Shown here: piece by piece, positions 1 to 64,000 of the stretch
How the letters are laid out: each line of letters opens with the position of its first letter
How positions within the stretch are numbered: the stretch's first letter is position 1
Sequence record: PZ019085.1
Length of the DNA: 64,000 bases
Reading direction: 5' to 3' (one strand)
Origin: a phage
The notes under the pieces: generated by a model
Told to the model about the DNA's origin: nothing
What the model saw: the letters and a program-made list of their open reading frames with translations, nothing else
The model's database searches: none
Made by a program: the position numbers and the translations under genes

Positions 1-504
<504 letters not shown>

Positions 505-1329
505 TTATTGTTTTCTAGGACCAGGAGGGGTTGGTGGAGTCGGGATTGGAATATCGTGAGTATAAGTTTGTTCAACTTCGCCATTCCAATCTTGTGCTTC
601 AACGTCTCTCGGTTTAATTTCTGTATCAACTGATTCAAAAACATTGGCGGCTGTTTGAAGGTCTCGTTCATTAGCATGAAAATCAAGATAAGTCGTTTTA
701 ATAAGACCTTCTGCTGCGCCTACCGGAGGATACATCCATCCATTTACTTCAAATGTTAATGACCACTCTAAACGTCGACGAGATAAATTATCACCGTCTA
801 TTTGTTCATCCATTGCTGCTGCCATCCATACGACTTTAATATCCCTTTCAAATGGAATATCCTGCCCGTATTGCTCAATCATAGTCGTATTAAAATGCGG
901 CTGAAAATATGGAATAATTTGCTCAACGATTTGGAACATATCATCTTCATAACGAGTAAAGATGCTCAGTTCAAAAATCATTTTAATTGGTGATGGGTTG
1001 TATTGGTCTACAATATCCTTAGTCGATTTACTCAAAAGAGAGTTATTCAATATATTCGTTTTAAACGTTGGGTTATAAACGAAATCTACCATTTGGAGAT
1101 TTATACGTGGTAGAATAGTTTCGACTTTAGCCACATCTTCTTGTGAGTTTATAGAGGTCCATTTATTAAGTTTCATCATAAAGTGCTCTTTAGATGCATA
1201 CGTAATAGGAACTCTAATTAATTTATTGCCTGTAGACAATTGACGGTTAACTTGGATATTTGAAAACAAATCGCCCATCATTGTGATATATCGCCTGAAC
1301 GACGAGTTGTAAAAATAGCCAAACATCAT
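505..1329 (-). CDS. 15: tail sheath stabiliser / tail completion protein (T4 gp15-like)
   Basis: 274-aa ORF MMFGYFYNSSFRRYI...; sequence recall and synteny between 16 and 14. Confidence 0.85.
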   Translation of the reverse strand: MMFGYFYNSSFRRYITMMGDLFSNIQVNRQLSTGNKLIRVPITYASKEHFMMKLNKWTSINSQEDVAKVETILPRINLQMVDFVYNPTFKTNILNNSLLSKSTKDIVDQYNPSPIKMIFELSIFTRYEDDMFQIVEQIIPYFQPHFNTTMIEQYGQDIPFERDIKVVWMAAAMDEQIDGDNLSRRRLEWSLTFEVNGWMYPPVGAAEGLIKTTYLDFHANERDLQTAANVFESVDTEIKPRDVEAQDWNGEVEQTYTHDIPIPTPPTPPGPRKQ

Positions 1330-1337
1330 TTCTCCTA

Positions 1338-1355
1338 ACCGGCCTTTCGACCGGT
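1338..1355 (-). promoter_or_regulatory. GNRA-tetraloop stem-loop in the 14-15 intergenic gap
   Basis: minus-strand ACCGGTC-GAAA-GGCCGGT directly upstream of the gene 15 SD; no U-run, so more likely an RNA stability/processing element than a terminator. Confidence 0.35.
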
Positions 1356-1378
1356 GTTTGCTTTATCTTATCTATTTA

Positions 1379-2143
1379 TTAATTCATAAACCCATCGTCA
1401 AATGGTGAATTTTGTCTACCACGGTTGTTAACTACTACATACGGCTCAACGTATTCACTTGCCTCTGAATTGATTTGCTCAACTTCAGAATATTCATCGA
1501 TATTAATGTCATGGATACCGTCAAGATTTCTAACAGGGTTAAGTTCCAAGTCACTAAATTCAGGTATATTGATACCTTCATTTTTCTGAAGCACCGGATT
1601 GATTTCTTCGCCAGAGTAAATAAACTTGCCTGCAGTAATTTTACGAATCGCATTTTTACCTACTTGATAGAATGGGTCATATGGTTCAACCCAGTTAATC
1701 TCAAACAAACTGTTGTCCATTGGGAAGTATATTAAATCACCTTCCTTAGGCTCCTGATTGTTGACCTGGTGTTTGAAAAGACCCGGGTTAATAGATAATG
1801 TAACTTCGTCTTGAACTTGCATTCCGAAGTTGCTGAAGAACGATTTCGCTCCTTCATAACCTTCAAAAGAGTTCAGATATGCAGCAAATTTCCATGCTTT
1901 AGTAAATTTATTTTTAAGGTCCTCACCAAAGATAAGGTCCACGGCAACATATTCACGTGGAACATAAAAACATTCAATACCGCGCATCTGTATGCTTTCT
2001 GCCACTAGAACATCGGCTAATGTCTGGCTATTCTCATAGTTATTAAAATTGACAAATGGATTGAGGATTTCGGTCTCATTTGTCTGAGAATACCCACCAC
2101 GATTTTCTAGTTTGGCGAAAAGATTTTTATCGTAAGTTGCCAT
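1379..2143 (-). CDS. 14: neck protein (T4 gp14-like)
   Basis: 254-aa [23 protein letters not shown]...; T4 gp14-like by recall and synteny. Confidence 0.85.
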
Positions 2144-2144
2144 A

Positions 2145-3071
2145 TTAACCTACCAAAATACCTGCAGGAGGGTCCAGTAAATATAACTCTTCTCGTAAAG
2201 CTTCTTTCTCTAAACGAGCTTCTTCAATTAATCGAACACCATCAACAGTGACGCCACCGGGTAACATCATACCTTGATGTTTAGCAAGAATTTGTCCATT
2301 AAGCTCTTTAGCTAATGCAGTTGCATAATCTTTAACCCAGCGGTTGTTATATGCGCCTTGTTTAGTTGCAGGATCTTCGCCAACTCGACGTCCGACCAAA
2401 TTATGGTCTGGATTATCATAACGTTCAGAAATAGACCATGAATCACGAGGACCTACTTGACCGTACCCTACTGTATTTCCTACCATCTTATGGGTCTCGA
2501 TATAAGAGCGAACATACGATTCAACGATAATGACATCTTTCTGTCTAAAGTTACCAATTACTTTTAATTGCTCGTTTGCAGAGTTAAACCAAAAATCTGG
2601 AAGAGGAGCAATCATATCTTGAAGCATACCCATATAAGATACTAATTGAGAATAATACCCGAGATCAGCGCCAAAAGCGTTCGGCCCGTAGAATTTACCG
2701 CAATTACTACCCATACCACCTGAAACACCGGCCATTCCTAAAAGGAAATCAGTGAACCATGGATAAGTTGCATTACCATCCATTGAAGTAATAGAGCCAA
2801 CGTTTGTTCTTATAATTCTTGTTACAGCAAATACGTTAGAACCACGCATATCAAATACGCCGTGACGGTATTTTTCTTCGTCATCAACAAAAAATACATG
2901 GAAACCTTTATTCAACCCGTCAAAATGGTATTCGCCATAAAGTTCTAACGCCCGTGAAATACAATCATAAATTTGATCTGTAGTTAATTCAACATTTACA
3001 ATAGGAGCGCCTAAACGACGTAATATTACGTCCTTTAATTCTTTAGGGTTTTGTGCATTATAACCTGACAT
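2145..3071 (-). CDS. 13: neck protein (T4 gp13-like)
   Basis: 308-aa ORF; size and position of T4 gp13; start ATG at 3069-3071. Confidence 0.85.
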
Positions 3072-3083
3072 ATAAATCCTTTA

Positions 3084-3097
3084 GGGCCCGAAGGCCC
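3084..3097 (-). promoter_or_regulatory. UUCG-tetraloop stem-loop between wac and 13
   Basis: minus-strand GGGCC-UUCG-GGCCC in the 32-nt wac-13 gap, followed by SD AAAGGA and the gene 13 ATG; no U-run. Confidence 0.35.
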
Positions 3098-3103
3098 TTT
3101 TCA

Positions 3104-4552
3104 TTAAGCTGTAGGAAGTTCAACCCATGCACCATCTTTGCGAACATAGAATTTACCATCTGAAGGAGCATCTTCAATATATCCAGCGTCCTTAAGAGTT
3201 TGGATTTCAGCTTCTGCAGCGGCCAAATCAGTTTCAAGAGTAGCAATTCTAGAAGTTAAACTATTAATTGTCGTATCATGACTTTTAACTGTAGGCAATA
3301 TACCACGTTCTTCAACAGTCGAACCGTTTGGGTTAGTGCCATTTATAAGAGTATTTAATGTGTTTACAGAACCCTTAATTCCTGTGGTATTAGTCCCAAC
3401 ATCAGTTTGAATGTTCTGAATGTCATTACTCATCCCACTGATAGTTCCTTCAAGCTCTCGAGTACGATAAAGCAAAGAGCCGTCTGGTTCCGGTTTCCCA
3501 CCTGAAGCGTCAACACCGACTACGTTATTTAACCATGACACATTAAAACGCAATCCTGACGAAGAATCAGAGCCGACAACAGTGTTCAATGCTCCGATAG
3601 CATCAGTATTGAGTTTAATACGTCCTTGGATTGTAGTAGGCAAATCATCAGCGCCAATGGCAGTTTCTACCGTAGTCAAACGAGGTTTAATACCACCTGA
3701 TTGATTGAGCTCAAGATTAATGTCGTTTATTGCTGAACTATTCGCATTAGTTTTAGTAATAATAGAAGTCGTATTAGGATACCCAATAGACTGTTTAATG
3801 CCATCCAAGTCAGCATTTTGACGCGACAAAGTTAAATCAATACCGGAAAGACGACTAAACACTGGAGTAGTGAAAGAAGTGCGAGGTCCCATTTCTTCGC
3901 GCAAGTGTTCGATTTCAATAGTTAAAGAGCCGACGTCAGAATCGGCAAATTTAGTTTCTAAATCAGTTAATCGAACACCATGGTCAACAATTACGGAGCT
4001 ATTGGTCATAATACGGCGTTTCATACCAGTGCTTTCATTTCCTGGAGTAGGAACCCCATTAATATCTTGACCGGTATATTGTCCTAATTCATTTTTAATC
4101 CAAAGCAGGTCGTTACGAACCGTTCTATAAACTGAATCTGTTTCCTGATTATAAACACCAATATCATCAGTATTCGCATCAATATGTTCATTCAAATCAT
4201 TCAATTCACTAGCATGGGTTTGAACTGTGACTTTAATGACATCGATATCTTGGGTGTTCCGGCCTATCTGTGCAAGAGCATCAACATCCCCAGAAACATC
4301 TAAAATACCTTGAATAGCTTTGATATCTTCATTGGCCGTATTCAAAGAAGATGCTATAGTTTTAATATTAGCATCTAACGCTTCTACGTTACGTTGAACT
4401 TCAACAATAGGACGGTTCATTACACCTTCAGAACCGTATTTTGTGTCAGCACCTGTTATTTCTTCATCGTTTTTAATCCATTCAATACGACTCTGACCCG
4501 CGTCTGGCGGGCCGTCAACATATGGTAAATCTACCAGAGTTATATCAGTCAT
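3104..4552 (-). CDS. wac: fibritin (whisker/neck fibre)
   Basis: 482-aa ORF; N-terminus [25 protein letters not shown] and C-terminal foldon GYIEDAPSDGKFYVRKDGAWVEL match T4 fibritin. Confidence 0.9.
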   Translation of the reverse strand: MTDITLVDLPYVDGPPDAGQSRIEWIKNDEEITGADTKYGSEGVMNRPIVEVQRNVEALDANIKTIASSLNTANEDIKAIQGILDVSGDVDALAQIGRNTQDIDVIKVTVQTHASELNDLNEHIDANTDDIGVYNQETDSVYRTVRNDLLWIKNELGQYTGQDINGVPTPGNESTGMKRRIMTNSSVIVDHGVRLTDLETKFADSDVGSLTIEIEHLREEMGPRTSFTTPVFSRLSGIDLTLSRQNADLDGIKQSIGYPNTTSIITKTNANSSAINDINLELNQSGGIKPRLTTVETAIGADDLPTTIQGRIKLNTDAIGALNTVVGSDSSSGLRFNVSWLNNVVGVDASGGKPEPDGSLLYRTRELEGTISGMSNDIQNIQTDVGTNTTGIKGSVNTLNTLINGTNPNGSTVEERGILPTVKSHDTTINSLTSRIATLETDLAAAEAEIQTLKDAGYIEDAPSDGKFYVRKDGAWVELPTA

Positions 4553-6135
4553 TATTTTACCTTAATGATATAGTTTAAAGAAATATTCCATGGGCGAGTT
4601 TCATTTCCAATTAATTCTGGACGATTCAGGGTATATTTAGAGTTACGCTGAGACGCTGGATCAATTTCATATCCATCGTTAGTAAAATACGAACGGTTAT
4701 CCCAGTCAAGTCCTTTACGAGTACCAACAAAGTTTGAACGACGAGTATTACCGAATGCTCCTGCATCGTCATGTTCACCAAAACCGCCAGCATGCTTATG
4801 ATATGACATTTGTTGTTTTTGCACTTCACCAACATATCCACCGGTACAACCGACCGCCAGACGAGGCTTACCGAATTGGTCATTACCATTAACATTAGGG
4901 TTAGTTAAATGGTTACCACGACCCGAGCCGCGAACAAATAATCCACGCATATCAGGCAAGCCTGGGTTAGAAGAGCTACCACCATATCGTGTCCCAATTC
5001 TGGAAGCATATACTGGGCATTCTGAAGCAGAAACGGTCCCACCGTGACAGAAGCGCCAGTCGGAACTCGGTAAACTATCCGCAGCCCACATTGTAATAGC
5101 GCCAACTGGAAGAATTCGGTCTAATTCATTTTGAGTCACAATACGATTGCCTTGAATATAACCACCGGACATATTGACATTACCAGTTATATTAGCGCCA
5201 CCAGAACCGACCGTCAACGTATTATTAATGCGAAGCGTGCCATTAATAGTTTGTCCGCCTCGTTGGTGGATAACATCGGCATTCCAAGCAAGGGCAGAAG
5301 AACCATCGCCACCTGATTGGCTACCCGCTTGTGTAGTTAAACGAACAACTCCACGTAAAGAAGTTGTAGCGCCACGCCCGTTTAATGTTGCACCGGTCAC
5401 TACAACTGAAGAGTTGTTACTATTTACTTCAGTCTGTGTCCCTAGTTTAACGACACCTTTATTAGTTTCTGATGCTACTGAATTCATAAAGGTATAAGGT
5501 GAAATTGCATAGCCTTCACGCAGGGTGCCTTGTTGTGCTTGAGCAACTGTAGCCAAACGAACAACACCTGTAATAGATTCGGTGGCGTCACTATTATTTG
5601 GAGCAATTTGCGAAATAAGTTTAATTGCTAATTGTTGCGTTTTTAACGGGGTCATTGCCGTTGTATCGTCAGAACCAGCTAATGCCGCGGCAGAAGTTGA
5701 AATTTTAATTACACCATTTGTTGCTTCTGTTGACACTTTTGTCTGAAATACATTGTCTATTTTTTGATTCAATTTAAGCGGAGTAATTGATGCATCGTCA
5801 ATAGCTCCGGTTACTGCTTCATCTTCAGTAGCATAACGAGTTAAGCCGTATTTGGTTTCGGTTGCATTAGGATATTGTAGACGAGCATTCAGTGATGCCG
5901 GAGTAACAGCTTTACTATTATCTAATCCATCAATAACTTCTTGTGGAGTAGCTATTTGAATAATTCCTGGTGTAGTAGTTGTTGCTTCCGGGACACCGTT
6001 AACACCTGAAGGAGAAATAGCAGCTAATGCGGCTTGGACATTAGTGATTGTATCTGGAAAATTCGACCCCGTAGGGTCGAATTCAACGTAAATTGATTCG
6101 TTTGAAACGTGTTGGTATGTATTGTTATTACTCAT
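4552..6135 (-). CDS. 12: short tail fibre (T4 gp12-like)
   Basis: 527-aa ORF; near-collinear with T4 gp12 incl. ...[24 protein letters not shown]... and C-terminal [24 protein letters not shown]. Confidence 0.9.
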
Positions 6136-6791
6136 GAGGCTCTCACAAAGTGGTAGAAAACGGTAGGAGTATCATGGTTATCAAGAGTAACCGTTTGGGC
6201 ACCCAATAAATTCCATGTTCCGTATCCGGATTTTGCTTCAGACAAAATTTCTTGCGAAATTGTTACACCAAACGAAGCATATGTTGGCAACACATGACGT
6301 TGGTTATCTAAATATGTCACCTGAAGTTTATTACCTTCGGTCGGATGGTCTTTATAAGAAGAAATAGCGATTTGATTAGCAATGGCTTCTTGTAAAGCTA
6401 TACGAACTTGTGCCGTTAATTCGTTATCAGTCATACCGATTGTTGCTTTAACAGCAAGTCCAAATACGTTAATAACGACCGGCGTTCCAGTGGTCAAAGT
6501 ATCGTCGAGAACATCACCAGAAAAAGTCCAATAATCAACTTGTGCTGCACCTTCAGGCGATACGCCTGAAGTGTTTGTGACAACAGTACCAATATCAGCT
6601 CGTGCCATATTATGGACATCATTTATTGCAGATTCTACGTTAGCATCATAAAAACCGCGAGCTAACTGAGAAATAGTCACGGAACCTACAGCTTGGTTGT
6701 TTAAAACATCAATTTGAGCTGGATTTTTTCTGTAATTCAAAAAATCAGCATGACGGGAAATAACTCCCGCCTTTGTATTAAGTACAGTCAT
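6132..6791 (-). CDS. 11: baseplate wedge protein (T4 gp11-like)
   Basis: start set at ATG overlapping the gene 10 stop (TAATG), giving 219 aa as in T4 gp11; an in-frame upstream ATG at 6809 is also possible. Confidence 0.85.
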
Positions 6792-8596
6792 TATGCAATC
6801 CTTACCCAACGGTATACAGTTATAGATGGCTGAATATTAGTTATAGAACGCGCTGGAACATGAGATCCATTAGTCTTTGCATGGTCTTCACGATATTTAG
6901 TGTAAATAGGTCCTTCTTCATCTGGGTCATATTGACAACCGCCTATAATTACTGTACCATTATCATCAGAAATAAGAACCTTTTCATCGGTTTGTGTAGC
7001 TGGTAAATCAGCATTTTCTAATGTGATGGTTGTTACACCAACGGTCCCACCTGCGGTATGAGTAGGGTTACCATTGATGTCAAGGTCATTATTATTTAAT
7101 GCAAAATTAGGATCTGACGCGTCATCATTCCAACCTGCTAATACTTTGCCTTGACCCCAAATTTTCCACGAACCAAAACCTAAATAAGTTGCCGGATTAT
7201 TAGGGTTAACCGCATTTTCGTAAATAGTCCCGACAGGATAAATTGTGTCAAATATTGCTGAGATAGTCGAGAATTCACGTTCATATGTAGGAACAGGTTC
7301 TACATTAGGCCAGCCAATTTTATCAAAATCGGTTAATGCAACATCGCCAGTAATTTCAATGTTAGACCCTTGAGAAACATATTTCTCGTCAGTGGCATCA
7401 AGGATTTCTTCCATTTCAAGAAGAGTTCCTAAATCGTTATTAAACCATGTGATGGTAATAATGTCTTGGTCTTCAAATTGACGGTCAAACAGAATTGCGC
7501 TAGGGATATTATCGGTATACTCAATCGCATAATCTGTATACGATTGAGTCCATGTCCCGCCGAGATTAGCGCATGACTCTTCAGAATCAGCATCTACACC
7601 TTCACAACGGAAAATAGGAGTTCCAACAGTACCAGCTAATTCTTGGAGAATACCGTTGAAGCGAACTTCTAATGAATTAGGGTTAGGTGGTTCTGTAGGA
7701 TTAATACCAAATGCTGTAAATGGAATAGACCGGAACGTACTCAAATCAGTGACGTAAATACTTCCATCAATAGACTTTTTAGCAGTCAATTTACTATCTA
7801 AAATGCGAACTTGGCGACGAGTATATGAACTACGCCACTGAGAAACACCATCTAGGAACGTCTCAATTTGTACGGTGTCGCCAACATTACATGGTTGGCG
7901 TAATCTAATATTAAATCCATCAAGTGCAACCAGTTCACCAGGATTAGCGCCTGGAGAACCAAAATCACTATTATCACTGAATACATCACCATAATACAAT
8001 TCGTTGCCACGATGTTTTACGCGAATGTTGTTAACGTTATAAGAGGTCCCGTTAAAAACATCCATGAAATCGGTCTGACCTTGGGTTTCAACCAGATATT
8101 CTCTACGAGCAACATTACTAATGTCAGAGCTAACTATTTTATCAATTTGTTTGTTCTTGATGTATTCCCAACGTCCAGGAGCACAATAAACTAATTCTAA
8201 ATCAGAGAACTGAACGTTAATTTCTACTGGAGATGAAGAACCTTTAATCGTGTCCCCGTTTGCCGGAATTAAAGTAACAGGGTTAATGTTCCAAGTTGCA
8301 AATACGTCACGAGCACGAATAACTTTATTATAGTCTGCAATCGTCCCTTTAGGAAGATTTACTGAAACTCGTCCAGAAGTAGTATTAATTGCATAAGATT
8401 TACCCCAAGCGGCCTTAAGATTAAGACCATCAGCCGCATCATAAGTCTTCCATGCGCCAGCGGCATAAGGAACTTCACCATCACCTAATTCATAATAGAG
8501 TTCGTCAAAGTTCTCGTTTATTTTTTCACCACCTCGACGAAGGTAATCGCCTTGTCCGTCATCAACGACGTTACCAATTTTAATATTTTGTTTCAT
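6791..8596 (-). CDS. 10: baseplate wedge / short tail fibre attachment protein (T4 gp10-like)
   Basis: 601-aa ORF; size and synteny of T4 gp10. Confidence 0.85.
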
Positions 8597-9468
8597 TATT
8601 GAGCGACCCCAATTTTCTGAGTTGAGATAATTTTAACTGCTGAACGTAATCCAATAATATCGGATGTAATCGTCATAGTAGCAAAGTTGTTAATAATACT
8701 AAAGCTAATATTAGCAATCTCGTCGGTTTCATCTACATTACCAACTCGCATTACTGCAAATTCGGTAGAAAGAACTTCTGAGTTAATTGTATCTATTAGA
8801 ATATTTATTTCACATGTTTTTATTTTTCTACCGTCAGCGGATTGGCATGTAACAAGCAATTTAGCCATGTTATAATCTGTGCGATAAAAGAGAGGAATAG
8901 AAACTGTGTTTCCTGTAAGACTCCAAGTCCCATCGACAGGAGATTCTTTCTGCCCAAACATGCTATCAGTAGAATAATTCCATACCGAAGTTGGCCCATT
9001 AATTTCAACACAACGAAGAACAACATGGGTATAAGGGGTGGAAATAACAAGATTATTAAGAACACCTTTAATCGAACCATCAGTTACTTGGATACTTAAA
9101 GGATTGTTAACAGAAATAGACCCATTAGAGTTTATGAATTCTACAGAGTCACCTAATTCAGGACGGTCAATAATAACAATCACACCGCCATCAGAAGCAT
9201 CAATATCATGCATCGTGCCGGGTTTAATAGGAGTTTGATAATCGACCGCCTTTCCTTTTTGATAATAGCCTGTGGCATGAATAGTTTGACCTGTGGGCCC
9301 GGTTCCATCTGCTACAGCCATTTTACGTTGATCGCCAAATGCATTGTAAATAGCGTTGATATCGTCATTTATTTTATTACCACCGTCGAATAAGATATCA
9401 CCTGTTGAGGCATTACCAATTTCGCCGGTATCGATTAATTGTTTAGGAGTTTGCTTAAAAAATGCCAT
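8596..9468 (-). CDS. 9: baseplate wedge / long tail fibre connector (T4 gp9-like)
   Basis: 290-aa ORF MAFFKQTPKQLIDTGEIGNAS...; synteny; start ATG at 9466-9468. Confidence 0.85.
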   Translation of the reverse strand: MAFFKQTPKQLIDTGEIGNASTGDILFDGGNKINDDINAIYNAFGDQRKMAVADGTGPTGQTIHATGYYQKGKAVDYQTPIKPGTMHDIDASDGGVIVIIDRPELGDSVEFINSNGSISVNNPLSIQVTDGSIKGVLNNLVISTPYTHVVLRCVEINGPTSVWNYSTDSMFGQKESPVDGTWSLTGNTVSIPLFYRTDYNMAKLLVTCQSADGRKIKTCEINILIDTINSEVLSTEFAVMRVGNVDETDEIANISFSIINNFATMTITSDIIGLRSAVKIISTQKIGVAQ

Positions 9469-9500
9469 AATTCTGCCTTTTGTTGTCCTATATTATATTC

Positions 9501-9508
9501 TATTTATA
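9501..9508 (-). promoter_or_regulatory. T4-type late promoter (TATAAATA) for gene 9
   Basis: minus-strand TATAAATA about 33 nt upstream of the gene 9 ATG; T4 late promoters are defined by this octamer. Confidence 0.6.
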
Positions 9509-9511
9509 GAT

Positions 9512-9537
9512 ACAAAAATGGGAGCCCGAAGGCTCCC
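9512..9537 (-). terminator. rho-independent terminator downstream of gene 8
   Basis: minus-strand GGGAGCC-UUCG-GGCUCCC hairpin followed by AUUUUUGU, immediately after the gene 8 stop. Confidence 0.6.
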
Positions 9538-9540
9538 TAA

Positions 9541-10545
9541 TTAAAACATAAACAAAATGTTAATTTCTTCTGTTTGGTCCATTGCCATAATAACAGGTGG
9601 TCGGTTTTCCATATAAATCATTTCACCAGAATGACGCTGCAGGTCTCTAGGGTCGTAATAATCCTTTTCTGCTTTAACATTAGGGTCATTTGGATTTTTC
9701 TTAGCTTCTAACGGGTTTGCGATAATTGATATCTGTCTAAAACCCTTGTTACCAGGCAAAGCTGCCTCAGGGAAATAAACAGAATCAAAATATGCTTTAA
9801 ACCGCATCGTATTGGCTTTAACACGGTAAATCAAGCCGTAGTCATCTTGTTGCCAAGTTAAGTTATTTTCATATCCCCAACGGGTGGGGTCTTCTTTAAT
9901 TTCTTCCGGCCATGGAACTACAAGATATTCATTAGTGCAACGGTTAATTGACACATCGGCAGGAATCTCATAAAGATATTCCCAAATATATCCATCACCG
10001 GTTTCGATAACCCCATTAGCATCGCCTCTGCCTTCAGGAGGAGACATAGAACGAACAGACGGAGTCCATTTACCACCTAATTTAAGACATTCATCTTTAT
10101 TATCTAAAGATTCTATTGAACAGAGCCCTACGTCAGGGACATCTAAACAACGGTAAATTAACCAACCAGCTCCAACTTCTGTCGCGTTGTAAGGAGCAGT
10201 ATTACATGCGACTATATCGTTAATTCTAAACGTGTAAGGGTCTGGATATCGCACATCTCCCCAATCACGTCTAGGAATAACAGAATCTAACATTGAAGGT
10301 AAAACTTTAACGGTGCCCATCATATGGGTCCACATATCAGTAACACCAAGAACAGAATCTGTAGGATAAGGTGGGGCGAAGCCCACCTCATTTTCATTTG
10401 ACGCCCAAGGCTCTGAACGTCCAAACGTAATATAAATGGAGTTCTTATCATCTCCATCCCCAACTGAATTATAAAAATTCAGCATTTTCTCTGTTCTAAA
10501 TTTTGATGTAACTATTGCACGATAGATAACACTTGAATCATTCAT
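9541..10545 (-). CDS. 8: baseplate wedge protein (T4 gp8-like)
   Basis: 334-aa ORF, same length as T4 gp8; synteny. Confidence 0.85.
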   Translation of the reverse strand: MNDSSVIYRAIVTSKFRTEKMLNFYNSVGDGDDKNSIYITFGRSEPWASNENEVGFAPPYPTDSVLGVTDMWTHMMGTVKVLPSMLDSVIPRRDWGDVRYPDPYTFRINDIVACNTAPYNATEVGAGWLIYRCLDVPDVGLCSIESLDNKDECLKLGGKWTPSVRSMSPPEGRGDANGVIETGDGYIWEYLYEIPADVSINRCTNEYLVVPWPEEIKEDPTRWGYENNLTWQQDDYGLIYRVKANTMRFKAYFDSVYFPEAALPGNKGFRQISIIANPLEAKKNPNDPNVKAEKDYYDPRDLQRHSGEMIYMENRPPVIMAMDQTEEINILFMF

Positions 10546-13500
10546 CTAATTTAACCTGTGGTGGATTCACGGGGTCTCTTGGATTTCCTACATTATCGAT
10601 TAACCGTTGTTCAACCAAATCTCTAAATCTAGAGAATGTTGTTCCGGACGCATCAAATAATGGGCTCATCAGTTTACGTCGTTCCGATGGAAGTTGACCT
10701 TGAAATATGGAGTTATTGTTTTCAGCGTTATAATCTTCAGGCAATGGATAATCTTGACCAGCCATAGGGCCTATTTCATATATCGCTTTACCTGTAATAG
10801 GGTCAAACTCAACATTTCCTTGTGGGTCTAATTTAGCCACTCGGTCTGCATATTTAGTCGGTAATCCAGAATCCCACTTATAGTTTTTGTATTTATTAAT
10901 AATGGTTTCAACATGTTTAAGTGTTAATCCGGTGTTAATAAACATTGTGAGAAGGGTAATTGCGATAAATCCAAATCCAACCGGATGAACAAAACGTAAT
11001 ACGTCTGATTTCCAACGAGACGATGGAAGTTTAGATTTAATCTTCATTACGTAGTATGCTCTACCACGATTTATGTAATCGATGTTGTTCTGAGAAAGCT
11101 CTTTACCTTTAATACCACGAACAATTTCACCTTCAAAACCAGGGAGTCTTTCAGCTTTAACTTCCTGTCCTTGGATTAAACGACCTAAGAGGTTGTGAAT
11201 TGTTACAGTCCATTGTAATTTACCTTTAGAGTAACTTCTCTCGATATACGTCACATTACAACGTCCTGTAGCGGTGTATATGGTTTGTCCGACCAAATCT
11301 TCTGTCAACGAATCAGATTCAATGATGATATCATATTCGGTCCCGGAACTAGATTCAATTTCAATTTCAACATCTTCGTTATAAAGCACTTTAAACAAGA
11401 ATTTATATGATGCTTCAGTTCCTTTAGTTGAATAGAAGTCATAACTTCTTGATTCAAAGAAACGAGACACTAAATCGCGTTTTTCGGCGTTTAAGTAAAT
11501 GTTTCGTTTATAAATCTCAGACCATAAATATTCCCACGCATGTTCTTCTCGCGGATATTTATTTTTAATAAGATTTAAAAGGTTGTTATAATGGGTCCCA
11601 TAGCCGTCAGAAAGATACTGAATATAAGCCTCACAGAATGCTTCGAAGTTTGTATTATCTAAAAGATAAGACTCCGGCATCATTGTAGTGAGCAATGGAC
11701 GTAAATCTGGGTCCGCGATACCATTCTCTTCCACAGGAGTCCATGTGGTATCTTTTTCTTGGTTTTGTAACGACGCTGTTAAGAATATATTAGTAGGCTT
11801 CCAAATTATAGAAACATTATCTCTAACACGGTAACTAAAATCATAATAAGAAATAATCTCACCTGATGCTTTATAGAAAATCATGCCAGATGCATATTTT
11901 TTAAATCCAGTGAAATCTACGTTAGGCATCACTATTGTACAGTCACCGTCCTTCCAATATTCGTGAACTTCACGGTCTGAAGAACTAAGTGGATGATTCT
12001 CAATAACCTTAGTGTAAAGTAAATCAGAATAAATTACAACGGCCTTGTCTGAGTTATTAATCCAGCAGCGAGTACCAGACTTTCTAGAATAACTAAAGAA
12101 TGGCTCAGCATAGTATTCCATCGGTTGAGGAGTGAACGATTCCCATTGAGAGTCTTCAGTTGAAATAAATGCCATCATATGATAATGTTTATCAGCCAAC
12201 CATTCGCGAGGATACTCATATTTAACAGCACCGATTAAACCGTACTTGACTTGTGTTTTTGGGTCATCAACAATATCCGATTCTAGAAATTTAAAATTAC
12301 TAGATGAAATAGATAACTCAACACCATCAGTAGACATACTGGTGTACCCAGGTTCAATACGACGGCGTTCTTCTTCAGTATTACCAAACACACGTTTAAA
12401 TGTGCCAGCATCATGGTCTAGAACGTAAATACCCTTATCAACAGAATCAACAATAGGAGTTGTCCTCGGGTCGTCATTAAGATTAACAACTTCACCAATA
12501 ATCAGTGCAAATATTTTACCACCGACAGAATCCATTTTATAGCAAACTGCCTTAGGGTTACCTGTGATGTTAAATGTTTCTTGTTCAAACAAACGTTCGG
12601 AATATGTCGGAGATAACGGGTCTGAATCAATAGGGGCATTACTAGTTTTAATAAAACGAACTTTATCTCGAGCAGCAACGTATACATAATCGTCATTGCA
12701 AACGATAGCTTCTGCAATACGTGATACGTTAGCAGGTAATGATGCATAGTTGCCAAATATTTCTACGTCAAATCCTAAATTTAACTGGTCGCCAATTTTA
12801 GCAAATGTTATATCTTGAGAACTAAATCTCACATCATCAGCAGACCAACGAACGTCTGTTGATTTACGGCCGTAAAATAATTTATCATACCCAAGAACAT
12901 ACGTGGTGTAATCTGTCTGGTAATACACTGTTCTTGATATAGGGTACCCTACACGGTCATTAAACAATTTAACCGATTTCCAGGTTTGTCCCTTATCATT
13001 AGAGACTTTAACAACAGGCTGATACCGTTCAAACAAATAAAGAATTCCTTCGGATTCCATCAAATAAACACGGTTTATATCATGACACACCTGTTGAATC
13101 GAACCTTGAATTTCATGATACTCATTTTCGCCAATAATGAAATTTTTAATAGATGAAATATCCGCATAAGCAGGGCTAAATTGGAACGATTCATTCATTA
13201 GAGCTGCCATTATAGTGTCGTTATTAAAATCGACATAAGCCATGTTGTTATTTGTAAATTTTTCTCTAATAAAAGTGTTAGCCAATTGCATTTCAATCAT
13301 ATGTTGAAATGTATACGCGTTAGTCTGAAACGATTCAAATATTTCAGTATATACCCAATCAGACCTCTCGAAGCCTTCAGCGGCAGTTGATACACGAATA
13401 ATATAAGAAGTTAATGGGTCTAAGCTATTTTCGAACCAGTTGCTATTAGGAGTATATCCTAAATTTATCCATCTGTAGCTGGCAGGGGGAATTATTTCCC

Positions 13501-13636
13501 CATCTGCCGTTTTAGTCTCAGCGATTTCTACGAAATAGTAGAAATTAGCACCAACGTCATCCCAGCGTATTTGAACTTGGTTAGCGGACAACTTGGATAT
13601 TCTGAGACTTGTGACTGCTGGCGCTTTTACTGTCAT
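10538..13636 (-). CDS. 7: baseplate wedge initiator (T4 gp7-like)
   Basis: 1032-aa ORF, same length as T4 gp7; synteny. Confidence 0.9.
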   Translation of the reverse strand: MTVKAPAVTSLRISKLSANQVQIRWDDVGANFYYFVEIAETKTADGEIIPPASYRWINLGYTPNSNWFENSLDPLTSYIIRVSTAAEGFERSDWVYTEIFESFQTNAYTFQHMIEMQLANTFIREKFTNNNMAYVDFNNDTIMAALMNESFQFSPAYADISSIKNFIIGENEYHEIQGSIQQVCHDINRVYLMESEGILYLFERYQPVVKVSNDKGQTWKSVKLFNDRVGYPISRTVYYQTDYTTYVLGYDKLFYGRKSTDVRWSADDVRFSSQDITFAKIGDQLNLGFDVEIFGNYASLPANVSRIAEAIVCNDDYVYVAARDKVRFIKTSNAPIDSDPLSPTYSERLFEQETFNITGNPKAVCYKMDSVGGKIFALIIGEVVNLNDDPRTTPIVDSVDKGIYVLDHDAGTFKRVFGNTEEERRRIEPGYTSMSTDGVELSISSSNFKFLESDIVDDPKTQVKYGLIGAVKYEYPREWLADKHYHMMAFISTEDSQWESFTPQPMEYYAEPFFSYSRKSGTRCWINNSDKAVVIYSDLLYTKVIENHPLSSSDREVHEYWKDGDCTIVMPNVDFTGFKKYASGMIFYKASGEIISYYDFSYRVRDNVSIIWKPTNIFLTASLQNQEKDTTWTPVEENGIADPDLRPLLTTMMPESYLLDNTNFEAFCEAYIQYLSDGYGTHYNNLLNLIKNKYPREEHAWEYLWSEIYKRNIYLNAEKRDLVSRFFESRSYDFYSTKGTEASYKFLFKVLYNEDVEIEIESSSGTEYDIIIESDSLTEDLVGQTIYTATGRCNVTYIERSYSKGKLQWTVTIHNLLGRLIQGQEVKAERLPGFEGEIVRGIKGKELSQNNIDYINRGRAYYVMKIKSKLPSSRWKSDVLRFVHPVGFGFIAITLLTMFINTGLTLKHVETIINKYKNYKWDSGLPTKYADRVAKLDPQGNVEFDPITGKAIYEIGPMAGQDYPLPEDYNAENNNSIFQGQLPSERRKLMSPLFDASGTTFSRFRDLVEQRLIDNVGNPRDPVNPPQVKLDE

Positions 13637-15606
13637 TGTGAAATAGGCTCCAAATCTATAGTTAAGTACTGAGGACGTAAGTCATTTTCGAATACGATTA
13701 AAGAACCATCCTTTGTAAAAATAATATCATCTGCAGGGTCTGAATAAAGTTCAATTGTTTGAACTTCAAAACGGTCTGAAGTGAGGTCAATTTTAGCAAT
13801 GTTCCAATAAATCGAATCGGCAGGATAATTCACTTCGCCAATTGAATAGTATTTGTTTCGTCCGTCAGTAACAGTAAGTTTATTAAAATCATTACCTGTA
13901 TAAGGTTGTATATTTTCGTTTTCAACAACATCACCGTCTGCAAATGGACCAATAATAACTTGACCTATGCCACGGTCATTACGGTCAGAAGATACTATGC
14001 GAACACCGTATTTAATAGTTTCGTTTGCATTTTCTGGATTAGGTCTGTGTGAATCAAACGAGAATATATTAGATTCCATCGATCTATCTTTAATCTGATT
14101 ATTGTATTTAATACCGGCCTCAGGCGTTTTATAGAAGTTTTGTACTTCGCGAACCATTTGAATAGTAGCTGAAGAACCAATAATAGAAATATCTGCATCA
14201 TCGACATAAGTTAGCATTTTAGATTTTGCAAACGATGAGTTAAAAATTTCTACATCTTCAATATAATATCGGTCAATTTTATTAATAATTTGCCCTTCAA
14301 GGTATTGCTCTGATTCTTGAAGCTTATTCAAAGCATATGTAACTTTGATATTCATTTTGATAAACAAATAATCAGGCGAAATAACAACAGGTGTAATAGT
14401 CCCTAAGTTATAATCATTCAAATAGTTTTTGATATCATCACGTTGGACAGAAGTCAAATACAATCCAGATTTAGGCTTAGCAGCAATATATGCGTACCCT
14501 GGTTTAGATGAATCTGTGAATGTTTGAACAGCTTGAATAATAGAACCAAACCGCTCAGAGACGAATGTATCATAATCTGAAGCGGTTACACAACGTTGTT
14601 GAGTTTCGCGTTTAATTGTGCCTAATTCGCGGATACGTTCAATATCTTCAGGGTCACCACCACCGTCTGCCCCAACAAAGTCTGGGTTATTGCTAGGGTT
14701 CTCGTTAATATCGATTACCGTGATATTAGCTAATGTATCAGCATAAGAAAATCCTACAGCACCGTTAGCATCTGCGCCATTAGTAGAAATATACTCAATT
14801 ACGATTTTAGAACCCTGAACAGGTTTAAGGCCACCAATATAGTTAGATGTTAACGCGCCTTCTGACGTGTTAATAGAGATTTCGCCTTCACCAAAATAAA
14901 ATTCGGTGTTCCCATCAACCGTTTCACGCATATAATAGATTGTTGATGTAGAATCAGCGTGAACCATCGACTTACGAGTCCAGTTAATCCATTCTGCTCC
15001 GTCAACATACAACTTAACCAAATTACGGTCAATATTCTTATCACGAATAATGATAGGTTTTAATTTATCAAATGTTAATTCAGTGCGAACAATACGTCCT
15101 TGAGCTAATCGAAGACGTGGAAAATATTGGTTATTTTTGTCTTTAACTACAATGACATCTTCAGTAGAAACAAAGTTATATGGGTTAACAGAAGTATCTT
15201 TAGCGTATGCTAAGAAACGAGTGCCACGTGGAATGGTGATATAGTTTCTATTTAACGCATCCGTACATGTGAGCATAATTTCTGTTTGTGCTGCTGATTT
15301 AGATGAAGGCAGATATCCATTATCTTGAGCCGCTTGTACAACAGAACTACGCAAGTTTGCAGTACGCATAAAACTTTCATACACTGCACTATTACTGAAC
15401 TGTTGGATGTAAAGAGTGTTATATGCTAAAAGGTCGCACAATACGTTTAAGCGTGAACCTTCAAAATCATAATCAAGAAATTCATTCTGTCCATGGAGCC
15501 ATTCAATAATGTTTTGTTTGATTTCGGCAAATGTGCCCCCGATAAAAATCTCGGGAATAGCATTCGCTGTTCGGGTTAATTGATAATTTACAGGAGTGTT
15601 TGCCAT
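13633..15606 (-). CDS. 6: baseplate wedge protein (T4 gp6-like)
   Basis: start set at internal ATG giving MANTPVNYQLTRTANAIPEIF..., matching the T4 gp6 N-terminus and avoiding overlap with 5.4; 657 aa. Confidence 0.9.
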   Translation of the reverse strand: MANTPVNYQLTRTANAIPEIFIGGTFAEIKQNIIEWLHGQNEFLDYDFEGSRLNVLCDLLAYNTLYIQQFSNSAVYESFMRTANLRSSVVQAAQDNGYLPSSKSAAQTEIMLTCTDALNRNYITIPRGTRFLAYAKDTSVNPYNFVSTEDVIVVKDKNNQYFPRLRLAQGRIVRTELTFDKLKPIIIRDKNIDRNLVKLYVDGAEWINWTRKSMVHADSTSTIYYMRETVDGNTEFYFGEGEISINTSEGALTSNYIGGLKPVQGSKIVIEYISTNGADANGAVGFSYADTLANITVIDINENPSNNPDFVGADGGGDPEDIERIRELGTIKRETQQRCVTASDYDTFVSERFGSIIQAVQTFTDSSKPGYAYIAAKPKSGLYLTSVQRDDIKNYLNDYNLGTITPVVISPDYLFIKMNIKVTYALNKLQESEQYLEGQIINKIDRYYIEDVEIFNSSFAKSKMLTYVDDADISIIGSSATIQMVREVQNFYKTPEAGIKYNNQIKDRSMESNIFSFDSHRPNPENANETIKYGVRIVSSDRNDRGIGQVIIGPFADGDVVENENIQPYTGNDFNKLTVTDGRNKYYSIGEVNYPADSIYWNIAKIDLTSDRFEVQTIELYSDPADDIIFTKDGSLIVFENDLRPQYLTIDLEPISQ

Positions 15607-15614
15607 TTTAATTC

Positions 15615-15908
15615 CTATTTTATAAAGACTTTTGACGAGGCCTGAGAAACAGTATCCCCGCATGAAATTGGGTCAGCCATTTGAACGGCTTTTTTACCGG
15701 TGACGTATACTTTAGATGTACGAGGTTCAGTAACACCTCCATGAGTCTCGTATGGTTTTTTAATTTCTGTATGAGGTGTTATTTGGTCTCCTGCCACAAG
15801 AACAGGAATACCGCCGGTGAACACTTTAGATTGGGAAGCATTTATTACAGTAGGAGGCCATGCTTCATGACCTGTTGTAACGCACTTGTCGTAACTTAAG
15901 CCAGACAT
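15615..15908 (-). CDS. 5.4: PAAR-like baseplate spike tip protein (T4 gp5.4-like)
   Basis: 97 aa from [19 protein letters not shown]...; length and sequence match T4 gp5.4 as recalled. Confidence 0.85.
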
Positions 15909-15910
15909 TT

Positions 15911-16426
15911 TCACGGCCTCACATAAACATAGTTTCGTAATTGATGAGCCCATTTGCTCCAATTTCCTACTATAGTTTTTGTATAAACCTTAGTAAGAGT
16001 TTTTTGTACTGGAGCCGGTGGAGGTTCTGTACCAGAGTCACTTCTAGAACCGCCTGATGAACTTTCTTCTTGGTAGTTATAAATCATTTCAACCGTATAA
16101 CTAAACACTTTACGAAGATTCTGAGGAGCTCTCCACAAATATAACTGTGTTGATTCATCTTTTGGTAAATCATCCCATGAAGATGCGGTTTCAAAATCAT
16201 CATTTAATCGGTATTTCAATGCATCCGAAGAAAAGCTAAACACACTTTCATATGTTCCATATAAACGATTACCATCTACCGTAATGCCTTGTGTCGGTTC
16301 ATAATCTGTTATATTTATTGACACTAAAGTTTCGGTTGTTTCTAACTGTGGAGTAAAAAGGACGTCAATAGACGCCCCTTCCATGTCTTCTCCTAAGTCG
16401 GTATTTAAAGGAAGTATTTGTGCCAT
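15911..16426 (-). CDS. 5.1: baseplate hub-region protein (T4 gp5.1 position)
   Basis: 171-aa ORF between gene 5 and 5.4; assignment by position only. Confidence 0.6.
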
Positions 16427-16429
16427 ATA

Positions 16430-18163
16430 TTACCCAATATCAATACGAGATCCGTCAACAGTGTATTGTCCTGAAGCTACTGAGCTCATTGTAGACATTG
16501 TTTCTGCCCAATCCCCTGCAACAGTCATATCAACATTACCATTAACAGTCCATTTAACGTTTCCGTTGACGGTGTAATCATGATTCCCTTCGACCTGAGT
16601 TTTAGCATCACCTTTAACAAGAATATCTGCATTTCCGTCAACAACTATTTTGATATTGCCCTTAACGTAAAGAGTTCCATCGCCTTCAACAGTTTTAGTT
16701 TGATTACCACGAATAAAGATTGTGTCATTGCCGTCTATTTGATGGAGGCGGTCTGCCATGTTATAATATATTTCATTAGCACCAACGTTAACAAGTTTAT
16801 CACCAGAAATCAAGAAGTTCCCATCGCCATTAGTAATGTCAAAAAGGTCTTCTACAGTTTTACGAGTACGACGTCCAGACGGAGAAACTTCCTCATATGA
16901 CCCTGTTGGATGAACTAAGCGATAACGTTCATTACCTGGAGTATCGTCAAATTCTTGGATATGACCACTTTCTGTTTCCATAGCATGAACGTATGGATAC
17001 TCACCACGATAACTTGATTCCGGTTCTTTAAAAAGGATACGTGAATCTAATGGAACAGGAGGACCAGCCGGGTCTTCTGGATCGGTATTTCTAGTAACTA
17101 AATCGGCACCAACTCCTGGTGAAGGAGGTGTTTTAACAGGAACACCGTATGATTCCATGTTACCGGTTAAAATAATTGTTGTTACACGTGAAGCGCGCCC
17201 TTTAGTCTGTTGGAACCATAATGAATCGCGTCCGGACTTGTATGCGGTTTTCCAATCACCTGTGGCCATTGCTTTAAGCATAGTATTGAATTTTGCTACA
17301 CCGCCAACGCCCATCTGGAAGCACATGTTTTCTAATGCCATTTGGCGAGATCTGTTCATTTTAGCGTAAACAGGACCTACTTTAGAATTAGAACGAATGT
17401 CTTTCTGCATCTTAGCAAGGTCTTTCTCAAATAACGCTGTTGCTTCTTCTAATGTAATAGTTCCCGGATTTCCTGTTACTTCACGTCCTACTTGATCAGA
17501 TAACAATTTATTAATTCGAGACATATCTCGGGTCTTTTCCATTACGATAAGGTGTCCAATACCTACTGTAGGATACCCGAGATGGTCCCAATACACTTTA
17601 TCACGAAGACCTTCGTCACGACGTAACATTTCTGTTATTGTAAAATTAGGGTCATCATCTTCTGGAATATTTGCTAAATCTGTGTCGTCTGGGTTTATAC
17701 CATAATCCAAGTTGTTATCTTGAATTACGTTAGAGTTCGAATAATAACCAGCTTCACCACCTTGGTTTAACACGTTCGTATCATTACCTAAACGACGCGG
17801 ATACTGACCTGTCGGGTCTGAAAAACCTTCAAGTCTATTAGGCTTTTCACGTACGATTCCGCCGTATGTACCAAGTACAATCCCGTTTGTTTTCCATTTG
17901 TCTAAGAAATGACCATATACTCGAGTTCCTTCAACAGGGCCTGTAACAGAACCACCAATACCTGACATTGACGCAGACGTAATAGGTTGAATAACAGTCA
18001 TCCATGGAAGTTTTTCTGTAGGAATACCTTGTACATCACCTTGTGCCCTCTGTGCCGGATGAAGACCAACGACTCGAACTCGAACTCGCCCTTGTTTTAA
18101 TGGGTCCATTCTGTCCTCGACAACACCCACGAACCAATTAAGGCTACTGCTAATCATTTCCAT
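16430..18163 (-). CDS. 5: baseplate hub subunit and tail lysozyme (T4 gp5-like)
   Basis: 577-aa ORF; lysozyme-like central domain and C-terminal repeats VKGNIKIVVDGNADILVKGDAKTQVEGNHD... typical of the gp5 beta-helix. Confidence 0.9.
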   Translation of the reverse strand: MEMISSSLNWFVGVVEDRMDPLKQGRVRVRVVGLHPAQRAQGDVQGIPTEKLPWMTVIQPITSASMSGIGGSVTGPVEGTRVYGHFLDKWKTNGIVLGTYGGIVREKPNRLEGFSDPTGQYPRRLGNDTNVLNQGGEAGYYSNSNVIQDNNLDYGINPDDTDLANIPEDDDPNFTITEMLRRDEGLRDKVYWDHLGYPTVGIGHLIVMEKTRDMSRINKLLSDQVGREVTGNPGTITLEEATALFEKDLAKMQKDIRSNSKVGPVYAKMNRSRQMALENMCFQMGVGGVAKFNTMLKAMATGDWKTAYKSGRDSLWFQQTKGRASRVTTIILTGNMESYGVPVKTPPSPGVGADLVTRNTDPEDPAGPPVPLDSRILFKEPESSYRGEYPYVHAMETESGHIQEFDDTPGNERYRLVHPTGSYEEVSPSGRRTRKTVEDLFDITNGDGNFLISGDKLVNVGANEIYYNMADRLHQIDGNDTIFIRGNQTKTVEGDGTLYVKGNIKIVVDGNADILVKGDAKTQVEGNHDYTVNGNVKWTVNGNVDMTVAGDWAETMSTMSSVASGQYTVDGSRIDIG

Positions 18164-18738
18164 TATGCAATCTCCATCTCACGAATCAAATCTGTGATAA
18201 ACGAGTTTATATCTTCTTTTGCAACAATTTTTATTTTACGAAGTTTTTCATTATCTAATACTGCCGCTTCATAAGTATCTACTGCAGCTAAAGGTCCTTT
18301 ATATTGCGGATACTTACGAGCTTCATCACCTTTATCGTACCACACTAAAGGCTCGTCCGGATATGAAACTAAATTGTAAAATTTCTCACGATTTTCATTA
18401 ATATGGTAAAGAACTTGGTCACCGCCGGCATTTGCATATTTCTGAATAGAAGCTTGATACGCTGCTTCCTGAGATGTAATCCAACCATAATACGGATCAT
18501 AGTTATCATTACACATCAAAAGAACCCAGTATAATTGTGGGTTTCCATAAATTATGTTTGCTAATTCTTCAGGACGCGGAGAGCCTTTAATATAATAAGA
18601 ACGTAATCTATAATTGGCAGCCACACGCTTAAAGTACTCTTTATAGTTACGAAATATGTCTGTCATAGGAATAGTAGGTGCATTCTTATCAACTGTTTTA
18701 GCACTATATCCTATTGGGTCGAAGAATGTAAATAACAA
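18163..18738 (-). CDS. 53: baseplate wedge protein (T4 gp53-like)
   Basis: 191 aa MLFTFFDPIGYSAKTV... as T4 gp53; initiation codon read from sequence is TTG preceded by SD AAGGAG. Confidence 0.85.
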   Translation of the reverse strand: MLFTFFDPIGYSAKTVDKNAPTIPMTDIFRNYKEYFKRVAANYRLRSYYIKGSPRPEELANIIYGNPQLYWVLLMCNDNYDPYYGWITSQEAAYQASIQKYANAGGDQVLYHINENREKFYNLVSYPDEPLVWYDKGDEARKYPQYKGPLAAVDTYEAAVLDNEKLRKIKIVAKEDINSFITDLIREMEIA

Positions 18739-18765
18739 GATAGTCTCCTTCCAATATGAAATTGG

Positions 18766-18773
18766 TATAAATA
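18766..18773 (+). promoter_or_regulatory. T4-type late promoter (TATAAATA) for gene 4
   Basis: plus-strand TATAAATA 27 nt upstream of the gene 4 ATG. Confidence 0.6.
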
Positions 18774-18780
18774 ATAATAC

Positions 18781-18788
18781 TATTTATA
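18781..18788 (-). promoter_or_regulatory. T4-type late promoter (TATAAATA) for gene 53
   Basis: minus-strand TATAAATA about 43 nt upstream of the gene 53 start; divergent from the gene 4 promoter. Confidence 0.55.
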
Positions 18789-18799
18789 AGGAGGACAAC

Positions 18800-19249
18800 A
18801 TGGCCTACTCTGGTAAATGGGTCCCAAAAAATTTAAAAAAATACCGTGGAGACCATACCAAAATAACGTATCGTTCAAACTGGGAAAAATTCTTTTTCGA
18901 ATGGTTGGATAAAAATCCAGAAATTATTGCATGGGGCAGCGAAACGGCAGTAATTCCATATTTCTGTAACGCAGAAGGTAAGAAACGTCGATACTATATG
19001 GACATATGGATGAAAGATGCATCAGGTCAAGAGTTCTTTGTAGAAATAAAACCAAAGAAAGAAACTCAACCGCCTATTAAGCCCGTAAATCTTACGACCG
19101 CAGCAAAGAAACGTTATATGAATGAAATCTACACGTGGTCTGTGAACTGTGATAAATGGAAAGCTGCCTCAGCTGTTGCTGAAAAGAGAAATATAAAATT
19201 TCGAGTTCTAACCGAAGACGGACTTAGGAAACTCGGATACAAGGGGTAA
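18800..19249 (+). CDS. 4: head completion protein (T4 gp4-like)
   Basis: 150 aa from ATG 18800 with SD GGAGGA; [19 protein letters not shown]...; the longer ORF-track start at 18656 would overlap gene 53. Confidence 0.85.
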
Positions 19250-19251
19250 TT

Positions 19252-20073
19252 ATGAGCATATTCCAAATTATATCTGAAGGCGTACAAGCCCCTAAGATTG
19301 CTCAGTCTATGAATGAAAGAAAATGGATTGAGATAGGATTAGAATATAAGAAAGCTAAAGAGAAAGGAATCACTGCAAAAGCATTTGCAGAATCAAAAGG
19401 AATAAAATACTCGTCGTTTACATCTGCAATGTCTAGATATGCATCATCTATTAAGACCGCACAGAAAATTGAAACGCTTGAATCTAAACCTAAAAATAAA
19501 CTCAATAAGCAAGAACGTCAACTTCTGATGATAAACTCGTTTCGCAGTTCAATACGAGAAAAGATTAGAAATGAAGGCGCAGCAGTAAACAACAAATCAT
19601 CTAAGTGGTTTGTTGAAACAATTAAGAAAAGTGTAAAAGGTCATAAAGTAGTCAAGCCTACGCCAGGCAAAATTTATACTTACGTGTATGATGCTAAACA
19701 TAAAGATACTCTGCCATACTGGGACAGATATCCTTTGATTATTTATTTAGGATTAGGTAAACATAATTTGATGTATGGGTTAAACTTGCACTATATCCCA
19801 CCTAAAGCACGTCAACAGTTTCTTGAAGAATTGCTGAAGCAATATGCTAGCACAACTACTATTACTAATAACACAAAGTTGAAGATAGACTGGAGCAAGG
19901 TGAAAGGATTTCAAGGTGCTGACAAAATGATTAAAGCATACCTGCCAGGCCACATTAGAGGAACAATAACAGAAATAGCTCCTAAAGACTGGGCTAACAT
20001 AATCATGTTACCTACTCAACAGTTTATGTCAAAAGGAAAACGTTTCTCTGCGAATACTGTTTGGAAATCTTAA
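19252..20073 (+). CDS. 2: DNA end protector protein (T4 gp2-like)
   Basis: 273-aa ORF; size and position (4-2-3-1 order) as T4 gp2. Confidence 0.8.
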
Positions 20074-20175
20074 TTCTATTCTCTTCCGTTCGTCTGATAT
20101 TCTGTTGAACCGGATTAATGGAAGAGACCTAAAACCATTATACTGCATTTTTATTAAAGCGTTTTTGAGGTGCTT

Positions 20176-20760
20176 ATGACTCGTCCAGCGAGACAGATTT
20201 TTAACCAAACAAATATAACAAACTTTGTTGTGGATATCCCAGATAGTACACGAACTTCAGGTTTTGTGCTCAATGCCCAAACGGCACCATTACCAGGTGT
20301 GAGAATTCCTGTTGTTGAAACTGTGACAGGCACAATGGGGTTAGGACGTGCAATGCGTGCAGGCACCACATTTGAATATGACCCTTTTATTGTACGATTT
20401 ATAGTTGATGAAGACATGACGTCCTGGATGAACATGTATAAATGGATGCTCAGCACTAATAACTATATAACTGGCCATAATACTGCACACTCTGATGGTC
20501 CTGAGTTTGTTACTTTGCACATTTTAAACAACAATAAGACCGAAGTAGTTTTGACGGCAAATTTCTATAAACCATGGATTTCTGATTTGAGTGAAATTGA
20601 ATTTAGTTACACTGAAGACTCTGACCCTGCCGTTACTTGCGTAGCAACTATTCATTACGCGTATATGACGATAGAAAAAGATGGCGAAGTCATTGTATCT
20701 CAACAACCACGTCAAGCGGTCGAATCTAAATCCATTTCTAGACACCCTTCCTTGCGTTAA
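20176..20760 (+). CDS. 3: tail completion / sheath stabiliser (T4 gp3-like)
   Basis: 194 aa from ATG 20176 (SD GAGG); position between 2 and 1 as in T4. Confidence 0.8.
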   Translation: MTRPARQIFNQTNITNFVVDIPDSTRTSGFVLNAQTAPLPGVRIPVVETVTGTMGLGRAMRAGTTFEYDPFIVRFIVDEDMTSWMNMYKWMLSTNNYITGHNTAHSDGPEFVTLHILNNNKTEVVLTANFYKPWISDLSEIEFSYTEDSDPAVTCVATIHYAYMTIEKDGEVIVSQQPRQAVESKSISRHPSLR

Positions 20761-20813
20761 TCGCTTCTAGCTCCGTATGTTATAATCACTCATAAATTAT
20801 ATGAGGAAAACCT

Positions 20814-21548
20814 ATGGAGCTAATCTTTTTAAGCGGCATCAAACGTAGTGGTAAAGACACCACCGCTGATTACATCAATTCAAACTTTAAATCCGTAAAA
20901 TATCAATTGGCATATCCGATTAAAGACGCTCTAGCAATAGCCTGGGGACGTAGGCATGCTGAAAATCCTGATGTATTCACAGAGTTGAAATACGAATACT
21001 TTGAAGGCATTGGATACGACCGTGAAACACCATTAAATCTCAATAAGTTGGATGTTATTGAATTATTGGAAGAAGCGCTAATTTATTTGCAAAGTCAATA
21101 TTTACCAATTAATAATGTTAAAGTATTATCATCGTTAGAAGGTGGATATTCGTATCTAGATATTAAACCATATGAAGCCCTGCGTGAAGCTATAAATAAT
21201 ATCAACGACACATGGTCAATCCGCCGTCTTATGCAAGCCCTCGGTACGGATGTTGTCGTTAATTTATTTGACCGTATGTATTGGGTTAAACTTTTTGCAT
21301 TAAACTATATGGATTATATTGGAAGCGATTTCGATTACTATGTTGTAACCGATACACGCCAAGTCCATGAAATGGAAACCGCTAGAGCGATGGGTGCTAC
21401 AGTTATTCATGTGGTTCGCTCTGGTACGGAATCCACCGATAAACATATTACAGAAGCTGGGTTGCCTATTGAAGAAGGCGATTTAGTTATTACAAACGAC
21501 GGCTCTTTAGAAGAGCTTTATTCTAAAATTGAAACAATCTTAAGGTAA
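20814..21548 (+). CDS. 1: deoxynucleoside monophosphate kinase
   Basis: 244 aa MELIFLSGIKRSGKDTTADYI... with P-loop; close match to T4 gp1 as recalled (..RMYWVKLFAL.., ..ARAMGATVIHVVR..). Confidence 0.9.
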   Translation: MELIFLSGIKRSGKDTTADYINSNFKSVKYQLAYPIKDALAIAWGRRHAENPDVFTELKYEYFEGIGYDRETPLNLNKLDVIELLEEALIYLQSQYLPINNVKVLSSLEGGYSYLDIKPYEALREAINNINDTWSIRRLMQALGTDVVVNLFDRMYWVKLFALNYMDYIGSDFDYYVVTDTRQVHEMETARAMGATVIHVVRSGTESTDKHITEAGLPIEEGDLVITNDGSLEELYSKIETILR

Positions 21549-21552
21549 TAAA

Positions 21553-22238
<686 letters not shown>

Positions 22239-22251
22239 TTTTCACAAAACG

Positions 22252-22290
22252 GTTTACATAAGGATGATGGTGTGTTACTATCATCCTATC
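22252..22290 (+). promoter_or_regulatory. early promoter with inverted repeat (PeSL-like cassette)
   Basis: GTTTAC -35-like hexamer then inverted repeat GGATGATGG...CTATCATCC around a -10-like TACTAT; upstream of the ipI-like gene. Confidence 0.5.
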
Positions 22291-22315
22291 AAATAAACAG
22301 CCTCAAGGAAATAAA

Positions 22316-22603
22316 ATGAAAACCTATAAAGAATTTATATCACCTGTTGCTAACGTTTCTACTCTGACCGAAGCAACCCTTACTTCTGAAGTTATTAAAA
22401 CAAATAAAGGACGTGAGGGTAAACCAATGATTAGTCTGGTTGACGGTGAAGAAGTAAAAGGTACTGTTTACTTAGGGGATGGATGGTCTGCTAAGAAAGA
22501 CGGCGCTACTATTGTTATCTCTCCGGCTGAAGAGACTGCATTGTTTAAAGCTAAGCATATTTCTGTAGCTCAGCTTAAAATTATTGCAAAAACTCTTCTG
22601 TAA
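22316..22603 (+). CDS. ipI: internal protein I-like (capsid targeting sequence protein)
   Basis: 95 aa starting MKTYKEFISPV, the T4 capsid-targeting-sequence motif (MKTYQEFIAE); ipI position next to 57B; length equals T4 IPI precursor. Confidence 0.7.
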   Translation: MKTYKEFISPVANVSTLTEATLTSEVIKTNKGREGKPMISLVDGEEVKGTVYLGDGWSAKKDGATIVISPAEETALFKAKHISVAQLKIIAKTLL

Positions 22604-22606
22604 GTA

Positions 22607-22645
22607 GTTTACAACACGATAGGACTATGTTATAGTAGTCCTATC
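22607..22645 (+). promoter_or_regulatory. early promoter with inverted repeat (PeSL-like cassette)
   Basis: GTTTAC then palindrome ATAGGACTAT-GTTA-TAGTAGTCCTAT then CAAATCAAATGAG; near-identical copies at 29368 and 30663. Confidence 0.55.
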
Positions 22646-22673
22646 AAATCAAATGAGTAAATGGAGAAATAAA

Positions 22674-22859
22674 ATGAAACGCGCTGAACTGATTCGTAAT
22701 GTTGCTGTAGTAATTGCTTCAATGGCTTTTAGTTTTTCGATGTTTGTAGGATTCATTTGTGGACTACTGACAACAACAGAAAATTCTATCTCATTGGTAG
22801 TAGCATTTCTAATCGGCTTAATCGCTATCGTTATGGATAAAATTGCAAAAGGTGAGTAA
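22674..22859 (+). CDS. small membrane protein, hypothetical
   Basis: 61 aa from ATG 22674 (SD GGAGAAA); hydrophobic core VAVVIASMAFSFSMFVGFICGLL; alternative start at 22653. Confidence 0.55.
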   Translation: MKRAELIRNVAVVIASMAFSFSMFVGFICGLLTTTENSISLVVAFLIGLIAIVMDKIAKGE

Positions 22860-22860
22860 A

Positions 22861-23223
22861 ATGAAATATCACGTATATGCTGATTTTGAAGCAAATCCTT
22901 CTAAAGACCCGGATTGTCGTTTATTCCGTAATCCGTTTGATTCAGCAGCTCAAGCATGGGCCTGGATTAAAACTTGTACTCCTTCTTACACTTTCTTTGA
23001 AGTGGTAGACGATAACGGAGTTCTGCATCCAGAACCTACAGAAACTATTAATTTCCTTCTGTTTGCTGGTTACGACTGTTATCCTCTTGGTGGTATTGAC
23101 GACCTTGTTGCTACAGGAAAAACTGTTGAGGTTCTTCGCGAAATTTATAAAAACGCAGAAGAAAATTTTGACTGGTATCATATTGTTGATGCTCATACCT
23201 TTGAAATGGTGGAACATTCATGA
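22861..23223 (+). CDS. hypothetical protein
   Basis: 120 aa from ATG 22861 (SD GGTGAG); no recognised family. Confidence 0.6.
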   Translation: MKYHVYADFEANPSKDPDCRLFRNPFDSAAQAWAWIKTCTPSYTFFEVVDDNGVLHPEPTETINFLLFAGYDCYPLGGIDDLVATGKTVEVLREIYKNAEENFDWYHIVDAHTFEMVEHS

Positions 23224-23510
23224 TTCTTTATGCTAAGGTAAAATCCGTTGAGAATGGATATGAAAGCGACCGAGCTGCAGCTAAAGCACTAGTCGATTAC
23301 CATGGTATTTTGACCCACTTTGAAGTTGAAAAGGTTTACGTCGACCGTTCATCTTCACAGGTTAAATTACTTTGGGAAGACCGCAAATTTAATAGTGTGA
23401 ACTTTGATTTCTTTATTGAAACAGAAAAAGGTCCTCTTGAATATGATATTTTCAAGAATCCTTTGAAATTACGTTGTATTGAATACAATTACATTAATAT
23501 GGTACGGTGA
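23220..23510 (+). CDS. hypothetical protein
   Basis: 96-aa ORF overlapping the upstream stop (ATGA); no recognised family. Confidence 0.6.
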   Translation: MILYAKVKSVENGYESDRAAAKALVDYHGILTHFEVEKVYVDRSSSQVKLLWEDRKFNSVNFDFFIETEKGPLEYDIFKNPLKLRCIEYNYINMVR

Positions 23511-23514
23511 GTAA

Positions 23515-24030
23515 ATGAATATTCGTTTAGGCAGTACAATTCCTAAGGGCTACGTAATTGATGTCACTACCTATGAAAATGATGGTGACAACTATAAAAC
23601 CAAAACATTGTTTGAAGTGGAAGAGCATGAGCTCCAACAGTTTAAATATCTCTTGAAGAAATTTAAGAGCCGTCATTCTAGCACCAAAGCCGAACGTTAT
23701 TGTGGTAATACACCATTCAGTGATTGCTCGCTTTTAATCTATGAATACTTGGTTGAAGGACTGTTCTCAGACCAGCTTTATCCAGAATTTATTAAAAAGG
23801 TCTTTGATATTGAAGTCGACCTCGGTAATAAATCTGAAGAAGATGAATCACGCGTATTCGACCTGTTCTTTGTGAAAGGCGATGAGATATCTCAAGGTCT
23901 TATTGATATTCTTGGCTACGCTTCTGAATACTATGATTACGATTTCTTGCGTGTAGTTGAACGTGTCGAATTTGCTTATATTGAAAAAGAAATTGTTTTG
24001 CCAACCGTTAAAATGGTTGATTTGCTTTAA
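23515..24030 (+). CDS. hypothetical protein
   Basis: 171-aa ORF, acidic; no recognised family. Confidence 0.6.
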   Translation: MNIRLGSTIPKGYVIDVTTYENDGDNYKTKTLFEVEEHELQQFKYLLKKFKSRHSSTKAERYCGNTPFSDCSLLIYEYLVEGLFSDQLYPEFIKKVFDIEVDLGNKSEEDESRVFDLFFVKGDEISQGLIDILGYASEYYDYDFLRVVERVEFAYIEKEIVLPTVKMVDLL

Positions 24031-24109
24031 GAATTATGTGTTATTATTAATTCATACCCTCTATTACCAAAGGTGCCCTAAAGTGCCTTTCATAATAGAA
24101 AGTTATTTA

Positions 24110-24184
24110 GGCCCTGTAGCTCAATGGGAGAGCTGTCAGCTCATAACTGATAGGTAGCTGGATCGAAACCAGCCAGGGTCACCA
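24110..24184 (+). tRNA. tRNA with CAU anticodon (Met or Ile2)
   Basis: hand-folded cloverleaf: acceptor GGCCCTG/CAGGGTC, D-arm GCTC-AATGGGA-GAGC, anticodon stem GTCAG/CTGAT with loop CTCATAA, T-arm GCTGG-ATCGAAA-CCAGC, encoded CCA. Confidence 0.75.
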
Positions 24185-24187
24185 ATC

Positions 24188-24264
<77 letters not shown>

Positions 24265-24282
24265 ACTTTAAGTGAGGAAAAT

Positions 24283-24627
24283 ATGAAAGGCAATGTTTAT
24301 CTGGTAGTTCATGATTTAACGTTTTATTTTAACGAACGTGAAACAGTTATTTCCGATAGGTTAATTAATTCGCTGTATCAGCATGCCGATTACATCTATG
24401 TTCAAAATGAATTTGGACATTGGAAGTTTCTTAAAAACCGTTCCGGGTTAACTAGTTTTGAATACTTTGACCGTAAAGACCTTTTAAACGAAATCCCATT
24501 GCAACATCGGTTCCAGAAACGCGAATCACTATACTATTGTCGTCATATACCAAATGCTGAATGTGCTAATGAAGCGATTAATCTATGGCGTCGGCGTCGA
24601 GAGCAAATTGATAATATGCCAAAATAA
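24283..24627 (+). CDS. hypothetical protein
   Basis: 114 aa from ATG 24283 (SD GAGGAAA), chosen because the longer ORF start lies inside tRNA-Arg. Confidence 0.55.
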   Translation: MKGNVYLVVHDLTFYFNERETVISDRLINSLYQHADYIYVQNEFGHWKFLKNRSGLTSFEYFDRKDLLNEIPLQHRFQKRESLYYCRHIPNAECANEAINLWRRRREQIDNMPK

Positions 24628-24931
24628 GAAGCCGGGTCGCTACCGGCAAGTCGTCGGACTGATGTTCCCTGAGTAAGGACTGGTCTTAATAAATCTTTAT
24701 GATTTGTTAATATCCCCTTACATCACAGCAGAAACGGCGCACAGAATTATCGATTCGAGGAAATATCTTTGCCGTAAGCCGAGTAGCGTTTTTGACGGAA
24801 CGTTCGGATATGGTCGAGATATGGCCTTTTAAAAATATTGAGTAGCGTCAACTGCTTAATAACCGGGTTCGAATCCCGGCGTTTCGTACAAACACTTGCC
24901 TTAGTAGGTGGAAACCCCGACAAGGTATATA
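24628..24931 (+). ncRNA. candidate structured non-coding RNA region
   Basis: about 300 nt with no ORF of 60 aa or more on either strand, downstream of the tRNAs; contains a tRNA T-arm-like CCGGG-TTCGAAT-CCCGG and a GCCGG hairpin; T4 encodes small stable RNAs next to its tRNA cluster. Confidence 0.3.
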
Positions 24932-24959
24932 GCCCCTTCCGAAAGGTTGGGGCTTTTTT
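24932..24959 (+). terminator. rho-independent terminator
   Basis: GCCCCTTCC-GAAA-GGTTGGGGC hairpin (two internal T:T mismatches) followed by TTTTTT. Confidence 0.65.
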
Positions 24960-24960
24960 G

Positions 24961-24968
24961 TATAAATA
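24961..24968 (+). promoter_or_regulatory. T4-type late promoter (TATAAATA)
   Basis: exact TATAAATA 35 nt upstream of the ATG at 25004, directly after the terminator. Confidence 0.6.
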
Positions 24969-25003
24969 TAGTAAACAATAAACCTACTTTCTAAGGACCA
25001 TCA

Positions 25004-25630
25004 ATGTATACTTTTAATGAATTTTTAGCCGAAACGGAAGTAATCACCGAAGCCGGTGTACGTATGACAAAAGAGAAATGGCAAGCTGCTTACGATGCTA
25101 TTTCTGGTACAAAAACTAGTACAGAGTTTTTCAAAAACGTTCAAGCCATGTATGGTATCGACACTTCCAGCCAAAAAGAATATTACAGAGCTTCTAAAGC
25201 ATTCAAAGATATTGTTAGTGGCGGTGTTTCTGCTAAATCGGGTTCGCCTAAAGTAAAACCTGCTCCTACCGTTCCTAAACCTGCGACCCCTAAAGCAATA
25301 GCAAAACCTGAGCCTAAGCCGGAAGTAAAAGCAACTCCTAAAGCTCCTGCTCTTAAGTTTGATACTTCTAGCCTGGAAAAAAAATATAAACAACTATCTT
25401 CGCTTGTTCGTGATATTGAATCCGATACATCTTCACTCGTTCGTGAATTCAACAGTCTTCGTAATGGCCAACATATCAACAACCTTGATACCCCAGACCT
25501 TTATCGTCTTTATTTGACTATCGAAGGTTTGAAGTATACTCAACCACTTCACGATGCGATTAAAGAAAAACTTCGTCAGGCAGGTCGTTTGGCTGCTGAC
25601 GCTGCTCAGTATGCAAAAACCCGTAAATAA
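25004..25630 (+). CDS. capsid-targeting-sequence protein with Lys/Pro-rich linker (candidate internal/injected protein)
   Basis: 208 aa; N-terminus MYTFNEFLAETE resembles the T4 CTS; central KPAPTVPKPATPKAIAKPEPKPEVKATPKAP linker; late promoter directly upstream. Confidence 0.6.
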   Translation: MYTFNEFLAETEVITEAGVRMTKEKWQAAYDAISGTKTSTEFFKNVQAMYGIDTSSQKEYYRASKAFKDIVSGGVSAKSGSPKVKPAPTVPKPATPKAIAKPEPKPEVKATPKAPALKFDTSSLEKKYKQLSSLVRDIESDTSSLVREFNSLRNGQHINNLDTPDLYRLYLTIEGLKYTQPLHDAIKEKLRQAGRLAADAAQYAKTRK

Positions 25631-25649
25631 TTAAGTTACAATCACTTAA

Positions 25650-25674
25650 GCCCCTTCCTATGGAAGGGGCTTTC
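25650..25674 (+). terminator. hairpin, possible terminator
   Basis: GCCCCTTCC...GGAAGGGGC perfect inverted repeat followed by TTTCGGG (weak U-run). Confidence 0.45.
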
Positions 25675-25708
25675 GGGCATCTAGGGCAGATAAATTTTTC
25701 ACAAAGTT

Positions 25709-25750
25709 GTTTACTTCTCCTTGAGGTATGATACTATAGACCTATCAAAA
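25709..25750 (+). promoter_or_regulatory. early promoter cassette (PeSL-like)
   Basis: GTTTAC...GATACTATAGACCTATCAAAACAAATGAGG upstream of the ATG at 25768. Confidence 0.5.
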
Positions 25751-25767
25751 CAAATGAGGAAAACATT

Positions 25768-26271
25768 ATGAGTCTTTATACTGAACTGAATAAAAAATCT
25801 GAAGAATCGCGTGACGTTGTTTTTAAAAATGTACAAAAGCGTATTTTGGAAAAGATGTATGATGCTGCATCTAAAGGTGAAAAATCATGCCGCTTTCCGA
25901 TGAGATGTTCTACAGATTTATGCTCAAATACTATTGAATGGTTAGAAAGCGAAGGTCTTACTGTAGAGAAAAACCCGGCGACTTCTATTGACGGTGAATC
26001 ATATATTAGTATTTCTTGGGATAAACCACAGGTTAATGAGAAAGACGGTGATTGGGTTGTGGATGTTAAGACTTCTGACGGTGGACGTTCTGTTGAAGTT
26101 TCAGCCGTAGTTAAAGGTACACATGGGCAAAATAGCTGGGGGTGTGGTGGTGAAGAAAAAGAAATTGTTCTTAGTGTGATTGCAAGGTCCACTAGCAATA
26201 AAATTGCCCAGAGCATCATCTATGCTGCGTGCATTGAAGCTGGAAAAATTTGCAAAATTAAAAATAAATGA
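25768..26271 (+). CDS. hypothetical protein
   Basis: 167-aa ORF; several Cys (CRFPMRCSTDLC, WGCGG); no recognised family. Confidence 0.6.
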   Translation: MSLYTELNKKSEESRDVVFKNVQKRILEKMYDAASKGEKSCRFPMRCSTDLCSNTIEWLESEGLTVEKNPATSIDGESYISISWDKPQVNEKDGDWVVDVKTSDGGRSVEVSAVVKGTHGQNSWGCGGEEKEIVLSVIARSTSNKIAQSIIYAACIEAGKICKIKNK

Positions 26272-26310
26272 TGTACAAACACCAAGGACGGTGTTACTAT
26301 AGACCTATCA
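26271..26310 (+). promoter_or_regulatory. early promoter cassette (PeSL-like)
   Basis: ATGTAC...GGTGTTACTATAGACCTATCAAATCAAATGAGAGG upstream of the ATG at 26333. Confidence 0.5.
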
Positions 26311-26332
26311 AATCAAATGAGAGGAAAATAAA

Positions 26333-26560
26333 ATGGCTAAAGTTAGTATTGATGTCGTTGATTATGAATACACCGAAGAAGTTATTCGCAACCGTCACCC
26401 TGAAGTTCGTATCGATTCAGTCCAAGATTCCAAGTTCTGGACAACTGAGCTTAATCTGAGTGGTCCTTATGAAGCCGTTAAGAAGTTCATGGTTGAAGAA
26501 TACTGTGAAGGCATGCACCCGGAAGACGCCGAGTTTTATGTCAATTTGATTAAAAAATAA
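26333..26560 (+). CDS. hypothetical protein
   Basis: 75-aa acidic ORF. Confidence 0.6.
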   Translation: MAKVSIDVVDYEYTEEVIRNRHPEVRIDSVQDSKFWTTELNLSGPYEAVKKFMVEEYCEGMHPEDAEFYVNLIKK

Positions 26561-26595
26561 TTTACAAACTCTTGAGAGCAGAGTATAATGCTCTC
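26561..26595 (+). promoter_or_regulatory. sigma70-like promoter inside an inverted repeat
   Basis: TTTACA, 17-bp spacer, TATAAT; palindrome GAGAGCAGAG-TATAAT-GCTCTC; near-identical copy at 56751-56792. Confidence 0.6.
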
Positions 26596-26606
26596 GTTGG
26601 ATAATA
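26565..26606 (+). repeat. 42-bp direct repeat, copy A
   Basis: CAAACTCTTGAGAGCAGAGTATAATGCTCTCGTTGGATAATAAA; 41/42 identical to 56751-56792. Confidence 0.8.
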
Positions 26607-26630
26607 AACCACCAATTGAAAGGTAATAAT

Positions 26631-27224
26631 ATGAACACACTGAAGAAACTTGTTGAATTCATCCGCACTAAACTGGGTACCGCTATGGCTAAAAATCTGA
26701 CTGTCGAAGAACAGTATAACGCAGCTGCAGATAAGTTGATTACCCAAATCAAAGAACTAAAAACGGCTTCTGTTAAATCTATTAATGAAGAAAAACGTAT
26801 TCGTGAACTTGTTAATGAAAAGAACAAACAAGCCGCTTCTAAGGAACGTGAAATTCGTAAGCTCCTGGCTGAAGGACAGGATGTTACCATGCATGCTAAG
26901 CTTGGTCTTCTGTATCGTCGAACTGCCGAACAACTTAATACAAAAGCTGACGGGTATGCCGCTATGCGAATTGAAATTGCTCGTAAGGTGGTTGAACTTG
27001 ACGATGCTCGTCAGAACCTGGCAATCAAACTCGAATACATTCGTGAAACTCGAGCAGCCAATGCCCTTGGTATCTCTACGGCTGATGATGTAATTGAAAT
27101 CGCTGCACTGACTAAGGTTGATATCGAAGACACTCTGACTCGTGTTGAAACGTTCAATGGCACTCCAGCTGGTGTCGAAACCACTTCTGCTGATGTACAA
27201 GAATATATTAACTCTTTGAAATAA
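26631..27224 (+). CDS. coiled-coil protein, hypothetical
   Basis: 197 aa from ATG 26631; largely helical, charged heptad-like sequence. Confidence 0.6.
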
Positions 27225-27232
27225 AATAATAC

Positions 27233-27254
27233 GGAGGACTCCGGTCCTCCTTTT
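27233..27254 (+). terminator. rho-independent terminator
   Basis: GGAGGAC-TCCG-GTCCTCC hairpin followed by TTTT. Confidence 0.6.
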
Positions 27255-27273
27255 GGATAATAAAGGAGTTAAC

Positions 27274-27870
27274 ATGCGAAACCAAAATAATGATATTGAC
27301 TCAATGTTCGAAGAGTTCCGAAATAAGGTAAATCCACCTACGTCTTTAGTTGATTCATTACGATATGTTGCAACTGGACGTAAATGGTACTGGTCGTCTT
27401 CTTATGAGACCACTGAATATGCAAATCGCCGAAAATCTTTATTAGCCCCAGGTATTATGATTCATGATATCGGAGCTATTGCTAAACTAGTTGCAGACCA
27501 TGATATTAGATTCACCGATTTCGTTGCTCCTACGTGGTCTGTTTGTTGTTTAAACACTGAATTGGAATATATCAGCGAACGCTCTGAAGATTATTATGGT
27601 TTTAGAGATAAGCTTCTGAGGTCTAATATGTTTTATATCGATACAGAAGTTCTAGTCGATAATAAAAAATATTACTTTACGTTAATCGTCGATTCTGAAA
27701 CTATGTATGAAGGCAAGCCCTTGCTTAAAAGAGTTGATGCTTTAAGTGCTATTGATGCGCTTTATGAAACCATGATTGTTAGTCCTAATTTCACTAACAA
27801 TTTAATCCTTGAGCAATTTATTATGGAATGTAGAGAATATGTCAAAGCCAACCCTGTACATGCCAATTAA
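27274..27870 (+). CDS. hypothetical protein
   Basis: 198 aa from ATG 27274 (SD AAAGGAG). Confidence 0.6.
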   Translation: MRNQNNDIDSMFEEFRNKVNPPTSLVDSLRYVATGRKWYWSSSYETTEYANRRKSLLAPGIMIHDIGAIAKLVADHDIRFTDFVAPTWSVCCLNTELEYISERSEDYYGFRDKLLRSNMFYIDTEVLVDNKKYYFTLIVDSETMYEGKPLLKRVDALSAIDALYETMIVSPNFTNNLILEQFIMECREYVKANPVHAN

Positions 27871-28234
27871 GCCCTGGGCATACGAATACAAACGTAAATT
27901 AATCCCAAACGAAGTACTATTTGGCCCTATTTTAGCTTTAGCATTTTTAATCTTTATGATTATAGGAGCTATTTTAGATTCCAATAAAGTTATATCGTCT
28001 GATGCAGCGTTTTCATTAATGTTCGTCGCACCACTTATTGTACCATTTTTATTAATGCCTATTAACTGGGTGGGATATTGGTACCAAGGCCGTCATCACA
28101 GAGCCCGATTAAGAGAATGGAAAGTTCAGTGCGCAAAAGCCCAAGCTCAGTATGATGAAGCTGTTAAAAAGTATGAATATGAAGAAGCTATGGAATTCGT
28201 TAAGGAAATAAGATGCAAAAGCCTCAGCTCTTAA
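27839..28234 (+). CDS. membrane protein, C-terminal EFVKEIRCK motif family
   Basis: 131 aa; two predicted TM helices; C-terminus EAMEFVKEIRCKSLSS related to the C-termini of ORFs 28213, 30721 and 31714; alternative start 27860. Confidence 0.55.
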   Translation: MSKPTLYMPIKPWAYEYKRKLIPNEVLFGPILALAFLIFMIIGAILDSNKVISSDAAFSLMFVAPLIVPFLLMPINWVGYWYQGRHHRARLREWKVQCAKAQAQYDEAVKKYEYEEAMEFVKEIRCKSLSS

Positions 28235-28572
28235 CCGTACGGCCTTCTCTTGGTGAGAACATTCTAATTTTTATTATGAGTATTGGCATGGGATTTGCCT
28301 TTGGATTAGTTGGATTTCTTATTGACGGCGTTGTGTTAGGATTTATAGGGAACACTGGTGGATTCACAGACCAATGGCAGGACTTACGGTATACCCAAGC
28401 CTTTGCATCCATCGCATCATTTTGTACTGTAGTCTATTTTTACTACGATTTTATAAACCATAACAAGAAAAATAAAAAGGTTTACGCTTCTCAAATGGTT
28501 AGTTATAATGAACTTCTAGCTAAACGTGAAAATGAAACAATCGAAAACTTTATTAAGGAATGTAGAAAATGA
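28213..28572 (+). CDS. membrane protein, C-terminal ENFIKECRK motif family
   Basis: 119 aa; TM helices FIMSIGMGFAFGLVGFLIDGVVLGFIG; C-terminus ...NETIENFIKECRK. Confidence 0.6.
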   Translation: MQKPQLLTVRPSLGENILIFIMSIGMGFAFGLVGFLIDGVVLGFIGNTGGFTDQWQDLRYTQAFASIASFCTVVYFYYDFINHNKKNKKVYASQMVSYNELLAKRENETIENFIKECRK

Positions 28573-28874
28573 GTAAGATTATTGAAATTAAAGTACCAGA
28601 GTTTAATGATGCCAAATCCGCTTCAGATGCAATTTATAAACTTCTGAATCAAGCTGAACGTATCGAAGAAGAAGCAACAAAGATCGCAGACCAATATGCC
28701 GTATCATTTTCTGTAGGTGATTATGGTAGCGGTCGTACTTATTATCCTAAGGGTGAAATCGTATCCCAGTGGATGAAAAATGAAATTGAAAATAATGGTG
28801 GCGATGTTAAGCGTGAAGGTAATGGTTACGTTATTACTGAAGGTGCTTGGGTTTCGTCTTCTGCGTTGTGCTAA
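28569..28874 (+). CDS. small protein, GWVSSSxxC paralog 1
   Basis: 101 aa ending ...EGAWVSSSALC; shares GDYGSGRTYYPKGE-like motif and C-terminus with the next two ORFs. Confidence 0.6.
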   Translation: MSKIIEIKVPEFNDAKSASDAIYKLLNQAERIEEEATKIADQYAVSFSVGDYGSGRTYYPKGEIVSQWMKNEIENNGGDVKREGNGYVITEGAWVSSSALC

Positions 28875-28883
28875 GGAATCATT

Positions 28884-29156
28884 ATGTCTAAAGAACAAAC
28901 CGAACTGGCCGAAGCTGTAGCAAAAATCTATGCAGCTATTGAGGCTGCCAAAGAAATTGCTGATAAACAAAACACAACATTCGATTTGTATCCAGCTTAT
29001 GGTATGGGTGGAACCTATCATTCACCCGGACAGCTTAAAGCCGATCTTGAACGTTGTACAAAAAACGGCTATGCTGAATGGGCCGACGTTTACCAATACG
29101 ACTACAACCTGAGCCTTGAAGATGGCGGTTGGGTTGCATCTTCTCACACTTGCTAA
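28884..29156 (+). CDS. small protein, GWVSSSxxC paralog 2
   Basis: 90 aa ending ...DGGWVASSHTC; internal YGMGGTYHSPGQ. Confidence 0.6.
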   Translation: MSKEQTELAEAVAKIYAAIEAAKEIADKQNTTFDLYPAYGMGGTYHSPGQLKADLERCTKNGYAEWADVYQYDYNLSLEDGGWVASSHTC

Positions 29157-29165
29157 GGAAACAAT

Positions 29166-29363
29166 ATGTCTCGTGAATTAGATTGTGCTGTACGTACCGC
29201 AGTAGCTGCCCTGGAAAACCTGTTCCAAATTGCAACAGAAGAACGCGAAGAAGTTACATTGTGGATTGAAGATAACGCAGGTCTGAATCTCCAGAACGCG
29301 ATCTCATTATCCAACAATAGTATCACTGTTCAAGGCTGGGTATCATCTAGTTATTCTTGCTAA
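29166..29363 (+). CDS. small protein, GWVSSSxxC paralog 3
   Basis: 65 aa ending ...VQGWVSSSYSC. Confidence 0.55.
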   Translation: MSRELDCAVRTAVAALENLFQIATEEREEVTLWIEDNAGLNLQNAISLSNNSITVQGWVSSSYSC

Positions 29364-29367
29364 AACA

Positions 29368-29406
29368 GTTTACAACAAGATAGGGCTATGTTATAGTAGT
29401 CCTATC
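29368..29406 (+). promoter_or_regulatory. early promoter with inverted repeat (PeSL-like cassette)
   Basis: GTTTACAACAAGATAGGGCTATGTTATAGTAGTCCTATC; about 90% identical to the copy at 22607. Confidence 0.55.
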
Positions 29407-29425
29407 AAATTAAACGGAGTCCACA

Positions 29426-29665
29426 ATGATTTATTACGAAAGTATTGGAACCGAAGTGGTTGCTAAAACCATTACTCGTGAAAAGTTTGCAAAGATATTC
29501 GATATGCGTTATAAAAAATCTGAACACAAAGGCATCCGATTTGAAGATGCACACTGCACAATTTGCCCTTATAATGAAGACATAAACGGTACAATCGTTC
29601 CATTGGTAGAGGCTTCACATGATGACCTCTGGGATGAATATGATATCGCATGTCGTGAAATTTAA
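29426..29665 (+). CDS. hypothetical protein
   Basis: 79-aa ORF; Cys/His pair ...HCTICPYNED... Confidence 0.55.
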   Translation: MIYYESIGTEVVAKTITREKFAKIFDMRYKKSEHKGIRFEDAHCTICPYNEDINGTIVPLVEASHDDLWDEYDIACREI

Positions 29666-29693
29666 GTTAATGAATTAATCCGAGGAAAATATT

Positions 29694-30650
29694 ATGATGT
29701 TAGTTATTGGTTCTCGTGCACTTCACTATCATGGTCTTATTGATTCTAGCGCTATCAAAAATAGCGATTGGGACTTTATTGCGGACCAAGGTTCTTGGAA
29801 TGCATTCAAAAATCAAATGATGGGTGTATATGTTCACCAAGATAACCCTGATGTCCAAGTTTTCAAATGCTTCCATAATGGACGCGAAACTCATTTTGAA
29901 GCATATATTGTTCCGGCAATCACTAATGTCCGTGAATTAGTCGGTGAACTCACTCCTGAAGATTTCACGTCTTCTTATGACCTTTTAAAATACGCCAAGA
30001 AAAATTTGACTAAAGATCGTTTGACCGGGTTTTACTGGGCAACTCCTGAGATATGTCTTGCAATTAAAATGTCTCATCGTTTCAAGAAAAATAATCCATT
30101 CTTTTTAAAGACTATGAACCATATTCAGTATCTTCGTGGTAAAGGTGTTACACTGAACGATGAACTTACTGAAATTATGCTGAAACGCCAGAAAGAAACC
30201 TTGAATTATGCTCACCCAGTTCTTGACACTTCTAAAAGTGCGTTCTTTAAAGATGACATCTATACATATGACCATGATACTATTCATGAAGCCATTGCAC
30301 TAACAGACCGCCCAGCGTATACATTTTATATGAAAGATGGTTCTGAAGTCATGACCTCACGCGAGAAGTTCGAATCATTACCGGAAATGGTCAAATTGGC
30401 CGGTGTATACGAAGAATCATGTGTACTAGCGTTAGAACGTTCTCAGATTCCTAATGACTTTAAAATTAACCCTGAAGCCAGTTTTATGATGGCATTGGAA
30501 AAAGTCTGTACAAGCATCACCTCTGGTTGGTTCCGTGAATACGCCTGGGAAAACTACAGCAAAGTAGTAAGTATGTACCAAAGCTTAGGACATGATGATT
30601 ACGTTAAACGTTTCAAACAAAATTTCCATATGGTAAAACCTTTCAAATAA
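29694..30650 (+). CDS. putative nucleotidyltransferase-fold protein
   Basis: 318 aa; N-terminal hhhGS...x14...SDWDF (MMLVIGSRALHYHG...NSDWDFIA) resembles the Pol-beta superfamily GS / DxD active-site pattern; remainder helical. Confidence 0.5.
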   Translation: MMLVIGSRALHYHGLIDSSAIKNSDWDFIADQGSWNAFKNQMMGVYVHQDNPDVQVFKCFHNGRETHFEAYIVPAITNVRELVGELTPEDFTSSYDLLKYAKKNLTKDRLTGFYWATPEICLAIKMSHRFKKNNPFFLKTMNHIQYLRGKGVTLNDELTEIMLKRQKETLNYAHPVLDTSKSAFFKDDIYTYDHDTIHEAIALTDRPAYTFYMKDGSEVMTSREKFESLPEMVKLAGVYEESCVLALERSQIPNDFKINPEASFMMALEKVCTSITSGWFREYAWENYSKVVSMYQSLGHDDYVKRFKQNFHMVKPFK

Positions 30651-30662
30651 TTTCGCAAAACT

Positions 30663-30700
30663 GTTTACACAATTATAGGACTATGTTATAGTAGTCCTAT
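30663..30700 (+). promoter_or_regulatory. early promoter with inverted repeat (PeSL-like cassette)
   Basis: GTTTACACAATTATAGGACTATGTTATAGTAGTCCTAT. Confidence 0.55.
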
Positions 30701-30720
30701 TAAAACATGAGGAGAATATT

Positions 30721-31026
30721 ATGAAATTAACAGAAACCAATCTAATCGGTCTTTTAACAATATTTGCATCACCTTTTTACGCAGCCCTTTCTGTTGCAGT
30801 ATTACAAAAGGCTTACGATATGGATGGTGTTCCTGGTTTTGTATTCTTATCACCATTTTTATTATTCGTCGGAGCATTGTTATTATATGCCACGACTAGT
30901 TTCGACCATAACGTCTGGGTCAATTATAAATGCAAATTGTCTGAAGAAGAACACGCAGAAGCTCGTAAAAAAGCTATTGAATCTACCAATCTAGAAAATT
31001 TCATTAAAGAATGTCGAGGAAAATAA
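30721..31026 (+). CDS. membrane protein, C-terminal ENFIKECRGK motif family
   Basis: 101 aa; two TM helices; C-terminus ...ESTNLENFIKECRGK. Confidence 0.6.
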   Translation: MKLTETNLIGLLTIFASPFYAALSVAVLQKAYDMDGVPGFVFLSPFLLFVGALLLYATTSFDHNVWVNYKCKLSEEEHAEARKKAIESTNLENFIKECRGK

Positions 31027-31027
31027 T

Positions 31028-31714
31028 ATGAATAGTTCTAAAGTGTTTAATAGCCAAGCTCGTGCAGTAGGTGGTTTTGCTGGTAAAATTTCTAATGATA
31101 AAATCAAAAACGAAACTATGTTCTTCAACAGCTCATTGGCTTTCGCTTTTGATAATGGTGGCCCAATTACTCGTAGCTTCATCATGAACTTGCCGGATGA
31201 TTGGAACACTGACCAGGTTGTATTTGATTCACGAGTCCACATGCTGATGCCTGGTTGGTATCCTGCTATTCCTGGATATCACCATGATGACGTACCACGT
31301 CCTGATATTCCAGTTGGTCAACACTTTATTACTGCAGGACAACCTGATTATGACAATCCTCGTTACCATTCTGAACATATTCTTGGTCTTGTTAACGCTG
31401 ATGTGTGTCCTACTCATTTTGCAACAGGAACTGCAGAGTTCAGTCAGATTCCTGATGGCGAACTTATCTATCGTCAGTGGCACAAAGAAGTCCTCGAAAA
31501 AATTGAAAAAGGTGAACTAGAGAAATGGGAAGCTCCAGATCGTACTCTTCTTCAGTTTGATTGGCAAACATGGCACACTGGTTCTCGTGCAATTAGTAAT
31601 GGATGGCGTTGGTTCGGACGTGTATCTCGTAATACAGACCGAGTTAAAAAGATTACCAATGAAATTCGTGTCAATGCCCAAGTTTATCTGGAATTCCCTA
31701 TGGAAGGCTGGTAA
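31028..31714 (+). CDS. hypothetical protein with His/Asp-rich motifs
   Basis: 228 aa; GWYPAIPGYHHDD and CPTHFATG motifs, Trp-rich C-terminus; no family recognised. Confidence 0.6.
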   Translation: MNSSKVFNSQARAVGGFAGKISNDKIKNETMFFNSSLAFAFDNGGPITRSFIMNLPDDWNTDQVVFDSRVHMLMPGWYPAIPGYHHDDVPRPDIPVGQHFITAGQPDYDNPRYHSEHILGLVNADVCPTHFATGTAEFSQIPDGELIYRQWHKEVLEKIEKGELEKWEAPDRTLLQFDWQTWHTGSRAISNGWRWFGRVSRNTDRVKKITNEIRVNAQVYLEFPMEGW

Positions 31715-32205
31715 TGATTAACAAAACATATTGGTCTAATATAGACGATGACAATGAAGGTATTTCATACTATTCAGTAGATTGGACAGGATGTCCATCC
31801 TACTTAGTGAAAAATATTTGCCAAGAATTTAAAATCGACCAGCCAGCAGGTATTATCGTGAACAGATACATTAATGGATATCAACCTATCGATGAAGTAA
31901 TACGAACAACTCAAGCTGAGCTTGAAAAGTTTTTCAATAAGTGCCAATGGATAACAGGATGGATTATATTTGTACCGTCTATATGGTTTTTCAGCACTAA
32001 GGTGAGTTCTTTCGGTTTTGTTGATATTATTGCTATCTTATTAGCATCTAGTATCATAAGTGTTGTTGGTGGCATCATTGGTGGCGGTACTGCAGCCATC
32101 ATTATTAATCTTGTTAAAAGTAGTTTACAGGAACGTAAAGACAAGATAAAGGCCAAGAATAATGAAGTTGAACGTTTTATTACCGAATGCAGGAATTTGA
32201 GATGA
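31714..32205 (+). CDS. membrane protein, C-terminal ERFITECR motif family
   Basis: 163 aa; TM segments WIIFVPSIWFF and IIAILLASSIISVVGGIIGGGTAAIII; C-terminus ...NNEVERFITECRNLR. Confidence 0.6.
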   Translation: MINKTYWSNIDDDNEGISYYSVDWTGCPSYLVKNICQEFKIDQPAGIIVNRYINGYQPIDEVIRTTQAELEKFFNKCQWITGWIIFVPSIWFFSTKVSSFGFVDIIAILLASSIISVVGGIIGGGTAAIIINLVKSSLQERKDKIKAKNNEVERFITECRNLR

Positions 32206-32438
32206 GTATAGCAATTTACATTAAATCAGAATCATGTGATTCTTATCTGTATTCCTATGATACCGGAACGTCAGAAGAGAAAATCAAAGAAGATTTAGAA
32301 AGCGACTTGGATATGTTCCGACCTATTTCTGATTATATGGTCCAAATATCTGATAGTGAAAGTCCGTCAACAGAAACATGTGTTGAACTTATTATACAAG
32401 ATATCTTTAAACAATCATGGGACCGAGATGATGAGTAA
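32202..32438 (+). CDS. hypothetical acidic protein
   Basis: 78 aa from ATG 32202 (SD AGGA); overlaps the nudE start; alternative start 32187. Confidence 0.5.
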   Translation: MSIAIYIKSESCDSYLYSYDTGTSEEKIKEDLESDLDMFRPISDYMVQISDSESPSTETCVELIIQDIFKQSWDRDDE

Positions 32439-32886
32439 GAAAAATAAAGTGAAAGAACTATCAGCCGGTATTATTTTCCTTACCGAAGATAAAGAATTAT
32501 TCATGGGGCGTGTAACTGGTTCTCGTCCTAAAGGTTCTTTAGCTCATCGGTGGGATATTCCTAAAGGTCGTGTCGAGCCCGGTGAATCTCCTATCGAAGC
32601 CGCTATTCGTGAATGCGAAGAAGAAACTGGGTTTACACAATATGACCCTGCCTTCCTGAAAGACCTAGGTGAACATCATTACTCAGACAATAAGAATATT
32701 CATCTGTTCCTATATACCATCCCTGTAGAGCACGAGCAATTCAGAAACAGTGTTTGTAATTCCTATCATACATTCCCAGACGGACGACAGATTCCTGAAT
32801 TTGATGCATTCGCTTTAATTAAACCTTCTCAATGGGAGTATGTAATGGGCAAATCATTATATAAGGTGCTCACTACCCTCCTATAA
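32428..32886 (+). CDS. nudE: Nudix hydrolase (T4 NudE / e.1-like)
   Basis: 152 aa from MMSKK; Nudix box GRVEPGESPIEAAIRECEEETGF; immediately upstream of e as in T4. Confidence 0.85.
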   Translation: MMSKKNKVKELSAGIIFLTEDKELFMGRVTGSRPKGSLAHRWDIPKGRVEPGESPIEAAIRECEEETGFTQYDPAFLKDLGEHHYSDNKNIHLFLYTIPVEHEQFRNSVCNSYHTFPDGRQIPEFDAFALIKPSQWEYVMGKSLYKVLTTLL

Positions 32887-32895
32887 GTAATAAAT

Positions 32896-32917
32896 ACCTC
32901 CTATAAACGTGGGAGGT
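32896..32917 (+). promoter_or_regulatory. SD-sequestering hairpin with late-promoter-like octamer in the loop, upstream of e
   Basis: ACCTCC-TATAAACGTG-GGAGGT: the 3' arm contains the lysozyme SD GGAGG; loop holds TATAAACG (6/8 match to TATAAATA); T4 gene e is known to be controlled this way. Confidence 0.45.
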
Positions 32918-32920
32918 ATT

Positions 32921-33409
32921 ATGAATATATTTGAAATGCTTCGTAATGACGAAGGTCTTAGACTGTCTTTATACAAAGACACTGAAGGCTTTTGGACGAT
33001 TGGCATAGGCCATTTAGTAACAAAGAACCCGTCTTTAGCCGTAGCTAAAGCTGAACTTGACAGAATGATCGGACGTAAATGCAACGGTACAATTACCCTT
33101 GATGAGGCTGAAAAGCTATTTAATGAAGACGTTGATAAAGCCGTTCGCGGAATCTTGGGTAATGCTAAACTTAAACCGGTATATGATTCTTTAGATGCGG
33201 TTCGTCGATGTGCATTGGTCAATATGGTCTTCCAAATGGGTGTAGCAGGCGTCGCTGGTTTTACTAATTCTCTTCGTATGCTTCAGCAGAAACGTTGGGA
33301 TGAAGCGGCAGTAAATCTAGCCCAATCTAAATGGTATCGTCAGACACCTAATCGCGCGAAACGCGTAATCTCAACATTTAAAACAGGAACTTGGAAAGCG
33401 TATATATGA
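32921..33409 (+). CDS. e: endolysin (T4 lysozyme)
   Basis: 162 aa [32 protein letters not shown]...; close match to T4 lysozyme incl. catalytic E11, D20, T26 context. Confidence 0.95.
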
Positions 33410-33687
33410 AAACATATAGTGAATTTTTATCAGAATCTATTCTTAACGAAGCTACTGACACATTTGCAACTAAGCTAGGTGCAGCTTTGGTTGAAGCTGA
33501 AAGTCTATTAGCACGTATTTCTGAACTTGCTAGTAAGATAGATACTCGCAAATTTGAACGTACCAGCGATATCGTTAAGCTTGAAGCATTGTTGCGTATG
33601 TGCGATAAACCGGAAGAAATCGCTAAGAATGGCTCGCTAATGAAACAACGTCTTGAAAAATATATTTCAGGCGCTTCAGAAAAATAG
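33406..33687 (+). CDS. internal protein-like (capsid targeting sequence protein)
   Basis: 93 aa [16 protein letters not shown]...; CTS-like N-terminus; ATGA overlap with e stop; position of ipIII/ipII in T4. Confidence 0.65.
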
Positions 33688-33688
33688 T

Positions 33689-33725
33689 GTTTACTTCCTC
33701 CAAGGACTTTGATACTATACATTCA
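33689..33725 (+). promoter_or_regulatory. early promoter cassette
   Basis: GTTTAC...GATACTATAC upstream of denV. Confidence 0.5.
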
Positions 33726-33745
33726 TCAACTACTTGGAGGAAATT

Positions 33746-34159
33746 ATGACCCGTATCAATTTAACACTTGTTTCTGAACTGACCGACCAACATCTTATGG
33801 CAGAGTATCGTGAATTACCACGCGTATTTGGTGCAGTCCGTAAACATGTTCAAAACGGTAAACGTGTAAAGGATTTTAAAATCTCTCCAACATTTATCTT
33901 AGGCACAGGTCACGTAACATTCTTTTACGACAAACTCGAATTTTTACGTTTACGTCAAATCGAGCTAATCGCTGAATGCTTGAAACGTGGTTTCAAAATC
34001 AAGGACACGACTGTCCAGGATATTTCCGACATCCCTGCCGAATTTCGTAATAATTATGTCCCGTCCGAAGCGTCCATTGCGATAAGTCAAGCTCGCTTAG
34101 ATGAAAAAATTGCTCAACGTCCTACTTGGTACAAATACTATGGTAAATCAATTTACTAA
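33746..34159 (+). CDS. denV: endonuclease V (pyrimidine dimer DNA glycosylase)
   Basis: 137 aa [35 protein letters not shown]...; near-collinear with T4 DenV as recalled. Confidence 0.95.
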
Positions 34160-34165
34160 GGAAAA

Positions 34166-34426
34166 ATGAAAATGTATCAAGAATTTATCGCTGAAGCAGA
34201 TGACAAAGGTCCTAAATTTAAAGTTAAAGCTTTCATTGGTGATGCGGAAGACTTTGGCTCATTAAAACGTAATGGGTATTTTTTCTTAGGTGGCGATGGT
34301 AAAGAAATCAACACCTATGCAAAACGTAGTGAAATTGCTTATGTTGTAGCAAGCCCTAAAGTAGATGTTGACGATATTGGATACGATTTTAACAACTTCG
34401 GAATTATTTCTGGCGGTAAAGCTTAA
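34166..34426 (+). CDS. internal protein-like (capsid targeting sequence protein)
   Basis: 86 aa MKMYQEFIAEADDKG...; CTS motif. Confidence 0.65.
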   Translation: MKMYQEFIAEADDKGPKFKVKAFIGDAEDFGSLKRNGYFFLGGDGKEINTYAKRSEIAYVVASPKVDVDDIGYDFNNFGIISGGKA

Positions 34427-34429
34427 ACG

Positions 34430-34459
34430 GTTTACGCTTAAGTATTAATATAGTATAAT
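34430..34459 (+). promoter_or_regulatory. sigma70-like early promoter
   Basis: GTTTAC, 18-bp spacer, TATAAT. Confidence 0.55.
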
Positions 34460-34489
34460 TACTCTATCAAAACAAACAAGGAAACAAAA

Positions 34490-34804
34490 ATGAAAACGTA
34501 TAAAGAATTTATTGCAGAATCCGCCAACCAACGCGTTGAAGGTGGTTATATTTGGATTGAACAAGTTGAGCCGCCGAGCCGCACTTCTACAGGTAAATGG
34601 AAAATTACTGTTGATGGTCCTGGCGGTAAACGTAGGACTCTTAAAGAAATTAACGGGTACTATGAAGAAGCTCTTTCGGATGCAGGAACTTACATGATGC
34701 AAATCATGATTAAAAACCCTGAAAACCGTTTTGCAGCTAAAGTCTTCCGCCGTATTGGTAATAAACTTTATGATGCATACTCTAAAAACTTCCCTAAAGA
34801 ATAA
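34490..34804 (+). CDS. internal protein-like (capsid targeting sequence protein)
   Basis: 104 aa MKTYKEFIAESANQRVEGG...; CTS motif. Confidence 0.65.
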   Translation: MKTYKEFIAESANQRVEGGYIWIEQVEPPSRTSTGKWKITVDGPGGKRRTLKEINGYYEEALSDAGTYMMQIMIKNPENRFAAKVFRRIGNKLYDAYSKNFPKE

Positions 34805-34829
34805 CATAAATTAAAACAATAGGAACAAA

Positions 34830-35159
34830 ATGAAAACATATCAAGAGTTTATCACTGAAGTTACATTATCTGCGGAACAGAAAGCTGCTATCGAAGAAGG
34901 TAAAAATCCCAAAGTAACATATAAAGTAAATAGTAAAGGCGTTTTTGATGACTTGGTTCAAGACCCTGAATTGAAAAAGGCTCTTTCTAAAACTAATGCG
35001 TACTTTGCTCCTAAATTTAACACAGCCGGTGTACTTATTGGATTGGATGTATTCAACTCTAAAGGTGTTCTATCTAATGCCTTTGGTTATGCCGCTAACA
35101 AAATTACCAAAGCCGCATGGGAATCCAATACTAAACAAGCTCAAAAGCCTAGAGTATAA
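34830..35159 (+). CDS. internal protein-like (capsid targeting sequence protein)
   Basis: 109 aa MKTYQEFITEVTLSAEQ...; CTS motif. Confidence 0.65.
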   Translation: MKTYQEFITEVTLSAEQKAAIEEGKNPKVTYKVNSKGVFDDLVQDPELKKALSKTNAYFAPKFNTAGVLIGLDVFNSKGVLSNAFGYAANKITKAAWESNTKQAQKPRV

Positions 35160-35331
35160 TTCTTGCCTAATAAAGGGAAACGCAACCTCTCCTTATGAAC
35201 GTCGAGTCCTCTGAGTGATGTACCTTTTCCAACCTGTAATAAGGTCGAGCGCAATGCGGTAATGGGTTTACATAGCGAGTCGAAGGACATAACATGTGCC
35301 ACGGAATGGCCCAAACCTTAAGAGAAATAAT

Positions 35332-35871
35332 ATGAGAACATTTTTAACTGGTCCTTATCTATCCCTGATGAATGCTTTTACACACCATTCTGATGCTAGA
35401 GTAGAAGAAATTTGTAAGAACGGTTATGCCCCACCATTTGAAGACGTACTCAAGCAGTACTGTACACTTCGTTTAGACGGCGGCAGACAATCAGGTAAAT
35501 CGACCGCAGTAACTAATTTTGCTGTTAATTGGCTGTATGACGGTGGAACAGTTATTGTTCTTTCTAATACTTCAGCTTATTCTAAAATTTCTGCTGGCAA
35601 TATTAAAAAAGAATTTTCTCGTTATTCTAGCGATGATATTCGATTCCGTTTATTTACTGATTCTGTCCGTAGTTTTATTGGCAATGAAGCTTCTAAATTC
35701 CGTGGATTAACGCTTTCTCGTATTCTGTATATAATTGACGAGCCTATTAAAGCTCCTGATATGGATAAGATTTACAACATACATATTAAAACAGTCCAAC
35801 ACTGTTGCAAAAGCAAATATTGCATCGGCGGTATTGCTCGTCCTCAATTTTTTGTGATTGGAATGCAATGA
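35332..35871 (+). CDS. P-loop NTPase, hypothetical
   Basis: 179 aa from ATG 35332; Walker A GGRQSGKST and Walker B-like ILYIIDEP. Confidence 0.6.
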   Translation: MRTFLTGPYLSLMNAFTHHSDARVEEICKNGYAPPFEDVLKQYCTLRLDGGRQSGKSTAVTNFAVNWLYDGGTVIVLSNTSAYSKISAGNIKKEFSRYSSDDIRFRLFTDSVRSFIGNEASKFRGLTLSRILYIIDEPIKAPDMDKIYNIHIKTVQHCCKSKYCIGGIARPQFFVIGMQ

Positions 35872-36176
35872 TGACCACTATTGAAGTTTTTGAATATTGT
35901 TATAATAGCCAAGTATGCAATAAAAGGGCCCTTGTAGAAAATTACGAGATTTACCATTTTAAACCTAAACGATATCGTTTGACTAAAGGTCCGTTCGCAG
36001 GGCAGCAGGTTCTTTGTACTGCTCCTAATGCACGGTTGATGACTAGTATTCCGCATTTCAAAATGGAATTTATTGATGGACCATTTAAGGGATTAATCAC
36101 TCAAAGTTTAATGGCGTTTAATTCCGACCCATTTTTGATTAAAGAAAAAACTTGGATAAATTTATTTTCTAATTGA
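35868..36176 (+). CDS. hypothetical protein
   Basis: 102 aa from ATG 35868 (ATGA overlap with upstream stop). Confidence 0.55.
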   Translation: MMTTIEVFEYCYNSQVCNKRALVENYEIYHFKPKRYRLTKGPFAGQQVLCTAPNARLMTSIPHFKMEFIDGPFKGLITQSLMAFNSDPFLIKEKTWINLFSN

Positions 36177-36182
36177 GGTTAT

Positions 36183-36545
36183 ATGAAAGCATATCAAATT
36201 CTTGAAGGTGCACATAAAGGCACTATTTATTTTGAAGACGGTACTCAAGCTCGGATTATCGTCTCTAAGACTTTTAAAGAAGACGCTATTGTAGACCCGG
36301 AAATTTTCTACGGTTTGAATGCCCGTGAAATTGAAATTGAACATCAACCTAAAGTTAAAATTGAAGGTGGTCAACATCTGAACGTTAACGTTCTGCGTCG
36401 CGAAACTCTGGAAGATGCAGTTAAGCATCCTGAAAAATATCCGCAGCTGACCATCCGCGTATCCGGTTATGCAGTTCGCTTTAACTCTCTGACTCCGGAA
36501 CAGCAGCGCGACGTTATCGCTCGTACCTTTACTGAGAGTCTATAA
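36183..36545 (+). CDS. autonomous glycyl radical cofactor (GrcA/YfiD-like; T4 Y06I equivalent)
   Basis: 120 aa; C-terminal 65 aa [59 protein letters not shown] carry the RVSGYAVRF glycyl-radical motif and match E. coli GrcA as recalled. Confidence 0.85.
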
Positions 36546-36769
36546 TGGCTAAATTGATTATAGAAGGGTCTGATGATGTTTTAAAATGTTTTGCCGCCTG
36601 GTTTAGTTGCTCAGGCGAGCAATCATTCGTTGAAGCATTTAGAACGGGTGATATTACTGGAAAATATCCGTCAACCGATATCACTGTACGCGGATATGGT
36701 ATTAATGAGCCTATCCAATTGGTCGAATATGACCTTGCCACCGATGAGGAAATTCCTTATGTCGATTGA
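36545..36769 (+). CDS. hypothetical protein
   Basis: 74-aa ORF. Confidence 0.55.
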   Translation: MAKLIIEGSDDVLKCFAAWFSCSGEQSFVEAFRTGDITGKYPSTDITVRGYGINEPIQLVEYDLATDEEIPYVD

Positions 36770-37025
36770 AGACATCAAAGGCTACAAGCCGCATACCGAT
36801 GATAAAATCAGTAAAGTGAACGCTATTAAAGATGCAGAAGTCCGTCTTGGATTGATGTTTGATGCTCTGATTGAAGAAGCATATATCTTGAAAGAAAACG
36901 AAACAGAGCAACAAACCAAAGAAGATATGGATGCAGTGCAGGCTCTTAAGTATGCTAAGCAACACCTAAAAGAAGCCAGCATGTGGGCATGTCGTGCAGT
37001 ATTTCGACCTGAGGAAAAATACTAA
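36759..37025 (+). CDS. hypothetical helical protein (T4 vs.4 / Acb2 position)
   Basis: 88 aa from ATG 36759; second ORF upstream of regB, the relative position of T4 vs.4 (Acb2); assignment positional only. Confidence 0.5.
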   Translation: MSIEDIKGYKPHTDDKISKVNAIKDAEVRLGLMFDALIEEAYILKENETEQQTKEDMDAVQALKYAKQHLKEASMWACRAVFRPEEKY

Positions 37026-37240
37026 TGGCCTCTACTATTACCGGGTTATTGGACTTTCAAGAAAAGGTCAACAAAATTTGTAGTGAATACTTAAAGTATC
37101 TTGAAGAAGACCTTGAAGATTGTAAGGAAGAAGGCGAAGAAGACTATGCTGACCAGCGTCGTCGCCAAATCGAAGAGATGAGGCATTTCGCCAATATGGT
37201 ATCTAAAGAATCTTGGGCTTTAACTCCATTTTATCAATAA
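37025..37240 (+). CDS. hypothetical acidic protein
   Basis: 71-aa ORF. Confidence 0.55.
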   Translation: MASTITGLLDFQEKVNKICSEYLKYLEEDLEDCKEEGEEDYADQRRRQIEEMRHFANMVSKESWALTPFYQ

Positions 37241-37244
37241 AGTA

Positions 37245-37285
37245 GTTTACTTCTCCTCTAGATGTGTTACTATAGACCTGTCAAC
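37245..37285 (+). promoter_or_regulatory. early promoter cassette (PeSL-like)
   Basis: GTTTAC...GTGTTACTATAGACCTGTCAAC upstream of regB. Confidence 0.5.
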
Positions 37286-37301
37286 TAGAGGAGAAATCAA
37301 A

Positions 37302-37760
37302 ATGACTATCAATTCAGACGTTTTTATCCGCCGTAATAAACTCCGTCGAATCTTTGAAACGGAGTTCCGCAAAATAAATGCCGGTATAAAAGATGCTGCA
37401 AAGTCTCTTGGACTACCAGGCTTTCATATCAAGTATTCTCAACATCTCTTAGATCGTGCCATCCAGAGAGAAATAGATGAGAACTACGTTTTTGAATTAT
37501 TTCGTAAAGTAAAAAATCATGTTAAAGAAGTTGCAGAATTTTTATCAATGCCGGCACGTCCAGATGTTGATGAAGATTTTGTCGAAGGCGTCGAATATCG
37601 CCCAGGCCGTTTAGAAATAACTGATGGAAATCTTTGGTTAGGACTTACAGTCTGTCGCGAAAATCCAGCATTCAAAATGAAGACTCTTCAATGCAGAATG
37701 GCTATTATTAACAGTAAACGACTACCAGGAAAAGCTTCTAAAGCAGTGATTAAAATCTAG
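37302..37760 (+). CDS. regB: RegB site-specific endoribonuclease
   Basis: 152 aa MTINSDVFIRRNKLRRIFETEFRKIN...; near-collinear with T4 RegB as recalled. Confidence 0.95.
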   Translation: MTINSDVFIRRNKLRRIFETEFRKINAGIKDAAKSLGLPGFHIKYSQHLLDRAIQREIDENYVFELFRKVKNHVKEVAEFLSMPARPDVDEDFVEGVEYRPGRLEITDGNLWLGLTVCRENPAFKMKTLQCRMAIINSKRLPGKASKAVIKI

Positions 37761-37768
37761 AGGTAAAC

Positions 37769-38311
37769 ATGAGAAAAGCACTACTCGCTGGTCTATTTGC
37801 TCTTTCGTTATCAGCACATAGCTCCGAGCATACTTTTAGTAATGTCCAACTCGATAACTTGAATTATGCTTATCAGTTTGGGGAACAGTTTTCTAAGGAT
37901 GGAAAATTTAAAACGCATGAAAATATGCATAAGAAAGGACTTGGATACATAATGGCCGCAATACTATGGCAGGAATCATCTGCCGGTATTAATCTTAAAG
38001 ATAAGAAAGGTCACCATGCGTATGGAATGTTCCAAAATTATCTACCAACAATGAGGGCAAGAATTAACCAGCTTGGTTATAATATGACTGACGCCCAAAT
38101 TAAGAAAATGCTATCTAAGCGGTCTAATTCAGCCAGATGGGCTTATATCGAATTTTCTTATTGGTTAAATATACATAATGGGGATATAAGAAAAGCTATA
38201 TCCTCATATAACGCGGGATGGAAGACAAGTGCTGGAAGTAAATATGCTTCTGAAGTCCTAGAAAAGGCCAATTACCTTAAATCAAATAAACTACTGGAAA
38301 TAAAAGAATGA
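37769..38311 (+). CDS. secreted lytic transglycosylase-like protein (SLT domain)
   Basis: 180 aa; signal peptide MRKALLAGLFALSLSAHS; SLT-like motifs WQESS, AYGMFQ, YNAG; position of T4 vs.1. Confidence 0.65.
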   Translation: MRKALLAGLFALSLSAHSSEHTFSNVQLDNLNYAYQFGEQFSKDGKFKTHENMHKKGLGYIMAAILWQESSAGINLKDKKGHHAYGMFQNYLPTMRARINQLGYNMTDAQIKKMLSKRSNSARWAYIEFSYWLNIHNGDIRKAISSYNAGWKTSAGSKYASEVLEKANYLKSNKLLEIKE

Positions 38312-38655
38312 CCAAAATGTTGGCTTTAATAGTTGGCTTGGTTTCATTTAACGCTCTTGCTAATACTACATATACTGATATAACGGAGTATACAAACAGA
38401 ACGGCGTCTGATTATTGTGGTCAAAGTCAAGAGTGTAAAGTAGATTTTTCACAAAAATTGTTATATGCGTATAAAGACGGAGAAAAAGATGGGGCGTCTA
38501 GTAGGTTCAAGGCGTCTACCTTAATTAAAAGATACTATAAAAAATGGCAAATATTAGAATGCTCGGTGGCGGAACCTAAAGATAAGGCAGCATGCAATTC
38601 TATGGTAGACCGTCTAGTTGACTCTTATAATAGAGGACTTGCAGCAAGTGATTAA
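38308..38655 (+). CDS. hypothetical secreted protein
   Basis: 115 aa; signal-peptide-like N-terminus MTKMLALIVGLVSFNALA; four Cys. Confidence 0.55.
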   Translation: MTKMLALIVGLVSFNALANTTYTDITEYTNRTASDYCGQSQECKVDFSQKLLYAYKDGEKDGASSRFKASTLIKRYYKKWQILECSVAEPKDKAACNSMVDRLVDSYNRGLAASD

Positions 38656-39115
38656 AAACTATATCAAGGGCGATATTGTCGCCCTGTTTTCTAAAGGTAA
38701 TAATATCGCTCATGGGTGTAATTGTTTTCATACAATGGGCGCCGGTGTGGCAGGACAATTAGCAAAGGCTTATCCAAAAATTCTGGAAGCTGATAAACTT
38801 CAAACCGAATTCGGAGACGAGTCTAAACTCGGGACTTATTCGGTTTATGAAAAATATTTTAAGACACATAAAGCTTATTGCTTTAATCTTTATACACAGT
38901 TTGAGCCGGGACCTAATTTTGAGTACTATGCTTTAATGAATTGTATAATAGAATTAAATGAATTCGGAAAAAATAAGATAACAAAGCCTGTAATTTATAT
39001 GCCAAGAATTGGTGCGGGTATTGGTGGCGGAAACTGGGATGTCATCGAAGAGATTTTAGATACGTATTCCACTAAACTAGAAATTGTGATTGTTGATTGG
39101 GAACCATTATTATGA
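38648..39115 (+). CDS. macrodomain protein (TARG1/DarG-like ADP-ribose hydrolase fold)
   Basis: 155 aa from GTG 38648 (SD AGAGGA; no in-frame ATG near the 5' end); motifs AHGCNCFHTMGAGVA and MPRIGAGIGGGNW parallel the TARG1 LAHCIS..MGAGIA and MPRIGCGLD motifs. Confidence 0.75.
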   Translation: MIKNYIKGDIVALFSKGNNIAHGCNCFHTMGAGVAGQLAKAYPKILEADKLQTEFGDESKLGTYSVYEKYFKTHKAYCFNLYTQFEPGPNFEYYALMNCIIELNEFGKNKITKPVIYMPRIGAGIGGGNWDVIEEILDTYSTKLEIVIVDWEPLL

Positions 39116-39324
39116 ATATACATTATCCACATCCATATGACCCAAAGAATAAGGCAGTAATTATTCGTCAATGGGAACGCATTTGTCGTACCAAATGTCC
39201 AATTAATAGTCCACATGATGTAGATAAAGACTACATCGGAACATTCGTTGAATATACCTTTATTGATAAGAAAGGCCATAAACAACATGTAGAAGAATAT
39301 TGCTTAAAGGTGACATGGCTATGA
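39112..39324 (+). CDS. hypothetical protein
   Basis: 70 aa from ATG 39112 overlapping the macrodomain stop. Confidence 0.5.
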   Translation: MNIHYPHPYDPKNKAVIIRQWERICRTKCPINSPHDVDKDYIGTFVEYTFIDKKGHKQHVEEYCLKVTWL

Positions 39325-39527
39325 GTCAAACAAAAATTCTTACAGGTGCTAAATGCGAAAAATGCGAATGGCCTGTAGTTTTTGCTTTATGCAATGACGA
39401 AATGGCTTGTGATTTTGATTATTGGTGTTACTGTTCGAACAAAGGTTGTAGCAATCATAAAGGTGAAGGGTTTTACTCAGGATTTTACCCTTACCCAGAT
39501 TTCGTTAAAGAAGGTGAACCTAAATGA
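39315..39527 (+). CDS. Cys-rich small protein (putative zinc-binding)
   Basis: 70 aa; CEKCEW...CNDEMACDFDYWCYCSNKGCSNH. Confidence 0.5.
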   Translation: MAMSQTKILTGAKCEKCEWPVVFALCNDEMACDFDYWCYCSNKGCSNHKGEGFYSGFYPYPDFVKEGEPK

Positions 39528-39706
39528 AATTAACTAAAGAAGAGAAAGCTAAACTGTTTGAACTTATTCATGACCTATTGGATGAGCAAGCAGCCACCAA
39601 TGCGTACGATGAATATGCTCCTTTAACAGATGAAGAATATCAAGCATTGATGGAATCATTTGACAGGAAAGAACAAGAACTCATTGACTACGTGAATTCA
39701 CTATAA
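39524..39706 (+). CDS. hypothetical acidic protein
   Basis: 60-aa ORF directly upstream of tk. Confidence 0.5.
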   Translation: MKLTKEEKAKLFELIHDLLDEQAATNAYDEYAPLTDEEYQALMESFDRKEQELIDYVNSL

Positions 39707-39715
39707 GGGACTCTT

Positions 39716-40297
39716 ATGGCTAGTTTAATTTTTACATATGCCGCTATGAACGCTGGTAAGTCTGCTTCATTACTTACTGCCGCACATAACTATAAAGAAC
39801 GTGGCATGGGTGTATTAGTTCTTAAACCGGCTATTGATACTCGCGATTCAAAAGGTGAAATAGTCTCTCGTATTGGTATTCGTCAGGACGCCAATATAAT
39901 TACAAAAGACATGGATATCTTTGAATTCTATAAATGGGCTGCGGCACAAAAGGATATTCATTGTGTATTTGTTGACGAAGCTCAGTTCTTAACTACTGAA
40001 AAGGTGTATCAACTTAGTCGTATTGTTGACGTATACAATGTGCCAGTAATGGCATATGGACTACGAACAGATTTTAAAGGTAATCTATTTGAAGGTTCTC
40101 AAGCATTAATGGCTATTGCCGATAAGCTTGTTGAACTTAAAGGTGTCTGTCATTGTGGTAAAAAGGCCACAATGGTAGCTAGAGTCACGGAAGACGGACT
40201 TCCAATTACGGATGGCAGTCAAATTGAAATTGGTGATACCGATAGATATGTGTCATTATGCCGGAAGCATTGGAATGATTTGACAGGGTTGTTATAA
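39716..40297 (+). CDS. tk: thymidine kinase
   Basis: 193 aa; P-loop NAGKSASL; C-terminal zinc site CHCGKKATMVARV...CRKHW; T4 Tk-like. Confidence 0.95.
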   Translation: MASLIFTYAAMNAGKSASLLTAAHNYKERGMGVLVLKPAIDTRDSKGEIVSRIGIRQDANIITKDMDIFEFYKWAAAQKDIHCVFVDEAQFLTTEKVYQLSRIVDVYNVPVMAYGLRTDFKGNLFEGSQALMAIADKLVELKGVCHCGKKATMVARVTEDGLPITDGSQIEIGDTDRYVSLCRKHWNDLTGLL

Positions 40298-40324
40298 ATA
40301 CTAATATCTAACCAAGAGGTATAT

Positions 40325-40537
40325 ATGCAGCAATTAAACGAAAGACAACTTCGTAATCTTACTGTAACCCAATTGGATGAAATCCGAAGAGAATTAGGAC
40401 ATTCTATTTCTCATTTAAACGAGGATATCCGTCAAACTGGTTCTAAAGCTGATTATACACGCAAGCGCAAGCTGGAAAAATACCTCACAGATGTTAAGGC
40501 CGTCCAAAGGCGAAAAATAAATACTGGCCAAAATTAA
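40325..40537 (+). CDS. hypothetical protein (T4 rI.-1 position)
   Basis: 70-aa ORF between tk and rI. Confidence 0.55.
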
Positions 40538-40549
40538 CAGGAGGCCTAT

Positions 40550-40852
40550 ATGGCCTTAAGAGCGATAGCTGTCATGGCGATGCTGGGGTTTTTTGCAGCA
40601 ACAACTCCTAACGTTGGTACTGCGTACACCGACCCATATTTTGATAACTTTATGGAATCAGGGATTAAAAACGTATATACTTTGTTTGAAATTCAAAATG
40701 TCGAGAATTCTGAAAAATTCTATAAGTATATGGCAAAGCATTACAAAAATAGCCCCTGTGACGATGCATTTGAATGTCATGAACAAGGCATAAAAACTGC
40801 CAGACAATTTGCCGAGTTCATGAAAATAAAATTAGAGCCTACATCTATCTAA
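40550..40852 (+). CDS. rI: lysis inhibition regulator RI (antiholin)
   Basis: 100 aa MALRAIAVMAMLGFF...DPYFDNFMESGIKNVYTLFE...; matches T4 RI as recalled, incl. N-terminal signal-anchor. Confidence 0.9.
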   Translation: MALRAIAVMAMLGFFAATTPNVGTAYTDPYFDNFMESGIKNVYTLFEIQNVENSEKFYKYMAKHYKNSPCDDAFECHEQGIKTARQFAEFMKIKLEPTSI

Positions 40853-40859
40853 TTTACTA

Positions 40860-40887
40860 GCCCCTTCCTTACGGTTGGGGCTTTTTT
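40860..40887 (+). terminator. rho-independent terminator
   Basis: GCCCCTTCC-TTAC-GGTTGGGGC hairpin followed by TTTTTT, just after the rI stop. Confidence 0.65.
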
Positions 40888-40897
40888 GCATTTAGCA

Positions 40898-40935
40898 GTT
40901 TACTTCTCCTCAGGTTGTGTTATAGTAGACCTTAC
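40898..40935 (+). promoter_or_regulatory. early promoter cassette (PeSL-like)
   Basis: GTTTAC...GTGTTATAGTAGACC. Confidence 0.5.
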
Positions 40936-40953
40936 TTACTAGAGGAGAACGTT

Positions 40954-41133
40954 ATGACACGTAAAGAAAAGATTTCTAAGTTGATGTTTTTGATTGAAGA
41001 GTACGCTAATGCGGTATCTGATTGGGAAAATGCTCATGGTTGCGAAGATGGAGACATCGACATTAACAGAGCTATGAAAAAGATGGCCGATGCCCACACC
41101 GAATTGCAAATGTATGTTAACGAGATTATGTGA
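40954..41133 (+). CDS. hypothetical protein
   Basis: 59 aa from ATG 40954 (SD GGAGAA). Confidence 0.5.
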   Translation: MTRKEKISKLMFLIEEYANAVSDWENAHGCEDGDIDINRAMKKMADAHTELQMYVNEIM

Positions 41134-41140
41134 GGATATT

Positions 41141-41305
41141 ATGCTTTACGATTATACTGGAAAATCTGAAGACGGTGTACTTGAACTTTTACCTGAAAGC
41201 GCTGAAGATGATATGGTAGTGATGTTTTGTGTCGGTTGTCAATCAATGCGTGATGAAATTTTTAAACGTGAACCAAGAAACTGTTGGCACAGGAGCATGA
41301 GATGA
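41141..41305 (+). CDS. small Cys-containing protein, MLYD paralog 1
   Basis: 54 aa MLYDYTGKSEDGVLELLPESAEDD..CVGC; SD GAGGA; paralog of 41397. Confidence 0.5.
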   Translation: MLYDYTGKSEDGVLELLPESAEDDMVVMFCVGCQSMRDEIFKREPRNCWHRSMR

Positions 41306-41397
41306 TTTACTATCTTGAACCTTGGGCTTGGTTAACAATGGCTATAGGGCCTGTTTTAATTGGTTTATTCTTTTCATGGTTAGCGAGGAAACTGTAA
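41302..41397 (+). CDS. 31-aa hydrophobic micro-protein
   Basis: MIYYLEPWAWLTMAIGPVLIGLFFSWLARKL; SD AGGAG; ATGA overlap with both neighbours; below ORF-track size cutoff. Confidence 0.4.
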   Translation: MIYYLEPWAWLTMAIGPVLIGLFFSWLARKL

Positions 41398-41612
41398 TGT
41401 TGTATGACCCAAGTGGTAATTTTGAAAATGGTGTGATTGTTCTGGAACCTGAGCATCCAGTTGGTGACGTATACCGCCCAGTTGAAGTATGCGAATGTAA
41501 TTTTGTTGCAGGTAATACTGGTGGGATTTCCATTGAGCAAGATGATGATGTTATTTACCTGGATGCAAGCCAAGTAGAAGCGCTTTATAGTATTTTAAAA
41601 CACAATCGGTAG
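41397..41612 (+). CDS. small Cys-containing protein, MLYD paralog 2
   Basis: 71 aa MLYDPSGNFENGVIVLEPEHPVGD..CEC; SD GAGGAAA. Confidence 0.5.
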   Translation: MLYDPSGNFENGVIVLEPEHPVGDVYRPVEVCECNFVAGNTGGISIEQDDDVIYLDASQVEALYSILKHNR

Positions 41613-41650
41613 TTTACGTCTTGGTAGGACTATGATATAGTAATCCTACC
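41612..41650 (+). promoter_or_regulatory. early promoter with inverted repeat (PeSL-like cassette)
   Basis: GTTTAC then GGTAGGACTATGATATAGTAATCCTACC palindrome. Confidence 0.55.
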
Positions 41651-41669
41651 AAAACAAATGGAGAACAAA

Positions 41670-41780
41670 ATGAAACTTTTGCTTATCGCTTATGTTGTAG
41701 TACAATACAATTATCCGATGTTTACTTATAACATGGTAAACGGCATAGTGAATCTTATTGAAACGAGTATGGTAAAATGA
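41670..41780 (+). CDS. 36-aa small ORF
   Basis: MKLLLIAYVVVQYNYPMFTYNMVNGIVNLIETSMVK; SD GGAGAA; first ORF after the promoter cassette. Confidence 0.35.
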   Translation: MKLLLIAYVVVQYNYPMFTYNMVNGIVNLIETSMVK

Positions 41781-41956
41781 CCCGTGAACAAGCTAATAAA
41801 TTGATGGACCTTATCCATGACTTACGTGAAGCCGATTCAGATTTGAATGATGTAGCTTATCATGCGGTAAATGATAACGTAGACTTTTATGAAAATCAGG
41901 TTGATGCTTGCCAGGATGCTTTGGTGAATTTTGTTGAAACTTTAATTGGTGAATAA
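41777..41956 (+). CDS. 59-aa acidic small protein
   Basis: MTREQANKLMDLIHDLREADSDLNDVAYHAV...; ATGA overlap with upstream ORF. Confidence 0.4.
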   Translation: MTREQANKLMDLIHDLREADSDLNDVAYHAVNDNVDFYENQVDACQDALVNFVETLIGE

Positions 41957-41957
41957 T

Positions 41958-42488
41958 ATGAAAACTGTAATTGAAACAACCGAGTTGTTTGGTGATTTAT
42001 GTATCGAAAAACGTGGTCATGTGTATGTTCTGACACAAGAAGATGATGCGGTCACTATTCTTCCTATGGAACTGGACAAGATTTTGAAACTCAATCCACC
42101 AGGCCATGCATCTGTAATTAACATTGACGAAGACCTTCAAGTTCGTTTTTATCATGGACTTTATAGTGGGGTTAATATCGAAACTGAAGACGAATGTTTT
42201 TCTATTAATAATTGGAAAACATTCGTCACTAAGGTGAAAGAATTCATGGAATCTGAAACAGCCAAAAAGGCCAAACTTCAATGGGCTAAATGCCGTAATG
42301 CTTTTATTACAAATCAGGACCGCCCTGACTATACAACAGTCCTAGGCGTTAATCCTTCGTATGAAGATGGTGACGTCGTAGTTATTCGCCAAATTGACGA
42401 CCTTCGTCAACATATCATTACATTAGACAAAGATGAAGCAGTTGCTCTTAAAGCTTATCTTGATTCTATTATCCCGACTTTGAAATAA
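41958..42488 (+). CDS. hypothetical protein
   Basis: 176 aa from ATG 41958. Confidence 0.6.
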   Translation: MKTVIETTELFGDLCIEKRGHVYVLTQEDDAVTILPMELDKILKLNPPGHASVINIDEDLQVRFYHGLYSGVNIETEDECFSINNWKTFVTKVKEFMESETAKKAKLQWAKCRNAFITNQDRPDYTTVLGVNPSYEDGDVVVIRQIDDLRQHIITLDKDEAVALKAYLDSIIPTLK

Positions 42489-42497
42489 GGAATTATT

Positions 42498-42971
42498 ATG
42501 ATTATCAATGAAAACTCTTGGCACTTTAAAATTTATGCCATGTTCAATAGTACATGGCATCGTCCGAAAACGTTGTGTGCTTATTTTTGGAAAACGTTAA
42601 TCCCAGTATTGGCTGTTTCAATTATTGGATTTGCTATTTTAGCAGCAGTCGTAATCATTGGCCAGGAATTTTTAACTAGATTCTTTGTTTTTAGCAGTCT
42701 ATGGACATTAGTTCCGGCCTCAATTGGCGTAGGCATTTTAATGGTAGCAGTCATGGCTTTTATTGCTACCGGGTTGGTAATTGGCCCGTCTTGGTTGTTA
42801 GACAAATATAACGACAGAAAATATTATAAAGAAATTGAGCTCATTGCACAAAACCAAGAACGAATTAAAAATGGACTTGAGCCTATTGAACGTAAGAAAT
42901 CATTAATAGGTGAATACCTTAAAGCTCGTAAAGAAAAAATCTGTCCTACTCTTGAATATAAGGCTAAATGA
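42498..42971 (+). CDS. integral membrane protein, hypothetical
   Basis: 157 aa with about three hydrophobic helices (LIPVLAVSIIGFAILAAVVII, VFSSLWTLVPASIGVGILMVAVMAFIATGLVI). Confidence 0.6.
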   Translation: MIINENSWHFKIYAMFNSTWHRPKTLCAYFWKTLIPVLAVSIIGFAILAAVVIIGQEFLTRFFVFSSLWTLVPASIGVGILMVAVMAFIATGLVIGPSWLLDKYNDRKYYKEIELIAQNQERIKNGLEPIERKKSLIGEYLKARKEKICPTLEYKAK

Positions 42972-43957
42972 TGAAAACAATTATGAAAGGCTACTTTGGT
43001 AGTCACCTTTATGGAATGTCTACTCCTGAATCCGACGTCGATTTTAAAGAAATTTATGTCCCTCATGCTCGTGATATTTTGACCGGTAACGTTAAAGAAC
43101 ATATGAGCAAGAACACGAATAACACATCTTCTAAGAACACAAAAGACGACGTGGACCACGAGTTGTATAGTCTCAAATATTTCTTTAAACTAGCTGCAGA
43201 TGGTGAAACCGTCGCATTAGATATGCTTCACACTCCACCAGGTTTAGTAGTTAAATCTGATTTGCCTGACGTGTGGAAGTATATTCAAGATAACAGGTCT
43301 CGTTTCTATACCACTAACATGAAATCTTATTTAGGGTATGTCCGTAAGCAAGCTTCTAAATATGGTGTCAAGGGTTCTCGACTGGCTGTTCTTCGTCAAG
43401 CCCTTAAACGTTCTAATGAATGGGGACAATACTTTGATAATGGTGCAGTAATTCGTTTATCACATATGAAGAATGTTCTGCCTGTAGGTGAATTTGCTTC
43501 ATGGGTTGAAACCGAAAACGAGAAAACAGGTAAGCAAACATTCTATAATCTGTTAGACCGTAAATTCCAAGACACATTAACCAATAAAGAGTTCAATGCC
43601 ATCCTTGTTAAACTAGAAGAGAACTATGGCGAACGTGCTCGTAAGGCAGAAGCTAACGAAGGTATTGACTGGAAAGCATTGAGTCATGCATGTCGTGGTG
43701 GACTTCAATTATTGGAAATTTACAAAACAGGCGACCTGGTTTACCCACTTCAGGATGCTCCGTTTATTCTCGATGTTAAGCTTGGTAAACATACGTTTAA
43801 AACTGTACAAGAATTCCTAGAAGATATCGTTGACCAAGTTGAACATGCGTCAGAACAAGCTGCCAAGAACGGTATGCAACAAAAAGTAGATATGAGTTTC
43901 TGGGATGACTTCCTTGAACAAGTCTATCTCGAAAATCATAATTCTTACTATAAATAA
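42968..43957 (+). CDS. putative nucleotidyltransferase (Pol-beta superfamily motif)
   Basis: 329 aa; N-terminal GSHLYGMSTPESDVDF fits the G[SG]x9-13Dx[DE] nucleotidyltransferase signature; ATGA overlap with the upstream membrane protein gene. Confidence 0.6.
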   Translation: MMKTIMKGYFGSHLYGMSTPESDVDFKEIYVPHARDILTGNVKEHMSKNTNNTSSKNTKDDVDHELYSLKYFFKLAADGETVALDMLHTPPGLVVKSDLPDVWKYIQDNRSRFYTTNMKSYLGYVRKQASKYGVKGSRLAVLRQALKRSNEWGQYFDNGAVIRLSHMKNVLPVGEFASWVETENEKTGKQTFYNLLDRKFQDTLTNKEFNAILVKLEENYGERARKAEANEGIDWKALSHACRGGLQLLEIYKTGDLVYPLQDAPFILDVKLGKHTFKTVQEFLEDIVDQVEHASEQAAKNGMQQKVDMSFWDDFLEQVYLENHNSYYK

Positions 43958-43988
43958 GTAGATAAATAACCCTTAACTTGAGGTAAAT

Positions 43989-44255
43989 ATGAAAAAACTA
44001 GTAATTGGTTTATTCGCAGTAATGATGGCGTTCTCTGTTGGTGCTACCATGGGTGCAGGAGCTGGTGGTAACCAGTCTTCTGGGCCTTCTAATGGTTCTG
44101 TAAATGCATCACATTCTCAGGGTATTGAGAACATTAAATCAAGCTATATTAATAGCACGGCTGGACAAGCAACTGAAGCATGGTCAAAGGGCCGAGTAGT
44201 TACTCACTCCGTATTCTGTGATATGCCTAATTATGTTGCTAAGTGCGATAAGTAA
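43989..44255 (+). CDS. secreted Gly/Ser-rich small protein
   Basis: 88 aa; signal peptide MKKLVIGLFAVMMAFSVGA then GAGAGGNQSSGPSNGS; two Cys near the C-terminus. Confidence 0.6.
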   Translation: MKKLVIGLFAVMMAFSVGATMGAGAGGNQSSGPSNGSVNASHSQGIENIKSSYINSTAGQATEAWSKGRVVTHSVFCDMPNYVAKCDK

Positions 44256-44260
44256 ATGTG

Positions 44261-44280
44261 GGGACCTTCGGGTCCCTTTA
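44261..44280 (+). terminator. hairpin, probable terminator
   Basis: GGGACC-TTCG-GGTCCC followed by TTTA. Confidence 0.5.
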
Positions 44281-44307
44281 GGGGGTTAAAATATTTTTAA
44301 AAAAGTA

Positions 44308-44345
44308 GTGTACATGCTTTTAGGATATGTTATTATAGACCTATC
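44308..44345 (+). promoter_or_regulatory. early promoter cassette (PeSL-like)
   Basis: GTGTAC...GGATATGTTATTATAGACCTATCGAAACGAAATGAG. Confidence 0.5.
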
Positions 44346-44374
44346 GAAACGAAATGAGTAAATTGGAGAATAAA

Positions 44375-45355
44375 ATGTTCAACGTTCAAATCAAAAAAGG
44401 TATCTATCGTAATAACGAAATCTCTGGTTCTTATGTTGCCACAAAGACATGGTTCCCGGCAAAGCTTAATCCTGAATGTTCCCACTTAGGTGATGGTAAA
44501 ATTTTCGTTATGATTGATGGTTCTGAACGTGGAGTATGGGTCTTCAAATCAGACATCGTAATGGAAGGAGTTGAGACATCACCAGTTGCAGTTGTTGAAA
44601 GCACTGAAGATATGAAAACTCGTATCAACAAACGCTTTAAAGTAATGAACATGATGACGAATGGCATTATCGATGGCAAAATTCGTTCACTCATTATTTC
44701 AGGTGCAGCTGGTATTGGTAAGACGTATTCTCTGGATAAAGCACTTAATAATGCTAATGATAATGGTTTCATCAAATACAAAAGCATTAATGGTAAAATC
44801 TCCGGTATTGGCCTTTACGAACAGCTTTGGCTCAACCGTGATGCAGACAGCGTTCTCTTAATCGACGACGTTGACGTATTCTCGGATATGGACATCTTGA
44901 ACCTTCTTAAAGCAGCATTAGATACCGGAGATAAACGCAAAGTTTGTTGGAGCACTGCGTCATCTTATCTCGATGATAAGGGTATTGATAAAGAATTTGA
45001 GTTTGAAGGTACTATCGTTTTCATTACAAACGTTGATATCGATAAAGAGTTAGAACGCGGTTCGAAACTTGCTCCACACCTTCAAGCTTTAGTATCTCGT
45101 TCAGTGTATCTCGACCTTGGAGTACACTCTAATGAAGAGATTATGGTTCGAGTTGAAGATGTAATATTATCTACTGACATGATGCAGAAACGTGGCTTGA
45201 CTGATGCTGAAACGTACAAAGCATTGTCCTGGATGAAGGCTAATGTATCTCGTCTTCGCAATGTATCATTACGTACCGCTCTTTATGTAGCAGATTTTAT
45301 TTCAACTGATAAAGATGGTTGGGAGGAAATCTCTGAAGTTACTTTACTGAAATAA
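44375..45355 (+). CDS. P-loop ATPase (AAA-like), hypothetical
   Basis: 326 aa from ATG 44375 (SD GGAGAA); Walker A GAAGIGKT, Walker B LLIDDVD. Confidence 0.65.
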   Translation: MFNVQIKKGIYRNNEISGSYVATKTWFPAKLNPECSHLGDGKIFVMIDGSERGVWVFKSDIVMEGVETSPVAVVESTEDMKTRINKRFKVMNMMTNGIIDGKIRSLIISGAAGIGKTYSLDKALNNANDNGFIKYKSINGKISGIGLYEQLWLNRDADSVLLIDDVDVFSDMDILNLLKAALDTGDKRKVCWSTASSYLDDKGIDKEFEFEGTIVFITNVDIDKELERGSKLAPHLQALVSRSVYLDLGVHSNEEIMVRVEDVILSTDMMQKRGLTDAETYKALSWMKANVSRLRNVSLRTALYVADFISTDKDGWEEISEVTLLK

Positions 45356-45493
45356 GCTTATAGGAAGTTCTGAGGTAACAAAAGCCATAAAGATGAATAA
45401 TCATATGGCTTACCTCAAAGAAGGACACCAGGAACCTACTGAGGGCATAGAAATATTTAAAAATAATGTTGTACAAATCAAAGAGGATATGAT

Positions 45494-45781
45494 ATGGATT
45501 TTATGCAAAAAATTAAAGCCGCAGTCGAACTGTATGCTCATCGTATGGTTAGTTCTACGATGCAATATAGCGAGGAGGTTCGCCAGGACTCTTCCTTGAA
45601 AGGAAAAACTAAAGCCTTAATTACCTTAGATCGTCTACAAAAGAATGCCCTAGAGTTGTTCCAGTACGACAAGGATGCATATAAGAAAGAACAGGAAGAG
45701 AAACTTAAATCCGAAAAATTACAGAAAATTCCGAAGTCGGTTTGGTTCAGTGGAAAAAATACCGAAAAAAGTTTCTTTTAG
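45494..45781 (+). CDS. hypothetical protein
   Basis: 95 aa from ATG 45494 (SD AAGAGGA); Lys/Glu-rich. Confidence 0.55.
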   Translation: MDFMQKIKAAVELYAHRMVSSTMQYSEEVRQDSSLKGKTKALITLDRLQKNALELFQYDKDAYKKEQEEKLKSEKLQKIPKSVWFSGKNTEKSFF

Positions 45782-45783
45782 TT

Positions 45784-45822
45784 GTTTACAAGGTCTATGG
45801 TTATGTTATTATAGACCTATCA
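45784..45822 (+). promoter_or_regulatory. early promoter with inverted repeat (PeSL-like cassette)
   Basis: GTTTAC then GGTCTATGGTTATGTTATTATAGACC palindrome. Confidence 0.55.
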
Positions 45823-45839
45823 ACTACTGGAGGTAAAAC

Positions 45840-46367
45840 ATGAACGCTAAAGATATTTTCAACCTGGTAAATTATAACGACGGTAAATTTAAATCTGAAG
45901 CACAAAGCAAGTTCTTTAATGACGTTGCTTATGGTAATCTCATTACCGTGGATGGAGGTCAGATTTTCAAATCTCGCTGGAATTGGATTGCTATCATCGA
46001 TTCAGTTGGAATTGTGGAAGTCTACAAAAACACTAACAAAAAACGTACATTATTCTGGTCTCGTGAAACTAACGAGCAGTACAAAAAGGATAAAGCATCT
46101 CGTTTATCCAAAGTAACCCAGGAAGATATCGAGTTTATCAAGAAAGATATCGAGATGTACGAAAATTTAATCGCTGAAGACCAGGCAGTACTCGATAAGT
46201 TTGATGAAATTAAAGCTTCTCGTGAAATCCCTGACTTCATGAAAGAATCAGTAAACGAACGATACGCTCTCACTTCAGAACGTATTGCAAACTATACAAA
46301 ACAGAAAGCAGAACGCATTAGTACTCTTCGGAAATTTGAAGAACGTTTAAAGACGGTTCACGCATAA
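45840..46367 (+). CDS. hypothetical protein
   Basis: 175-aa ORF; helical, charged C-terminal half. Confidence 0.6.
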   Translation: MNAKDIFNLVNYNDGKFKSEAQSKFFNDVAYGNLITVDGGQIFKSRWNWIAIIDSVGIVEVYKNTNKKRTLFWSRETNEQYKKDKASRLSKVTQEDIEFIKKDIEMYENLIAEDQAVLDKFDEIKASREIPDFMKESVNERYALTSERIANYTKQKAERISTLRKFEERLKTVHA

Positions 46368-46369
46368 AC

Positions 46370-46394
46370 GCTTTACCCAAGGACGGGTTATAAT
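46370..46394 (+). promoter_or_regulatory. middle-type promoter (MotA-box-like + TATAAT)
   Basis: CGCTTTA (one mismatch to the T4 MotA box TGCTTtA) then 13 nt then TATAAT. Confidence 0.45.
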
Positions 46395-46429
46395 GGTTTT
46401 GAGTTCCAATTCAATATGAGGAAATAGTT

Positions 46430-47425
46430 ATGAGCATTACATCTGATGCGGTAAAACATGAAATTAACGGTTTATGTGCTTCACAGATTAAAGTGTGGTT
46501 TAAAGACCATAATGATCGCAGAGCACTTAATTATGAGCAAATTGCTATCCAAGTTCATCAATTACTGACTAGTAAATTTGATTTTCATATGCCATCTGAA
46601 ATCTATACTAATCTGCCGCGAGCACTTATTAAAGCGTGTAAAGGTTATGGAAAATCAATGGCCGATGGAATCTTCAGCGCGCTGAATAAACTTAACGTTC
46701 TGTCGATGATTAACTCTAACAATATCCTGCGTAATCTAGGACGTACTGATTTGTTCGGTCGTGAACAGTGTAAAATGCCTTTGAAATGGATTGTTGCTCA
46801 TCTTAACGAGAACCAAACACGTTTTCTGGCCGTATCAGCACGCTTACAAATGGGCCTAGATCGTCAGATGAACTTTAAAACTCATCCACGTTATTCAGGT
46901 TCAACAGACTTTTATAAATGTGAGCTTCAAAAGGTTGCAGGTAAAACTGTCTTGGTAGTTCGTGTAACGTTTGAAGGACGACGTCAAGGATATTTTGACC
47001 TAATCGGCTCTGGTCTCAAACATTGTGGATTTATCGACGAAGTTGATATCAAGCGAGACGGCACTGGATACCGTATTGGATATGTTTGCACTCTTAAAGA
47101 AGAGATTTCGGGACCAGCACCAGGACTAAAAGATGTTAGATATAAAGACGAGCTCGTTGAAGAAATAAAAGAAGTTGAATATGATATCAACCAAGAAGAT
47201 GCTCTTAAAGACCTTATTGACGAACTAAACCAAGACGTTATTCCGGTTCAGAAATTTGAATCAAAACATGCTGAGCAAATCAAATACTTTGAAGCTTTGA
47301 TTAACGAACTTAATGTAACTATTCAACAGACTGATGATGAAATCTCACGATTAGCAGGCTTAAATGGTAAAAATAAAACGGAACGAGCTAATCTTATTCA
47401 AGTAGTAAAACTTCTTAAGGAATGA
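46430..47425 (+). CDS. hypothetical protein with C-terminal coiled coil
   Basis: 331-aa ORF; Cys-containing N-terminal domain; acidic C-terminal heptad region ...EEIKEVEYDINQEDALKDLIDELNQ... Confidence 0.6.
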   Translation: MSITSDAVKHEINGLCASQIKVWFKDHNDRRALNYEQIAIQVHQLLTSKFDFHMPSEIYTNLPRALIKACKGYGKSMADGIFSALNKLNVLSMINSNNILRNLGRTDLFGREQCKMPLKWIVAHLNENQTRFLAVSARLQMGLDRQMNFKTHPRYSGSTDFYKCELQKVAGKTVLVVRVTFEGRRQGYFDLIGSGLKHCGFIDEVDIKRDGTGYRIGYVCTLKEEISGPAPGLKDVRYKDELVEEIKEVEYDINQEDALKDLIDELNQDVIPVQKFESKHAEQIKYFEALINELNVTIQQTDDEISRLAGLNGKNKTERANLIQVVKLLKE

Positions 47426-47454
47426 TGTACAACCAGGGATGGTTGGAGTATAAT
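47425..47454 (+). promoter_or_regulatory. sigma70-like promoter
   Basis: ATGTAC, 18-bp spacer, TATAAT; spacer motif GGATGGTTGGAGTATAAT repeated at 48438-48456. Confidence 0.5.
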
Positions 47455-47480
47455 AAATTTTTCAACATGAGGAATATAAA

Positions 47481-48455
47481 ATGGCTTTTATTACACGTAG
47501 AGAACTTATCAAAGAATTTACCTCGAACGCATATACCCCAGGACCTAATCCTATCCGTATGCCTGTAAAGACTCCTGAAGAGATTGAGGAAATCTGTTCA
47601 TATTATGGGATTAATTCTCGTATGTTTACTCAATTTGAATGCATTACTAACACACCCGTTAAAGAGTTCATTAAAAATGGTGAGTTCAGCCGTTTATTAG
47701 CCAAACAGAAACTTCGTAATTTTTGTATCGGCGGTGAAGGACAATATTTCGCTAAACAGTTCCGAAATAACCTTAACAATCTGATGGCCATTGCTTCTCG
47801 TATTCGTCCTCAAGCAATTAACATGAAACATTTGAAATATACTTACGATAAGTTAGAAATCATGGTTATCAGTGAGAACGAGTTCACTCTTACATATAAT
47901 CCTAAGAATGATAACGTTGCTCGTGTATTCCACCAAGCACTAGAAGTTTTAGGCGATAATATCCACCAGATTAAAGCGATTTATTCTCGTGAGCTTAATA
48001 TTATTGACCCTATCAAGAATAAGGGCAATATCGCTATCCAGGCTCGTGTATCTATTGGTAAAAAGGTTCCTGCGCCATGGTGGCACAAAGACTCTGAATA
48101 CTATCAAAATCTTAAAAAGGAAAATGCATTGTTTGAAGCATCGCTTACTGGGACCCCAATTGAACAGGCCGAAGTCCTAAGTGCTTATTCTACTTCGGGT
48201 AAATCAATGTTTAAAGGTTTGCCAAATGTGTGCAAACTGTCTGCAGTAAAACTAAATGTTTCTAATGACCTTCTTCCGGCCGAAGATTACCATTACAATC
48301 AAATCAAGGCCACTATGGACCAACTGTCTGTTGAACTTGACAAAGCACAAGCTAAGCTTCGTGATGCTCAAAGTGTTGTAACGAATCTCCAGTTGCAGTA
48401 TTCTAAACTTTTTAACGCAATGAATGCATTAAAATCATGGATGGTTGGAGTATAA
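47481..48455 (+). CDS. hypothetical protein with C-terminal coiled coil
   Basis: 324-aa ORF; C-terminus ...QLSVELDKAQAKLRDAQSVVTNLQLQYSKLFNAMNALKSW. Confidence 0.6.
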   Translation: MAFITRRELIKEFTSNAYTPGPNPIRMPVKTPEEIEEICSYYGINSRMFTQFECITNTPVKEFIKNGEFSRLLAKQKLRNFCIGGEGQYFAKQFRNNLNNLMAIASRIRPQAINMKHLKYTYDKLEIMVISENEFTLTYNPKNDNVARVFHQALEVLGDNIHQIKAIYSRELNIIDPIKNKGNIAIQARVSIGKKVPAPWWHKDSEYYQNLKKENALFEASLTGTPIEQAEVLSAYSTSGKSMFKGLPNVCKLSAVKLNVSNDLLPAEDYHYNQIKATMDQLSVELDKAQAKLRDAQSVVTNLQLQYSKLFNAMNALKSWMVGV

Positions 48456-48456
48456 T
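48427..48456 (+). promoter_or_regulatory. possible promoter inside the 3' end of the upstream gene
   Basis: GGATGGTTGGAGTATAAT, same motif as 47438-47454, overlapping the last codons of ORF 47481-48455. Confidence 0.4.
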
Positions 48457-48484
48457 GAATCTATCTTAACGAGAGGAAAATATT

Positions 48485-49435
48485 ATGACACGTTCACATT
48501 ACATTGAATACTTTGCCGGTCTTATCGCTAACGTTCATGCCCAACGTGCTTCTGGTTCATTAGGATTTGATGTTCCACATCGAGTTGTAGTAAGTGGTAT
48601 TCTTCGAGATTTTGGTACATACACAGGCCAAGAAAATCATATCTGTAAAGATACTCAAAATGCGTATTCTCATTCATTAGGGACACTGCTTCAATGGTTC
48701 AAACGTTCTCGTTTATTATCTTCTACTGTGGCTCGTGATAACATTAAAAACTTTATGAAGCCCAGCTTTATTAAATCTGTGACATCTAAAACCGATTTAG
48801 TTGAATTTACTATTATTAACGATGTTAAAAAGACTCATTTGGCCGATTGGTTATCTACCATTCCTGAAACTAAATTTGCTGATAAATTTGCTTGTGAATT
48901 CAATAACCAAGTGAATATGCTTTTTAAACATTCTCGTAAATTATTCACAGGCGGCGATGATCGTACAAATAAAGTTCATGTTAAAGATTGGGTTACTGCA
49001 GTATTCAAACCAACCGGTAATGGTAACGCATCATTGTCAATTGATATCCAGGTTCCTTATTACTACTCACGTAATCTCGGCACCATGAAAGCTGAAGAAA
49101 TTAAGAAGCACAATAAAACCATTCGTTCGCTGTCTTATAAACTTCGCATGATGTTACAGACTATGGATGTTGTTGAAATGTTCGACGAAACCGAAGATAA
49201 TGGTTCAATGTTATTCAGTTCTCGAATTAAAATTAAACTGAAGAACCCTAACGAGTATAAGCCTAAGCCTATTAAAGAGCCTAAAGCAGAAAAAGTTGAT
49301 AACTTAAGAGAAGAACGCGAATATCTCAAATCCCGTCTGAAAGAAGTCGAAGCCCAGATTGCAGAACAAACTAAATCGTTAAAAGCTCTGAATGCGAAAG
49401 CGGACGGTTTAAGAAATGCCATTGAGGTTTTATAA
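48485..49435 (+). CDS. hypothetical protein with C-terminal coiled coil
   Basis: 316-aa ORF; C-terminus ...KVDNLREEREYLKSRLKEVEAQIAEQTKSLKALNAKADGLRNAIEVL. Confidence 0.6.
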   Translation: MTRSHYIEYFAGLIANVHAQRASGSLGFDVPHRVVVSGILRDFGTYTGQENHICKDTQNAYSHSLGTLLQWFKRSRLLSSTVARDNIKNFMKPSFIKSVTSKTDLVEFTIINDVKKTHLADWLSTIPETKFADKFACEFNNQVNMLFKHSRKLFTGGDDRTNKVHVKDWVTAVFKPTGNGNASLSIDIQVPYYYSRNLGTMKAEEIKKHNKTIRSLSYKLRMMLQTMDVVEMFDETEDNGSMLFSSRIKIKLKNPNEYKPKPIKEPKAEKVDNLREEREYLKSRLKEVEAQIAEQTKSLKALNAKADGLRNAIEVL

Positions 49436-49740
49436 TGAAACTACGTCTTTTAGAGGATATTGATATGAGCACTAATCACAGCTTGGTTAAGTTTATTGAC
49501 GATAGTTCAAAGATTGAATTTGTTCAGCGAGATAAAATCCACAGTGAAGAAGAGTTCGTTCCTCCGGCATGGAACGAAATAATGAAAATGGTTGAACGAC
49601 GTGAAAATGCTGCCAAATCGGCAGCAAAACATCCATGCCCGGAATGTGGAACTATCCAAGTCCAACTGGTTAACTGGACCACTGATAACTTGAAATTGAA
49701 ATGCCGTAAATGCTTCCACAAATTTGAGAGAACATTATAA
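49435..49740 (+). CDS. zinc-ribbon protein, hypothetical
   Basis: 101 aa; CPECG...(17)...CRKCFHKF four-Cys arrangement. Confidence 0.6.
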   Translation: MKLRLLEDIDMSTNHSLVKFIDDSSKIEFVQRDKIHSEEEFVPPAWNEIMKMVERRENAAKSAAKHPCPECGTIQVQLVNWTTDNLKLKCRKCFHKFERTL

Positions 49741-50153
49741 TGAGATATAGCCTTCGTTGTTTTATTGCAGCTTTAGTTTTTGCCATCATTCCATTCATTT
49801 GGAACAGCCAGAATACTTACATGGAAACTAAAGTAATTCCTGTGGAGGTAGTGGAATTAATCTCAGGCCAATCTACAGGAAAATATTCTAAATTAGAATT
49901 TATTGCCGTCTATAAAGATGAGCAAGGACGAGTTTTTGACAGGCATGTATCACCGTCGTTTTATACGCTTCTGAATAAAGGTGATACGATAGCTATAGAA
50001 ATTCGTGAGATGGATATCAAACAAACTACTAAAGATAACTTGATTTGGTTCTTTGGTACAGTGTTGTTGGTTTCTATCTGTATCACAGGTTTTATTACAT
50101 GTATTGTATTTGGCATTGCATATTTAATTGATGAAAGGAAAAATAATGTTTAA
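49740..50153 (+). CDS. membrane protein, hypothetical
   Basis: 137 aa; N-terminal TM LRCFIAALVFAIIPFIW and C-terminal TM LIWFFGTVLLVSICITGFITCIVFGIAYLI. Confidence 0.6.
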   Translation: MRYSLRCFIAALVFAIIPFIWNSQNTYMETKVIPVEVVELISGQSTGKYSKLEFIAVYKDEQGRVFDRHVSPSFYTLLNKGDTIAIEIREMDIKQTTKDNLIWFFGTVLLVSICITGFITCIVFGIAYLIDERKNNV

Positions 50154-50409
50154 AGTGTACGGGTATGACTCTACTATTCATAAATGCATTTATTGTGATA
50201 ATGCGAAACGATTGCTGACTGTTAAGAAACAGCCATTCGAATTCATTAATGTTATGCCAGAAAAAGGTGTGTTCGATGATGAGAAAATTGCTGAGCTTCT
50301 GGTTAAGCTTGGACGTGAATCACAAGTCGGATTGACTATGCCTCAAGTGTTTGCTCCTGATGGAAGTCACATTGGTGGATTTGACCAACTACGAGAATAT
50401 TTTAAATGA
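50146..50409 (+). CDS. nrdC: thioredoxin/glutaredoxin NrdC
   Basis: 87 aa MFKVYGYDSTIHKCIYCDNAKRLL...; near-identical to T4 NrdC as recalled; active-site CIYC. Confidence 0.95.
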   Translation: MFKVYGYDSTIHKCIYCDNAKRLLTVKKQPFEFINVMPEKGVFDDEKIAELLVKLGRESQVGLTMPQVFAPDGSHIGGFDQLREYFK

Positions 50410-50762
50410 CATATTCATTAAATCTTAAAGATTTCCAAGATGTATACGAAGTTTGTGCCAATGAACTTGGTCCTGATGCTCCAACTATTATTGAAGTTTT
50501 AAATGTGCTCCCTTCATCATTAGCTTACGAAGCCAAATCATGGGGTTGGAACGACACTGTCGTTCGTGATGACCTTTACGTCCTGATGAACGATATGATG
50601 GTTAAAAAGTCAGAACCGGTTGCACCAATGGTTACCATTACCGTTGAAGAATATAATCGCCTGCAAGCCATTGAAGAGCTTCTGTGGAACATTGAATGTG
50701 ACCTGCCGTCAGGGCTAGAATCCTGGATTGATTATGAAGAGCTCAATAAACTCCGGGGTTAA
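50406..50762 (+). CDS. hypothetical protein (nrdC.1 position)
   Basis: 118-aa acidic ORF. Confidence 0.6.
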   Translation: MTYSLNLKDFQDVYEVCANELGPDAPTIIEVLNVLPSSLAYEAKSWGWNDTVVRDDLYVLMNDMMVKKSEPVAPMVTITVEEYNRLQAIEELLWNIECDLPSGLESWIDYEELNKLRG

Positions 50763-50811
50763 ACCGTGGTATTCTGCTCGATGGGAGACTGTCGAGCCAG
50801 ACGTCGAAACA

Positions 50812-50840
50812 GTTTACAACGACGAAGAAACGTGTTATGA
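50812..50840 (+). promoter_or_regulatory. sigma70-like early promoter
   Basis: GTTTAC, 17-bp spacer, TATGAT. Confidence 0.5.
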
Positions 50841-50890
50841 TGAACCTACAGTAAACGATATGATTGATTTAGAAATGGGAAGAGATTATT

Positions 50891-51058
50891 ATGCAAGTTA
50901 AATTGTTATACCGTTTATTAAAAAGTGGCGAACATGATTGGTATGTGTTGATTAAAACTGAACCAAATTTTTTCTCCGGACAACCATTTACGGTTCGTCC
51001 TACTAAACGTCAGCTTCGCAAAGCTAAACGTTCTCATCGTAACTTTTATAGAGAATAA
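50891..51058 (+). CDS. 55-aa basic small protein
   Basis: MQVKLLYRLLKSGEHDWYVLIKTEPNFFSGQPFTVRPTKRQLRKAKRSHRNFYRE; SD GAGATTATT weak; below ORF-track cutoff. Confidence 0.4.
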   Translation: MQVKLLYRLLKSGEHDWYVLIKTEPNFFSGQPFTVRPTKRQLRKAKRSHRNFYRE

Positions 51059-51063
51059 TTGAT

Positions 51064-51489
51064 ATGAATATTTCTGAAACTCGCGGTAAATGGTTCAAGA
51101 TTGTTAAAGAAGATGAAGAACTACAAGACAAGTTTCCTGAATTAAAGAAAGATACGATCATCAAGGTAATTGGTACTACTACCGAAGATGGTTATGGCGA
51201 CCATGGCATTATCGAAGTGATGTTGAACACAGGTGAGAAACTTTGCATCTATGACCGTGATACTTCTCTTTGGTGCTTCTGGGAATCCCATTCAATAGAT
51301 GAACTCGAAGAAATTGATTCGGCTGATATTGCAGATGTGCTAGGTAGTAAACTTGGTGAATTCGAAGGTGAACGAATTTCTTATGCATTAGCTAAATTAG
51401 CCGGACAAGAAAATAACGACGGCTATGAAGGTAACCTGATGCAAGCAGCCGCAGAATACATTGAATATTTAGAAAGACGTTTAAGTTAA
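51064..51489 (+). CDS. hypothetical acidic protein (T4 pin position)
   Basis: 141-aa ORF immediately upstream of gene 49, where T4 carries pin; no sequence-level confirmation. Confidence 0.55.
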   Translation: MNISETRGKWFKIVKEDEELQDKFPELKKDTIIKVIGTTTEDGYGDHGIIEVMLNTGEKLCIYDRDTSLWCFWESHSIDELEEIDSADIADVLGSKLGEFEGERISYALAKLAGQENNDGYEGNLMQAAAEYIEYLERRLS

Positions 51490-51494
51490 TAAAT

Positions 51495-51519
51495 ACCCTT
51501 ATCTATTTAAGGTAAGGGT
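51495..51519 (+). promoter_or_regulatory. stem-loop upstream of gene 49
   Basis: ACCCTTA-(11 nt)-TAAGGGT inverted repeat 6 nt before the gene 49 ATG. Confidence 0.35.
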
Positions 51520-51524
51520 TTATC

Positions 51525-51998
51525 ATGTTATTATCAGGCGCAAAATATAAAGAAGAAAAACAAAAATTTTATGACGCACAGAACGGTAAGTGTCCTATTT
51601 GCCACCGCGAATTAGACCCTGATGTTCAAGGTAACCATCTTGACCACGACCATGAATTAAACGGGCCAAAAGCCGGTAGAGTTCGTGGATTACTCTGTAA
51701 TCTGTGCAACGCAGCAGAAGGTCAAATGAAGCATAAGTTCAACCGTTCTGGTCTTAAAGGCCGTGATGTCAACTACCTAGAATGGCTTGAATCTCTTCTT
51801 GATTATTTGAAACAAGATTATTCTGATAATAATATCCATCCTAATTTTGTTCCAGACAAAACTAAAGAGTTCTCAAGACTAGGTAAAGATGAAATGATGG
51901 CTGAGATGCTTCAAAGAGGATTTGAATATAATGAATCTGACACTAAAACACAGTTAATAGCTTCATTCAAAAAGCAGCTTAGAAAGAGTTTAAAATGA
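51525..51998 (+). CDS. 49: endonuclease VII (Holliday junction resolvase)
   Basis: 157 aa MLLSGAKYKEEKQKFYDAQNGKCPICHRELDP...; near-collinear with T4 endo VII as recalled. Confidence 0.95.
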   Translation: MLLSGAKYKEEKQKFYDAQNGKCPICHRELDPDVQGNHLDHDHELNGPKAGRVRGLLCNLCNAAEGQMKHKFNRSGLKGRDVNYLEWLESLLDYLKQDYSDNNIHPNFVPDKTKEFSRLGKDEMMAEMLQRGFEYNESDTKTQLIASFKKQLRKSLK

Positions 51999-53812
51999 AA
52001 ATTGAAAAAGAAATTGAAGGATTAATTCATAAAACTAATAAAGATCTTTTGAACGAGAATGCTAATAAAGATTCTCGTGTTTTTCCAACTCAACGGGACC
52101 TTATGGCTGGTATTGTGTCTAAACACATTGCCAAAAATATGGTCCCGTCTTTTATTATGAAAGCGCATGAAAGCGGAATTATCCATTTCCACGATATTGA
52201 TTATTCCCCTGCTCTTCCATTTACTAATTGCTGTTTAGTAGATTTAAAAGGGATGCTTGAGAATGGATTTAAGCTTGGTAATGCGCAGATTGAAACTCCT
52301 AAATCAATCGGTGTTGCTACTGCAATTATGGCACAAATTACTGCACAGGTTGCTTCTCATCAATATGGTGGAACGACTTTTGCGAATGTAGATAAAGTAC
52401 TTTCTCCTTATGTTAAACGCACCTATGCAAAACATATCGAGGATGCAGAAAAATGGCAAATCGCCGATGCACCGAATTATGCTCAATCTAAAACAGAAAA
52501 AGACGTATACGATGCATTCCAAGCTTATGAATATGAAGTAAATACTCTCTTTAGTTCAAACGGGCAAACGCCTTTTGTAACAATTACATTTGGCACGGGA
52601 ACTGACTGGACTGAACGAATGATTCAGAAAGCAATTCTGAAAAATCGTATTAAAGGTCTTGGTCGTGATGGAATAACTCCTATTTTCCCTAAGCTTGTTA
52701 TGTTCGTCGAAGAAGGTGTTAATCTTTACAAAGACGATCCGAACTATGATATTAAGCAGCTTGCTCTAGAGTGCGCAAGCAAAAGGATGTATCCTGACAT
52801 TATTTCGGTTAAGAATAATAAAGCTATTACTGGTTCTTCAATTCCAGTTTCTCCAATGGGTTGCCGTAGTTTCTTGGGCGTATGGAAAGATTCGACTGGT
52901 AATGAAATTCTTGATGGACGTAATAATCTTGGTGTTGTAACGCTGAATCTTCCTCGAATTGCGTTAGATTCTTATATTGGAACACAATTTAACGAACAGA
53001 AATTTATTGAATTATTCAATGAACGTATGGATTTGTGTTTTGAAGCTTTGATGTGTAGAATTAGTTCTTTAAAAGGAGTTAAAGCAACTGTTGCTCCTAT
53101 TCTTTACCAAGAAGGTGCATTCGGGGTTCGTCTTAAACCGGATGATGATATAATTGAGTTATTTAAAAACGGTAGAAGTTCAGTGTCTTTGGGATACATT
53201 GGTATTCACGAATTGAATATTCTTGTCGGTCGTGATATTGGACAAGAAATTTTAACTAAAATGAATGCTCGTCTTAAGCAGTGGACCGAAAGAACCGGTT
53301 TTGCTTTTAGCTTGTATTCTACTCCTGCTGAAAACCTTTGCTATCGCTTCTGTAAACTTGATACTGAAAAATATGGAAGTGTAAAAGATGTTACTGATAA
53401 AGGATGGTACACTAATAGTTTCCATGTTTCAGTAGAAGAAAATATTACTCCGTTTGAAAAGATTTCTCGCGAAGCGCCATATCATTTCATTGCGACAGGC
53501 GGTCACATTTCTTATGTTGAACTTCCTGATATGAAAAATAACCTAAAAGGTCTTGAGGCTGTCTGGGATTATGCTGCACAACATTTAGATTATTTTGGTG
53601 TTAATATGCCAGTAGATAAATGTTTTACGTGTGGAAGTACCCATGAAATGACTCCGACTGAAAACGGATTTGTTTGTTCAGTTTGTGGAGAAACTGATCC
53701 TAAAAAGATGAACACAATAAGAAGAACATGCGGCTATTTGGGAAATCCGAACGAACGCGGATTTAATCTCGGTAAAAATAAAGAAATAATGCATAGGGTT
53801 AAACACCAATGA
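51995..53812 (+). CDS. nrdD: anaerobic ribonucleoside-triphosphate reductase
   Basis: 605 aa; C-terminal glycyl-radical motif RRTCGYLG and Cys cluster CFTCGS...CSVCG; uninterrupted ORF. Confidence 0.95.
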   Translation: MKIEKEIEGLIHKTNKDLLNENANKDSRVFPTQRDLMAGIVSKHIAKNMVPSFIMKAHESGIIHFHDIDYSPALPFTNCCLVDLKGMLENGFKLGNAQIETPKSIGVATAIMAQITAQVASHQYGGTTFANVDKVLSPYVKRTYAKHIEDAEKWQIADAPNYAQSKTEKDVYDAFQAYEYEVNTLFSSNGQTPFVTITFGTGTDWTERMIQKAILKNRIKGLGRDGITPIFPKLVMFVEEGVNLYKDDPNYDIKQLALECASKRMYPDIISVKNNKAITGSSIPVSPMGCRSFLGVWKDSTGNEILDGRNNLGVVTLNLPRIALDSYIGTQFNEQKFIELFNERMDLCFEALMCRISSLKGVKATVAPILYQEGAFGVRLKPDDDIIELFKNGRSSVSLGYIGIHELNILVGRDIGQEILTKMNARLKQWTERTGFAFSLYSTPAENLCYRFCKLDTEKYGSVKDVTDKGWYTNSFHVSVEENITPFEKISREAPYHFIATGGHISYVELPDMKNNLKGLEAVWDYAAQHLDYFGVNMPVDKCFTCGSTHEMTPTENGFVCSVCGETDPKKMNTIRRTCGYLGNPNERGFNLGKNKEIMHRVKHQ

Positions 53813-54279
53813 ATTATGATAGATTTTATCCTTGCGATTTTGTGAATGGCCCTGGTTGCAGGGTCGTTCTTTTCGTTACAGGTTGTTTGCATAAATGCGA
53901 AGGGTGTTATAATAAATCAACATGGAATGCTAGAAATGGTATTCCATTCACTAGTGAAACACTAGAACAATTAATTGAATGTTTGAATAATGATTATATA
54001 GAAGGATTAACTATAACTGGAGGAGACCCTCTTTATCCTGATAACAGAGACGTTATTCACTCTGTGATTCAAACTATTAAAAATCTTTATCCCAATAAAA
54101 GCATTTGGTTGTGGACAGGATATAAGTTTGAAGATATTAAACAACTAGAAATGCTTAAATATGTTGATGTTATTATTGATGGTAAGTATGAGAAAAATCT
54201 TCCGACCAAAAAGTTGTGGCGAGGATCAGATAATCAGCGACTTTGGTCAAATACCGATGGGGTGTGGAAACATGATTAA
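53809..54279 (+). CDS. nrdG: anaerobic RNR activating enzyme (radical SAM)
   Basis: 156 aa; CxxxCxxC-type cluster GCLHKCEGCYN. Confidence 0.9.
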   Translation: MNYDRFYPCDFVNGPGCRVVLFVTGCLHKCEGCYNKSTWNARNGIPFTSETLEQLIECLNNDYIEGLTITGGDPLYPDNRDVIHSVIQTIKNLYPNKSIWLWTGYKFEDIKQLEMLKYVDVIIDGKYEKNLPTKKLWRGSDNQRLWSNTDGVWKHD

Positions 54280-54393
54280 ATTGAATTATATTATGGATAC
54301 TATAAATGATATGATTTTTCATTTTGGTCCAGAATTTTATTCACAGTGTAGTTTAGTGCTTATCAATGCTTGGTTAACCAATTAAGGGTAAAT

Positions 54394-54609
54394 ATGTATA
54401 AATTTCGTAAAGGTTTAGCTGATTTTCTTACAACTGTAACGTTCTTTTTGTTTATGGCAGTTGGAGCTATTTTTCTTATTCCTTTTACTGTTGTATTTTT
54501 CGTGATTAGTTTAATTTCTCCAGAAAAAGGACTATCTTCTAGCGAGTTTAATGAACGCCTGGATAAAATTACTAATAAGTTGAATGATGTTCTTGATAAA
54601 AAGGCTTAA
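54394..54609 (+). CDS. small membrane protein, hypothetical
   Basis: 71 aa from ATG 54394 (SD AAGGG); TM FFLFMAVGAIFLIPFTVVFFVISLI. Confidence 0.55.
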   Translation: MYKFRKGLADFLTTVTFFLFMAVGAIFLIPFTVVFFVISLISPEKGLSSSEFNERLDKITNKLNDVLDKKA

Positions 54610-54611
54610 TT

Positions 54612-54923
54612 ATGATTAGTTTTGAGCGGTATGTGGTAGAGAGTTGGAAGGGGTTTGATATGTTCGGTAATGACTATTATTTTTACGAATGTAGTCTAAA
54701 TCCTAGTTTTTGGGCTGGACGTGAACGAGATCTCGAAGAAATTAATGCTCGTGCCGAATTGTTAGGTGAACTGCCTACGGTTTATTTTACCTTTGACGCG
54801 TCTGGATTTGTTATCCAGGTTTATTTTCCTGAAGAAAACTCTGGTGAGGATTCTGTTAATCCTCCTTATTGGGCTTATCAAGGAATTATTTCTCGTGGAA
54901 CAAAACTCGAACTTAAAGAATAA
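54612..54923 (+). CDS. hypothetical protein
   Basis: 103-aa ORF. Confidence 0.6.
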   Translation: MISFERYVVESWKGFDMFGNDYYFYECSLNPSFWAGRERDLEEINARAELLGELPTVYFTFDASGFVIQVYFPEENSGEDSVNPPYWAYQGIISRGTKLELKE

Positions 54924-55218
54924 GATTGAAATTTATGGCATCCCTGAAGAAGTAGGACGTTGTCCAGGATGTTATACTGTTACAAAACTTTTAAAGGAAC
55001 TCAATGCTCCTTATACATTTTATAAAGTCCTCACTAATAATGGTAAGATTGAATATGACCGTCCTTTAATCGTATCTCTTGCTAAACGTGCAGGATTCAC
55101 TTCACTTAATATTCGTTATCCTGTCATATTTTTAAATGGTAAGAAACAAAAGAATATTGCAGAGTTTAAAAAGTCCTTGATTTCATTAGGATACGACTCT
55201 GATATCATAGAAGATTGA
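54895..55218 (+). CDS. nrdH: glutaredoxin-like protein (NrdH position)
   Basis: CPGC redox motif and thioredoxin-fold-like length; start uncertain: no in-frame ATG upstream of the CPGC, so GTG 54895 (SD AGGA) is assumed. Confidence 0.55.
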   Translation: MEQNSNLKNKIEIYGIPEEVGRCPGCYTVTKLLKELNAPYTFYKVLTNNGKIEYDRPLIVSLAKRAGFTSLNIRYPVIFLNGKKQKNIAEFKKSLISLGYDSDIIED

Positions 55219-55243
55219 CCAGGTGCCGCCTGGTCTTCTTTAT
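55217..55243 (+). terminator. rho-independent terminator
   Basis: GACCAGG-TGCCG-CCTGGTC hairpin followed by TTCTTTAT. Confidence 0.6.
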
Positions 55244-55326
55244 CTCATTTCTAATATAATCCATTGGAATCTTCACTTCACTATCTCCTTGTGCCCCTCT
55301 CAAATCAAAAATATTTTCATAAAACA

Positions 55327-55370
55327 GTTTACATCCTCAATAGATGTGTTAAGATTAAACCATCTACTAT
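55327..55370 (+). promoter_or_regulatory. early promoter with inverted repeat (PeSL-like cassette)
   Basis: GTTTAC then TAGATGTGTTAAGATTAAACCATCTACTATAG. Confidence 0.5.
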
Positions 55371-55383
55371 AGAGGAAAATAAA

Positions 55384-55566
55384 ATGACAATTGAAGATAA
55401 AGAAATTAAGGTCGACCAGTACTATTCTGTCAACGGTAATGCAGTACAGATAACCAGAGTTTCAAGCCTGGATGTTTGGTACCGTTCAATCAAATATCCA
55501 GAAATTGGTGAAATGCTTTGTGACCGTGGTATCTTCTGTTCAATTGCGAAGGAAATTAAGTCATGA
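55384..55566 (+). CDS. hypothetical protein
   Basis: 60 aa from ATG 55384 (SD AGAGGAAA). Confidence 0.5.
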   Translation: MTIEDKEIKVDQYYSVNGNAVQITRVSSLDVWYRSIKYPEIGEMLCDRGIFCSIAKEIKS

Positions 55567-55811
55567 TTAGTTTAGATTCAAAGAAAGTTGTTCTAACCCT
55601 TAAAGTTAATGACGAGCGACTGGTATTCATTACCATTTCCGATTTACATGTTGAAATTGCTAATGGCGTCCGTACTTATCAAACGACTAAAACACAATGG
55701 GATTATATCCCGATGTTGACGTTCACTCAGCGTTTAGAATCAATCGGTCTCAAAGACCTTTCAGTAAGTGAAGTGAATTTTATCAAACGTGTCGTATCAA
55801 TCAACCTCTGA
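55563..55811 (+). CDS. hypothetical protein
   Basis: 82-aa ORF. Confidence 0.55.
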   Translation: MISLDSKKVVLTLKVNDERLVFITISDLHVEIANGVRTYQTTKTQWDYIPMLTFTQRLESIGLKDLSVSEVNFIKRVVSINL

Positions 55812-55818
55812 GGTACTT

Positions 55819-56112
55819 ATGGGTAAAACATATCGTCGTAAAGATTTGAAAGTTCGCGATTACGACTATTTTGGTAAGCGTAAAGCTCCTGACGGTGTTA
55901 GCCACAAAGATATGGTTGAAAACATTTTCCGCTCAGATAAATGGAAACGTATGAAAGGCGTTGATTCTGAAGTCAAGAATGAAATGAATCGACAACTCCG
56001 CAAAGAAGTTCGTAAGTTGAAAAAAGATGTTTACAGTAAAGAAGATTATGATTATAATACTTCTCATATTGAAGCCAAACGTAAAGCTAACGAATGTTAT
56101 CGTTACAGTTGA
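55819..56112 (+). CDS. basic small protein, hypothetical
   Basis: 97 aa from ATG 55819 (SD GAGG); Lys/Arg-rich. Confidence 0.55.
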   Translation: MGKTYRRKDLKVRDYDYFGKRKAPDGVSHKDMVENIFRSDKWKRMKGVDSEVKNEMNRQLRKEVRKLKKDVYSKEDYDYNTSHIEAKRKANECYRYS

Positions 56113-56119
56113 GGAAATT

Positions 56120-56254
56120 ATGAATATCAAACGAATGCTTTTTAAGCAGGGATTATATACTTTAAATGTTAATCCAAAGGGTGATACAACTAAATGGTCT
56201 GTAAATGACTGGATTAAGTTCATCGATGAAAATGGGACGTGGAACACAAAATGA
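56120..56254 (+). CDS. 44-aa small protein
   Basis: MNIKRMLFKQGLYTLNVNPKGDTTKWSVNDWIKFIDENGTWNTK; SD GAGGAAA. Confidence 0.45.
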   Translation: MNIKRMLFKQGLYTLNVNPKGDTTKWSVNDWIKFIDENGTWNTK

Positions 56255-56451
56255 ATCCTGAAAATATTGTGTCATGGCAACTTCGTGAAGAACGTGCCGA
56301 ATTCTTTGCCAATATGAAACTCAACGGTGTTGAGGATGAAGACTTTTTACGCTGGTTCTGGATTTACAAATACAAAGAATGCCAACATGCTGTGCTATTG
56401 ACTTGCGCAATTATGTACGAAGGCTGGAAAGGCGCTAAAAAGTTCGGTTAA
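56251..56451 (+). CDS. hypothetical protein
   Basis: 66 aa from ATG 56251. Confidence 0.5.
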   Translation: MNPENIVSWQLREERAEFFANMKLNGVEDEDFLRWFWIYKYKECQHAVLLTCAIMYEGWKGAKKFG

Positions 56452-56453
56452 TA

Positions 56454-56490
56454 GTTTATGATGGTAGGAAGATAACACTTCTTCCTACCA
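56454..56490 (+). promoter_or_regulatory. early promoter with inverted repeat (PeSL-like cassette)
   Basis: GTTTAT then GGTAGGAAGATAACACTTCTTCCTACC palindrome. Confidence 0.5.
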
Positions 56491-56506
56491 ATTTGAGGAG
56501 AATACC

Positions 56507-56746
56507 ATGGAACAAGAATTAGACATTATTACATCGAAAAAACGTCTTGAAGTCGTAGTGAATGGCTCAACTATTAAGTTTGTATATGACACTTTAACTG
56601 ATGCTATTACTGTTAGTTGCGGTGGAAAGGCTTTTAGTCTAGATTCTACTGAAAACAAATACCCGTTCTATAAAGGTATCTTTGATATGGGTGTTGATAT
56701 CAGTGTTCGCCAAGCAAACTATTTACATTATCTTATCACGAAATAA
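56507..56746 (+). CDS. hypothetical protein
   Basis: 79-aa ORF (SD GAGGAG). Confidence 0.6.
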   Translation: MEQELDIITSKKRLEVVVNGSTIKFVYDTLTDAITVSCGGKAFSLDSTENKYPFYKGIFDMGVDISVRQANYLHYLITK

Positions 56747-56750
56747 CGCA

Positions 56751-56792
56751 CAAACTCTTGAGAGCAGAGTATAATGCTCTCATTGGATAATA
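56751..56792 (+). repeat. 42-bp direct repeat, copy B (promoter-in-palindrome)
   Basis: CAAACTCTTGAGAGCAGAGTATAATGCTCTCATTGGATAATAAA; 41/42 identical to 26565-26606; contains TATAAT at 56770-56775. Confidence 0.8.
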
Positions 56793-56812
56793 AAATAACC
56801 GAGGAAAATAAT

Positions 56813-57145
56813 ATGTCTACTAAAATAAAAAACGTAGTTAATTCTTTCGCTTTCGATAAAGTTGTTGCTCTTCTAGAAAAAGGCGGTATTGTTACTCCTC
56901 AAGTTCTTGACGCATGGGAATTCCGTCTTTATGAAATCATGCAAAAACACGACCAGAAAATTGGACGTAATTCTATTCGTGAAATTCTAGTACAATATAT
57001 TCTTTCCGAATTTGACGTTGCTGCATTTGGTGTTGAATCTAAAGCTTATCAGAAACATGAAATCTCTGAAAAAACTATCCGTCGTATGAAAAATCAACGT
57101 AAGAAAAAATTCGTTGACCTAAAAATTGTTAAGGCGGTAAAATGA
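56813..57145 (+). CDS. hypothetical protein
   Basis: 110 aa from ATG 56813 (SD GAGGAAA). Confidence 0.6.
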   Translation: MSTKIKNVVNSFAFDKVVALLEKGGIVTPQVLDAWEFRLYEIMQKHDQKIGRNSIREILVQYILSEFDVAAFGVESKAYQKHEISEKTIRRMKNQRKKKFVDLKIVKAVK

Positions 57146-57369
57146 GCGTATTAACAGAAACTTTGATTAATGATCTGCGTCTAGCTGGTTACGAAGTTGG
57201 TACAAATAGTCTAGGTCTTCCTCAGATTGAAGGTCCTGGATTTATTCTAGAATATGAATTTAAACAATGGTGGCTATATGCTACGGTTGACGATGCGTTG
57301 AATATTGATTTCGTTGACCAATTTGATTCGCTGGATGCTGCTCTTGAAGCAGCAAAGGAACTAGAATGA
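57142..57369 (+). CDS. hypothetical acidic protein
   Basis: 75-aa ORF. Confidence 0.55.
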   Translation: MSVLTETLINDLRLAGYEVGTNSLGLPQIEGPGFILEYEFKQWWLYATVDDALNIDFVDQFDSLDAALEAAKELE

Positions 57370-57635
57370 AACTATCTCGAATCGCTATAACTGAAGAAAA
57401 GCTGGGCGAATTTTACGTCGACAACTTTATGAAAGTCACGTATTTTCCATTCGTTAAAGGTGTTGGTTTTTGGGAAACTCATGTATCTCAATTAAACGAA
57501 GGCGACTATAACGAAACACATGAGAACTTTTTAGATTTTCTTTATAATGCCGGTCTTACTGAGCTTTATATCGATATCCATGAGTTCAAACGTTTAATGG
57601 AAAAAGTGTTTCAGGCTTATTGTTTGCTCCGATAG
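57366..57635 (+). CDS. hypothetical protein
   Basis: 89-aa ORF. Confidence 0.55.
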   Translation: MKLSRIAITEEKLGEFYVDNFMKVTYFPFVKGVGFWETHVSQLNEGDYNETHENFLDFLYNAGLTELYIDIHEFKRLMEKVFQAYCLLR

Positions 57636-57642
57636 TATCTCG

Positions 57643-57690
57643 TGCTTTAAGATAGGTCTCTAAATATTATGATATAATAGACCTATGAAT
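57643..57690 (+). promoter_or_regulatory. promoter region upstream of gene 55 (MotA-box-like + palindrome)
   Basis: TGCTTTA (exact MotA box core) then ATAGGTCTC...TATTAT..TATAAT..AGACCTAT palindrome. Confidence 0.45.
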
Positions 57691-57707
57691 TGAGCCAAGA
57701 GGTACTT

Positions 57708-58265
57708 ATGACTGAACAAAAACCTAAAAATAACTATGTGAATAATAAAGAGCTTCTCGCCGCTATAATCGAGTGGAAAAAGGAGCTCTTAAATAATAAA
57801 GACCCAAACAAAATTATTCGTCAGAATGATACCATCGGTTTAGCAATTATGCTTATTGCCGAAGGCCTGTCTAAACGTTTCAACTTTTCAGGATATACCC
57901 AGTCTTGGAAGCAGGAGATGATTGCAGATGGGATTGAAGCCTCTATTAAGGGACTTCATAATTTCGACGAAACTAAGTACAATAACCCACATGCATACAT
58001 AACTCGAGCTTGTTTTAATGCTTTTGTCCAACGTATCAAAAAAGAACGTAAGGAAGTTGCAAAGAAATATAGTTACTTCGTTCATAATGTCTACGACAGT
58101 CATGACGATGATATGGTAGCGTTAGTAGATGAAACGTTTATTCAAGACATCTACGATAAAATGACGCATTATGAAGAATCCGCTTATAAAGCTCCTGGGG
58201 CTGAAAAGAAGGAAGTTGTTAGCGATTCGCCTAGTTTGGATTTTTTATATGAGGATGACAATTGA
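57708..58265 (+). CDS. 55: late sigma factor gp55
   Basis: 185 aa from [27 protein letters not shown]...; near-collinear with T4 gp55 as recalled. Confidence 0.95.
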
Positions 58266-58464
58266 CATCTCTAACTACTTAGAAGAACCTTTTGACGAAG
58301 CAATCCCTTATTTGGTAAAACTGTTGGGTCGTGAATTTAAAATTAATTTTGACATCGACCCTTTGAACCCACATGACGTGTCATTTTCAATAAATGGGAC
58401 TCCAGTTGAGTACGAGTTCTGTATTGAAGAGGATGGACGTTTTTATTTTAATTTAATGAGATAA
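58255..58464 (+). CDS. hypothetical protein
   Basis: 69 aa from ATG 58255 (SD GAGGA) overlapping the gene 55 stop. Confidence 0.5.
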
Positions 58465-58465
58465 T

Positions 58466-58789
58466 ATGACTACCGAGATTATTGAAAATAAAGAAGCAGA
58501 AGATGCAGTAGCTAAAATGCTACAAGAAATCCAAAAGAAAAATGAAGCTGAAGCACGTAAAAAATCCGAAAAGATTCTTAAAAAGAATCGTTTTGAACTA
58601 AACCGTCTTTATGCCCACGCTCAAGAAGCAGCAATTCAAAACAACTTCGAAGCTTACGAATATGCTATTAAGAAATCTCGGGATATTCTACGACAACCAT
58701 ATAATGACAAGTTAATTAAAATCCAGTGGGTTACTACTCGTCAGGCTATTGAGGACATTATTAATGGCACTAGTTCAAACAAAGTTTAA
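58466..58789 (+). CDS. hypothetical protein
   Basis: 107-aa ORF; Lys/Glu-rich helical. Confidence 0.55.
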   Translation: MTTEIIENKEAEDAVAKMLQEIQKKNEAEARKKSEKILKKNRFELNRLYAHAQEAAIQNNFEAYEYAIKKSRDILRQPYNDKLIKIQWVTTRQAIEDIINGTSSNKV

Positions 58790-58970
58790 ACGTCTGAAGC
58801 TGAACGCGGGGTTCACCATTAAATTGGGAGGTCCTCTTTGTGTTAAAATTTCTGAAAAGGAATATCACGACGGTTCTATTACAGAAATTTGTCCGCCTAT
58901 TGTAAAGGCAGACCCAAAACAACTCGTGTGGGTCGATTCATTTCAAGTTAAGAAATGGTGGAAACGATGA
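58764..58970 (+). CDS. hypothetical protein
   Basis: 68 aa from ATG 58764. Confidence 0.45.
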   Translation: MALVQTKFKRLKLNAGFTIKLGGPLCVKISEKEYHDGSITEICPPIVKADPKQLVWVDSFQVKKWWKR

Positions 58971-59009
58971 GAGAAATTGATTTAGGCATTTTCTGAGAGG
59001 TGCTTATGC

Positions 59010-59183
59010 ATGACGAACATCCCGATTTCTGAAAATTTCGATAAAATCCGTAAAGGCAAAGCAGAAAGAATGAGACGTTTTAAAGAGTCTTATGATAAAG
59101 CTAAAGCCGAAGGAACTATTACATACAAGCCCATTCGATTTAAAAGTTCAAATGAGCCTCTGTACGGTGTACTATGTGGATAG
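59010..59183 (+). CDS. 57-aa basic small protein
   Basis: MTNIPISENFDKIRKGKAERMRRFKESYDKAKAEGTITYKPIRFKSSNEPLYGVLCG; SD GAGAGG; terminator immediately downstream. Confidence 0.4.
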   Translation: MTNIPISENFDKIRKGKAERMRRFKESYDKAKAEGTITYKPIRFKSSNEPLYGVLCG

Positions 59184-59207
59184 GAACTCTTCGGAGTTCC
59201 TTTTTTT
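59183..59207 (+). terminator. rho-independent terminator
   Basis: GGAACTC-TTCG-GAGTTCC hairpin followed by TTTTTTT. Confidence 0.7.
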
Positions 59208-59230
59208 GCTTTATAAACGGATGATAGAAT
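59207..59230 (+). promoter_or_regulatory. middle-type promoter (MotA box + -10) for 47/46
   Basis: TGCTTTA then 11 nt then TAGAAT, 24 nt upstream of the gene 47 ATG. Confidence 0.45.
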
Positions 59231-59253
59231 GAATTAACTAATGAGGAAATAAT

Positions 59254-60273
59254 ATGAAAATTTTAAATTTAGGTGATTGGCATTTAGGTGTTAAAGCCGA
59301 TGATGAGTGGGTTCAATCCATTCAGTTGGATGGAATTAAGCAGGCGATAGAATATTCTAAGAAAAATGGAATTACTACATGGATTCAATACGGCGATATT
59401 TTTGATGTGCGAAAAGCAATCACGCATAAAACTATGGAGTTCGCACGTGAAATAGTTCAAATGCTTGATGATGCTGGTATTACCCTACATACTGTTGTAG
59501 GAAACCATGATATGCACTTTAAAAATACTTTAACTCCAAACGCTTCTACTGAGCTTTTAGCTAAATATCCTAATGTTAAAGTATATGATAAGCCTACTAC
59601 AGTAGATTTTGACGGATGTTTGATTGATTTAATTCCTTGGATGTGCGAAGAAAATACTGGTGAAATCTTAGAGCACATCAAGACTTCTTCTGCTGCGTAT
59701 TGTGTTGGGCACTGGGAACTGAATGGCTTTTATTTCTATAAAGGAATGAAGTCTCATGGGCTTGAACCTGATTTCTTAAAGACCTATAAACAAGTCTGGT
59801 CTGGCCACTTCCACACAATCTCTGAAGCTGCTAACGTCAAATATATTGGGACACCATGGACCCTTACTGCAGGCGATGAGAACGACCCACGCGGATTCTG
59901 GGTATTTGACACTGATGTTGAACGTATGGAATTTATTCCTAATGAAACAACATGGCATCGACGAATCACTTATCCGTTTAAAGGCAAAATCAATTATTCT
60001 GATTATACTAATCTAGCCGTACGTGTTATAGTATCAGAAATTGATTCAGAGTTGACTAAGTTTGAATCTGAACTTGAAAAAGTAGTTCACTCTCTTCGTA
60101 TGGTTTCTAAAGTTGATAACAGTGTTGAATCTGATGACGACCAGGAAATCGAGATTAAATCACTTCAAGATATCATTAAAGAATATATTGACGCGATTCC
60201 AGATATCTCAGACGAAGACAGAGAAGCGCTGGTCAAATATTCCAACGAACTTTATATTGAGGCAACACAATGA
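59254..60273 (+). CDS. 47: recombination endonuclease subunit (Mre11-like, T4 gp47)
   Basis: 339 aa MKILNLGDWHLG...; phosphoesterase motifs (GDxHxG, GNHD); length equals T4 gp47. Confidence 0.95.
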   Translation: MKILNLGDWHLGVKADDEWVQSIQLDGIKQAIEYSKKNGITTWIQYGDIFDVRKAITHKTMEFAREIVQMLDDAGITLHTVVGNHDMHFKNTLTPNASTELLAKYPNVKVYDKPTTVDFDGCLIDLIPWMCEENTGEILEHIKTSSAAYCVGHWELNGFYFYKGMKSHGLEPDFLKTYKQVWSGHFHTISEAANVKYIGTPWTLTAGDENDPRGFWVFDTDVERMEFIPNETTWHRRITYPFKGKINYSDYTNLAVRVIVSEIDSELTKFESELEKVVHSLRMVSKVDNSVESDDDQEIEIKSLQDIIKEYIDAIPDISDEDREALVKYSNELYIEATQ

Positions 60274-60527
60274 CTTTAGATGAATTTAACAATGCTGGAC
60301 TCAGGCTTGAAGTTGAAATGGACGTTAAAGATGATGATGGATTCGAGAACACTATCAAGTATTGGATTGAGCCATTACGCGTTGAAGGCAATGAAGTTAA
60401 AGCAGTTCATGTCTGCACCGACTGGGCCATTGAATTTAGCTTTAATATAATGGACAACGATACTCCTGGCTCTATTCTTAAAATGGCCGAAGCGTGTATT
60501 GAGGATGCGTATAATGACGAAGACTGA
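60270..60527 (+). CDS. hypothetical acidic protein
   Basis: 85-aa ORF between 47 and 46. Confidence 0.55.
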   Translation: MTLDEFNNAGLRLEVEMDVKDDDGFENTIKYWIEPLRVEGNEVKAVHVCTDWAIEFSFNIMDNDTPGSILKMAEACIEDAYNDED

Positions 60528-60753
60528 CTATGAAATCCATCGTCATGAATTTAGTATTGGTGACGGTTATATTGGTATCGTTGAATGGACCGAGAATTAC
60601 GAGGAATCAACTCCTCGTTTCTTTGGAACAATGTATGTTACCTGTGAGTACGCACCAGGTGTTGTTATGTATGCAGAACTAGATGAATATTTTGCTGATA
60701 GAGATGACATGTTAAAATATGTAGAGGACTTCATTCGAAGAGAATACATATGA
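60514..60753 (+). CDS. hypothetical protein
   Basis: 79 aa from ATG 60514 (SD GAGG); alternative starts 60499 (TTG) or 60505. Confidence 0.5.
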   Translation: MTKTDYEIHRHEFSIGDGYIGIVEWTENYEESTPRFFGTMYVTCEYAPGVVMYAELDEYFADRDDMLKYVEDFIRREYI

Positions 60754-62438
60754 AATCATTTAAATTAAATCGTGTTCGTTATCAAAATATCATGTCGGTA
60801 GGCGGGAATCCTATTGATATCCAATTAGATAAAGTCCAAAAGACATTAATCACTGGTAAAAATGGTGGTGGTAAATCTACGATGTTAGAAGCCATTACTT
60901 TCGGACTTTTCGGTAAACCATTTCGTGATGTTAAGAAAGGGCAAATCATTAATAGCACGAACAAGAAAGAGCTCTTAGTTGAGCTTTGGATGGAATTCGA
61001 TGGTAAAAAATACTTCATTAAACGCGGCCAAAAACCCAATATTTTCGAAATCTCCGTTGACGGTGTTCGTCTTGATGAATCTGCCAGCAGTCGTGACTTC
61101 CAAGAAGAATTTGAACGTAGCATCGGAATGTCATACGCGTCTTTTAAACAAATCGTTGTGCTTGGGACGGCAGGGTATACCCCTTTCATGGCTCTTAGCA
61201 CCCCTGCTCGTAGAAAACTTGTCGAAGACCTTTTAGAAGTCGGCACACTCGCTGAAATGGATAAAATCAATAAGTCTCAAGTTCGAGAACTTAATTCCCA
61301 GGGACAAGTTCTCGATGCCAAGAAAGACGGTGTTATCCAACAAATTAAGATTTATAACGAGAATATCGAACGTCAAAAGAAATTATCAGGTGATAATGTA
61401 GCGCGTCTACAGAATATGTATGACGACCTAGCCAAAGAAGCTCGTTCATTAAAAGCAGAAATTGAAGAAGCTAACGAGCGACTACTTAATATAGTTCTTG
61501 ACGAAGACCCTACTGAGGCGTTCAACAAGATCGGACAAGAAGCATTCTTGATTAAATCTAAAATCGACTCATATAACAAAGTTATTAAGATGTATCATGA
61601 TGGTGGTACATGTCCTACTTGTGCATCACAGTTGCACCAGGGTGATCCTATTGTCTCTAAGATTACCGATAAGCTTCATGAATGTAATCACTCATTCGAG
61701 CAACTTACATGTCACAGAGATAATCTGAGTGTCCTAGTGGACGAATATAGAGCTAATGTTAAGACTAAACAGGACCTTGCATCTGATATTCGTACCAAGA
61801 AACAAGCATTGATTGCCACTATTGATAAAGCTAAGAAAGTTAAAGCTGCAATAGAACAAGCCTCGGCGGAATTTATCGACCATGCCGATGAGATAGCTTT
61901 GCTTCAAAAAGAACTTGATAAAATCATTAAAACAAAATCGGATATCGTTCTTGAAAAATACCATCGTGGTATTATCACAGATATGCTAAAAGATTCTGGT
62001 ATTAAAGGTGCTATCATTAAAAAATATGTGCCTCTGTTCAACAAGCAGATTAACCATTATCTTAAAATCATGGAAGCTGATTACGTGTTTTCTATTGATG
62101 AAGAATTCAATGAATCTATAAAATCACGTGGTCGTGAAGATTTTAGTTATGCTTCATTTAGTCAAGGTGAAAAGGCACGTATCGATATCGCATTGTTGTT
62201 TACATGGCGAGATATTGCAGAAAAGGTCTCTGGTGTTAAAATCAATACATTAATTATGGACGAAGTCATGGATTCCGCGACTGATTCTGAAGGTATTAAA
62301 GCTATTTCAACAATTCTTAACTCTCTAACCGATGCAAACGTGTTTATAATTAGTCACAGAGACCATGACCCACAAGCTTATGGACAACATCTTCAAATGA
62401 GCAAAGTTGGACGATTTACGGTAATGACTGTTTCATAA
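60750..62438 (+). CDS. 46: recombination endonuclease subunit (Rad50/SbcC-like, T4 gp46)
   Basis: 562 aa; Walker A GKNGGGKST, zinc hook CPTC, signature SQGEKARIDIA, Walker B LIMDE. Confidence 0.95.
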   Translation: MKSFKLNRVRYQNIMSVGGNPIDIQLDKVQKTLITGKNGGGKSTMLEAITFGLFGKPFRDVKKGQIINSTNKKELLVELWMEFDGKKYFIKRGQKPNIFEISVDGVRLDESASSRDFQEEFERSIGMSYASFKQIVVLGTAGYTPFMALSTPARRKLVEDLLEVGTLAEMDKINKSQVRELNSQGQVLDAKKDGVIQQIKIYNENIERQKKLSGDNVARLQNMYDDLAKEARSLKAEIEEANERLLNIVLDEDPTEAFNKIGQEAFLIKSKIDSYNKVIKMYHDGGTCPTCASQLHQGDPIVSKITDKLHECNHSFEQLTCHRDNLSVLVDEYRANVKTKQDLASDIRTKKQALIATIDKAKKVKAAIEQASAEFIDHADEIALLQKELDKIIKTKSDIVLEKYHRGIITDMLKDSGIKGAIIKKYVPLFNKQINHYLKIMEADYVFSIDEEFNESIKSRGREDFSYASFSQGEKARIDIALLFTWRDIAEKVSGVKINTLIMDEVMDSATDSEGIKAISTILNSLTDANVFIISHRDHDPQAYGQHLQMSKVGRFTVMTVS

Positions 62439-62440
62439 AC

Positions 62441-62464
62441 GCTTTAACACGATGTGGTTATAAT
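62441..62464 (+). promoter_or_regulatory. middle-type promoter (MotA-box-like + TATAAT)
   Basis: CGCTTTA then 12 nt then TATAAT; -10 sits inside palindrome ATGTGGTTATAATGACCACAT. Confidence 0.5.
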
Positions 62465-62492
62465 GACCACATCAAATTAAATGGAGAACAAC

Positions 62493-62681
62493 ATGGAGTA
62501 TTCAACTGGTCAACATCTTCTCGTTGTCCCTGAAATTAAAAAATATGTTTTGACCAATACGTTTTCAGGTGAAGAACATATTGTTACTGAACAAATGCTC
62601 AAATCTGCTTTTAAAGATGAGTATAATAAAATAATGTCTAATCGCAATTCCGCATGGACAGTTACCGACTTCTACGAATAA
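62493..62681 (+). CDS. hypothetical protein (T4 45.2 position)
   Basis: 62 aa from ATG 62493 (SD GGAGAA). Confidence 0.55.
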   Translation: MEYSTGQHLLVVPEIKKYVLTNTFSGEEHIVTEQMLKSAFKDEYNKIMSNRNSAWTVTDFYE

Positions 62682-62693
62682 GAGAGAAATAAT

Positions 62694-63110
62694 ATGTTTA
62701 CTACTGCTAAAGGTTTCACTGCTGCTGATCTGAAAGTTACTTCTATCCGTACTGACGCTAACCCACATAACCATAATCGTGTTCGTAAAGCATGGGTCCT
62801 GCATTGTGATGACGCAAGTGCTAAAAAACTCCAATCTTTGCCACAAGAAACTCGTTTTATGATTTATGGTTTTATTGATAATGATGTATCTGATATGTGG
62901 ATTCATCTGATGCGTAAGCACTATAAAGATTCTATTGAAGCCGGCGGAAAAATCGTTCTTGATAAAGATGGTTCTGAGCGTCTGGAAGATCTCTACTGTG
63001 TCGATGCCGACGAACAACTAATTGCAGCTGGCGAAATTGTTGCTTCTAAAATTCCAGAATATATTGAATCACTGCCTGAAGCTATTAAAAAGCAGATGGT
63101 TGCTGCATAA
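62694..63110 (+). CDS. rpbA: RNA polymerase-binding protein RpbA-like
   Basis: 138-aa ORF in the rpbA position between 46 and 45; assignment mainly positional. Confidence 0.65.
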   Translation: MFTTAKGFTAADLKVTSIRTDANPHNHNRVRKAWVLHCDDASAKKLQSLPQETRFMIYGFIDNDVSDMWIHLMRKHYKDSIEAGGKIVLDKDGSERLEDLYCVDADEQLIAAGEIVASKIPEYIESLPEAIKKQMVAA

Positions 63111-63152
63111 TAAATTTGTTATAAACTTTGAATTGTCTTGAAAGGAAATAAA

Positions 63153-63839
63153 ATGAAACTGTCTAAAGATACTATCGCTATTCTGAAAAACTTTGCCTCT
63201 ATTAACTCCGGCATTCTGCTGAGTCAAGGTAAATTTATTATGACTCGTGCTGTTAATGGCACCACTTATGCGGAAGCAAATATCTCTGATGAAATTGATT
63301 TTGACGTAGCACTTTATGATTTGAATAGCTTCTTAAGCATTTTGAGTCTAGTGTCTGATGATGCTGAAATTTCAATGCACACTGATGGCAATATTAAAAT
63401 TGCAGATACACGTTCCACAGTTTATTGGCCTGCCGCTGACAAGAGCACCATTGTTTTTCCTAATAAACCAATTCAATTCCCAGTGGCTTCTGTGATTACT
63501 GAAATTAAAGCTGAAGACCTTCAACAATTGCTTCGAGTTTCACGTGGTCTTCAGATTGATACAATTGCTATTACAAATAAAGATGGTAAAATTGTTATCA
63601 ATGGCTATAATAAAGTTGAAGATTCTGGACTAACTCGTCCTAAGTATTCTTTGACTCTTACCGATTATGATGGTTCTAACAACTTTAACTTCGTAATCAA
63701 TATGGCTAATATGAAAATCCAGCCAGGTAACTATAAAGTAATGTTGTGGGGAGCTGGTGATAAAGTTGCAGCCAAGTTTGAAAGCTCTCAAGTAAGTTAT
63801 GTTATTGCGATGGAAGCCGATTCTACTCACGACTTCTAA
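63153..63839 (+). CDS. 45: sliding clamp gp45
   Basis: 228 aa from MKLSKDTIAILKNFASINSGILL...; near-collinear with T4 gp45 as recalled. Confidence 0.95.
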   Translation: MKLSKDTIAILKNFASINSGILLSQGKFIMTRAVNGTTYAEANISDEIDFDVALYDLNSFLSILSLVSDDAEISMHTDGNIKIADTRSTVYWPAADKSTIVFPNKPIQFPVASVITEIKAEDLQQLLRVSRGLQIDTIAITNKDGKIVINGYNKVEDSGLTRPKYSLTLTDYDGSNNFNFVINMANMKIQPGNYKVMLWGAGDKVAAKFESSQVSYVIAMEADSTHDF

Positions 63840-63914
63840 GTCAAAGCTTTACGTTTATTGTGATACGATTATGGAGGAGAAATCCTCCAGTTTAATGATA
63901 ATGAGGAAAATTAC

Positions 63915-64000
63915 ATGATTACTATCAATTCCAAAGAACACATTCTAGAACAGAAATATCGTCCTTCTTCCATTGACGAATGTATTCTGCCTGCGTATGA
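63915..64000 (+). CDS. 44: clamp loader subunit gp44 (5' fragment, runs off the window)
   Basis: MITINSKEHILEQKYRPSSIDECILPAYD matches the T4 gp44 N-terminus; truncated by window end. Confidence 0.9.
   Translation, partial: MITINSKEHILEQKYRPSSIDECILPAY

Follow-up and report, generated by a model that had tools for sequence, protein, structure and literature searches.

Six genes in the 64-kb stretch of phage DNA analyzed here (the window), which derives from an RB69/JS09-like Mosigvirus, very probably encode T4-type internal proteins (IPs) that would be packaged into the head, cleaved by the prohead protease gp21 and injected, mostly acting against type IV restriction.

Six genes start with the T4 capsid-targeting leader

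Six open reading frames on the + strand, starting at 22316, 25004, 33406, 34166, 34490 and 34830 (the last base of the final stop codon is 35159), begin with M-x-x-[YF]-x-E-F-[IL], and their N-termini are exactly those quoted in a preliminary description of this DNA. A six-frame search of the whole window for M..[YF].EF[ILV] revealed six matches, every one an ORF start, compared with a mean chance expectation of 0.07 in nucleotide shuffles and 0.105 in residue shuffles (maximum 1). A looser leader pattern gave no extra candidates within the window. Shine-Dalgarno sequences of the AAGGA/AGGAA type were identified upstream of five of the six. In T4, leader positions 4 and 7 are reported to govern targeting and positions 8 and 10 processing, with L/I-X-E as the gp21 cleavage motif (PMC9026906). 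All six leaders contained Y/F4 and F7, and five contained I/L8 and E10, the exception being IPI (I8, P10). Comparison of the N-termini with the gp21 consensus, as suggested in the preliminary description, revealed L/I-x-E in each protein, at residue 10 in five; in the IPI orthologue its position is residue 19. Synonymous codons differed at conserved leader residues (Thr3, ACC/ACT/ACA/ACG; Ile8, ATA/ATC/ATT; Glu6, GAA/GAG), a pattern indicating that the leader is constrained at the peptide level. Synteny with the T4 IP loci was also seen, and the polymorphic 57B-ipI-tRNA.4 and e-denV-vs.8 loci hold five of the genes (22316, 33406, 34166, 34490 and 34830), leaving 25004 as the only one outside both. 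A scan of IMG/VR identified at least 177 distinct leader-bearing ORFs, with mature parts in about 75 families among those listed.

The ipI orthologue and the e-denV-vs.8 cassettes

The 95-aa ORF at 22316..22603 (+ strand) is an ipI orthologue, placed after 57B in a position matching that of T4 ipI. Its product was 87% identical to T4 IPI over 95 aa (BLASTP), and residues 20-95 matched Pfam IPI_T4 (PF11634, nuclease inhibitor from T4; E = 5.7e-50, 167.7 bits, curated cut-off 25 bits) and aligned with mature IPI* (PDB 2JUB; E = 2e-41). The leader is MKTYKEFISPVANVSTLTE, in which aromatic residue 4 has its counterpart in F4 of T4 IPI itself. L17-T-E19 is present as in T4 IPI and coincides with the first residue of mature IPI* in 2JUB; cleavage is predicted after E19 and would yield a 76-aa IPI*-like mature protein. 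From this orthology, the most likely function of 22316 is inhibition of a GmrSD-type type IV restriction enzyme.

Between e and denV, the interval where T4 has ipIII/ipII, 33406..33687 (+ strand) encodes a 93-aa internal head protein of the RB69ORF127c family (phrog_3499). Its ATG overlaps the stop codon of the lysozyme gene e (ATGA), and its 10-residue leader is followed by /SILNE/A (slashes mark predicted cuts). The 86-aa internal head protein at 34166..34426 (+ strand; RB69p125 family, phrog_2667) has the leader MKMYQEFIAE/A, and without it still matched phrog_2667 (E = 1e-11); its mature part is acidic (pI 5.2), in contrast to the basic T4 IPs (PMC9026906). Both families are already labelled "internal head protein". 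The 104-aa product of 34490..34804 (+ strand; phrog_3966; leader MKTYKEFIAE/S; mature pI 9.6) is a homologue of Ip10, with 95% identity over 97 columns to Ip10 of phage Pol (CAA84455) and membership of the same 90% cluster. The 109-aa product of 34830..35159 (+ strand; RB69ORF123c family; leader MKTYQEFITE/V; mature pI 9.6) is annotated as hypothetical and shares phrog_3966 with Ip10. Most of the six are named internal proteins in existing annotation. Early-type promoters before ipI and 34490 are only suggestive because a sigma-70 scan was not enriched over shuffles (51 vs 41.7 ± 6.5).

The mature parts had been described as unrelated to each other. This was largely the case, since BLASTP similarity was confined to the leader, but it did not hold for 34490 and 34830, which belong to one phrog_3966 family. 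With leaders removed, both matched phrog_3966 (E = 2e-28 and 3e-23, respectively). Leader-anchored BLASTP of the pair gave 34% identity over 73 columns (E = 1.8e-4), and direct BLASTP of the two mature parts gave no significant match. An initial reading of the pair as clear paralogues was therefore softened to a PHROG in common, the pairwise match of the mature parts being non-significant. BLASTP of the six proteins against T4 IPII and IPIII gave alignments limited to the first ~11-26 residues or weak, non-significant patches, and the five non-IPI mature parts revealed no likeness to Ip1, Ip2 or Ip3 beyond the leader. In a Pfam scan of the six, IPI was the sole match, the others giving sub-threshold noise (CsgH, SIX1_SD); a PDB sequence search with IPI, 25004, 34490 and 34830 matched IPI alone (2JUB), with the others at chance level.

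Leader repeats mark the cassette heads

A 46-nt Shine-Dalgarno-plus-leader repeat is present in three in-register copies on the + strand (34150-34195, 34474-34519 and 34814-34859; region 34150..34859), spaced by 324 and 340 nt and 74-76% identical, and heads each of the three IP cassettes that lie in tandem between denV and vs.8. Phage Mizar lacks the segment from 34166 to 34829, and the junction lies at the leader start AAAATGAAAA. As judged from the two sequences, this difference is a natural deletion joined at the leader start. Cassettes could be lost or exchanged by recombination at the leader-coding DNA, which recurs at the head of each.

A leader-bearing family outside the polymorphic loci

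The ORF at 25004..25630 (+ strand; 208 aa, phrog_2280; leader MYTFNEFLAE/TEVITE/AG) is flanked by the rnaC/rnaD homologues on one side and the e.8-side genes on the other. An exact T4-type late promoter, TATAAATA, is located 43 nt upstream at 24961..24968 (+ strand), directly following a GC hairpin and T-run. The Karamvirus homologue carries TATAAATA 35 nt upstream of its start, and the Marfavirus homologue carries CATAAATA, preceded by a hairpin. The family was found in Mosigvirus, Dhakavirus, Karamvirus, Marfavirus and one Yersinia phage, and in several genera it adjoins the tRNA/rnaC-rnaD cluster in the same place. Homologue N-termini include MKTYNEFLNES..LSEAG, a canonical leader, as well as MLNFKEFITES and MLKFKDILTES, and the leader is kept in distant homologues. 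In T4, no leader-bearing ORF occurs at this position of the syntenic segment. The phrog_2280 annotation is "hypothetical" in 25 of the 25 listed among 139 phage records and in all named cluster members. RB69 ORF149c, which occupies the same slot, was considered as an unrelated cassette; this was rejected on profile comparison (probability 91%, E = 9e-7, leader included), and ORF149c is a divergent 25004 relative that looks truncated and is possibly disrupted.

Mature 25004 is about 21 kDa with a pI of about 9.7. An AlphaFold model built from a 9-sequence alignment revealed two helical domains connected by a disordered linker rich in Pro/Ala/Lys (mean pLDDT 69.9). Foldseek searches with this model gave nothing with E below 1 in the PDB, and the matches in BFVD were to its own family only. 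As modelled, the lysine/proline/alanine-rich linker recalls histone H1 tails.

Proposed packaging, injection and targets

In the proposed mechanism, the ~10-residue N-terminal capsid-targeting sequence (CTS) would tie each precursor to the scaffolding core and lead to its incorporation into the prohead. There gp21 would cut after L/I-x-E, at E10 or, in IPI, after E19, with an extra cut probable after E15/E16 in 33406 and 25004. Internal L/I-x-E sites (33406 at 30 and 40, 34490 at 53, 25004 at 188) make the final cleaved products uncertain. The small mature proteins would remain in the head beside the DNA and, because they would be injected together with it, could act ahead of any phage gene expression. 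Genes 21 and 22 presumably lie outside the window, given T4 gene order. We assume their presence in this phage because the gp21 protease and gp22 scaffolding core are conserved core genes of T4-related phages (PMC9026906). The literature searched contained no Mosigvirus virion proteome and nothing usable on the virion proteomics of phages with 25004 homologues (e.g. fHe-Yen9-01).

Ip1, Ip2 and Ip3 of T4 each inhibit one different GmrSD variant (PMC12373910). McrBC is inhibited by Bas37_0260 (bioRxiv 10.1101/2025.11.20.689424), the product of an ipI-locus gene that has only the N-terminal packaging signal in common with Ip1-3 and that we liken to the six from its description. Arabinosylated DNA from a Mosigvirus is a cleavage substrate of BrxU, a GmrSD-family enzyme (PMC13390438). 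The products of 33406, 34166, 34490 (= Ip10) and 34830 would most likely each be a narrowly specific inhibitor of other modification-dependent (type IV) nucleases. For the five non-IPI proteins this role is an analogy, because only four leader-bearing proteins have known targets. The 25004 protein is probably packaged in the same way as the other five; given its conservation, basic character and late expression, its role may be that of a DNA-associated internal protein and not of an arms-race effector. The injected anti-defence arsenal proposed in the preliminary description gains support on sequence grounds, since the leader matches the experimentally defined T4 CTS, each protein has a gp21 motif, five of the six occupy IP loci, and the set includes one IPI orthologue and one Ip10. 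It also agrees with the literature (PMC3012670, PMC9026906, PMC12373910, bioRxiv 10.1101/2025.11.20.689424), where it is already the accepted view; the finding holds but is an ordinary one.

Alternative explanations

The common N-terminus could be a nucleotide-level feature only, a translation-initiation region or cassette recombination boundary, with the products being ordinary accessory proteins of the cytoplasm that undergo neither packaging nor cleavage. Likeness of the Shine-Dalgarno and leader DNA in the 46-nt repeats (74-76% identity) and the leader-start junction of the Mizar deletion fit such an origin; however, conserved residues use differing synonymous codons, the conserved positions are those reported for targeting and processing in T4, and foreign proteins reportedly enter heads when they carry only the 10-residue T4 leader (PMC9026906). 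The close identity of 22316 to T4 IPI, whose packaging and cleavage at this site are established, and conservation of the leader over otherwise unrelated IMG/VR families further argue against it, and we regard this explanation as highly improbable.

Packaging being retained, the role of the packaged proteins could differ from that proposed. Some of the six, above all 25004, might be structural or DNA-associated internal proteins that help to assemble the head, condense the DNA or eject it, much as T4 IPIII has been suggested to act in morphogenesis; this is a tentative possibility. It is consistent with the exact late promoter of 25004 and its retention in a distant homologue, the constant position beside the tRNA/rnaC-rnaD cluster in several genera, a family spread unlike that of a fast-swapping anti-defence cassette, the size, basicity and disordered linker of the mature protein, and the head-assembly aberrations of T4 IPIII and IP0 mutants (PMC9026906). 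In contrast, IPIII proved to be a GmrSD inhibitor (PMC12373910), and therefore an anti-defence role is compatible with size, basicity and a morphogenetic phenotype; T4 lacks a leader ORF in the syntenic segment, so that the family is dispensable for T4-type heads, and ORF149c of RB69 seems to be a divergent, truncated copy. In its specific form, that phrog_2280 is an unrecognised capsid-targeted family at a third IP locus, acting as a conserved DNA-associated or ejection protein and not as a swappable anti-restriction cassette, we consider this idea possible but doubtful. It is rather unlikely that the small cassettes are injected effectors against targets other than type IV enzymes, such as other early-acting defence systems or host take-over functions. 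[quoted passage not shown] Yet each of the four leader-bearing IPs whose target is known inhibits type IV restriction, the same is expected for the remaining IP loci by the authors of PMC12373910, and hypermodified Mosigvirus DNA is cut by a GmrSD-family enzyme (PMC13390438).

Comparison with known systems

The preliminary description's count of three such proteins in T4 holds for the syntenic T4 segment. Its view of the six as an expanded set is true relative to T4 but not relative to related phages, which have 5–7 such genes, six being typical; the comparison of repertoires that it proposed gave seven in RB69, six in mar005P1, five in Mizar and five in one locus alone in AnYang. Likeness to T4 IPI/IPII/IPIII lies in the leader (IPII/IPIII MKTYQEFIAE; IPI MKTFKEF...), the L/I-x-E cleavage logic and the two genomic loci. 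IPII and IPIII orthologues are absent here, and three cassettes lie downstream of denV, whereas the two of T4 lie upstream. Phage P1 Dar proteins are injected along with the DNA, are larger and counter type I, not type IV, restriction, and we know of no T4-type leader among them. P1 belongs to another phage family; its Dar proteins are packaged in the head, as is predicted for the six, are linked to head morphogenesis and take their name from defence against restriction (PMC12810830). The ejection proteins of SPN3US/phiKZ are likewise head-internal and host-entering, some being cleaved by a prohead protease during maturation; they differ in an internal protein mass of >40 MDa and a head of about 50 proteins, and the short MKTYxEF leader was not seen in the parts of their descriptions consulted (PMC7411985, PMC10052503). 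In relatives of T4, such variable repertoires of internal proteins, packaged and injected, have been on record since 1994 (Repoila et al. 1994, EMBO J 13:4181, as cited in the sections of PMC3012670 and PMC12373910 consulted). Ip4-Ip10 from that work represent the same concept of polymorphic loci with ORFs that have only the leader in common; two loci are described in those sections, and 25004 lies outside both.

Injected internal proteins act before phage gene expression and so contribute to determining the strains open to infection by a T4-like phage; knowledge of IP repertoires is useful for host-range prediction and the choice of therapeutic phages. The repertoire in the window is typical of a Mosigvirus and illustrates an established principle, which keeps the scientific gain small. 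What is added is modest: a leader-bearing family at a third locus that had gone unrecognised, and a natural deletion joined at the leader start.

Identification of six genes with a T4-type leader

Six genes in the window had been described as starting with the capsid targeting sequence (CTS) of the T4 internal proteins (IPs), a leader of ~10 residues, and all six open reading frames (ORFs) were present as reported. Named by start coordinate and all on the plus strand, these are 22316 (22316-22603, 95 aa, N-terminus MKTYKEFISPV), 25004 (25004-25630, 208 aa, N-terminus MYTFNEFLAETE), 33406 (33406-33687, 93 aa), 34166 (34166-34426, 86 aa, N-terminus MKMYQEFIAEA), 34490 (34490-34804, 104 aa, N-terminus MKTYKEFIAES) and 34830 (34830-35159, 109 aa, N-terminus MKTYQEFITEV). 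Six-frame translation of the 64-kb window revealed six matches to M..[YF].EF[ILV], solely at these ORF starts, compared with a mean of 0.07-0.105 and a maximum of one in shuffled controls; a looser pattern identified no further leader-bearing candidates in the window. An AAGGA/AGGAA-type ribosome-binding site was located upstream of five of the six ORFs, and the start codon of 33406 and the lysozyme stop codon overlap as ATGA.

Many Mosigvirus genomes (RB69/JS09/APCEc01/mar005P1 group) match the entire segment at 95-97% identity. The gene order (gene 1, 57A, 57B, ipI, tRNA.4-tRNA.2, tRNAs, nudE, e, denV, vs.8) is that of T4 reversed. The ipI position is occupied by 22316, the e-denV interval holds 33406 where its T4 counterpart holds ipIII and ipII, and the denV-vs.8 interval contains 34166, 34490 and 34830 as a tandem array. 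Outside these loci, 25004 directly follows rnaD and rnaC homologues, a hairpin terminator and a late promoter. The homologues of these T4 stable RNAs (rnaD, 86% identity; rnaC, 98.6%) were found in an ORF-poor gap at 24624-24888 (+), where no Rfam family reached its gathering score. Upstream, ipI is adjoined by the 57B gene (21783-22238, +), annotated in phage Mizar as the anti-CBASS nuclease Acb1; if this annotation applies, 57B and ipI would be two neighbouring counter-defence genes.

T4 early-type promoter matches were observed before ipI (TTTACA-17-TACTAT, 22253-22281, +) and before 34490 (TTTACG-17-TATAAT, 34431-34459, +), within a promoter scan that as a whole showed no enrichment over shuffles. 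Because 25004 is preceded instead by a late promoter, the IP cassettes may differ in transcription timing.

Relationship to known internal proteins and predicted packaging

By sequence, 22316 is the IPI orthologue: it is 87% identical to T4 IPI, and its residues 20-95 match Pfam IPI_T4 (E 5.7e-50) and align with 2JUB, the solved structure of mature IPI*. These residues are the exact product expected from cleavage of 22316 after L-T-E19. Ip10 of phage Pol, whose sequence was deposited with a 1994 study on IP polymorphism, is 95% identical to 34490. The families of 33406 (RB69ORF127c) and 34166 (RB69p125) bear the label 'internal head protein' in PHROGs, UniRef and RefSeq, and both genes' family matches persist without the leader. 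The remaining tandem gene, 34830, belongs to the RB69ORF123c family, annotated as 'hypothetical' everywhere; with the leader removed it falls into one PHROG with Ip10, and direct BLASTP alignment of mature 34830 with mature 34490 was below significance.

In T4, a protein, even a foreign one, can be brought into the prohead core by the first 10 IPIII residues alone; leader positions 4 and 7 act in targeting and positions 8 and 10 in processing, and the prohead protease gp21 cleaves after L/I-X-E (PMC9026906). Y/F4 and F7 were conserved in all six proteins and I/L8 and E10 in five, with IPI using E19 as it does in T4. Synonymous codons vary at the residues conserved among the leaders, pointing to constraint at the peptide rather than the RNA level. 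Given the targeting and processing residues and this apparent peptide-level constraint, we infer that all six proteins are packaged, trimmed and injected, with high confidence for five and moderate confidence for 25004.

A leader-bearing family at a third locus

The 25004 family, phrog_2280, had matches in 139 phage records, and the annotation is 'hypothetical' in all of the records listed and all named cluster members. An exact late promoter, TATAAATA, lies 43 nt upstream of 25004. The 25004 leader deviates at two positions (K2Y and Y4F), with F4 also found in T4 IPI. In Dhakavirus and other T-even relatives, homologues start canonically (MKTYNEFLNES..(L/I)xEAG), and more distant homologues (~33% identical) start with MLNFKEFITES...ITEAG in Karamvirus and MLKFKDILTES in Marfavirus. 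The Karamvirus gene has TATAAATA 35 nt 5' of its start, and the Marfavirus gene has CATAAATA behind a hairpin. Together, these N-termini and promoters indicate that the family has kept leader, cleavage motif and late expression across genera.

At the corresponding place RB69 has ORF149c (MKTYAEFLTEA, 146 aa; 13429-13991, minus strand, of RB69 record L004), a divergent relative that appears truncated. ORF149c overlaps ORF148c, and the two look like a single RB69 gene split by a frameshift or sequencing error. Mature 25004 is ~21 kDa with a pI of ~9.7; its AlphaFold model predicts a disordered Pro/Ala/Lys-rich linker between two helical domains, and fold searches with this model gave no informative match.

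Cassette loss and repertoire size

Downstream of denV, each member of the tandem trio is headed by a 46-nt repeat comprising the Shine-Dalgarno sequence and leader. Two of these IP cassettes, 34166 and 34490, are naturally deleted in Mizar (position 14088 of Mizar record L002 versus window 34166-34830). The Mizar sequence tracks the window to the 34166 ribosome-binding site and resumes at the first codons of 34830, which places the deletion junction within the common AAAATGAAAA, at the leader start. The Mizar junction thus gives direct evidence of cassette loss mediated by the leader region. Such cassette shuffling was reportedly proposed by Repoila et al. in 1994. An additional leader-bearing ORF (MKTYKEFINEAAAPKTF, 102 aa), absent from the window, directly follows ipI in Mizar, and a member of its family is located before ipI in RB69.

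The preliminary description regarded the six genes as an expanded set, which holds only relative to T4: the same genomic interval contains seven leader-bearing ORFs in RB69, six in mar005P1 and five in Mizar. Dhakavirus AnYang has five within the e-denV-vs.8 locus alone. When IMG/VR was scanned with a degenerate DNA pattern for the leader, at least 120 stretches matched, with at least 177 distinct leader-bearing ORFs, at least ~75 families of mature parts and, among the matches listed, up to four tandem leader matches per locus. The matches listed include many metagenomic viral contigs (L005-L124), with mature parts of ~50 to ~600 aa.

Proposed anti-defence function

The suggestion that these genes form an arsenal of injected anti-defence effectors agrees with the published view, in which the internal proteins of T-even phages are highly diverse defence proteins that have the CTS alone in common (Rao and Black, PMC3012670). 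At least 10 Ips have been reported in related phages; Ip1, Ip2 and Ip3 were each shown to inhibit one GmrSD type IV enzyme, with no cross-protection among them, and like activity is expected from the remaining IP loci (Silas et al. 2025, PMC12373910). Another leader-bearing protein from the ipI locus inhibits McrBC (2025 preprint, bioRxiv 10.1101/2025.11.20.689424). Mosigvirus DNA contains arabinosylated cytosines and is cleaved by the GmrSD-family enzyme BrxU (PMC13390438), so the window phage faces the same selective pressure.

The six-leader observation is therefore correct and its interpretation sound, and both restate established T-even biology; four of the six already carry an internal protein name. 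Modest novelty lies in 25004/phrog_2280 as a leader-bearing family that is conserved and late-transcribed and occupies a third locus, in 34830 as an unannotated Ip10 PHROG member, and in the Mizar deletion with its leader junction.

Shared C-termini in neighbouring ORFs

Three small tandem ORFs at 28569-28874, 28884-29156 and 29166-29363 (+; 101, 90 and 65 aa), 'hypothetical' in relatives, have a common C-terminus, G-x-W-V-[S/A]-S-S-x-x-C-stop (WVSSSALC, WVASSHTC and WVSSSYSC, respectively), and are otherwise dissimilar. Four further ORFs (27809-28234, 28213-28572, 30721-31026 and 31714-32205, +) share a C-terminal tail (ENFIKECRK, ENFIKECRGK, ERFITECRNLR and EFVKEIRCKSLSS, respectively). Membrane proteins are predicted for three of them, which are e.4-, e.3- and e.2-like; for the fourth, two TM domains are predicted in Mizar. 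These tail-sharing ORFs are a second case in the region of a common terminal tag on different protein bodies.

Follow-up and report, generated by a model that had tools for sequence, protein, structure and literature searches.

What does a phage encode in some 300 nt that follow its tRNA genes, hold no sizeable open reading frame (ORF), and yet contain a canonical tRNA T-stem and loop? The question is raised by positions 24628 to 24931 of a phage sequence (PZ019085.1), which we analyzed as part of a 64,000-nt stretch, called the window hereafter. A preliminary description, made from the letters and the ORF translations, had suggested that this region may be the counterpart of the two small stable RNAs encoded next to the tRNA cluster of bacteriophage T4, or else a degenerate tRNA. 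We found two conserved, structured, phage-specific RNA genes within the tRNA transcription unit. Judged by alignment, positions 24624 to 24743 correspond to the Mosigvirus orthologue of T4 rnaD, and positions 24751 to 24890 to that of T4 rnaC. The feature is already known in the sense that these are orthologues of the species 1 and species 2 RNAs of T4, and there is nothing unusual about it in a T4-like phage. We estimate a probability of about 0.85 that this identity, taken together with a processing logic that employs the tRNA enzymes, is correct.

As described beforehand, the region is free of ORFs of at least 60 aa; the longest, of 58 aa, is on the minus strand, the next two (47 and 42 aa) are on the plus strand, and all three begin with TTG. 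The T-arm motif CCGGG-TTCGAAT-CCCGG is indeed present on the plus strand, and it occurs once in the 64-kb window even if three mismatches are allowed, with a chance expectation of 0.02. Equally present are the GCCGG hairpin, with a 5-bp stem and the 7-nt loop GUCGCUA, and the terminator, which consists of AGCCCC..GGGGCU followed by U6. Two points of the preliminary description required adjustment. The region does lie downstream of the tRNA cluster, but not adjacent to it, as a 114-aa ORF (24283 to 24627) intervenes after tRNA-Arg; and the first RNA begins at 24624, about 4 nt upstream of the proposed start at 24628, so that it overlaps the stop codon of this ORF. The 114-aa ORF is 69% identical to T2_136 of the T2 genome, an ORF named trna.2 in T2L, and it overlaps rnaD by 4 nt, an overlap that is the same in T2L. 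The neighboring ORFs fall in PHROG families of unknown function.

Standard RNA searches of the window returned the tRNAs and little else. Scanning the whole window with Rfam 15 at gathering thresholds recovered only tRNA-Met and tRNA-Arg, and ARAGORN called no tRNA or tmRNA between 24265 and 64000, in line with the earlier failure to fold a full cloverleaf around the T-arm motif. The tRNA and Rfam covariance-model scan that had been proposed as a check therefore recognized neither of the two RNAs at gathering thresholds. A permissive Rfam scan (E up to 10) of 24550 to 25020 gave chance-level matches only. The best sub-threshold match of the tRNA clan was to tRNA-Sec at 24795 to 24887, with 16.6 bits against a gathering threshold of 47 (E = 1.5).

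The identity of the region was instead evident from its relatives. It matches 807 phage records, the closest of which, at 99%, are those of the Mosigvirus phages TH12, HX01, and JS09, and the window thus derives from a Mosigvirus, an HX01/JS09-like T4-type phage. The region aligns colinearly with tRNA-Arg, rnaD, and rnaC of T4 as annotated in NC_000866, which places the two RNAs immediately after tRNA-Arg and labels rnaD "small, stable RNA; species 2" and rnaC "species 1". The guess that the region is the counterpart of the T4 stable RNAs was right: the alignment with T4 rnaD and rnaC runs from end to end, and the order of the ORF, rnaD, and rnaC is the one annotated for T2L (AJ880101). The rnaC copy in the window is 98.6% identical to that of T4, with 139/139 nt aligned, and scores 157.4 bits with a covariance model built here, R1 (T4 copy, 158.9). 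The rnaD copy is 85.8% identical to T4 rnaD over 120 nt and homologous to it at both conserved ends. The end of rnaD and the first nucleotide of rnaC, C1, are 7 nt apart, a spacing identical in T4. The ends of rnaC were transferred from annotation, and the T4 RefSeq style (24750 to 24888, 139 nt) and the T2L style (24751 to 24890, 140 nt) disagree by 1 to 2 nt; rnaD is marked as putative in AJ880101, having been predicted by end homology. The features of the region are compiled in Table 1.

Table 1. Features of the tRNA and stable-RNA region, with positions in the window
Feature	Position	Strand	Basis or remark
tRNA-Met(CAU)	24110-24184	+	ARAGORN, Rfam; upstream member of the same cluster
tRNA-Arg(UCU)	24188-24264	+	ARAGORN, Rfam; upstream member of the same cluster
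Predicted rnaD (species 2 RNA) orthologue	24624-24743 (120 nt)	+	Ends mapped from T4 annotation
rnaD hairpin P1, GCCGG-GUCGCUA-CCGGC	24631-24647	+	5/5 pairs changed on both sides in other genera
rnaD 5' core, AAGUCGUCGGACUGAUGUUCCCUG	24648-24671	+	Near-invariant in 20 sequences; pairs with 3' core
rnaD hypervariable apical region	24672-24722	+	At least three unrelated versions among close relatives
rnaD 3' core, UCACAGCAGAAACGGCGCAC	24723-24742	+	Invariant
Predicted rnaC (species 1 RNA) orthologue	24751-24890 (140 nt)	+	C1 to A of UACA, T2L ends
rnaC acceptor-like stem, 7 bp	24751-24757 (CGAUUCG) with 24880-24886 (CGUUUCG)	+	Covariation
rnaC long arm, P2 (AGG/CCU) + P3 + P4	24758-24827	+	20/25 pairs changed on both sides
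rnaC A/U-rich linker, UUUAAAAA	24828-24835	+	Conserved; unpaired in all models
rnaC hairpin P5, 10 bp, 6-nt loop CGUCAA	24836-24861	+	8/10 pairs covary; loop near-invariant
rnaC T-arm, CCGGG-UUCGAAU-CCCGG	24863-24879	+	Stem 100% paired, two pairs covary
rnaC discriminator U; tail ACA	24887; 24888-24890	+	Tail where tRNA has CCA
Conserved trailer hairpin	24897-24927	+	Fold; lies between rnaC and terminator
Intrinsic terminator of the tRNA/stable-RNA transcription unit	24931-24959	+	Fold; compensatory change

The RNA sequence of T4 species 1, obtained in 1975, reportedly measured 140 nt. Single-sequence folding of the window copy of rnaC gave a minimum free energy (MFE) of -50.1 kcal/mol (z = -4.4), and the MFE structure is identical to the RNAalifold consensus of six rnaC homologues, a four-way junction. 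Compensatory changes were seen at 23 of the 45 pairs in an independent MAFFT/RNAalifold alignment of six rnaC sequences. The R1 model recovers full-length rnaC in 27 distinct sequences. In the alignment of these 27, which was fitted to R1 and is thereby biased toward the structure, the paired cells amount to 91.7%, compared with 36 to 45% in slid-partner controls, 33 of the 47 pairs have changed on both sides, and none of 500 column shuffles reached the observed values.

The termini of rnaC resemble those of a tRNA. They form a minihelix of acceptor stem and T-arm with a discriminator and a CCA-type end, and both of its stems covary. At pair 3-70 of the acceptor-like stem, 18 sequences have G-C and 8 have A-U, which together account for 26 of 27. 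Two central U.U mismatches of this stem are kept in 24 of the 27 sequences and are replaced by U-A/C-G in Yersinia phage TG1 and by U-A/U-A in Pectobacterium phage PM2. The middle pair of the T-stem varies among G-C, U-A, and A-U, and the pair that closes the T-arm, equivalent to G53-C61 of tRNA, is invariant. The tail reads UACA, UUCA, or UCCA depending on the genus (UCCA in PM2 and Marfavirus), always with CA at its end. Between these termini, the long arm stands at the position of the tRNA D-arm, and hairpin P5 is separated from the T-arm by one nucleotide. A complete cloverleaf with a D-arm and a 7-nt anticodon loop was found for rnaC neither by ARAGORN nor by Rfam nor in the consensus structure. 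In its modeled fold, rnaC is a tRNA mimic: the acceptor-like stem stacks on the canonical T-arm and is followed by the discriminator U and an NCA tail, and the D and anticodon arms have given way to a long composite helix and to the hairpin that carries CGUCAA in its loop. R1 also matches genuine tRNAs weakly, and ARAGORN takes part of one rnaC homologue for a tRNA. Mimicry in the strict sense does not extend to all members, because the T-loop of Kanagawavirus rnaC, UGCAUGC, departs from that of tRNA.

The second RNA, rnaD, has a fold energy of -39.3 kcal/mol in the window copy (z = -3.9) and scores 95.2 bits with its own covariance model, R2, also built here, which recovers rnaD in 20 distinct sequences. 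Among these 20, the paired cells come to 93.5% (33 to 50% in slid controls), and double changes are seen at 11 of 18 pairs. Hairpin P1 is followed by a long irregular helix, in which AAGUCGUCG...GUUCCCUG (the 5' core) is joined to UCACAGC...CGGCGCAC (the 3' core) and which ends in a variable tip; in helices 2 to 4, where pairing amounts to 91 to 100%, covariation is seen at six pairs. Karamvirus, Moonvirus, Marfavirus, PM2, and Kanagawavirus-like contigs share the motif AAGUCGUC...UCCCUG...CGGCGC(A), which in them usually occupies a place in the tRNA cluster that is separate from rnaC. The combination of invariant stems, an unpaired CCC, and an exchangeable tip points to a sequence-specific recognition of the rnaD core. 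Compensatory base changes in related phages, which the preliminary description had named as a test, are present in both RNAs, and rnaC and rnaD are thus structured RNAs whose helices have been kept by compensatory substitutions across several enterobacterial T4-type phage genera.

Two other pairings did not withstand the comparison. An internal acceptor pairing between ACGGAACG (24795 to 24802) and CGUUUCGU, to which the tRNA-Sec alignment and an ARAGORN call of a 95-nt tRNA-Met in the homologue L025 had pointed, was rejected as a conserved fold: it shows no covariation, is equaled by 492 of 500 shuffles, has 85.6% of its cells pairable with the central pair broken in 15 of 27 sequences, and clashes with the true stem, whose covariation (A-U in 8, G-C in 18) ties this 3' column to the real 5' end. 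It may form transiently in T4-type sequences. A kissing interaction between the P1 loop of rnaD (GUCGCUA) and the two GAGUAGCG repeats of rnaC showed no covariation either, and it was dropped because P1 is swapped for unrelated hairpins in Karamvirus and Moonvirus, with the rnaC motif unchanged.

Downstream of rnaC, the trailer hairpin is nearly invariant in T4, in the related locus L012, and in phage dhabil, which lacks rnaC. The terminator is conserved in the same three, and one of its pairs has changed from C-G to G-C in dhabil, a compensatory substitution. A simple hairpin scan misses this terminator because of two internal U.U mismatches. For T4, a 2008 paper reports a transcript of about 1.75 kb that passes through the tRNA cluster and ends downstream of the species I gene (PMC2330249). 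A late-promoter-like sequence, TATAAATA (24961 to 24968), is located downstream of the terminator.

As detected with the R1 model, rnaC covers 27 distinct phage loci in at least eight genera. Searches with blastn brought up divergent homologues in Kanagawavirus, Tegunavirus, Karamvirus, Mosugukvirus, Moonvirus, and Marfavirus, and IMG/VR contigs contributed more; both rnaC and rnaD reach at least these genera, and Dhakavirus has rnaD only. In the Dhakavirus phage dhabil, rnaC is precisely missing, and rnaD is fused straight to the trailer. Pattern scans of IMG/VR returned mainly T4-type contigs of about 100 to 177 kb and shorter fragments, and those matching the models carry rnaC/rnaD homologues. 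An unrelated 98-kb IMG/VR contig carries one tRNA-like element of 114 nt. No sequence similar to these RNAs was found in 5,426 E. coli genomes (blastn, word size 11).

In the other genera, rnaC lies next to tRNA genes. It is found 5 to 7 nt after tRNA-Trp and 6 to 7 nt before tRNA-Gly in the Karamvirus phages KaAlpha, ZX13, and UFV01 and the Moonvirus phage KM16, 6 to 7 nt after tRNA-Met in Entb_45 (Kanagawavirus) and Klebsiella phage EI (Marfavirus), and 9 nt before tRNA-Trp in TG1 (Tegunavirus). The genuine tRNA-tRNA spacers in rnaC-bearing clusters measure 4 to 7 nt. In these clusters, rnaC therefore fills a tRNA slot. Similarly, rnaD of KM16 fits exactly into the gap between tRNA-Asn and tRNA-Asp.

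Evidence that these genes are expressed comes from T4. RNAC was seen on a northern blot as a late-accumulating RNA, RNAD was classed as a late RNA in the same 2022 omics study, and the study calls them "small regulatory RNAs" (PMC9697503). The oligonucleotide published there for the RNAC northern probe template is identical to positions 24750 to 24807 of the window (PMC9697503). In a 2025 evolution study, in which a T4-like phage adapted to E. coli ECOR34 as a semi-permissive host, all lines acquired one convergent single-nucleotide polymorphism (SNP), located in rnaD, and the function of rnaD is described there as unknown (PMC12685909). A 2010 review states that T4 has no characterized trans-acting regulatory RNA (PMC3014915). 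No function of T4 rnaC or rnaD has been reported in the literature up to 2025. T4 mutants that have lost the entire tRNA region still grow on laboratory strains, and any function of rnaC and rnaD would then be a conditional one.

RNase P and the CCA-adding enzyme recognize an acceptor/T-arm minihelix. In our interpretation, rnaC and rnaD are most likely trans-acting RNAs excised by the tRNA-processing enzymes of the host. Both would be transcribed within the polycistronic tRNA precursor. RNase P would cut at C1 of rnaC, and the NCA tail would be generated by 3' trimming with or without CCA repair: the templated end is ...CGUUUCGUACA, and trimming followed by CCA addition would give ...CGUUUCGUCCA. 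The ends of rnaD, on the other hand, would be set by the cuts that release its neighbors. The tRNA-like module of rnaC would then act as a built-in processing and stability signal that gives the RNA defined ends. The tRNA-slot placement and the 140-nt ends, at C1 and at UACA, support this release by RNase P and the tRNA 3'-end machinery.

As for what the released RNAs might do, the unpaired blocks that stay invariant offer a suggestion, namely the CGUCAA loop, the A-rich linker, and GAGGA of rnaC and AAGUCGUCG, UUCCCUG, and CGGCGCA of rnaD. These may perhaps be the working parts of trans-acting RNAs. Their most likely partner, tentatively, would be a host or phage protein involved in tRNA or translation metabolism or in host-specific defense; a long antisense pairing is an unlikely mode of action. 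A host-range role of rnaD is hinted at by the convergent rnaD SNP on ECOR34 (PMC12685909). Carried further, this leads to a specific anti-defense or decoy role, which we regard as doubtful. As a decoy, processed rnaC would titrate or misdirect a host factor that recognizes acceptor/T-arm shapes, for which a tRNA-directed defense nuclease and a tRNA-processing or tRNA-modifying enzyme are candidates. In the same reading, rnaD would be a host-range determinant that neutralizes a strain-specific host system or is sensed by it. If true, rnaC and rnaD would constitute a pair of non-coding RNAs directed against host defense and hidden inside tRNA clusters.

Among the other explanations, the one that survives best is that the two genes are purely cis elements of the tRNA operon, serving as processing spacers, as 3' protection against exonucleases, and as terminator context, with no function as free RNAs. 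They are cotranscribed with the tRNAs and form the 3' end of the operon before the terminator in T4, T2, and the window; Dhakavirus manages without rnaC; and the viability of the T4 tRNA-region deletions agrees with a dispensable element of this kind. However, rnaC and rnaD are located mid-cluster and apart from each other, rather than 3'-terminally, in Karamvirus, Moonvirus, Kanagawavirus, and Marfavirus. Their stems covary, whereas the unpaired loops and linkers stay the same from genus to genus, as is typical of a surface that is recognized and atypical of a spacer, and both are present in T4-infected cells as discrete stable RNAs (PMC9697503). We consider a purely cis role unlikely and tentatively favor a trans-acting one of host-dependent benefit because of the varying gene positions within the clusters and the convergent rnaD mutation.

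Alternatively, the two RNAs could be base-pairing small RNAs of the Hfq type that act as antisense RNAs on phage or host mRNAs through the A/U-rich linker or the loops. The conserved single-stranded A/U-rich stretch of rnaC would suit such a role, as would the conserved trailer hairpin and the terminator with its U-tail downstream, and the label given to the RNAs in the T4 omics paper (PMC9697503) is in keeping with it. But the mature RNAs stop before the terminator and so lack the usual 3' module for Hfq, the conserved unpaired blocks are only 6 to 9 nt long, and no target is known, the 2010 review (PMC3014915) knowing of no characterized trans-acting regulatory RNA in T4. This explanation appears quite improbable to us.

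The possibility that rnaC is a tRNA gene, either decaying or functional in an unusual form such as a class II tRNA with a long variable arm, is very remote. It owes its appeal to the canonical T-arm, the acceptor-like stem, and the discriminator followed by NCA, as well as to the tRNA-Sec alignment mentioned above, and ARAGORN reads part of one rnaC homologue (L025:1136-1230) as a 95-nt tRNA-Met. However, rnaC has neither a D-arm nor a 7-nt anticodon loop, both ARAGORN and Rfam fail on the window copy, and the internal acceptor pairing on which the tRNA-Sec and tRNA-Met calls rely does not covary. What the preliminary description called a degenerate tRNA is correct insofar as rnaC retains an acceptor-like stem and a T-arm, but decay is contradicted by the strong compensatory selection that has kept its non-tRNA helices across genera. 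Coding of small proteins, such as the 47-aa CDS D299_gp042 of HX01, is the least credible of all: ORFs of 42, 47, and 58 aa do exist and are entered as "hypothetical protein" in HX01 and many other records, but most relatives have TTG or GTG as the start codon, the frames are unstable, with starts and lengths that shift even among close relatives, one of them reads through the terminator, the substitutions across genera fall in base-paired couples with no codon pattern, and the curated T4 and T2L records place RNAs in the region, so that we rejected them as genes.

The identification of rnaC and rnaD has practical consequences for annotation. Close relatives of T4, T2, or RB69 are all expected to carry both genes, and most of the approximately 800 GenBank records with the region annotate a "hypothetical protein" or nothing. 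No Rfam 15 family reaches its threshold for either RNA, and covariation-supported structures are now given for both. The role of the T4 stable RNAs has been a standing question since the 1970s, and the short list of invariant unpaired nucleotides provides targets for mutagenesis.

A comparison with known systems puts these two RNAs into perspective. The tRNA-like RNAs of murine herpesvirus 68 (MHV68), mascRNA, and the tRNA-like domain of the bacterial Y RNA YrlA illustrate that a tRNA-shaped module may recruit tRNA-processing enzymes and yield a stable non-coding RNA. None of them resembles rnaC in sequence or by model, the sole trace in Rfam being a 17-nt mascRNA fragment (E = 5.3). YrlA also differs in its layout, as its tRNA-like part is internal and its termini form the Ro-binding stem, whereas the termini of rnaC form the acceptor stem. 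With tmRNA, rnaC shares termini that make up an acceptor/T-arm minihelix and a large unrelated insert at the position of the anticodon arm. In contrast to tmRNA, it lacks an ACCA end, pseudoknots, and a tag reading frame, and G3.U70 is seen in PM2 alone; ARAGORN called no tmRNA here, and a single match of 17 nt (10.1 bits, E = 7.6) was all that the Rfam tmRNA families gave. The likeness to tRNA itself extends to the 7-bp acceptor stem built from both ends, the 5-bp T-stem with the loop UUCGAAU, the closing pair equivalent to G53-C61, the single discriminator base, the NCA/CCA tail, and the placement in tRNA arrays with tRNA-like spacers; the differences are the length of 140 nt, the lack of a D-arm and of an anticodon stem-loop, and the two U.U mismatches in the acceptor stem. 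The closest system is that of T4. There, the number of tRNAs is eight, compared with two (Met and Arg) in the window; rnaD begins 1 nt after tRNA-Arg, whereas the 114-aa ORF lies between them here and in T2; the apical part of rnaD has a different sequence; and rnaD ends in ...CACCA rather than in ...CACAG. Otherwise the two agree in layout, with rnaC and rnaD in the same order, on the same strand, and at the same place between the tRNA genes and the terminator.

Escherichia phage dhabil, a Dhakavirus, was found, at locus positions 1501-1700, to cleanly lack rnaC, the orthologue of T4 species 1 RNA, and its conserved trailer hairpin and terminator directly abut rnaD, the orthologue of T4 species 2 RNA. 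Because rnaD is joined in this way to the trailer hairpin and terminator, loss of one RNA does not depend on loss of the other. The rnaC T-loop also varies among lineages. In Kanagawavirus (loci L004 and L020), it reads UGCAUGC in place of UUCGAAU, and the rest of the RNA is conserved; the canonical T-loop sequence is thus not a strict requirement in every lineage. Pectobacterium phage PM2 carries two rnaD-like copies in its tRNA cluster, at 309-391 and 533-657, scoring 37 and 73 bits with R2, the covariance model built for rnaD, and the weaker copy shares its GCCCAAAUGGAUG-type 5' part with Kanagawavirus and Marfavirus.

Automatic annotation may derive a false additional tRNA from rnaC homologues, since ARAGORN called a 95-nt tRNA-Met(CAU) at 1136-1230 of the Enterobacter phage vB_EclM-UFV01 locus, a call that corresponds to the 3' two-thirds of the homologue. 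In this lineage, CUUCAUAAG is the A-rich linker, and the 3' strand can pair with an internal segment. Two RefSeq CDSs of phage HX01 (NC_018855) look like annotation artefacts. Annotation of this kind recurs in many other records. A tRNA-like element in an IMG/VR contig combines a T-arm and a long extra arm with a 7-bp acceptor stem that pairs perfectly; it received no tRNA call from ARAGORN and may be a further tRNA-mimic RNA. The contig is non-T4-like in appearance.

The trailer hairpin is near-invariant across T4, locus L012, and dhabil, and might be a processing site or a portion of a third, terminator-ended small RNA. Many Tequatrovirus genomes have an ORF of ~110 aa, driven by a late promoter, inserted 3' of the rnaC terminator, with a second terminator copy on the far side of the ORF.

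Positions of features in the window and in the compared loci
Feature	Sequence	Position	Strand	Remarks
114-aa ORF	window	24283-24627	+	PHROG 3355; between tRNA-Arg and rnaD
Trailer hairpin	window	24897-24927		between rnaC and terminator
T4 late-promoter consensus TATAAATA	window	24961-24968		directly past terminator
208-aa ORF	window	25004-25630		PHROG 2280; downstream of late-promoter consensus
Segment with ~110-aa inserted ORF (example)	Yersinia phage fPS-65 (L048)	601-1205		
24-aa CDS	HX01 locus (L002)	2542-2616		RefSeq; antisense to tRNA region
47-aa "hypothetical protein"	HX01 locus (L002)	3239-3382		RefSeq; spans rnaC 3' end and terminator
114-nt tRNA-like element	IMG/VR contig 3300033066_001150 (98 kb; L035)	12398-12511	-	

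On the upstream side, the stop codon of the 114-aa ORF overlaps the 5' end of rnaD. T2_136, which occupies the equivalent location in T2, shares 69% identity with this ORF, and the T2L record has trna.2 at that position. In T4, by contrast, no ORF separates tRNA-Arg from rnaD, which begins 1 nt past the tRNA. Whereas T4 has eight tRNA genes, the window phage has only two, Met(CAU) and Arg(UCU) (24110-24264), and despite this set of two it retains both stable RNA genes.

Follow-up and report, generated by a model that had tools for sequence, protein, structure and literature searches.

The DNA analysed here (the window, 64,000 nt) belongs to a T4-type Mosigvirus and is 95–99% identical to Mosigvirus genomes. 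A 44-nt element occurs in it twice on the plus strand, with a single mismatch between the copies (G at 26596 in copy 1, A at 56782 in copy 2). Each copy is an intergenic element of the early-gene strand, wedged between a stop codon and the Shine–Dalgarno sequence (SD) and ATG of an early gene, e.6-like for copy 1 and 55.2-like for copy 2 (Table 1). The stop codon lies immediately 5' of the −35 hexamer position (26558–26560 and 56744–56746), the 21 nt upstream are 86% A+T at copy 1 and 76% at copy 2, and the ATG follows the predicted start by 35 nt and 31 nt, respectively. A sequence-only reading had given the repeat as 42 bp with ends at 26606 and 56792, which is two bases short: the string that it quoted is itself 44 nt long. 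The one-mismatch match that it had described at two loci 30 kb apart was found again at both, and none of 100 dinucleotide shuffles contained such a match. No further copy with three or fewer mismatches was found in the window, and a looser likeness of the two copies reaches upstream (65 nt, 86%; 26544–26608 vs. 56730–56794). Its statement that unrelated genes follow the copies also held: BLASTP returned no alignment between the two downstream proteins, which fall into separate PHROG families.

Table 1. Features at the two repeat copies and at other early promoters of the window.
Feature	Position	Strand	Details
Early promoter, hairpin over −10	22252–22287	+	arms AGGATGAT/ATCATCCT
Early promoter-hairpin	22607–22645	+	arms GATAGGACTA/TAGTCCTATC
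frd.3-like ORF upstream of copy 1	26333–26560	+	ORF list; ATK47 annotation
AT-rich stretch upstream of copy 1	26540–26560	+	A/T 18/21; holds the stop codon
Copy 1 −35 hexamer TTTACA	26561–26566	+	11/12 to consensus, 17-bp spacer
Repeat copy 1	26565–26608	+	44 nt; final two bases of −35 to about +13
Copy 1 hairpin	26574–26595	+	GAGAGCA 26574–26580, loop GAGTATAA 26581–26588, TGCTCTC 26589–26595
Copy 1 −10 hexamer TATAAT	26584–26589	+	promoter scan
Copy 1 predicted transcription start, G	26596	+	7 nt past −10; predicted from promoter geometry
e.6-like gene, 197 aa, phrog_1203	26631–27224	+	SD-like AAGG 26620–26623
Early promoter-hairpin	29368–29406	+	same stem family as 22607–22645
Early promoter-hairpin	30663–30700	+	same stem family as 22607–22645
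Early promoter-hairpin	41612–41652	+	arms TTGGTAGGA/TCCTACCAA
Early promoter-hairpin	45784–45818	+	arms AGGTCTAT/ATAGACCT
"Half" element left of cassette	56452–56489	+	TAGTTTAT (−35-like), hairpin GGTAGGAAGA/loop TAACACT/TCTTCCTACC; dG −17.6
Polymorphic cassette at copy 2 −35	56459–56750	+	own hairpin and 79-aa ORF; not in AV118 or JS98-like phages
79-aa ORF of that cassette, phrog_11314	56507–56746	+	ORF list
Copy 2 degraded −35 position CGCACA	56747–56752	+	ATTTACA in Mosigvirus AV118, GTTTACA in JS98-like phages
Repeat copy 2	56751–56794	+	44 nt
Copy 2 hairpin	56760–56781	+	arms 56760–56766, 56775–56781; loop 56767–56774
Copy 2 −10 TATAAT	56770–56775	+	sequence
Copy 2 predicted +1, A	56782	+	promoter geometry
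55.2-like gene, 110 aa, phrog_1475	56813–57145	+	SD GAGGA 56801–56805; PP01 match annotated 55.2

The palindrome GAGAGCA…TGCTCTC with an embedded TATAAT was recovered in both copies as a 7-bp inverted repeat with an 8-nt loop, in which TATAA belongs to the loop and the final T of the −10 opens the 3' arm. The promoter assigned to both loci stood for copy 1 only, since copy 2 has CGCACA at the −35 position and was not called a promoter. Judged by its hexamers and spacing, copy 1 is a near-consensus predicted T-even early promoter, and the site homologous to it is annotated as a host-type promoter in the ATK47 record. The promoter-early stem-loop (PeSL) was defined in RB49/phi1, in work that also gave reporter assays of promoter and terminator activity and described mini-circles (Arbiol 2010; PMC2839356), and the class was later widened to PST/T4 and nt-1/KVP40, with the T-even consensus TTTACW-N17-TAYWAT and "degraded half PeSLs" (Comeau 2014; PMC4122927). 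TTTACA-17-TATAAT of copy 1 fits this consensus. Each copy is most probably a PeSL-type cassette, that is, an early promoter with a stem-loop, of a known kind and with modest new detail.

At copy 2 the −35 was lost because a cassette with the 79-aa ORF was inserted there. Copy 2 may be weak or inactive as a promoter, and with its −10 kept and its −35 gone its predicted elements make it a "degraded" PeSL in the sense of PMC4122927. The "half" element at the left end of the inserted cassette has no recognisable −10, and its homolog in phage G53 is a complete promoter-hairpin; half elements lie at cassette borders.

RNA folding gave a dG of −12.6 (z −3.2) for the copy 1 hairpin and −13.8 (z −3.5) for that of copy 2. 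A scan of T-even phages that fixed only CAAACTCTTG-N5-AGAGTATAAT and left the 3' arm free yielded 35 distinct instances of the hairpin subfamily, and the 7-bp stem was paired in all 245 of the 245 cells. At least seven different 5' arms were seen among the homologs, every one with a complementary 3' arm. Compensatory two-sided changes were present in three of the seven pairs (A-U/G-C; A-U/G-C; G-C/C-G/U-A), and in G53 a fourth pair is changed from C-G to A-T. The covariation score of 0.433, compared with 0.209 for shuffles (0/500) and at most 0.194 for slid registers, derives from perhaps four to six independent substitution events in related phages. Non-Watson–Crick pairs in the 35 instances were G·U on the sense (+) strand only, and A·C did not occur. 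From the compensatory pairing and the sense-only G·U it follows that what is conserved is a structure of the sense strand rather than a sequence bound by protein, and the pattern indicates that the 7-bp stem is selected as a structure on that strand. An intrinsic-terminator scan found neither a T-run after the stem nor a terminator-like site at either copy (tails GTTGGATAAT and ATTGGATAAT), and a canonical intrinsic terminator was ruled out by the missing U-tract. Nearby, at 27233–27250, a terminator-like hairpin of the canonical form does have a T-run. Rfam covariance models matched neither copy; the matches at gathering score in the window were two tRNAs only.

Other early promoters of the window were located by a −35-anchored scan combined with folding; a strict scan overlooks the −10s TACTAT and TAAGAT. 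A strong hairpin extending from the spacer to about +1 was present at 8 of 18 early promoters, compared with 1.8% of background 40-mers (P = 3e−10). The arms differ among the eight, and the 3' arm begins at about −8/−7. The register relative to the −10 is fixed across unrelated stems, which a pure terminator role would not need, and a promoter-level function could account for it. One such function would operate in DNA: a hairpin of the non-template strand, or a cruciform, would expose the −10 as single-stranded loop DNA, thereby tuning open complex formation, supercoiling sensitivity or early shut-off. The constant geometry (loop at about −15 to −8, 3' arm at about −7 to +1) agrees with it, the wobble polarity suits non-template DNA as well as RNA, and the position of the stem-loop is more variable in other T4-type phages (PMC2839356, PMC4122927), so that a terminator need not overlap the −10 in this fixed way. 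We nevertheless consider this function unlikely: about half of the early promoters in the window are free of any hairpin with the consensus unchanged, the overlap can be explained by tight intergenic packing, and no precedent was found in the literature searched for T4 sigma-70 early promoters; two T4 reviews do not mention hairpins at such promoters (PMC2988021, PMC3014915). A cruciform further requires the opposite strand to fold as well, and the antisense hairpin has A·C mismatches in some variants. Searching the literature for T4 5'- and 3'-end maps returned no usable data set. It is similarly improbable that the hairpin is a sense-strand, structure-dependent control or recombination signal, with the −10 in the loop tuning the sigma-70 open complex or shut-off, or with entry of a structure-specific nuclease starting the gene conversion that homogenises distant copies; if it were, the cassettes would be self-propagating promoter elements.

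Related genomes differ in small ORFs at both loci. At locus 1, one contig (L011) has, between frd.3 and the element, an additional ORF of about 82 aa that brings a degenerate promoter of its own. At locus 2, the element with an intact −35 directly follows the 66-aa ORF in AV118 and JS98-like phages, and the 79-aa ORF cassette is carried by the window, TH12 and G53 and is missing in Dhakavirus. JS98-like and VR-like contigs share the element and its upstream flank and have swapped downstream ORFs. On these comparisons, both copies lie at small-ORF cassette presence/absence polymorphisms. Homologous elements were also found upstream of the early genes motB (T4) and ndd (Mosigvirus). The Mosigvirus copies at e.6, 55.2 and ndd have 1–7 differences per 45 positions, and the unique GAGAGCA/TGCTCTC stem is common to the three, whereas orthologous 55.2 copies of Dhakavirus have 12–14 differences per 45 positions. 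The fourth copy in TH12 retains a Dhakavirus-type stem, and one contig (L013) has a copy with a chimeric pattern. Since paralogs within the lineage are far closer than orthologs between genera, transfer between loci is indicated, and the comparison points to homogenisation of three of the lineage's four copies. Selection instead of conversion might in principle produce such concerted evolution, but the fourth copy argues against it.

The suggestion that the repeats take part in recombination or module exchange gained from these polymorphisms, from the concerted evolution of paralogous copies and from the published PeSL model (PMC2839356, PMC4122927). As to deletion or inversion junctions, no 30-kb junction between the two copies was seen in the relatives examined, and TH12 keeps a spacing of 29 kb. 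Neither a fixed deletion nor a fixed inversion would be expected between these direct repeats, which enclose 30 kb, a large part of the phage genome.

The sequence-only reading had also proposed a shared regulator site. A dimeric phage or host protein that binds the palindromic duplex across the −10 could co-regulate both genes, for example in early shut-off: the palindrome covers the −10, a classic place for a repressor, the two copies in this genome are identical at it, and the shut-off mechanism of T4 early promoters is not completely understood (PMC3014915). This is very unlikely, as neither a conserved half-site nor a symmetric constraint was found. The arms vary among homologs while pairing is always kept, unrelated arms occupy the same position at other early promoters of the window, the fourth copy of the lineage has different arms, and G·U wobble confined to the sense strand means A·C mismatches on the antisense strand, unlike a symmetric duplex site. 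Equally remote is a conserved strong promoter alone, with the likeness due to selection on promoter function, no recombination role and an incidental palindrome: T4 early promoters have an extended consensus past the −35 and −10 (PMC2988021) and the core is kept across genera, but the stem is under selection, as the covariation shows, cassette indels have their junctions at both loci, paralogs are much nearer than orthologs, and the 44-nt identity in the spacer and start region goes beyond promoter need, other promoters of the window differing there.

The PeSL reading as a whole, with its promoter, sense-strand stem and cassette exchange, is retained as likely, the start site, strength and 3' ends being predicted. 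The cassette would consist of a host sigma-70 "early" promoter and a short stem-loop, which fill the 50–70 bp from the stop codon to the next ribosome-binding site. RNA polymerase would start about 7 nt past TATAAT, just beyond the 3' arm, so that the promoter's own mRNA would lack the hairpin and only read-through transcripts from the upstream gene would contain it. In read-through RNA the hairpin could insulate the cassette, as an attenuator/terminator or by stabilising 3' ends, comparable to RB49 PeSLs as measured. The shared sequence of about 45–65 bp would provide a homology patch for the very active T4-type recombination system. Such a patch would allow gene conversion, or the transfer of copies from one locus to another, which may explain the near-identity of the copies, and may likewise underlie the gain, loss and exchange of small ORFs next to them.

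The PeSL idea of an insulated expression unit and recombination linker would thereby extend to the RB69-like Mosigvirus group. Compensatory, sense-polar stem changes suggest that a structure was selected and not a binding sequence, and homogenised copies tens of kilobases apart suggest that sequence moves between elements within a lineage. Differing small accessory ORFs in otherwise near-identical therapeutic coliphages may be explained in this way. Copy 2 would represent a natural −35 knock-out, with AV118 and G53 as isogenic-like comparators.

Like intrinsic terminators, the elements present a short stable hairpin shortly 3' of a stop codon, but the stem of either copy has no U-tract. Integron attC sites are single-stranded hairpins, and lambdoid morons bring their own promoter and terminator. 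Like both, the element marks the borders of small mobile gene cassettes; unlike attC sites, no dedicated integrase was seen here, and unlike both, the element itself is the promoter. We know of no dedicated integrase for PeSL-type cassettes. Their exchange is thought to run by general homologous recombination (PMC2839356).

With the PeSLs of RB49/phi1 and PST/T4 the correspondence is close: an AT-rich region with a stop codon, a −35 of the clade promoter consensus (in copy 1 and in the intact AV118 ortholog of copy 2), a stem-loop over or beside the −10 (overlapping it here), an SD and an ATG follow one another in this order. Small ORFs of unknown function surround the elements and vary by cassette indels and replacements among close relatives, "half" elements lack a −35 or a −10, and recombination is proposed to act on a homology patch of 50–100 bp. 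The present copies have the stem GAGAGCA/TGCTCTC in place of the GGGG/CCCC of RB49; reporter assays cover RB49 PeSLs only, and terminator activity was measured for that G/C-rich stem-loop, not for the T-even type (PMC2839356). This Mosigvirus instance, stem covariation and concerted evolution of distant copies were not found in PMC2839356 or PMC4122927. The early promoter of T4 motB (T4T record 7130–7205; L002:1205–1260) has a homologous GTTTACAAACTCTTG-stem-AGAGTATAAT-stem arrangement with equal spacing and loop; it differs in its locus, its downstream gene and its stem, GGGACCA/TGGTCCC, which amounts to two compensatory pair changes. Tequatrovirus genomes carry the element at one place each, whereas Mosigvirus genomes carry it at up to four.

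Two plus-strand copies of the repeat, each 44 nt long, were located at 26565-26608 and 56751-56794 and differed by a single mismatch (G26596/A56782). The sequence-only reading had the two loci and the one mismatch right, but its length of 42 bp fell short. No third copy was found in the window at up to 3 mismatches, and no copy occurred in any of 100 dinucleotide-preserving shuffles; lower-grade similarity carried on upstream of both copies, to a total of 65 nt at 86% (repeat family D11). Both carried the inverted repeat GAGAGCA/TGCTCTC with an 8-nt loop, GAGTATAA, and at both the TATAAT lay inside the palindrome as first described, running from the loop one base into the 3' arm. The RNA folding energy of the hairpin was -12.6 kcal/mol at copy 1 (before the e.6-like gene) and -13.8 kcal/mol at copy 2 (before the 55.2-like gene), with z-scores against shuffles of -3.2 and -3.5, respectively. 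At neither copy was the hairpin followed by a T-run or matched in Rfam.

The window belongs to a T4-type phage and was 95-99% identical to Mosigvirus genomes, e.g., AV116, TH12, ATK47 and G53. The proteins encoded downstream of the two copies shared no relation, in agreement with the earlier description of an unrelated gene after each, and gene 55 (late sigma factor) was present about 900 bp downstream of copy 2. Copy 1 displayed a near-consensus promoter, TTTACA-17 bp-TATAAT (score 11/12), and the ATK47 annotation placed a host-type promoter at the homologous site. CGCACA occupied the -35 position of copy 2, which was not called in the promoter scan. The ORF finder started the 55.2-like ORF at the ATG at 56774-56776, within the -10/3' arm; translation probably begins at the ATG at 56813, which has an SD before it. 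Directly 3' of the e.6-like gene, GGAGGACTCCGGTCCTCC (27233-27250) formed an intrinsic-terminator-like, bidirectional hairpin with T-runs on both strands, an instructive contrast to the promoter hairpins, which lack them; ATK47 annotated a terminator at the homologous site. Two tRNA genes were located at 24110-24181 and 24188-24261, and the corresponding region of ATK47 was annotated with tRNA-Met, tRNA-Arg and the small RNA rnaC.

Features around the two copies in the window and the four copies in TH12
Feature	Position	Remark
frd.3-like ORF	26333-26560	stop codon just upstream of copy 1
e.6-like gene, phrog_1203	26631-27224	SD/ATG downstream of copy 1
'Half' promoter-hairpin left of 79-aa ORF cassette	56452-56489	GTTTAT + 10-bp stem GGTAGGAAGA/TCTTCCTACC, no -10
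79-aa ORF, phrog_11314	56507-56746	stop upstream of copy 2
55.2-like gene, phrog_1475	56813-57145	downstream of copy 2
TH12 ndd copy	record position 3954	upstream of ndd
TH12 phrog_2364-like copy	record position 33973	upstream of phrog_2364-like gene
TH12 e.6 copy	record position 99349	upstream of e.6
TH12 55.2 copy	record position 128461	upstream of 55.2

About 18 T4-type early promoters, (G)TTTAC-N16-17-TAnnnT with A-rich DNA upstream, were present on the plus strand of the window. In 8 of them the 40 nt downstream of the -35 folded at -12 kcal/mol or below, a level reached by only 1.8% of background 40-mers (binomial P = 3e-10 for the excess at promoters). The hairpin arms were unrelated between promoters (e.g., GATAGGACTA/TAGTCCTATC, AGGATGAT/ATCATCCT and AGGTCTAT/ATAGACCT) and the register was alike: the 5' arm lay in the spacer, the loop held most of the -10, and the 3' arm began at about -8/-7 and reached roughly as far as the start site. 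The repeat is one subfamily of this general promoter-hairpin architecture. The predicted transcription starts, near 26596 and 56782, lie immediately beyond the 3' arm. The hairpin would therefore be present only in transcripts that read through from the upstream gene, and there it may attenuate or terminate transcription or protect a 3' end; a weak point of this reading is that no U-tract follows the hairpin. With its position fixed relative to the -10, the hairpin could also act at the promoter as DNA, a role that we consider improbable.

Other promoter-like sequences were noted in the window. At 62451-62475, TATAAT occupied a hairpin loop (GATGTGGT-TATAAT-GACCACATC) with a poor -35 and SD/ATG downstream. 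A second promoter-like repeat, ...GATGGTTGGAGTATAAT(A/G)AAT..., was found without a hairpin at 47417-47463, reading TGTACA-17-TATAAT, and 1 kb away at 48419-48465 (79% over 47 nt), with further sites at 51911-51938 and 63095-63117. Six small ORFs (22316, 25004, 33406, 34166, 34490 and 34830; families D5-D8) had near-alike first ~10 codons, MKTY[K/Q]EF[I/L]..., which looks like a paralogous small early gene family or a common 5' module.

BLAST recovered homologs of the element in 753 phage records, at up to four places per genome in Mosigvirus and one in T4-like phages. Across queries, the Mosigvirus and Dhakavirus genomes that matched made up 232-777 records. The T4T homolog, an intergenic element upstream of motB, read GTTTACAAACTCTTG-GGACC-AGAGTATAAT-GGTCC-C and differed from the window by two compensatory pair changes. 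The IMG/VR scan fixed only CAAACTCTTG-N5-AGAGTATAAT, so the 3' arm was left unconstrained; its matches and the fetched loci together made up 38 instances, among which there were 35 different 80-nt sequences. Standard pairs were present in all 245 stem cells of the 35-sequence alignment, and at 3 of the 7 pairs both bases had changed (positions 2 and 4, A-U/G-C; position 5, G-C/C-G/U-A). G53-type Mosigviruses contributed a further change, C-G to A-T at position 6. The covariation score was 0.433 compared to 0.209 ± 0.018 in shuffles, none of 500 reaching it, and slid registers scored at most 0.194. Non-Watson-Crick pairs were all G·U or U·G read on the plus strand, and no A·C pair occurred there in the aligned stems; a symmetric duplex site is expected to give both G·U and A·C. 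Since the independent compensatory events are few (roughly 4-6), the covariation evidence is good but not overwhelming; it favors a stem selected as a sense-strand single-stranded hairpin, in RNA or non-template DNA, over a protein-recognized palindrome. A shared regulator binding site, as suggested earlier, was not supported, given the compensatory arm changes that kept pairing and the G·U polarity on the sense strand.

The complete relative TH12 (MT446390.1) carried four copies in one orientation. Its ndd, e.6 and 55.2 copies had the GAGAGCA/TGCTCTC stem in common, and this stem was not seen outside Mosigvirus among the genera compared. The two window copies differed at 2 of 45 aligned positions; orthologous 55.2 copies of Dhakavirus differed from the window at 12-14 of 45, a pattern of concerted evolution. 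The TH12 copy at 33973 kept the stem GGGAGCA/TGCTCCT, as in its Dhakavirus ortholog. GAGAGCA arms are therefore not required in the lineage, so that the near-identity is better explained by transfer of sequence from locus to locus than by selection specific to the lineage. The near-identity was limited to a sub-lineage: a diverged G53 allele was found at locus 2 in at least 26 Mosigvirus records, and the standard allele was kept at locus 1 in G53, the one genome checked. The 33973 copy, which lies beyond the homologous span of the window, also had a CTCG spacer variant and preceded an MKTLLENY... gene, as in Dhakavirus contig L033. In the VR-like genome L013 (IMG/VR 2706795408), compared with L019 and L028, the motB copy had the stem of the same genome's ndd copy (GGGGTCA/TGACCCC), but downstream of the stem its sequence was that of the motB copies of related genomes, possibly a short conversion tract or compensatory evolution.

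At locus 2, synteny was kept in JS98-like (Dhakavirus) contigs, where an element with intact GTTTACA directly followed a 66-aa ORF ending ...YEGWKGAK... Three states were observed in Mosigvirus: AV118 had the same 'empty site' with ATTTACA; the window and TH12 had a ~294-bp cassette at the -35 (TAGTTTA-cassette-CAAACTC) made up of a -35-like sequence (GTTTAT), a distinct 10-bp hairpin lacking a -10, an SD and the 79-aa ORF; and G53 had a diverged version of this cassette (about 80% identity overall) with a complete left promoter-hairpin and a right element GTATACA... At other sites, downstream ORFs differed between JS98-like and VR-like contigs while the element and upstream flank were common. 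Locus 2 is a cassette gain/loss junction, and so is locus 1. There the metagenomic contig L011 was collinear with the window save for an insert of ~290 bases that separates frd.3 from the element. The insert held a promoter-like but degenerate sequence, TGCACAAAC...TATGAT, and a ~82-aa ORF; GTGTACAAACTCTTGAGAGC... and e.6 came next, and both flanks of the insert matched window sequence around the -35. A variant, GCACAAAC, was noted at the -35 place in window copy 2 (56747-56755, CGCACAAAC) and at L011:13983-13991 (TGCACAAACgcc), in the degenerate element that lies to the left of L011's additional ORF, and may be a common recombinant or decayed -35 allele. The ~45-65 bp of common sequence would provide a homology patch for the phage recombination system.

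The promoter element and recombination or module exchange proposed by the sequence-only reading were supported by the promoter consensus, the position of both copies at cassette junctions and the homogenization of the copies, and together they represent an already established concept, the promoter-early stem-loop (PeSL). In RB49/phi1, the PeSL combines an AT-rich region with a -35, a stem-loop that lies over the promoter boxes or between them, an SD and an ATG; lacZ fusions demonstrated promoter and terminator activity, and mini-circles arose from recombination between PeSL copies (PMC2839356). Later work widened the class to include T4/PST, gave TTTACW-N17-TAYWAT as the consensus and described 'degraded half PeSLs' close to indels (PMC4122927). 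In the window element the promoter follows the consensus, the stem is conserved on the sense strand, both sites are polymorphic for cassettes and the copies have been homogenized. The element has all the sequence-level features that define the PeSL of T4-type phages.

Follow-up and report, generated by a model that had tools for sequence, protein, structure and literature searches.

Five early proteins of a Mosigvirus (RB69-like phage), which do not form a single protein family, were found to have a short amphipathic helix in common close to their C-termini; its core is Phi-x-x-[F/W]-[I/V/L]-x-x-[C]-[R/K]. They are real, early-expressed accessory proteins, the Mosigvirus counterparts of T4 e.5, e.4, e.3 and e.2 and of RB69 ORF133c. 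T4 is the best-studied large lytic phage, and about half its genes, e.2-e.5 included, have no known function. The presence of one peptide on four to six proteins per genome in at least 11 genera turns separate "hypothetical proteins" into one testable unit, a link missed by Pfam and PHROGs, which file these proteins apart. The features lie as follows in the 64-kb window (the whole stretch of DNA analysed):

26561..26589, + strand: early-type promoter-like site, TTTACA-17-nt spacer-TATAAT (consensus match only).
27274..27870, + strand: A, e.5-like protein of 198 aa, predicted soluble (no transmembrane segments), tail ...LEQFIMECREYVKANPVHAN (ORF; 46% identity to T4 e.5 over 95% of length; phrog_2607, E = 2e-93; precomputed Pfam PF26876 Phage_T4_Y06P, on the identical gene in other contigs).
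27808..27834, + strand: tail core of A, LEQFIMECR.
27839..28234, + strand: B, e.4-like predicted inner-membrane protein of 131 aa, two transmembrane (TM) segments, tail ...AMEFVKEIRCKSLSS (ORF; phrog_2604, E = 6e-63; PF26873 Phage_T4_Y06O, on the same gene).
28187..28216, + strand: tail core of B, AMEFVKEIRC.
28213..28572, + strand: C, e.3-like predicted inner-membrane protein of 119 aa, two TM segments, tail ...IENFIKECRK (ORF; phrog_2330, E = 2e-49; 35-39% identity to the e.3 proteins of T4, T2 and T6 over 100% of length).
28540..28566, + strand: tail core of C, IENFIKECR.
30664..30692, + strand: early-type sigma-70 promoter-like site just 5' of D, TTTACA-17-nt spacer-TATAGT (consensus match only).
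30721..31026, + strand: D, RB69 ORF133c-like predicted membrane protein of 101 aa, two TM segments, tail ...LENFIKECRGK (ORF; phrog_9798; weak phrog_2203 match over the TM-plus-tail part).
30991..31017, + strand: tail core of D, LENFIKECR.
31714..32205, + strand: E, e.2-like protein of 163 aa with a conserved N-terminal soluble domain of ~78 aa and two predicted TM segments, tail ...VERFITECRNLR (ORF; phrog_2203, E = 4e-53; PF26896 Phage_T4_Y06M, on the same gene).
32167..32193, + strand: tail core of E, VERFITECR.

Translated in all six frames, the window (127,996 residues) contained five copies of the strict motif F[IV]xE[CI]R, against 0.21 expected from residue frequencies and a mean of 0.21 (maximum 2) in shuffled DNA. 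All five were on the + strand within a span of less than 4.4 kb, each in a real gene and 1-11 residues before its stop codon. The earlier note on this DNA had described four of these ORFs (B, C, D and E), which do exist at the coordinates given, on the + strand, and are now identified as homologues of T4 e.4, e.3 and e.2 and RB69 ORF133c, as a family of small membrane proteins; the fifth carrier, absent from that set, is the non-membrane protein A. The remainder of the window and of the RB69 genome yielded no additional tails. Outside the e cluster a relaxed motif gave only spurious matches, one of them to an antisense ORF of the window and two to small out-of-frame ORFs elsewhere in RB69.

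The tails quoted previously stand for C, D and E, but that of B runs on as ...EAMEFVKEIRCKSLSS. Its Cys is shifted two residues towards the C-terminus, as it is in T4 e.4. The core takes the form xFIKECR in the T-even group, and its hydrophobic residues (L/I, F, I/V and C, at -3, 0, +1 and +4) fall on one helix face. In the e.4 lineage V, I, S or M stands in place of the Cys, which is thus not an obligatory chemical group. Glu at motif position 4 is fixed in the T-even group only, its place being taken elsewhere by H, Y, L, G, Q, N, M or S.

The tail is widely conserved. We collected approximately 55 tails with the core [F/W][I/V/L]xx[C][R/K] from 13 genomes of at least 11 genera (Tequatrovirus, Mosigvirus, Dhakavirus, Gaprivervirus, Kanagawavirus, Moonvirus, Marfavirus, Winklervirus and Biquartavirus, with Yersinia P8 and Klebsiella Roth21). 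In every family the tail was the best-conserved part, with a mean pairwise identity of 0.56-0.70 against 0.19-0.35 elsewhere. Among 45 e.5-type proteins, which share only ~20% identity, four of the seven invariant columns fell in or just past the tail, namely F, C and R of the motif and a Lys four residues beyond the Arg. The bodies that bear it are unrelated, comprising soluble proteins of 180-270 aa, soluble proteins of ~95-110 aa, TM hairpins, and an N-terminal domain followed by TM segments. The tail thus extends beyond the membrane family first proposed, to soluble A and to the soluble ~95-110-aa proteins of other genera.

T4 carries the tail as well, on e.5 (EKFVKECR), e.4 (KFVKESRC) and e.3 (EFVIDCR), so the previous remark that it was not recognised from this phage was wrong. 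A, B, C and E are direct homologues of T4 e.5, e.4, e.3 and e.2 (UniProt Y06P, Y06O, Y06N and Y06M). Between the tRNA genes and nudE/e the two phages have them in the same order, with the same gene overlaps and tails; reference T4 differs in its truncated e.2, after which a frameshifted relic of the tail remains. Gene e.2 is therefore broken in the T4 reference. Even if the function of the tail proves trivial, the annotation is corrected in these respects: the fifth member, the motif in T4 and the broken e.2. A limited literature search found no record of a tail motif common to the e.2-e.5 families, which are catalogued separately and without assigned function.

In the window, the start of B overlaps the end of A by 32 nt and that of C overlaps the end of B by 22 nt. 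B aligned with T4 e.4 and fits the e.4 layout, with two TM segments and a start overlapping the end of the e.5-like gene. E aligned with the intact e.2 of ZCEC15, Dhakavirus and Gaprivervirus; the e.2 family (PF26896; phrog_2203 and phrog_35263) is marked by the N-terminal domain W..DD..GI...DW.GC followed by TM segments, and by a site directly 5' of the nudE block. D was 96% identical to RB69 ORF133c and was present by tblastn (identity at least 80%) in 150 records, Mosigvirus-type throughout. The putative promoter at 26561..26589 precedes the e.6 homologue, which adjoins A on its upstream side, and the overlapping A-B-C genes.

We considered A-E as one protein family and rejected this, since pairwise BLAST aligned only the last 10-30 residues. 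The five spread over five different PHROG families, and the sole link between their bodies is the weak match of D to phrog_2203, the family of E, over the TM-plus-tail part (E = 0.0019). B and C also have an N-terminal MxKPxL motif in common. These two resemblances suggest that some members are plain paralogues.

The four proteins of the earlier note were said to have one to three hydrophobic helices, yet B, C, D and E have two hydrophobic segments each. K/R residues are frequent in both terminal regions of all four, and each short connecting loop contains one. We predict that B-E are inner-membrane proteins with two transmembrane helices, and that A is soluble. By the positive-inside rule, both ends of B-E, tails included, are predicted to be cytoplasmic, a location indicated by the K/R-rich ends, the K/R-poor loops and the presence of the same tail on soluble proteins. 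Between the second TM segment and the tail lie 24 to 45 residues. AlphaFold predictions for single chains had low confidence (pLDDT 59.6 for A and 40.5 for E) and did not distinguish a tail packed in cis from a free one. The note had named beforehand, as grounds for abandoning the group, a tail not conserved in orthologues or a topology at odds with membrane insertion. The tail proved conserved in orthologues and the topology fits insertion, so the group survives both tests. The group of small membrane proteins, each with two helices and a conserved charged tail, is real, and its genes are indeed interleaved with unrelated ones in the early-transcribed e region.

In T4, e.2-e.5 are transcribed as early RNA and their proteins were detected by mass spectrometry (PMC9697503, supplementary files 4 and 6). 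Their knock-down had no fitness effect in a laboratory host (PMC11879866, supplementary file 15), and their function is therefore anchored by no phenotype.

Comparison of the sequences suggests that the tail may be a common docking or assembly helix for the soluble and membrane-bound members, a reading we consider quite possible while stopping short of calling it probable. Early in infection, such a helix would gather both kinds of protein on the cytoplasmic side of the inner membrane, where they would bind a single common partner or one another; this might serve membrane maintenance, exclusion, anti-defence or another end. Between 0 and 15 residues follow the motif in different tails, a spread more in keeping with an internal docking helix than with a signal that depends on the chain end. 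Bacterial docking motifs such as clamp-binding motifs and the SSB C-terminal tail likewise place one peptide on many proteins that meet at one hub, although the tail is unrelated to them in sequence and the likeness is by analogy only. A parallel in logic, a common address tag on diverse cargo, is the capsid-targeting sequence of T4 IPI, IPII, IPIII and Alt, where, as here, a short peptide is found on otherwise unrelated, fast-evolving accessory proteins of the same genome region. That sequence is however N-terminal, is removed by gp21 and sends soluble proteins into the prohead, whereas the tail is C-terminal, predicted to be cytoplasmic, mostly on membrane proteins and of another consensus.

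Counting against the docking reading are the replaceable Cys, the Glu that is fixed in the T-even group only and the lack of a fitness effect in the T4 knock-down. As a further caveat, the common motif might be an inherited structural element of old diverged paralogues or domain-shuffled relatives, stabilising each protein alone without a shared partner. We give this a smaller but real chance. The tail might cap or pack against its own preceding helix, and descent would account for the MxKPxL motif, two-TM layout and tail shared by B and C, for the phrog_2203 match of D, and for the tandem e.2-like pairs of other genera with near-identical tails (FVKGCR twice, W[IV]KGCR twice). Against it, soluble proteins with unrelated bodies bear the same tail, conservation is far above that of segments needed for packing, and the spacing between the second TM segment and the tail is variable. 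An improbable alternative is a turnover signal, in which the tail would act as a degron or as a recognition peptide for a protease or adaptor (e.g. FtsH, ClpXP or Lon) and give the early set a common lifetime. A cytoplasmic position near the C-terminus, followed by basic residues (CRK, CRGK, CRNLR, VRRK), is consistent with this, as are the different times at which the T4 proteins peak despite their early RNA. The variable distance to the end is not that of a fixed C-terminal tag, and to our knowledge the tail is unlike the ssrA or MuA-type C-terminal degrons. The peptide could also be the by-product of a nucleic-acid signal at gene junctions, such as a Shine-Dalgarno sequence or translation-initiation region serving the gene downstream, an RNA structure that couples translation, or a microhomology for recombination. 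The tail codons do always lie 0-12 nt before, or overlap, the start of the next gene, and Lys at motif position 3 is encoded by AAG 14 times and by AAA 5 times, AAG-GAA spelling the Shine-Dalgarno sequence AAGGA. However, Arg codons of both families (AGA, AGG, CGA, CGC and CGT) and both Cys codons (TGT 17, TGC 10) were used over 34 tails, and the tails of C and D, identical in amino acids, have 4 synonymous differences. Selection thus acts on the tail peptide and not on the DNA. The purine-rich Shine-Dalgarno stretch falls on the K-E codons in B and C but on R-G or R-N codons in D and E, and the five junction RNAs fold no better than shuffles (z = +0.73, +0.08, +1.6, +1.0 and -1.6). A signal of this kind is largely refuted and retains little credit; at most, the need for a Shine-Dalgarno sequence biases the K-E codons.

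The earlier note had likened the membrane proteins to T4 Imm and Sp, and a superinfection-exclusion or anti-defence battery of this type, which would be compatible with a docking-helix mechanism, is somewhat unlikely. Like Imm and Sp, the A-E set is small, early and envelope-associated; the genes are dispensable, vary in content between genera and lie in a hyperplastic region beside internal-protein and other accessory genes. Pfam, PHROG, NCBIfam and PADLOC nevertheless gave no match of A-E to Imm, to Sp or to any other exclusion or defence family, and RB69 encodes imm (19.0 kb) and sp (18.7 kb) separately, in another part of its genome. Sp works in the periplasm, in contrast to the predicted cytoplasmic location of the tails. 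That the tail is a prohead protease site or a look-alike of the capsid-targeting sequence is very unlikely, to the point of being negligible. FIKE|CR matches the gp21 consensus (L/I)-x-E, and it is similar to MKTYxEF(I/L)xE, the N-terminal targeting peptide of the internal proteins, whose genes, with MKTY... N-termini, lie within the same window; the local resemblance is that of EFIAE to NFIKE. The motif is however C-terminal, four of its five carriers are predicted membrane proteins, barred from proheads, and the Glu is not kept outside the T-even group. T4 e.3 itself has D at the Glu position and V, not L/I, two residues earlier.

Returning to the docking helix, a bolder form of it, which we regard as doubtful, treats the tail as an assembly code for a phage-encoded inner-membrane complex formed early in infection. 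The TM-hairpin members would recruit the soluble e.5-type proteins and, in other genera, the small soluble tail-bearing proteins. Such a complex, if true, would be a previously unrecognised T-even membrane module, with one peptide handle making all members testable together. The coiled-coil e.6, always adjacent, may also join it; the e.6 profile gave sub-threshold, end-to-end co-linear matches to Vipp1/PspA.

Six-frame translation of the whole window gave exactly five matches to the strict tail pattern F[IV].E[CI]R, against 0.21 expected. Their positions span 27.8 to 32.2 kb of the plus strand, and in each case a long ORF reaches its stop codon 1-11 residues further on. Four belong to the membrane-protein ORFs listed in the earlier note, which were confirmed to be present with their tails as quoted there. 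The fifth, missing from that list, ends a 198-aa protein that has no transmembrane (TM) segment (end LEQFIMECREYVKANPVHAN). A relaxed pattern, [FW][IVL]..[CM][RK] within the last 24 residues, added a single match in the window, on the minus strand at 20524-20745; since it lies antisense to the gene 3 homologue, it was rejected as spurious. In the part of the RB69 genome outside the window's coverage no tails were found save in two tiny out-of-frame ORFs. These searches of the window and the remainder of RB69 indicate that the tails are confined to one gene cluster. A 79-aa ORF in this cluster (29426-29665, plus strand), ending ...EYDIACREI, was considered as a sixth member and rejected as a chance resemblance, since four other phages have orthologues with different ends (YDSARWDI, NDYVAEI, NTYCYEI).

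The 5.1 kb around the tail genes is 95-97% identical to Mosigvirus genomes, among them HX01, JS09, PhAPEC2 and mogra; these are RB69-type Tevenvirinae. From annotated relatives and T4, positions 26.3-33.4 kb of the window correspond to the T4 block e.8...e.2, nudE (e.1), e, with every gene on the plus strand. The tail genes are homologues of T4 e.5 (46% identity), e.4, e.3 (35-39% identity) and e.2, together with RB69 ORF133c, which occurs in Mosigvirus-type genomes only.

Features of the e block and its flanks
24110-24264: tRNA-Met and tRNA-Arg, one flank of the block
26561: early-type promoter-like site, before e.6
26631-27224, plus: e.6 homologue, 197-aa coiled-coil protein, always directly upstream of the e.5-type gene
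27274-27870, plus: e.5-like protein, tail
27839-28234, plus: e.4-like protein, tail; N-terminal motif M-x-K/R-P-x-L at 27839-27874 (MSKPTL; T4 e.4, MSKPSL)
28213-28572, plus: e.3-like protein, tail; the same N-terminal motif at 28213-28248 (MQKPQL; T4 e.3, MQKPKL)
28569-28874, 28884-29156 and 29166-29363, plus: three tandem small soluble paralogues, phrog_899
29369: early-type promoter-like site, before the 79-aa ORF
29694-30650, plus: 318-aa protein inside the cluster, Pfam DUF7277 (E = 1e-27) and DUF7275 (E = 5e-79)
30664: early-type promoter-like site, before the ORF133c-like gene
30721-31026, plus: ORF133c-like protein, tail
31028-31714, plus: 228-aa protein, phrog_1843, function unknown, between the ORF133c-like and e.2-like genes
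31714-32205, plus: e.2-like protein, tail
32909-33409, plus: lysozyme gene e, other flank of the block

In public contigs, identical genes carry the precomputed Pfam labels Phage_T4_Y06P (e.5), Phage_T4_Y06O (e.4) and Phage_T4_Y06M (e.2), and PHROGs assigns each of the five tail-bearing proteins to a separate family, all of unknown function. The genes are thus already catalogued, but separately.

The tail had not been recognised as a T4 motif in the earlier note; this was mistaken. Translation of the T4 region showed tails on e.5 (...LLLEKFVKECREYVKAITIPSK), e.4 (...EIMKFVKESRCKSQS) and e.3 (...SMKEFVIDCRKIK). Annotated T4 e.2 is only 102 aa long and lacks a tail, but an unannotated frame in the gap between e.2 and nudE ends ...NLNNFITECRKLK and retains the tail NNFITECRKLK. 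In phage ZCEC15 e.2 is intact at 162 aa (locus 9001-9489); relative to it, T4 (NC_000866, 67491-67960) has lost 1 nt from an A-run and gained 1 nt about 70 nt further downstream. By this sequence comparison the reference T4 e.2 is broken, and the lesion could be either a true laboratory-strain mutation or an old sequencing error.

The e region was taken from 13 genomes, yielding about 55 tails. The motif is thus conserved in orthologs across T4-like phages, with four to six tail-bearing proteins per genome in many related phages. In Muldoonvirus and RB43 the neighbouring gene e.6 was present and no tails were found.

Tails by phage group
Tequatrovirus: FVKECR, FVKESRC, FV[IS]DCR, FITECR
Mosigvirus: FIMECR, FVKEIRC, FIKECR (twice), FITECR
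Dhakavirus: FI[AT]ECR, FIKECK, FIKECR, FLEYCR
Gaprivervirus and Yersinia P8: FI[KA]ECR, FIKEVR, FIKECK, FIEECR
Kanagawavirus: FVDQCR, FIKNVR, FIKQCR or FIQMCR, FVKGCR (twice)
Moonvirus: FINLCR, FVMEMR, FIENCK, FIMQCR, FINSCR
Marfavirus: FIKHCR, FLKEMR, FIKYCR, FLELCR, WIKGCR, WVKGCR
Klebsiella Roth21: FIKYCR, FIKEVR, WIRSCR, WIKEMK, FIAKCR
Winklervirus: FVKMCR, FIKECR, FIKGCR, FIRGIR
Biquartavirus (Aeromonas): FVDYCR

Residue counts by motif position (raw list of 58 matches, a few of them spurious short ORFs)
Position -3: L 22, I 9, V 6, F 6
Position 0: F 54, W 4
Position +1: I 38, V 15, L 5
Position +4: C 45, V 5, M 4, I 2, S 2
Position +5: R 53, K 5

The i, i+3, i+4, i+7 spacing of the hydrophobic residues places them on one face of an alpha-helix. 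Only in the T-even group is the E of xFIKECR typical; there it is present in both e.5-type and e.2-type proteins, which have other residues at that position elsewhere. This agreement, seen in a single lineage, is a weak hint of a common constraint. The tail is better conserved than anything else in its carriers: within each family, mean pairwise identity was 0.56-0.70 over the nine tail columns versus 0.19-0.35 over the remainder. A profile of e.5-type proteins from four genera gathered 47 proteins, and in the alignment of 45 of these, four of the seven invariant columns (F182, C186, R187 and K191) lie in or just after the tail. The distance from motif to C-terminus varies from 0 to 15 residues. 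Searching a word-indexed database of 5.8 billion proteins with a tail-only profile retrieved nothing beyond fragments of these phage families. Exhaustive HMMER over 1.84 billion representatives gave nine matches, all to these families apart from a 2,691-aa repeat protein containing ...ELMEFIKDC..., which was judged spurious as the match is not C-terminal and lacks the CR pair. A 40-column profile has low power, and distant carriers may have escaped both searches.

Pairwise BLAST of the five proteins aligned only their last 10-30 residues. Some closer relationships were found. The e.4-like and e.3-like proteins share two TM segments, the tail and an N-terminal MxKPxL motif, and this common N-terminus supports the e.4 and e.3 types being probable paralogues. 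The ORF133c-like protein weakly matched the PHROG family of the e.2-like protein across its TM-plus-tail half, and Kanagawavirus and Marfavirus carry e.2 with a short tandem paralogue whose tail is almost identical. The e.5-like protein is a soluble alpha/beta-type protein, and in other genera the same tail occurs on soluble proteins about 95-110 aa long. The set had been described as a family of membrane proteins, which holds for the other four members and fails for these soluble carriers. It is the tail, rather than the body, that unites the set. Among database entries, including phage OLB35 and phage PTE-Eco05 (locus 6842-6991), we also observed rearranged or internally deleted versions: an e.3-type N-terminal part joined to an e.4-type tail, e.4 without its TM region, and truncated e.4 and e.3 genes. 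Either assembly errors or genuine recombination inside the cluster could account for them.

In each of the four membrane proteins there are two hydrophobic stretches, uncharged and 16-27 residues long, compatible with membrane insertion as had been proposed. The connecting loop (7-25 residues) holds one K/R, the N-terminal regions 1-7 and the C-terminal regions 8-11. Under the positive-inside rule, K/R-rich ends are cytoplasmic, so both ends of these proteins are predicted to be in the cytoplasm. Such a location agrees with the presence of the same tail on soluble proteins.

In every case the next gene starts within the tail codons or just downstream of them, so an explanation at the DNA or RNA level needed testing. 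Codon choice spoke against it. The Arg codons used are AGA, AGG, CGA, CGC and CGT, and Cys is encoded by TGT (17) and TGC (10), while the e.3-like and ORF133c-like tails have identical amino acids with four synonymous differences. The purine-rich Shine-Dalgarno stretch falls on differing codons among members, and the five junction RNAs showed no structural signal over shuffled sequences. We thus consider it very improbable that the tail is a nucleic-acid element. The Lys at motif position 3 is AAG in 14 cases and AAA in 5, and AAG-GAA spells a Shine-Dalgarno AAGGA suitably spaced from the next ATG (e.g. 28555-28572 and 28202-28215). In the ORF133c-like gene, this Lys is AAA, the downstream start is further away and a Shine-Dalgarno GAGGA lies further downstream. 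The K-E codons may therefore be dual coding, doubling as a ribosome-binding site for the overlapping downstream gene.

The tail is a real peptide-level, cytoplasmic, helix-patterned motif common to five adjacent early accessory proteins with unrelated bodies. Tentatively, we infer that it would act as a common docking or assembly helix, through which the members meet, or share one partner, on the inner side of the membrane. That the tail is a purely inherited structural element is a less likely reading, and a role as a turnover signal is unlikely. The closest T4 analogy is the capsid-targeting peptide of internal proteins, an address tag on diverse cargo; it differs in lying at the opposite protein end and in its sequence and destination, and we give almost no credence to the tail being a gp21 site or a look-alike of that peptide. 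The earlier note's suggestion of an exclusion or anti-defence set concerns function, not mechanism; the five proteins show no similarity to Imm or Sp, and RB69 has imm and sp elsewhere. Although these proteins belong to catalogued, uncharacterised families (T4 e.2-e.5 and RB69 ORF133c), their sharing of a tail and the membership of a soluble protein in the set appear to be unrecorded, nothing on this having been found in a limited literature search. The tail thus offers a practical way into several T4 genes whose function is unknown.

In the literature searched, main texts have nothing on the T4 e.x genes; their expression and fitness classes came from supplementary tables only. T4 e.2-e.6 have early RNA and were all detected as proteins, peaking early (e.4, e.5), in the middle period (e.2, e.6) or late (e.3) (PMC9697503, supplementary files 4 and 6). 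In a CRISPRi-ART screen e.2-e.6 were all classed 'Not Fit' (PMC11879866, supplementary file 15), which we take to mean that knock-down does not affect fitness in the laboratory host. In the window, a hairpin lies 3' of the e.6 homologue, and the mutual overlap of the e.5-, e.4- and e.3-like genes suggests that their translation may be coupled.

Comparison of the five proteins and their neighbours with local Pfam, NCBIfam, PADLOC and PDB sequences gave nothing meaningful. An AlphaFold2 model of the e.5-like protein (45-sequence alignment) had a mean pLDDT of 59.6 with a low-confidence tail helix; the best Foldseek E-value against the PDB was 0.1, with TM-scores under 0.3, and the top matches, small alarmone synthetases/nucleotidyltransferases, were not considered credible. 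The e.2-like model (shallow alignment; mean pLDDT 40.5) was unusable. Conservation of the neighbour e.6 extends from phages of E. coli to those of Aeromonas and to RB43. Its profile matched Vipp1 in the PDB at sub-threshold E-values (1.2, 4 and 9.9), co-linear end-to-end over residues 1-144. Against E. coli PspA, hhalign gave a probability of 0.7%, and none of 11 e.6 homologues matched PspA_IM30 in Pfam. Possible PspA/Vipp1 homology of e.6 is thus a weak lead.

The 318-aa DUF7277/DUF7275 protein keeps the same position in most genera examined. The phrog_1843 protein is unusually well conserved (about 80% identity in Aeromonas T4-like phages), has homologues at 28-34% identity in mycobacteriophages, Gordonia phages, Bacillus phage G and others, and lies in a different genome context in Aeromonas 44RR. 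The phrog_899 paralogues all end in a second C-terminal motif, G[AG]WV[SA]SSxxC, at the extreme protein end. Genes of this type are placed between tail-bearing genes, and Klebsiella phage Potts1 has five, with ends EGAWVSSSDMC, GGWVSSSMEC, IWHPSSC, FWYSSSMQNC and GWQSSSSDC.
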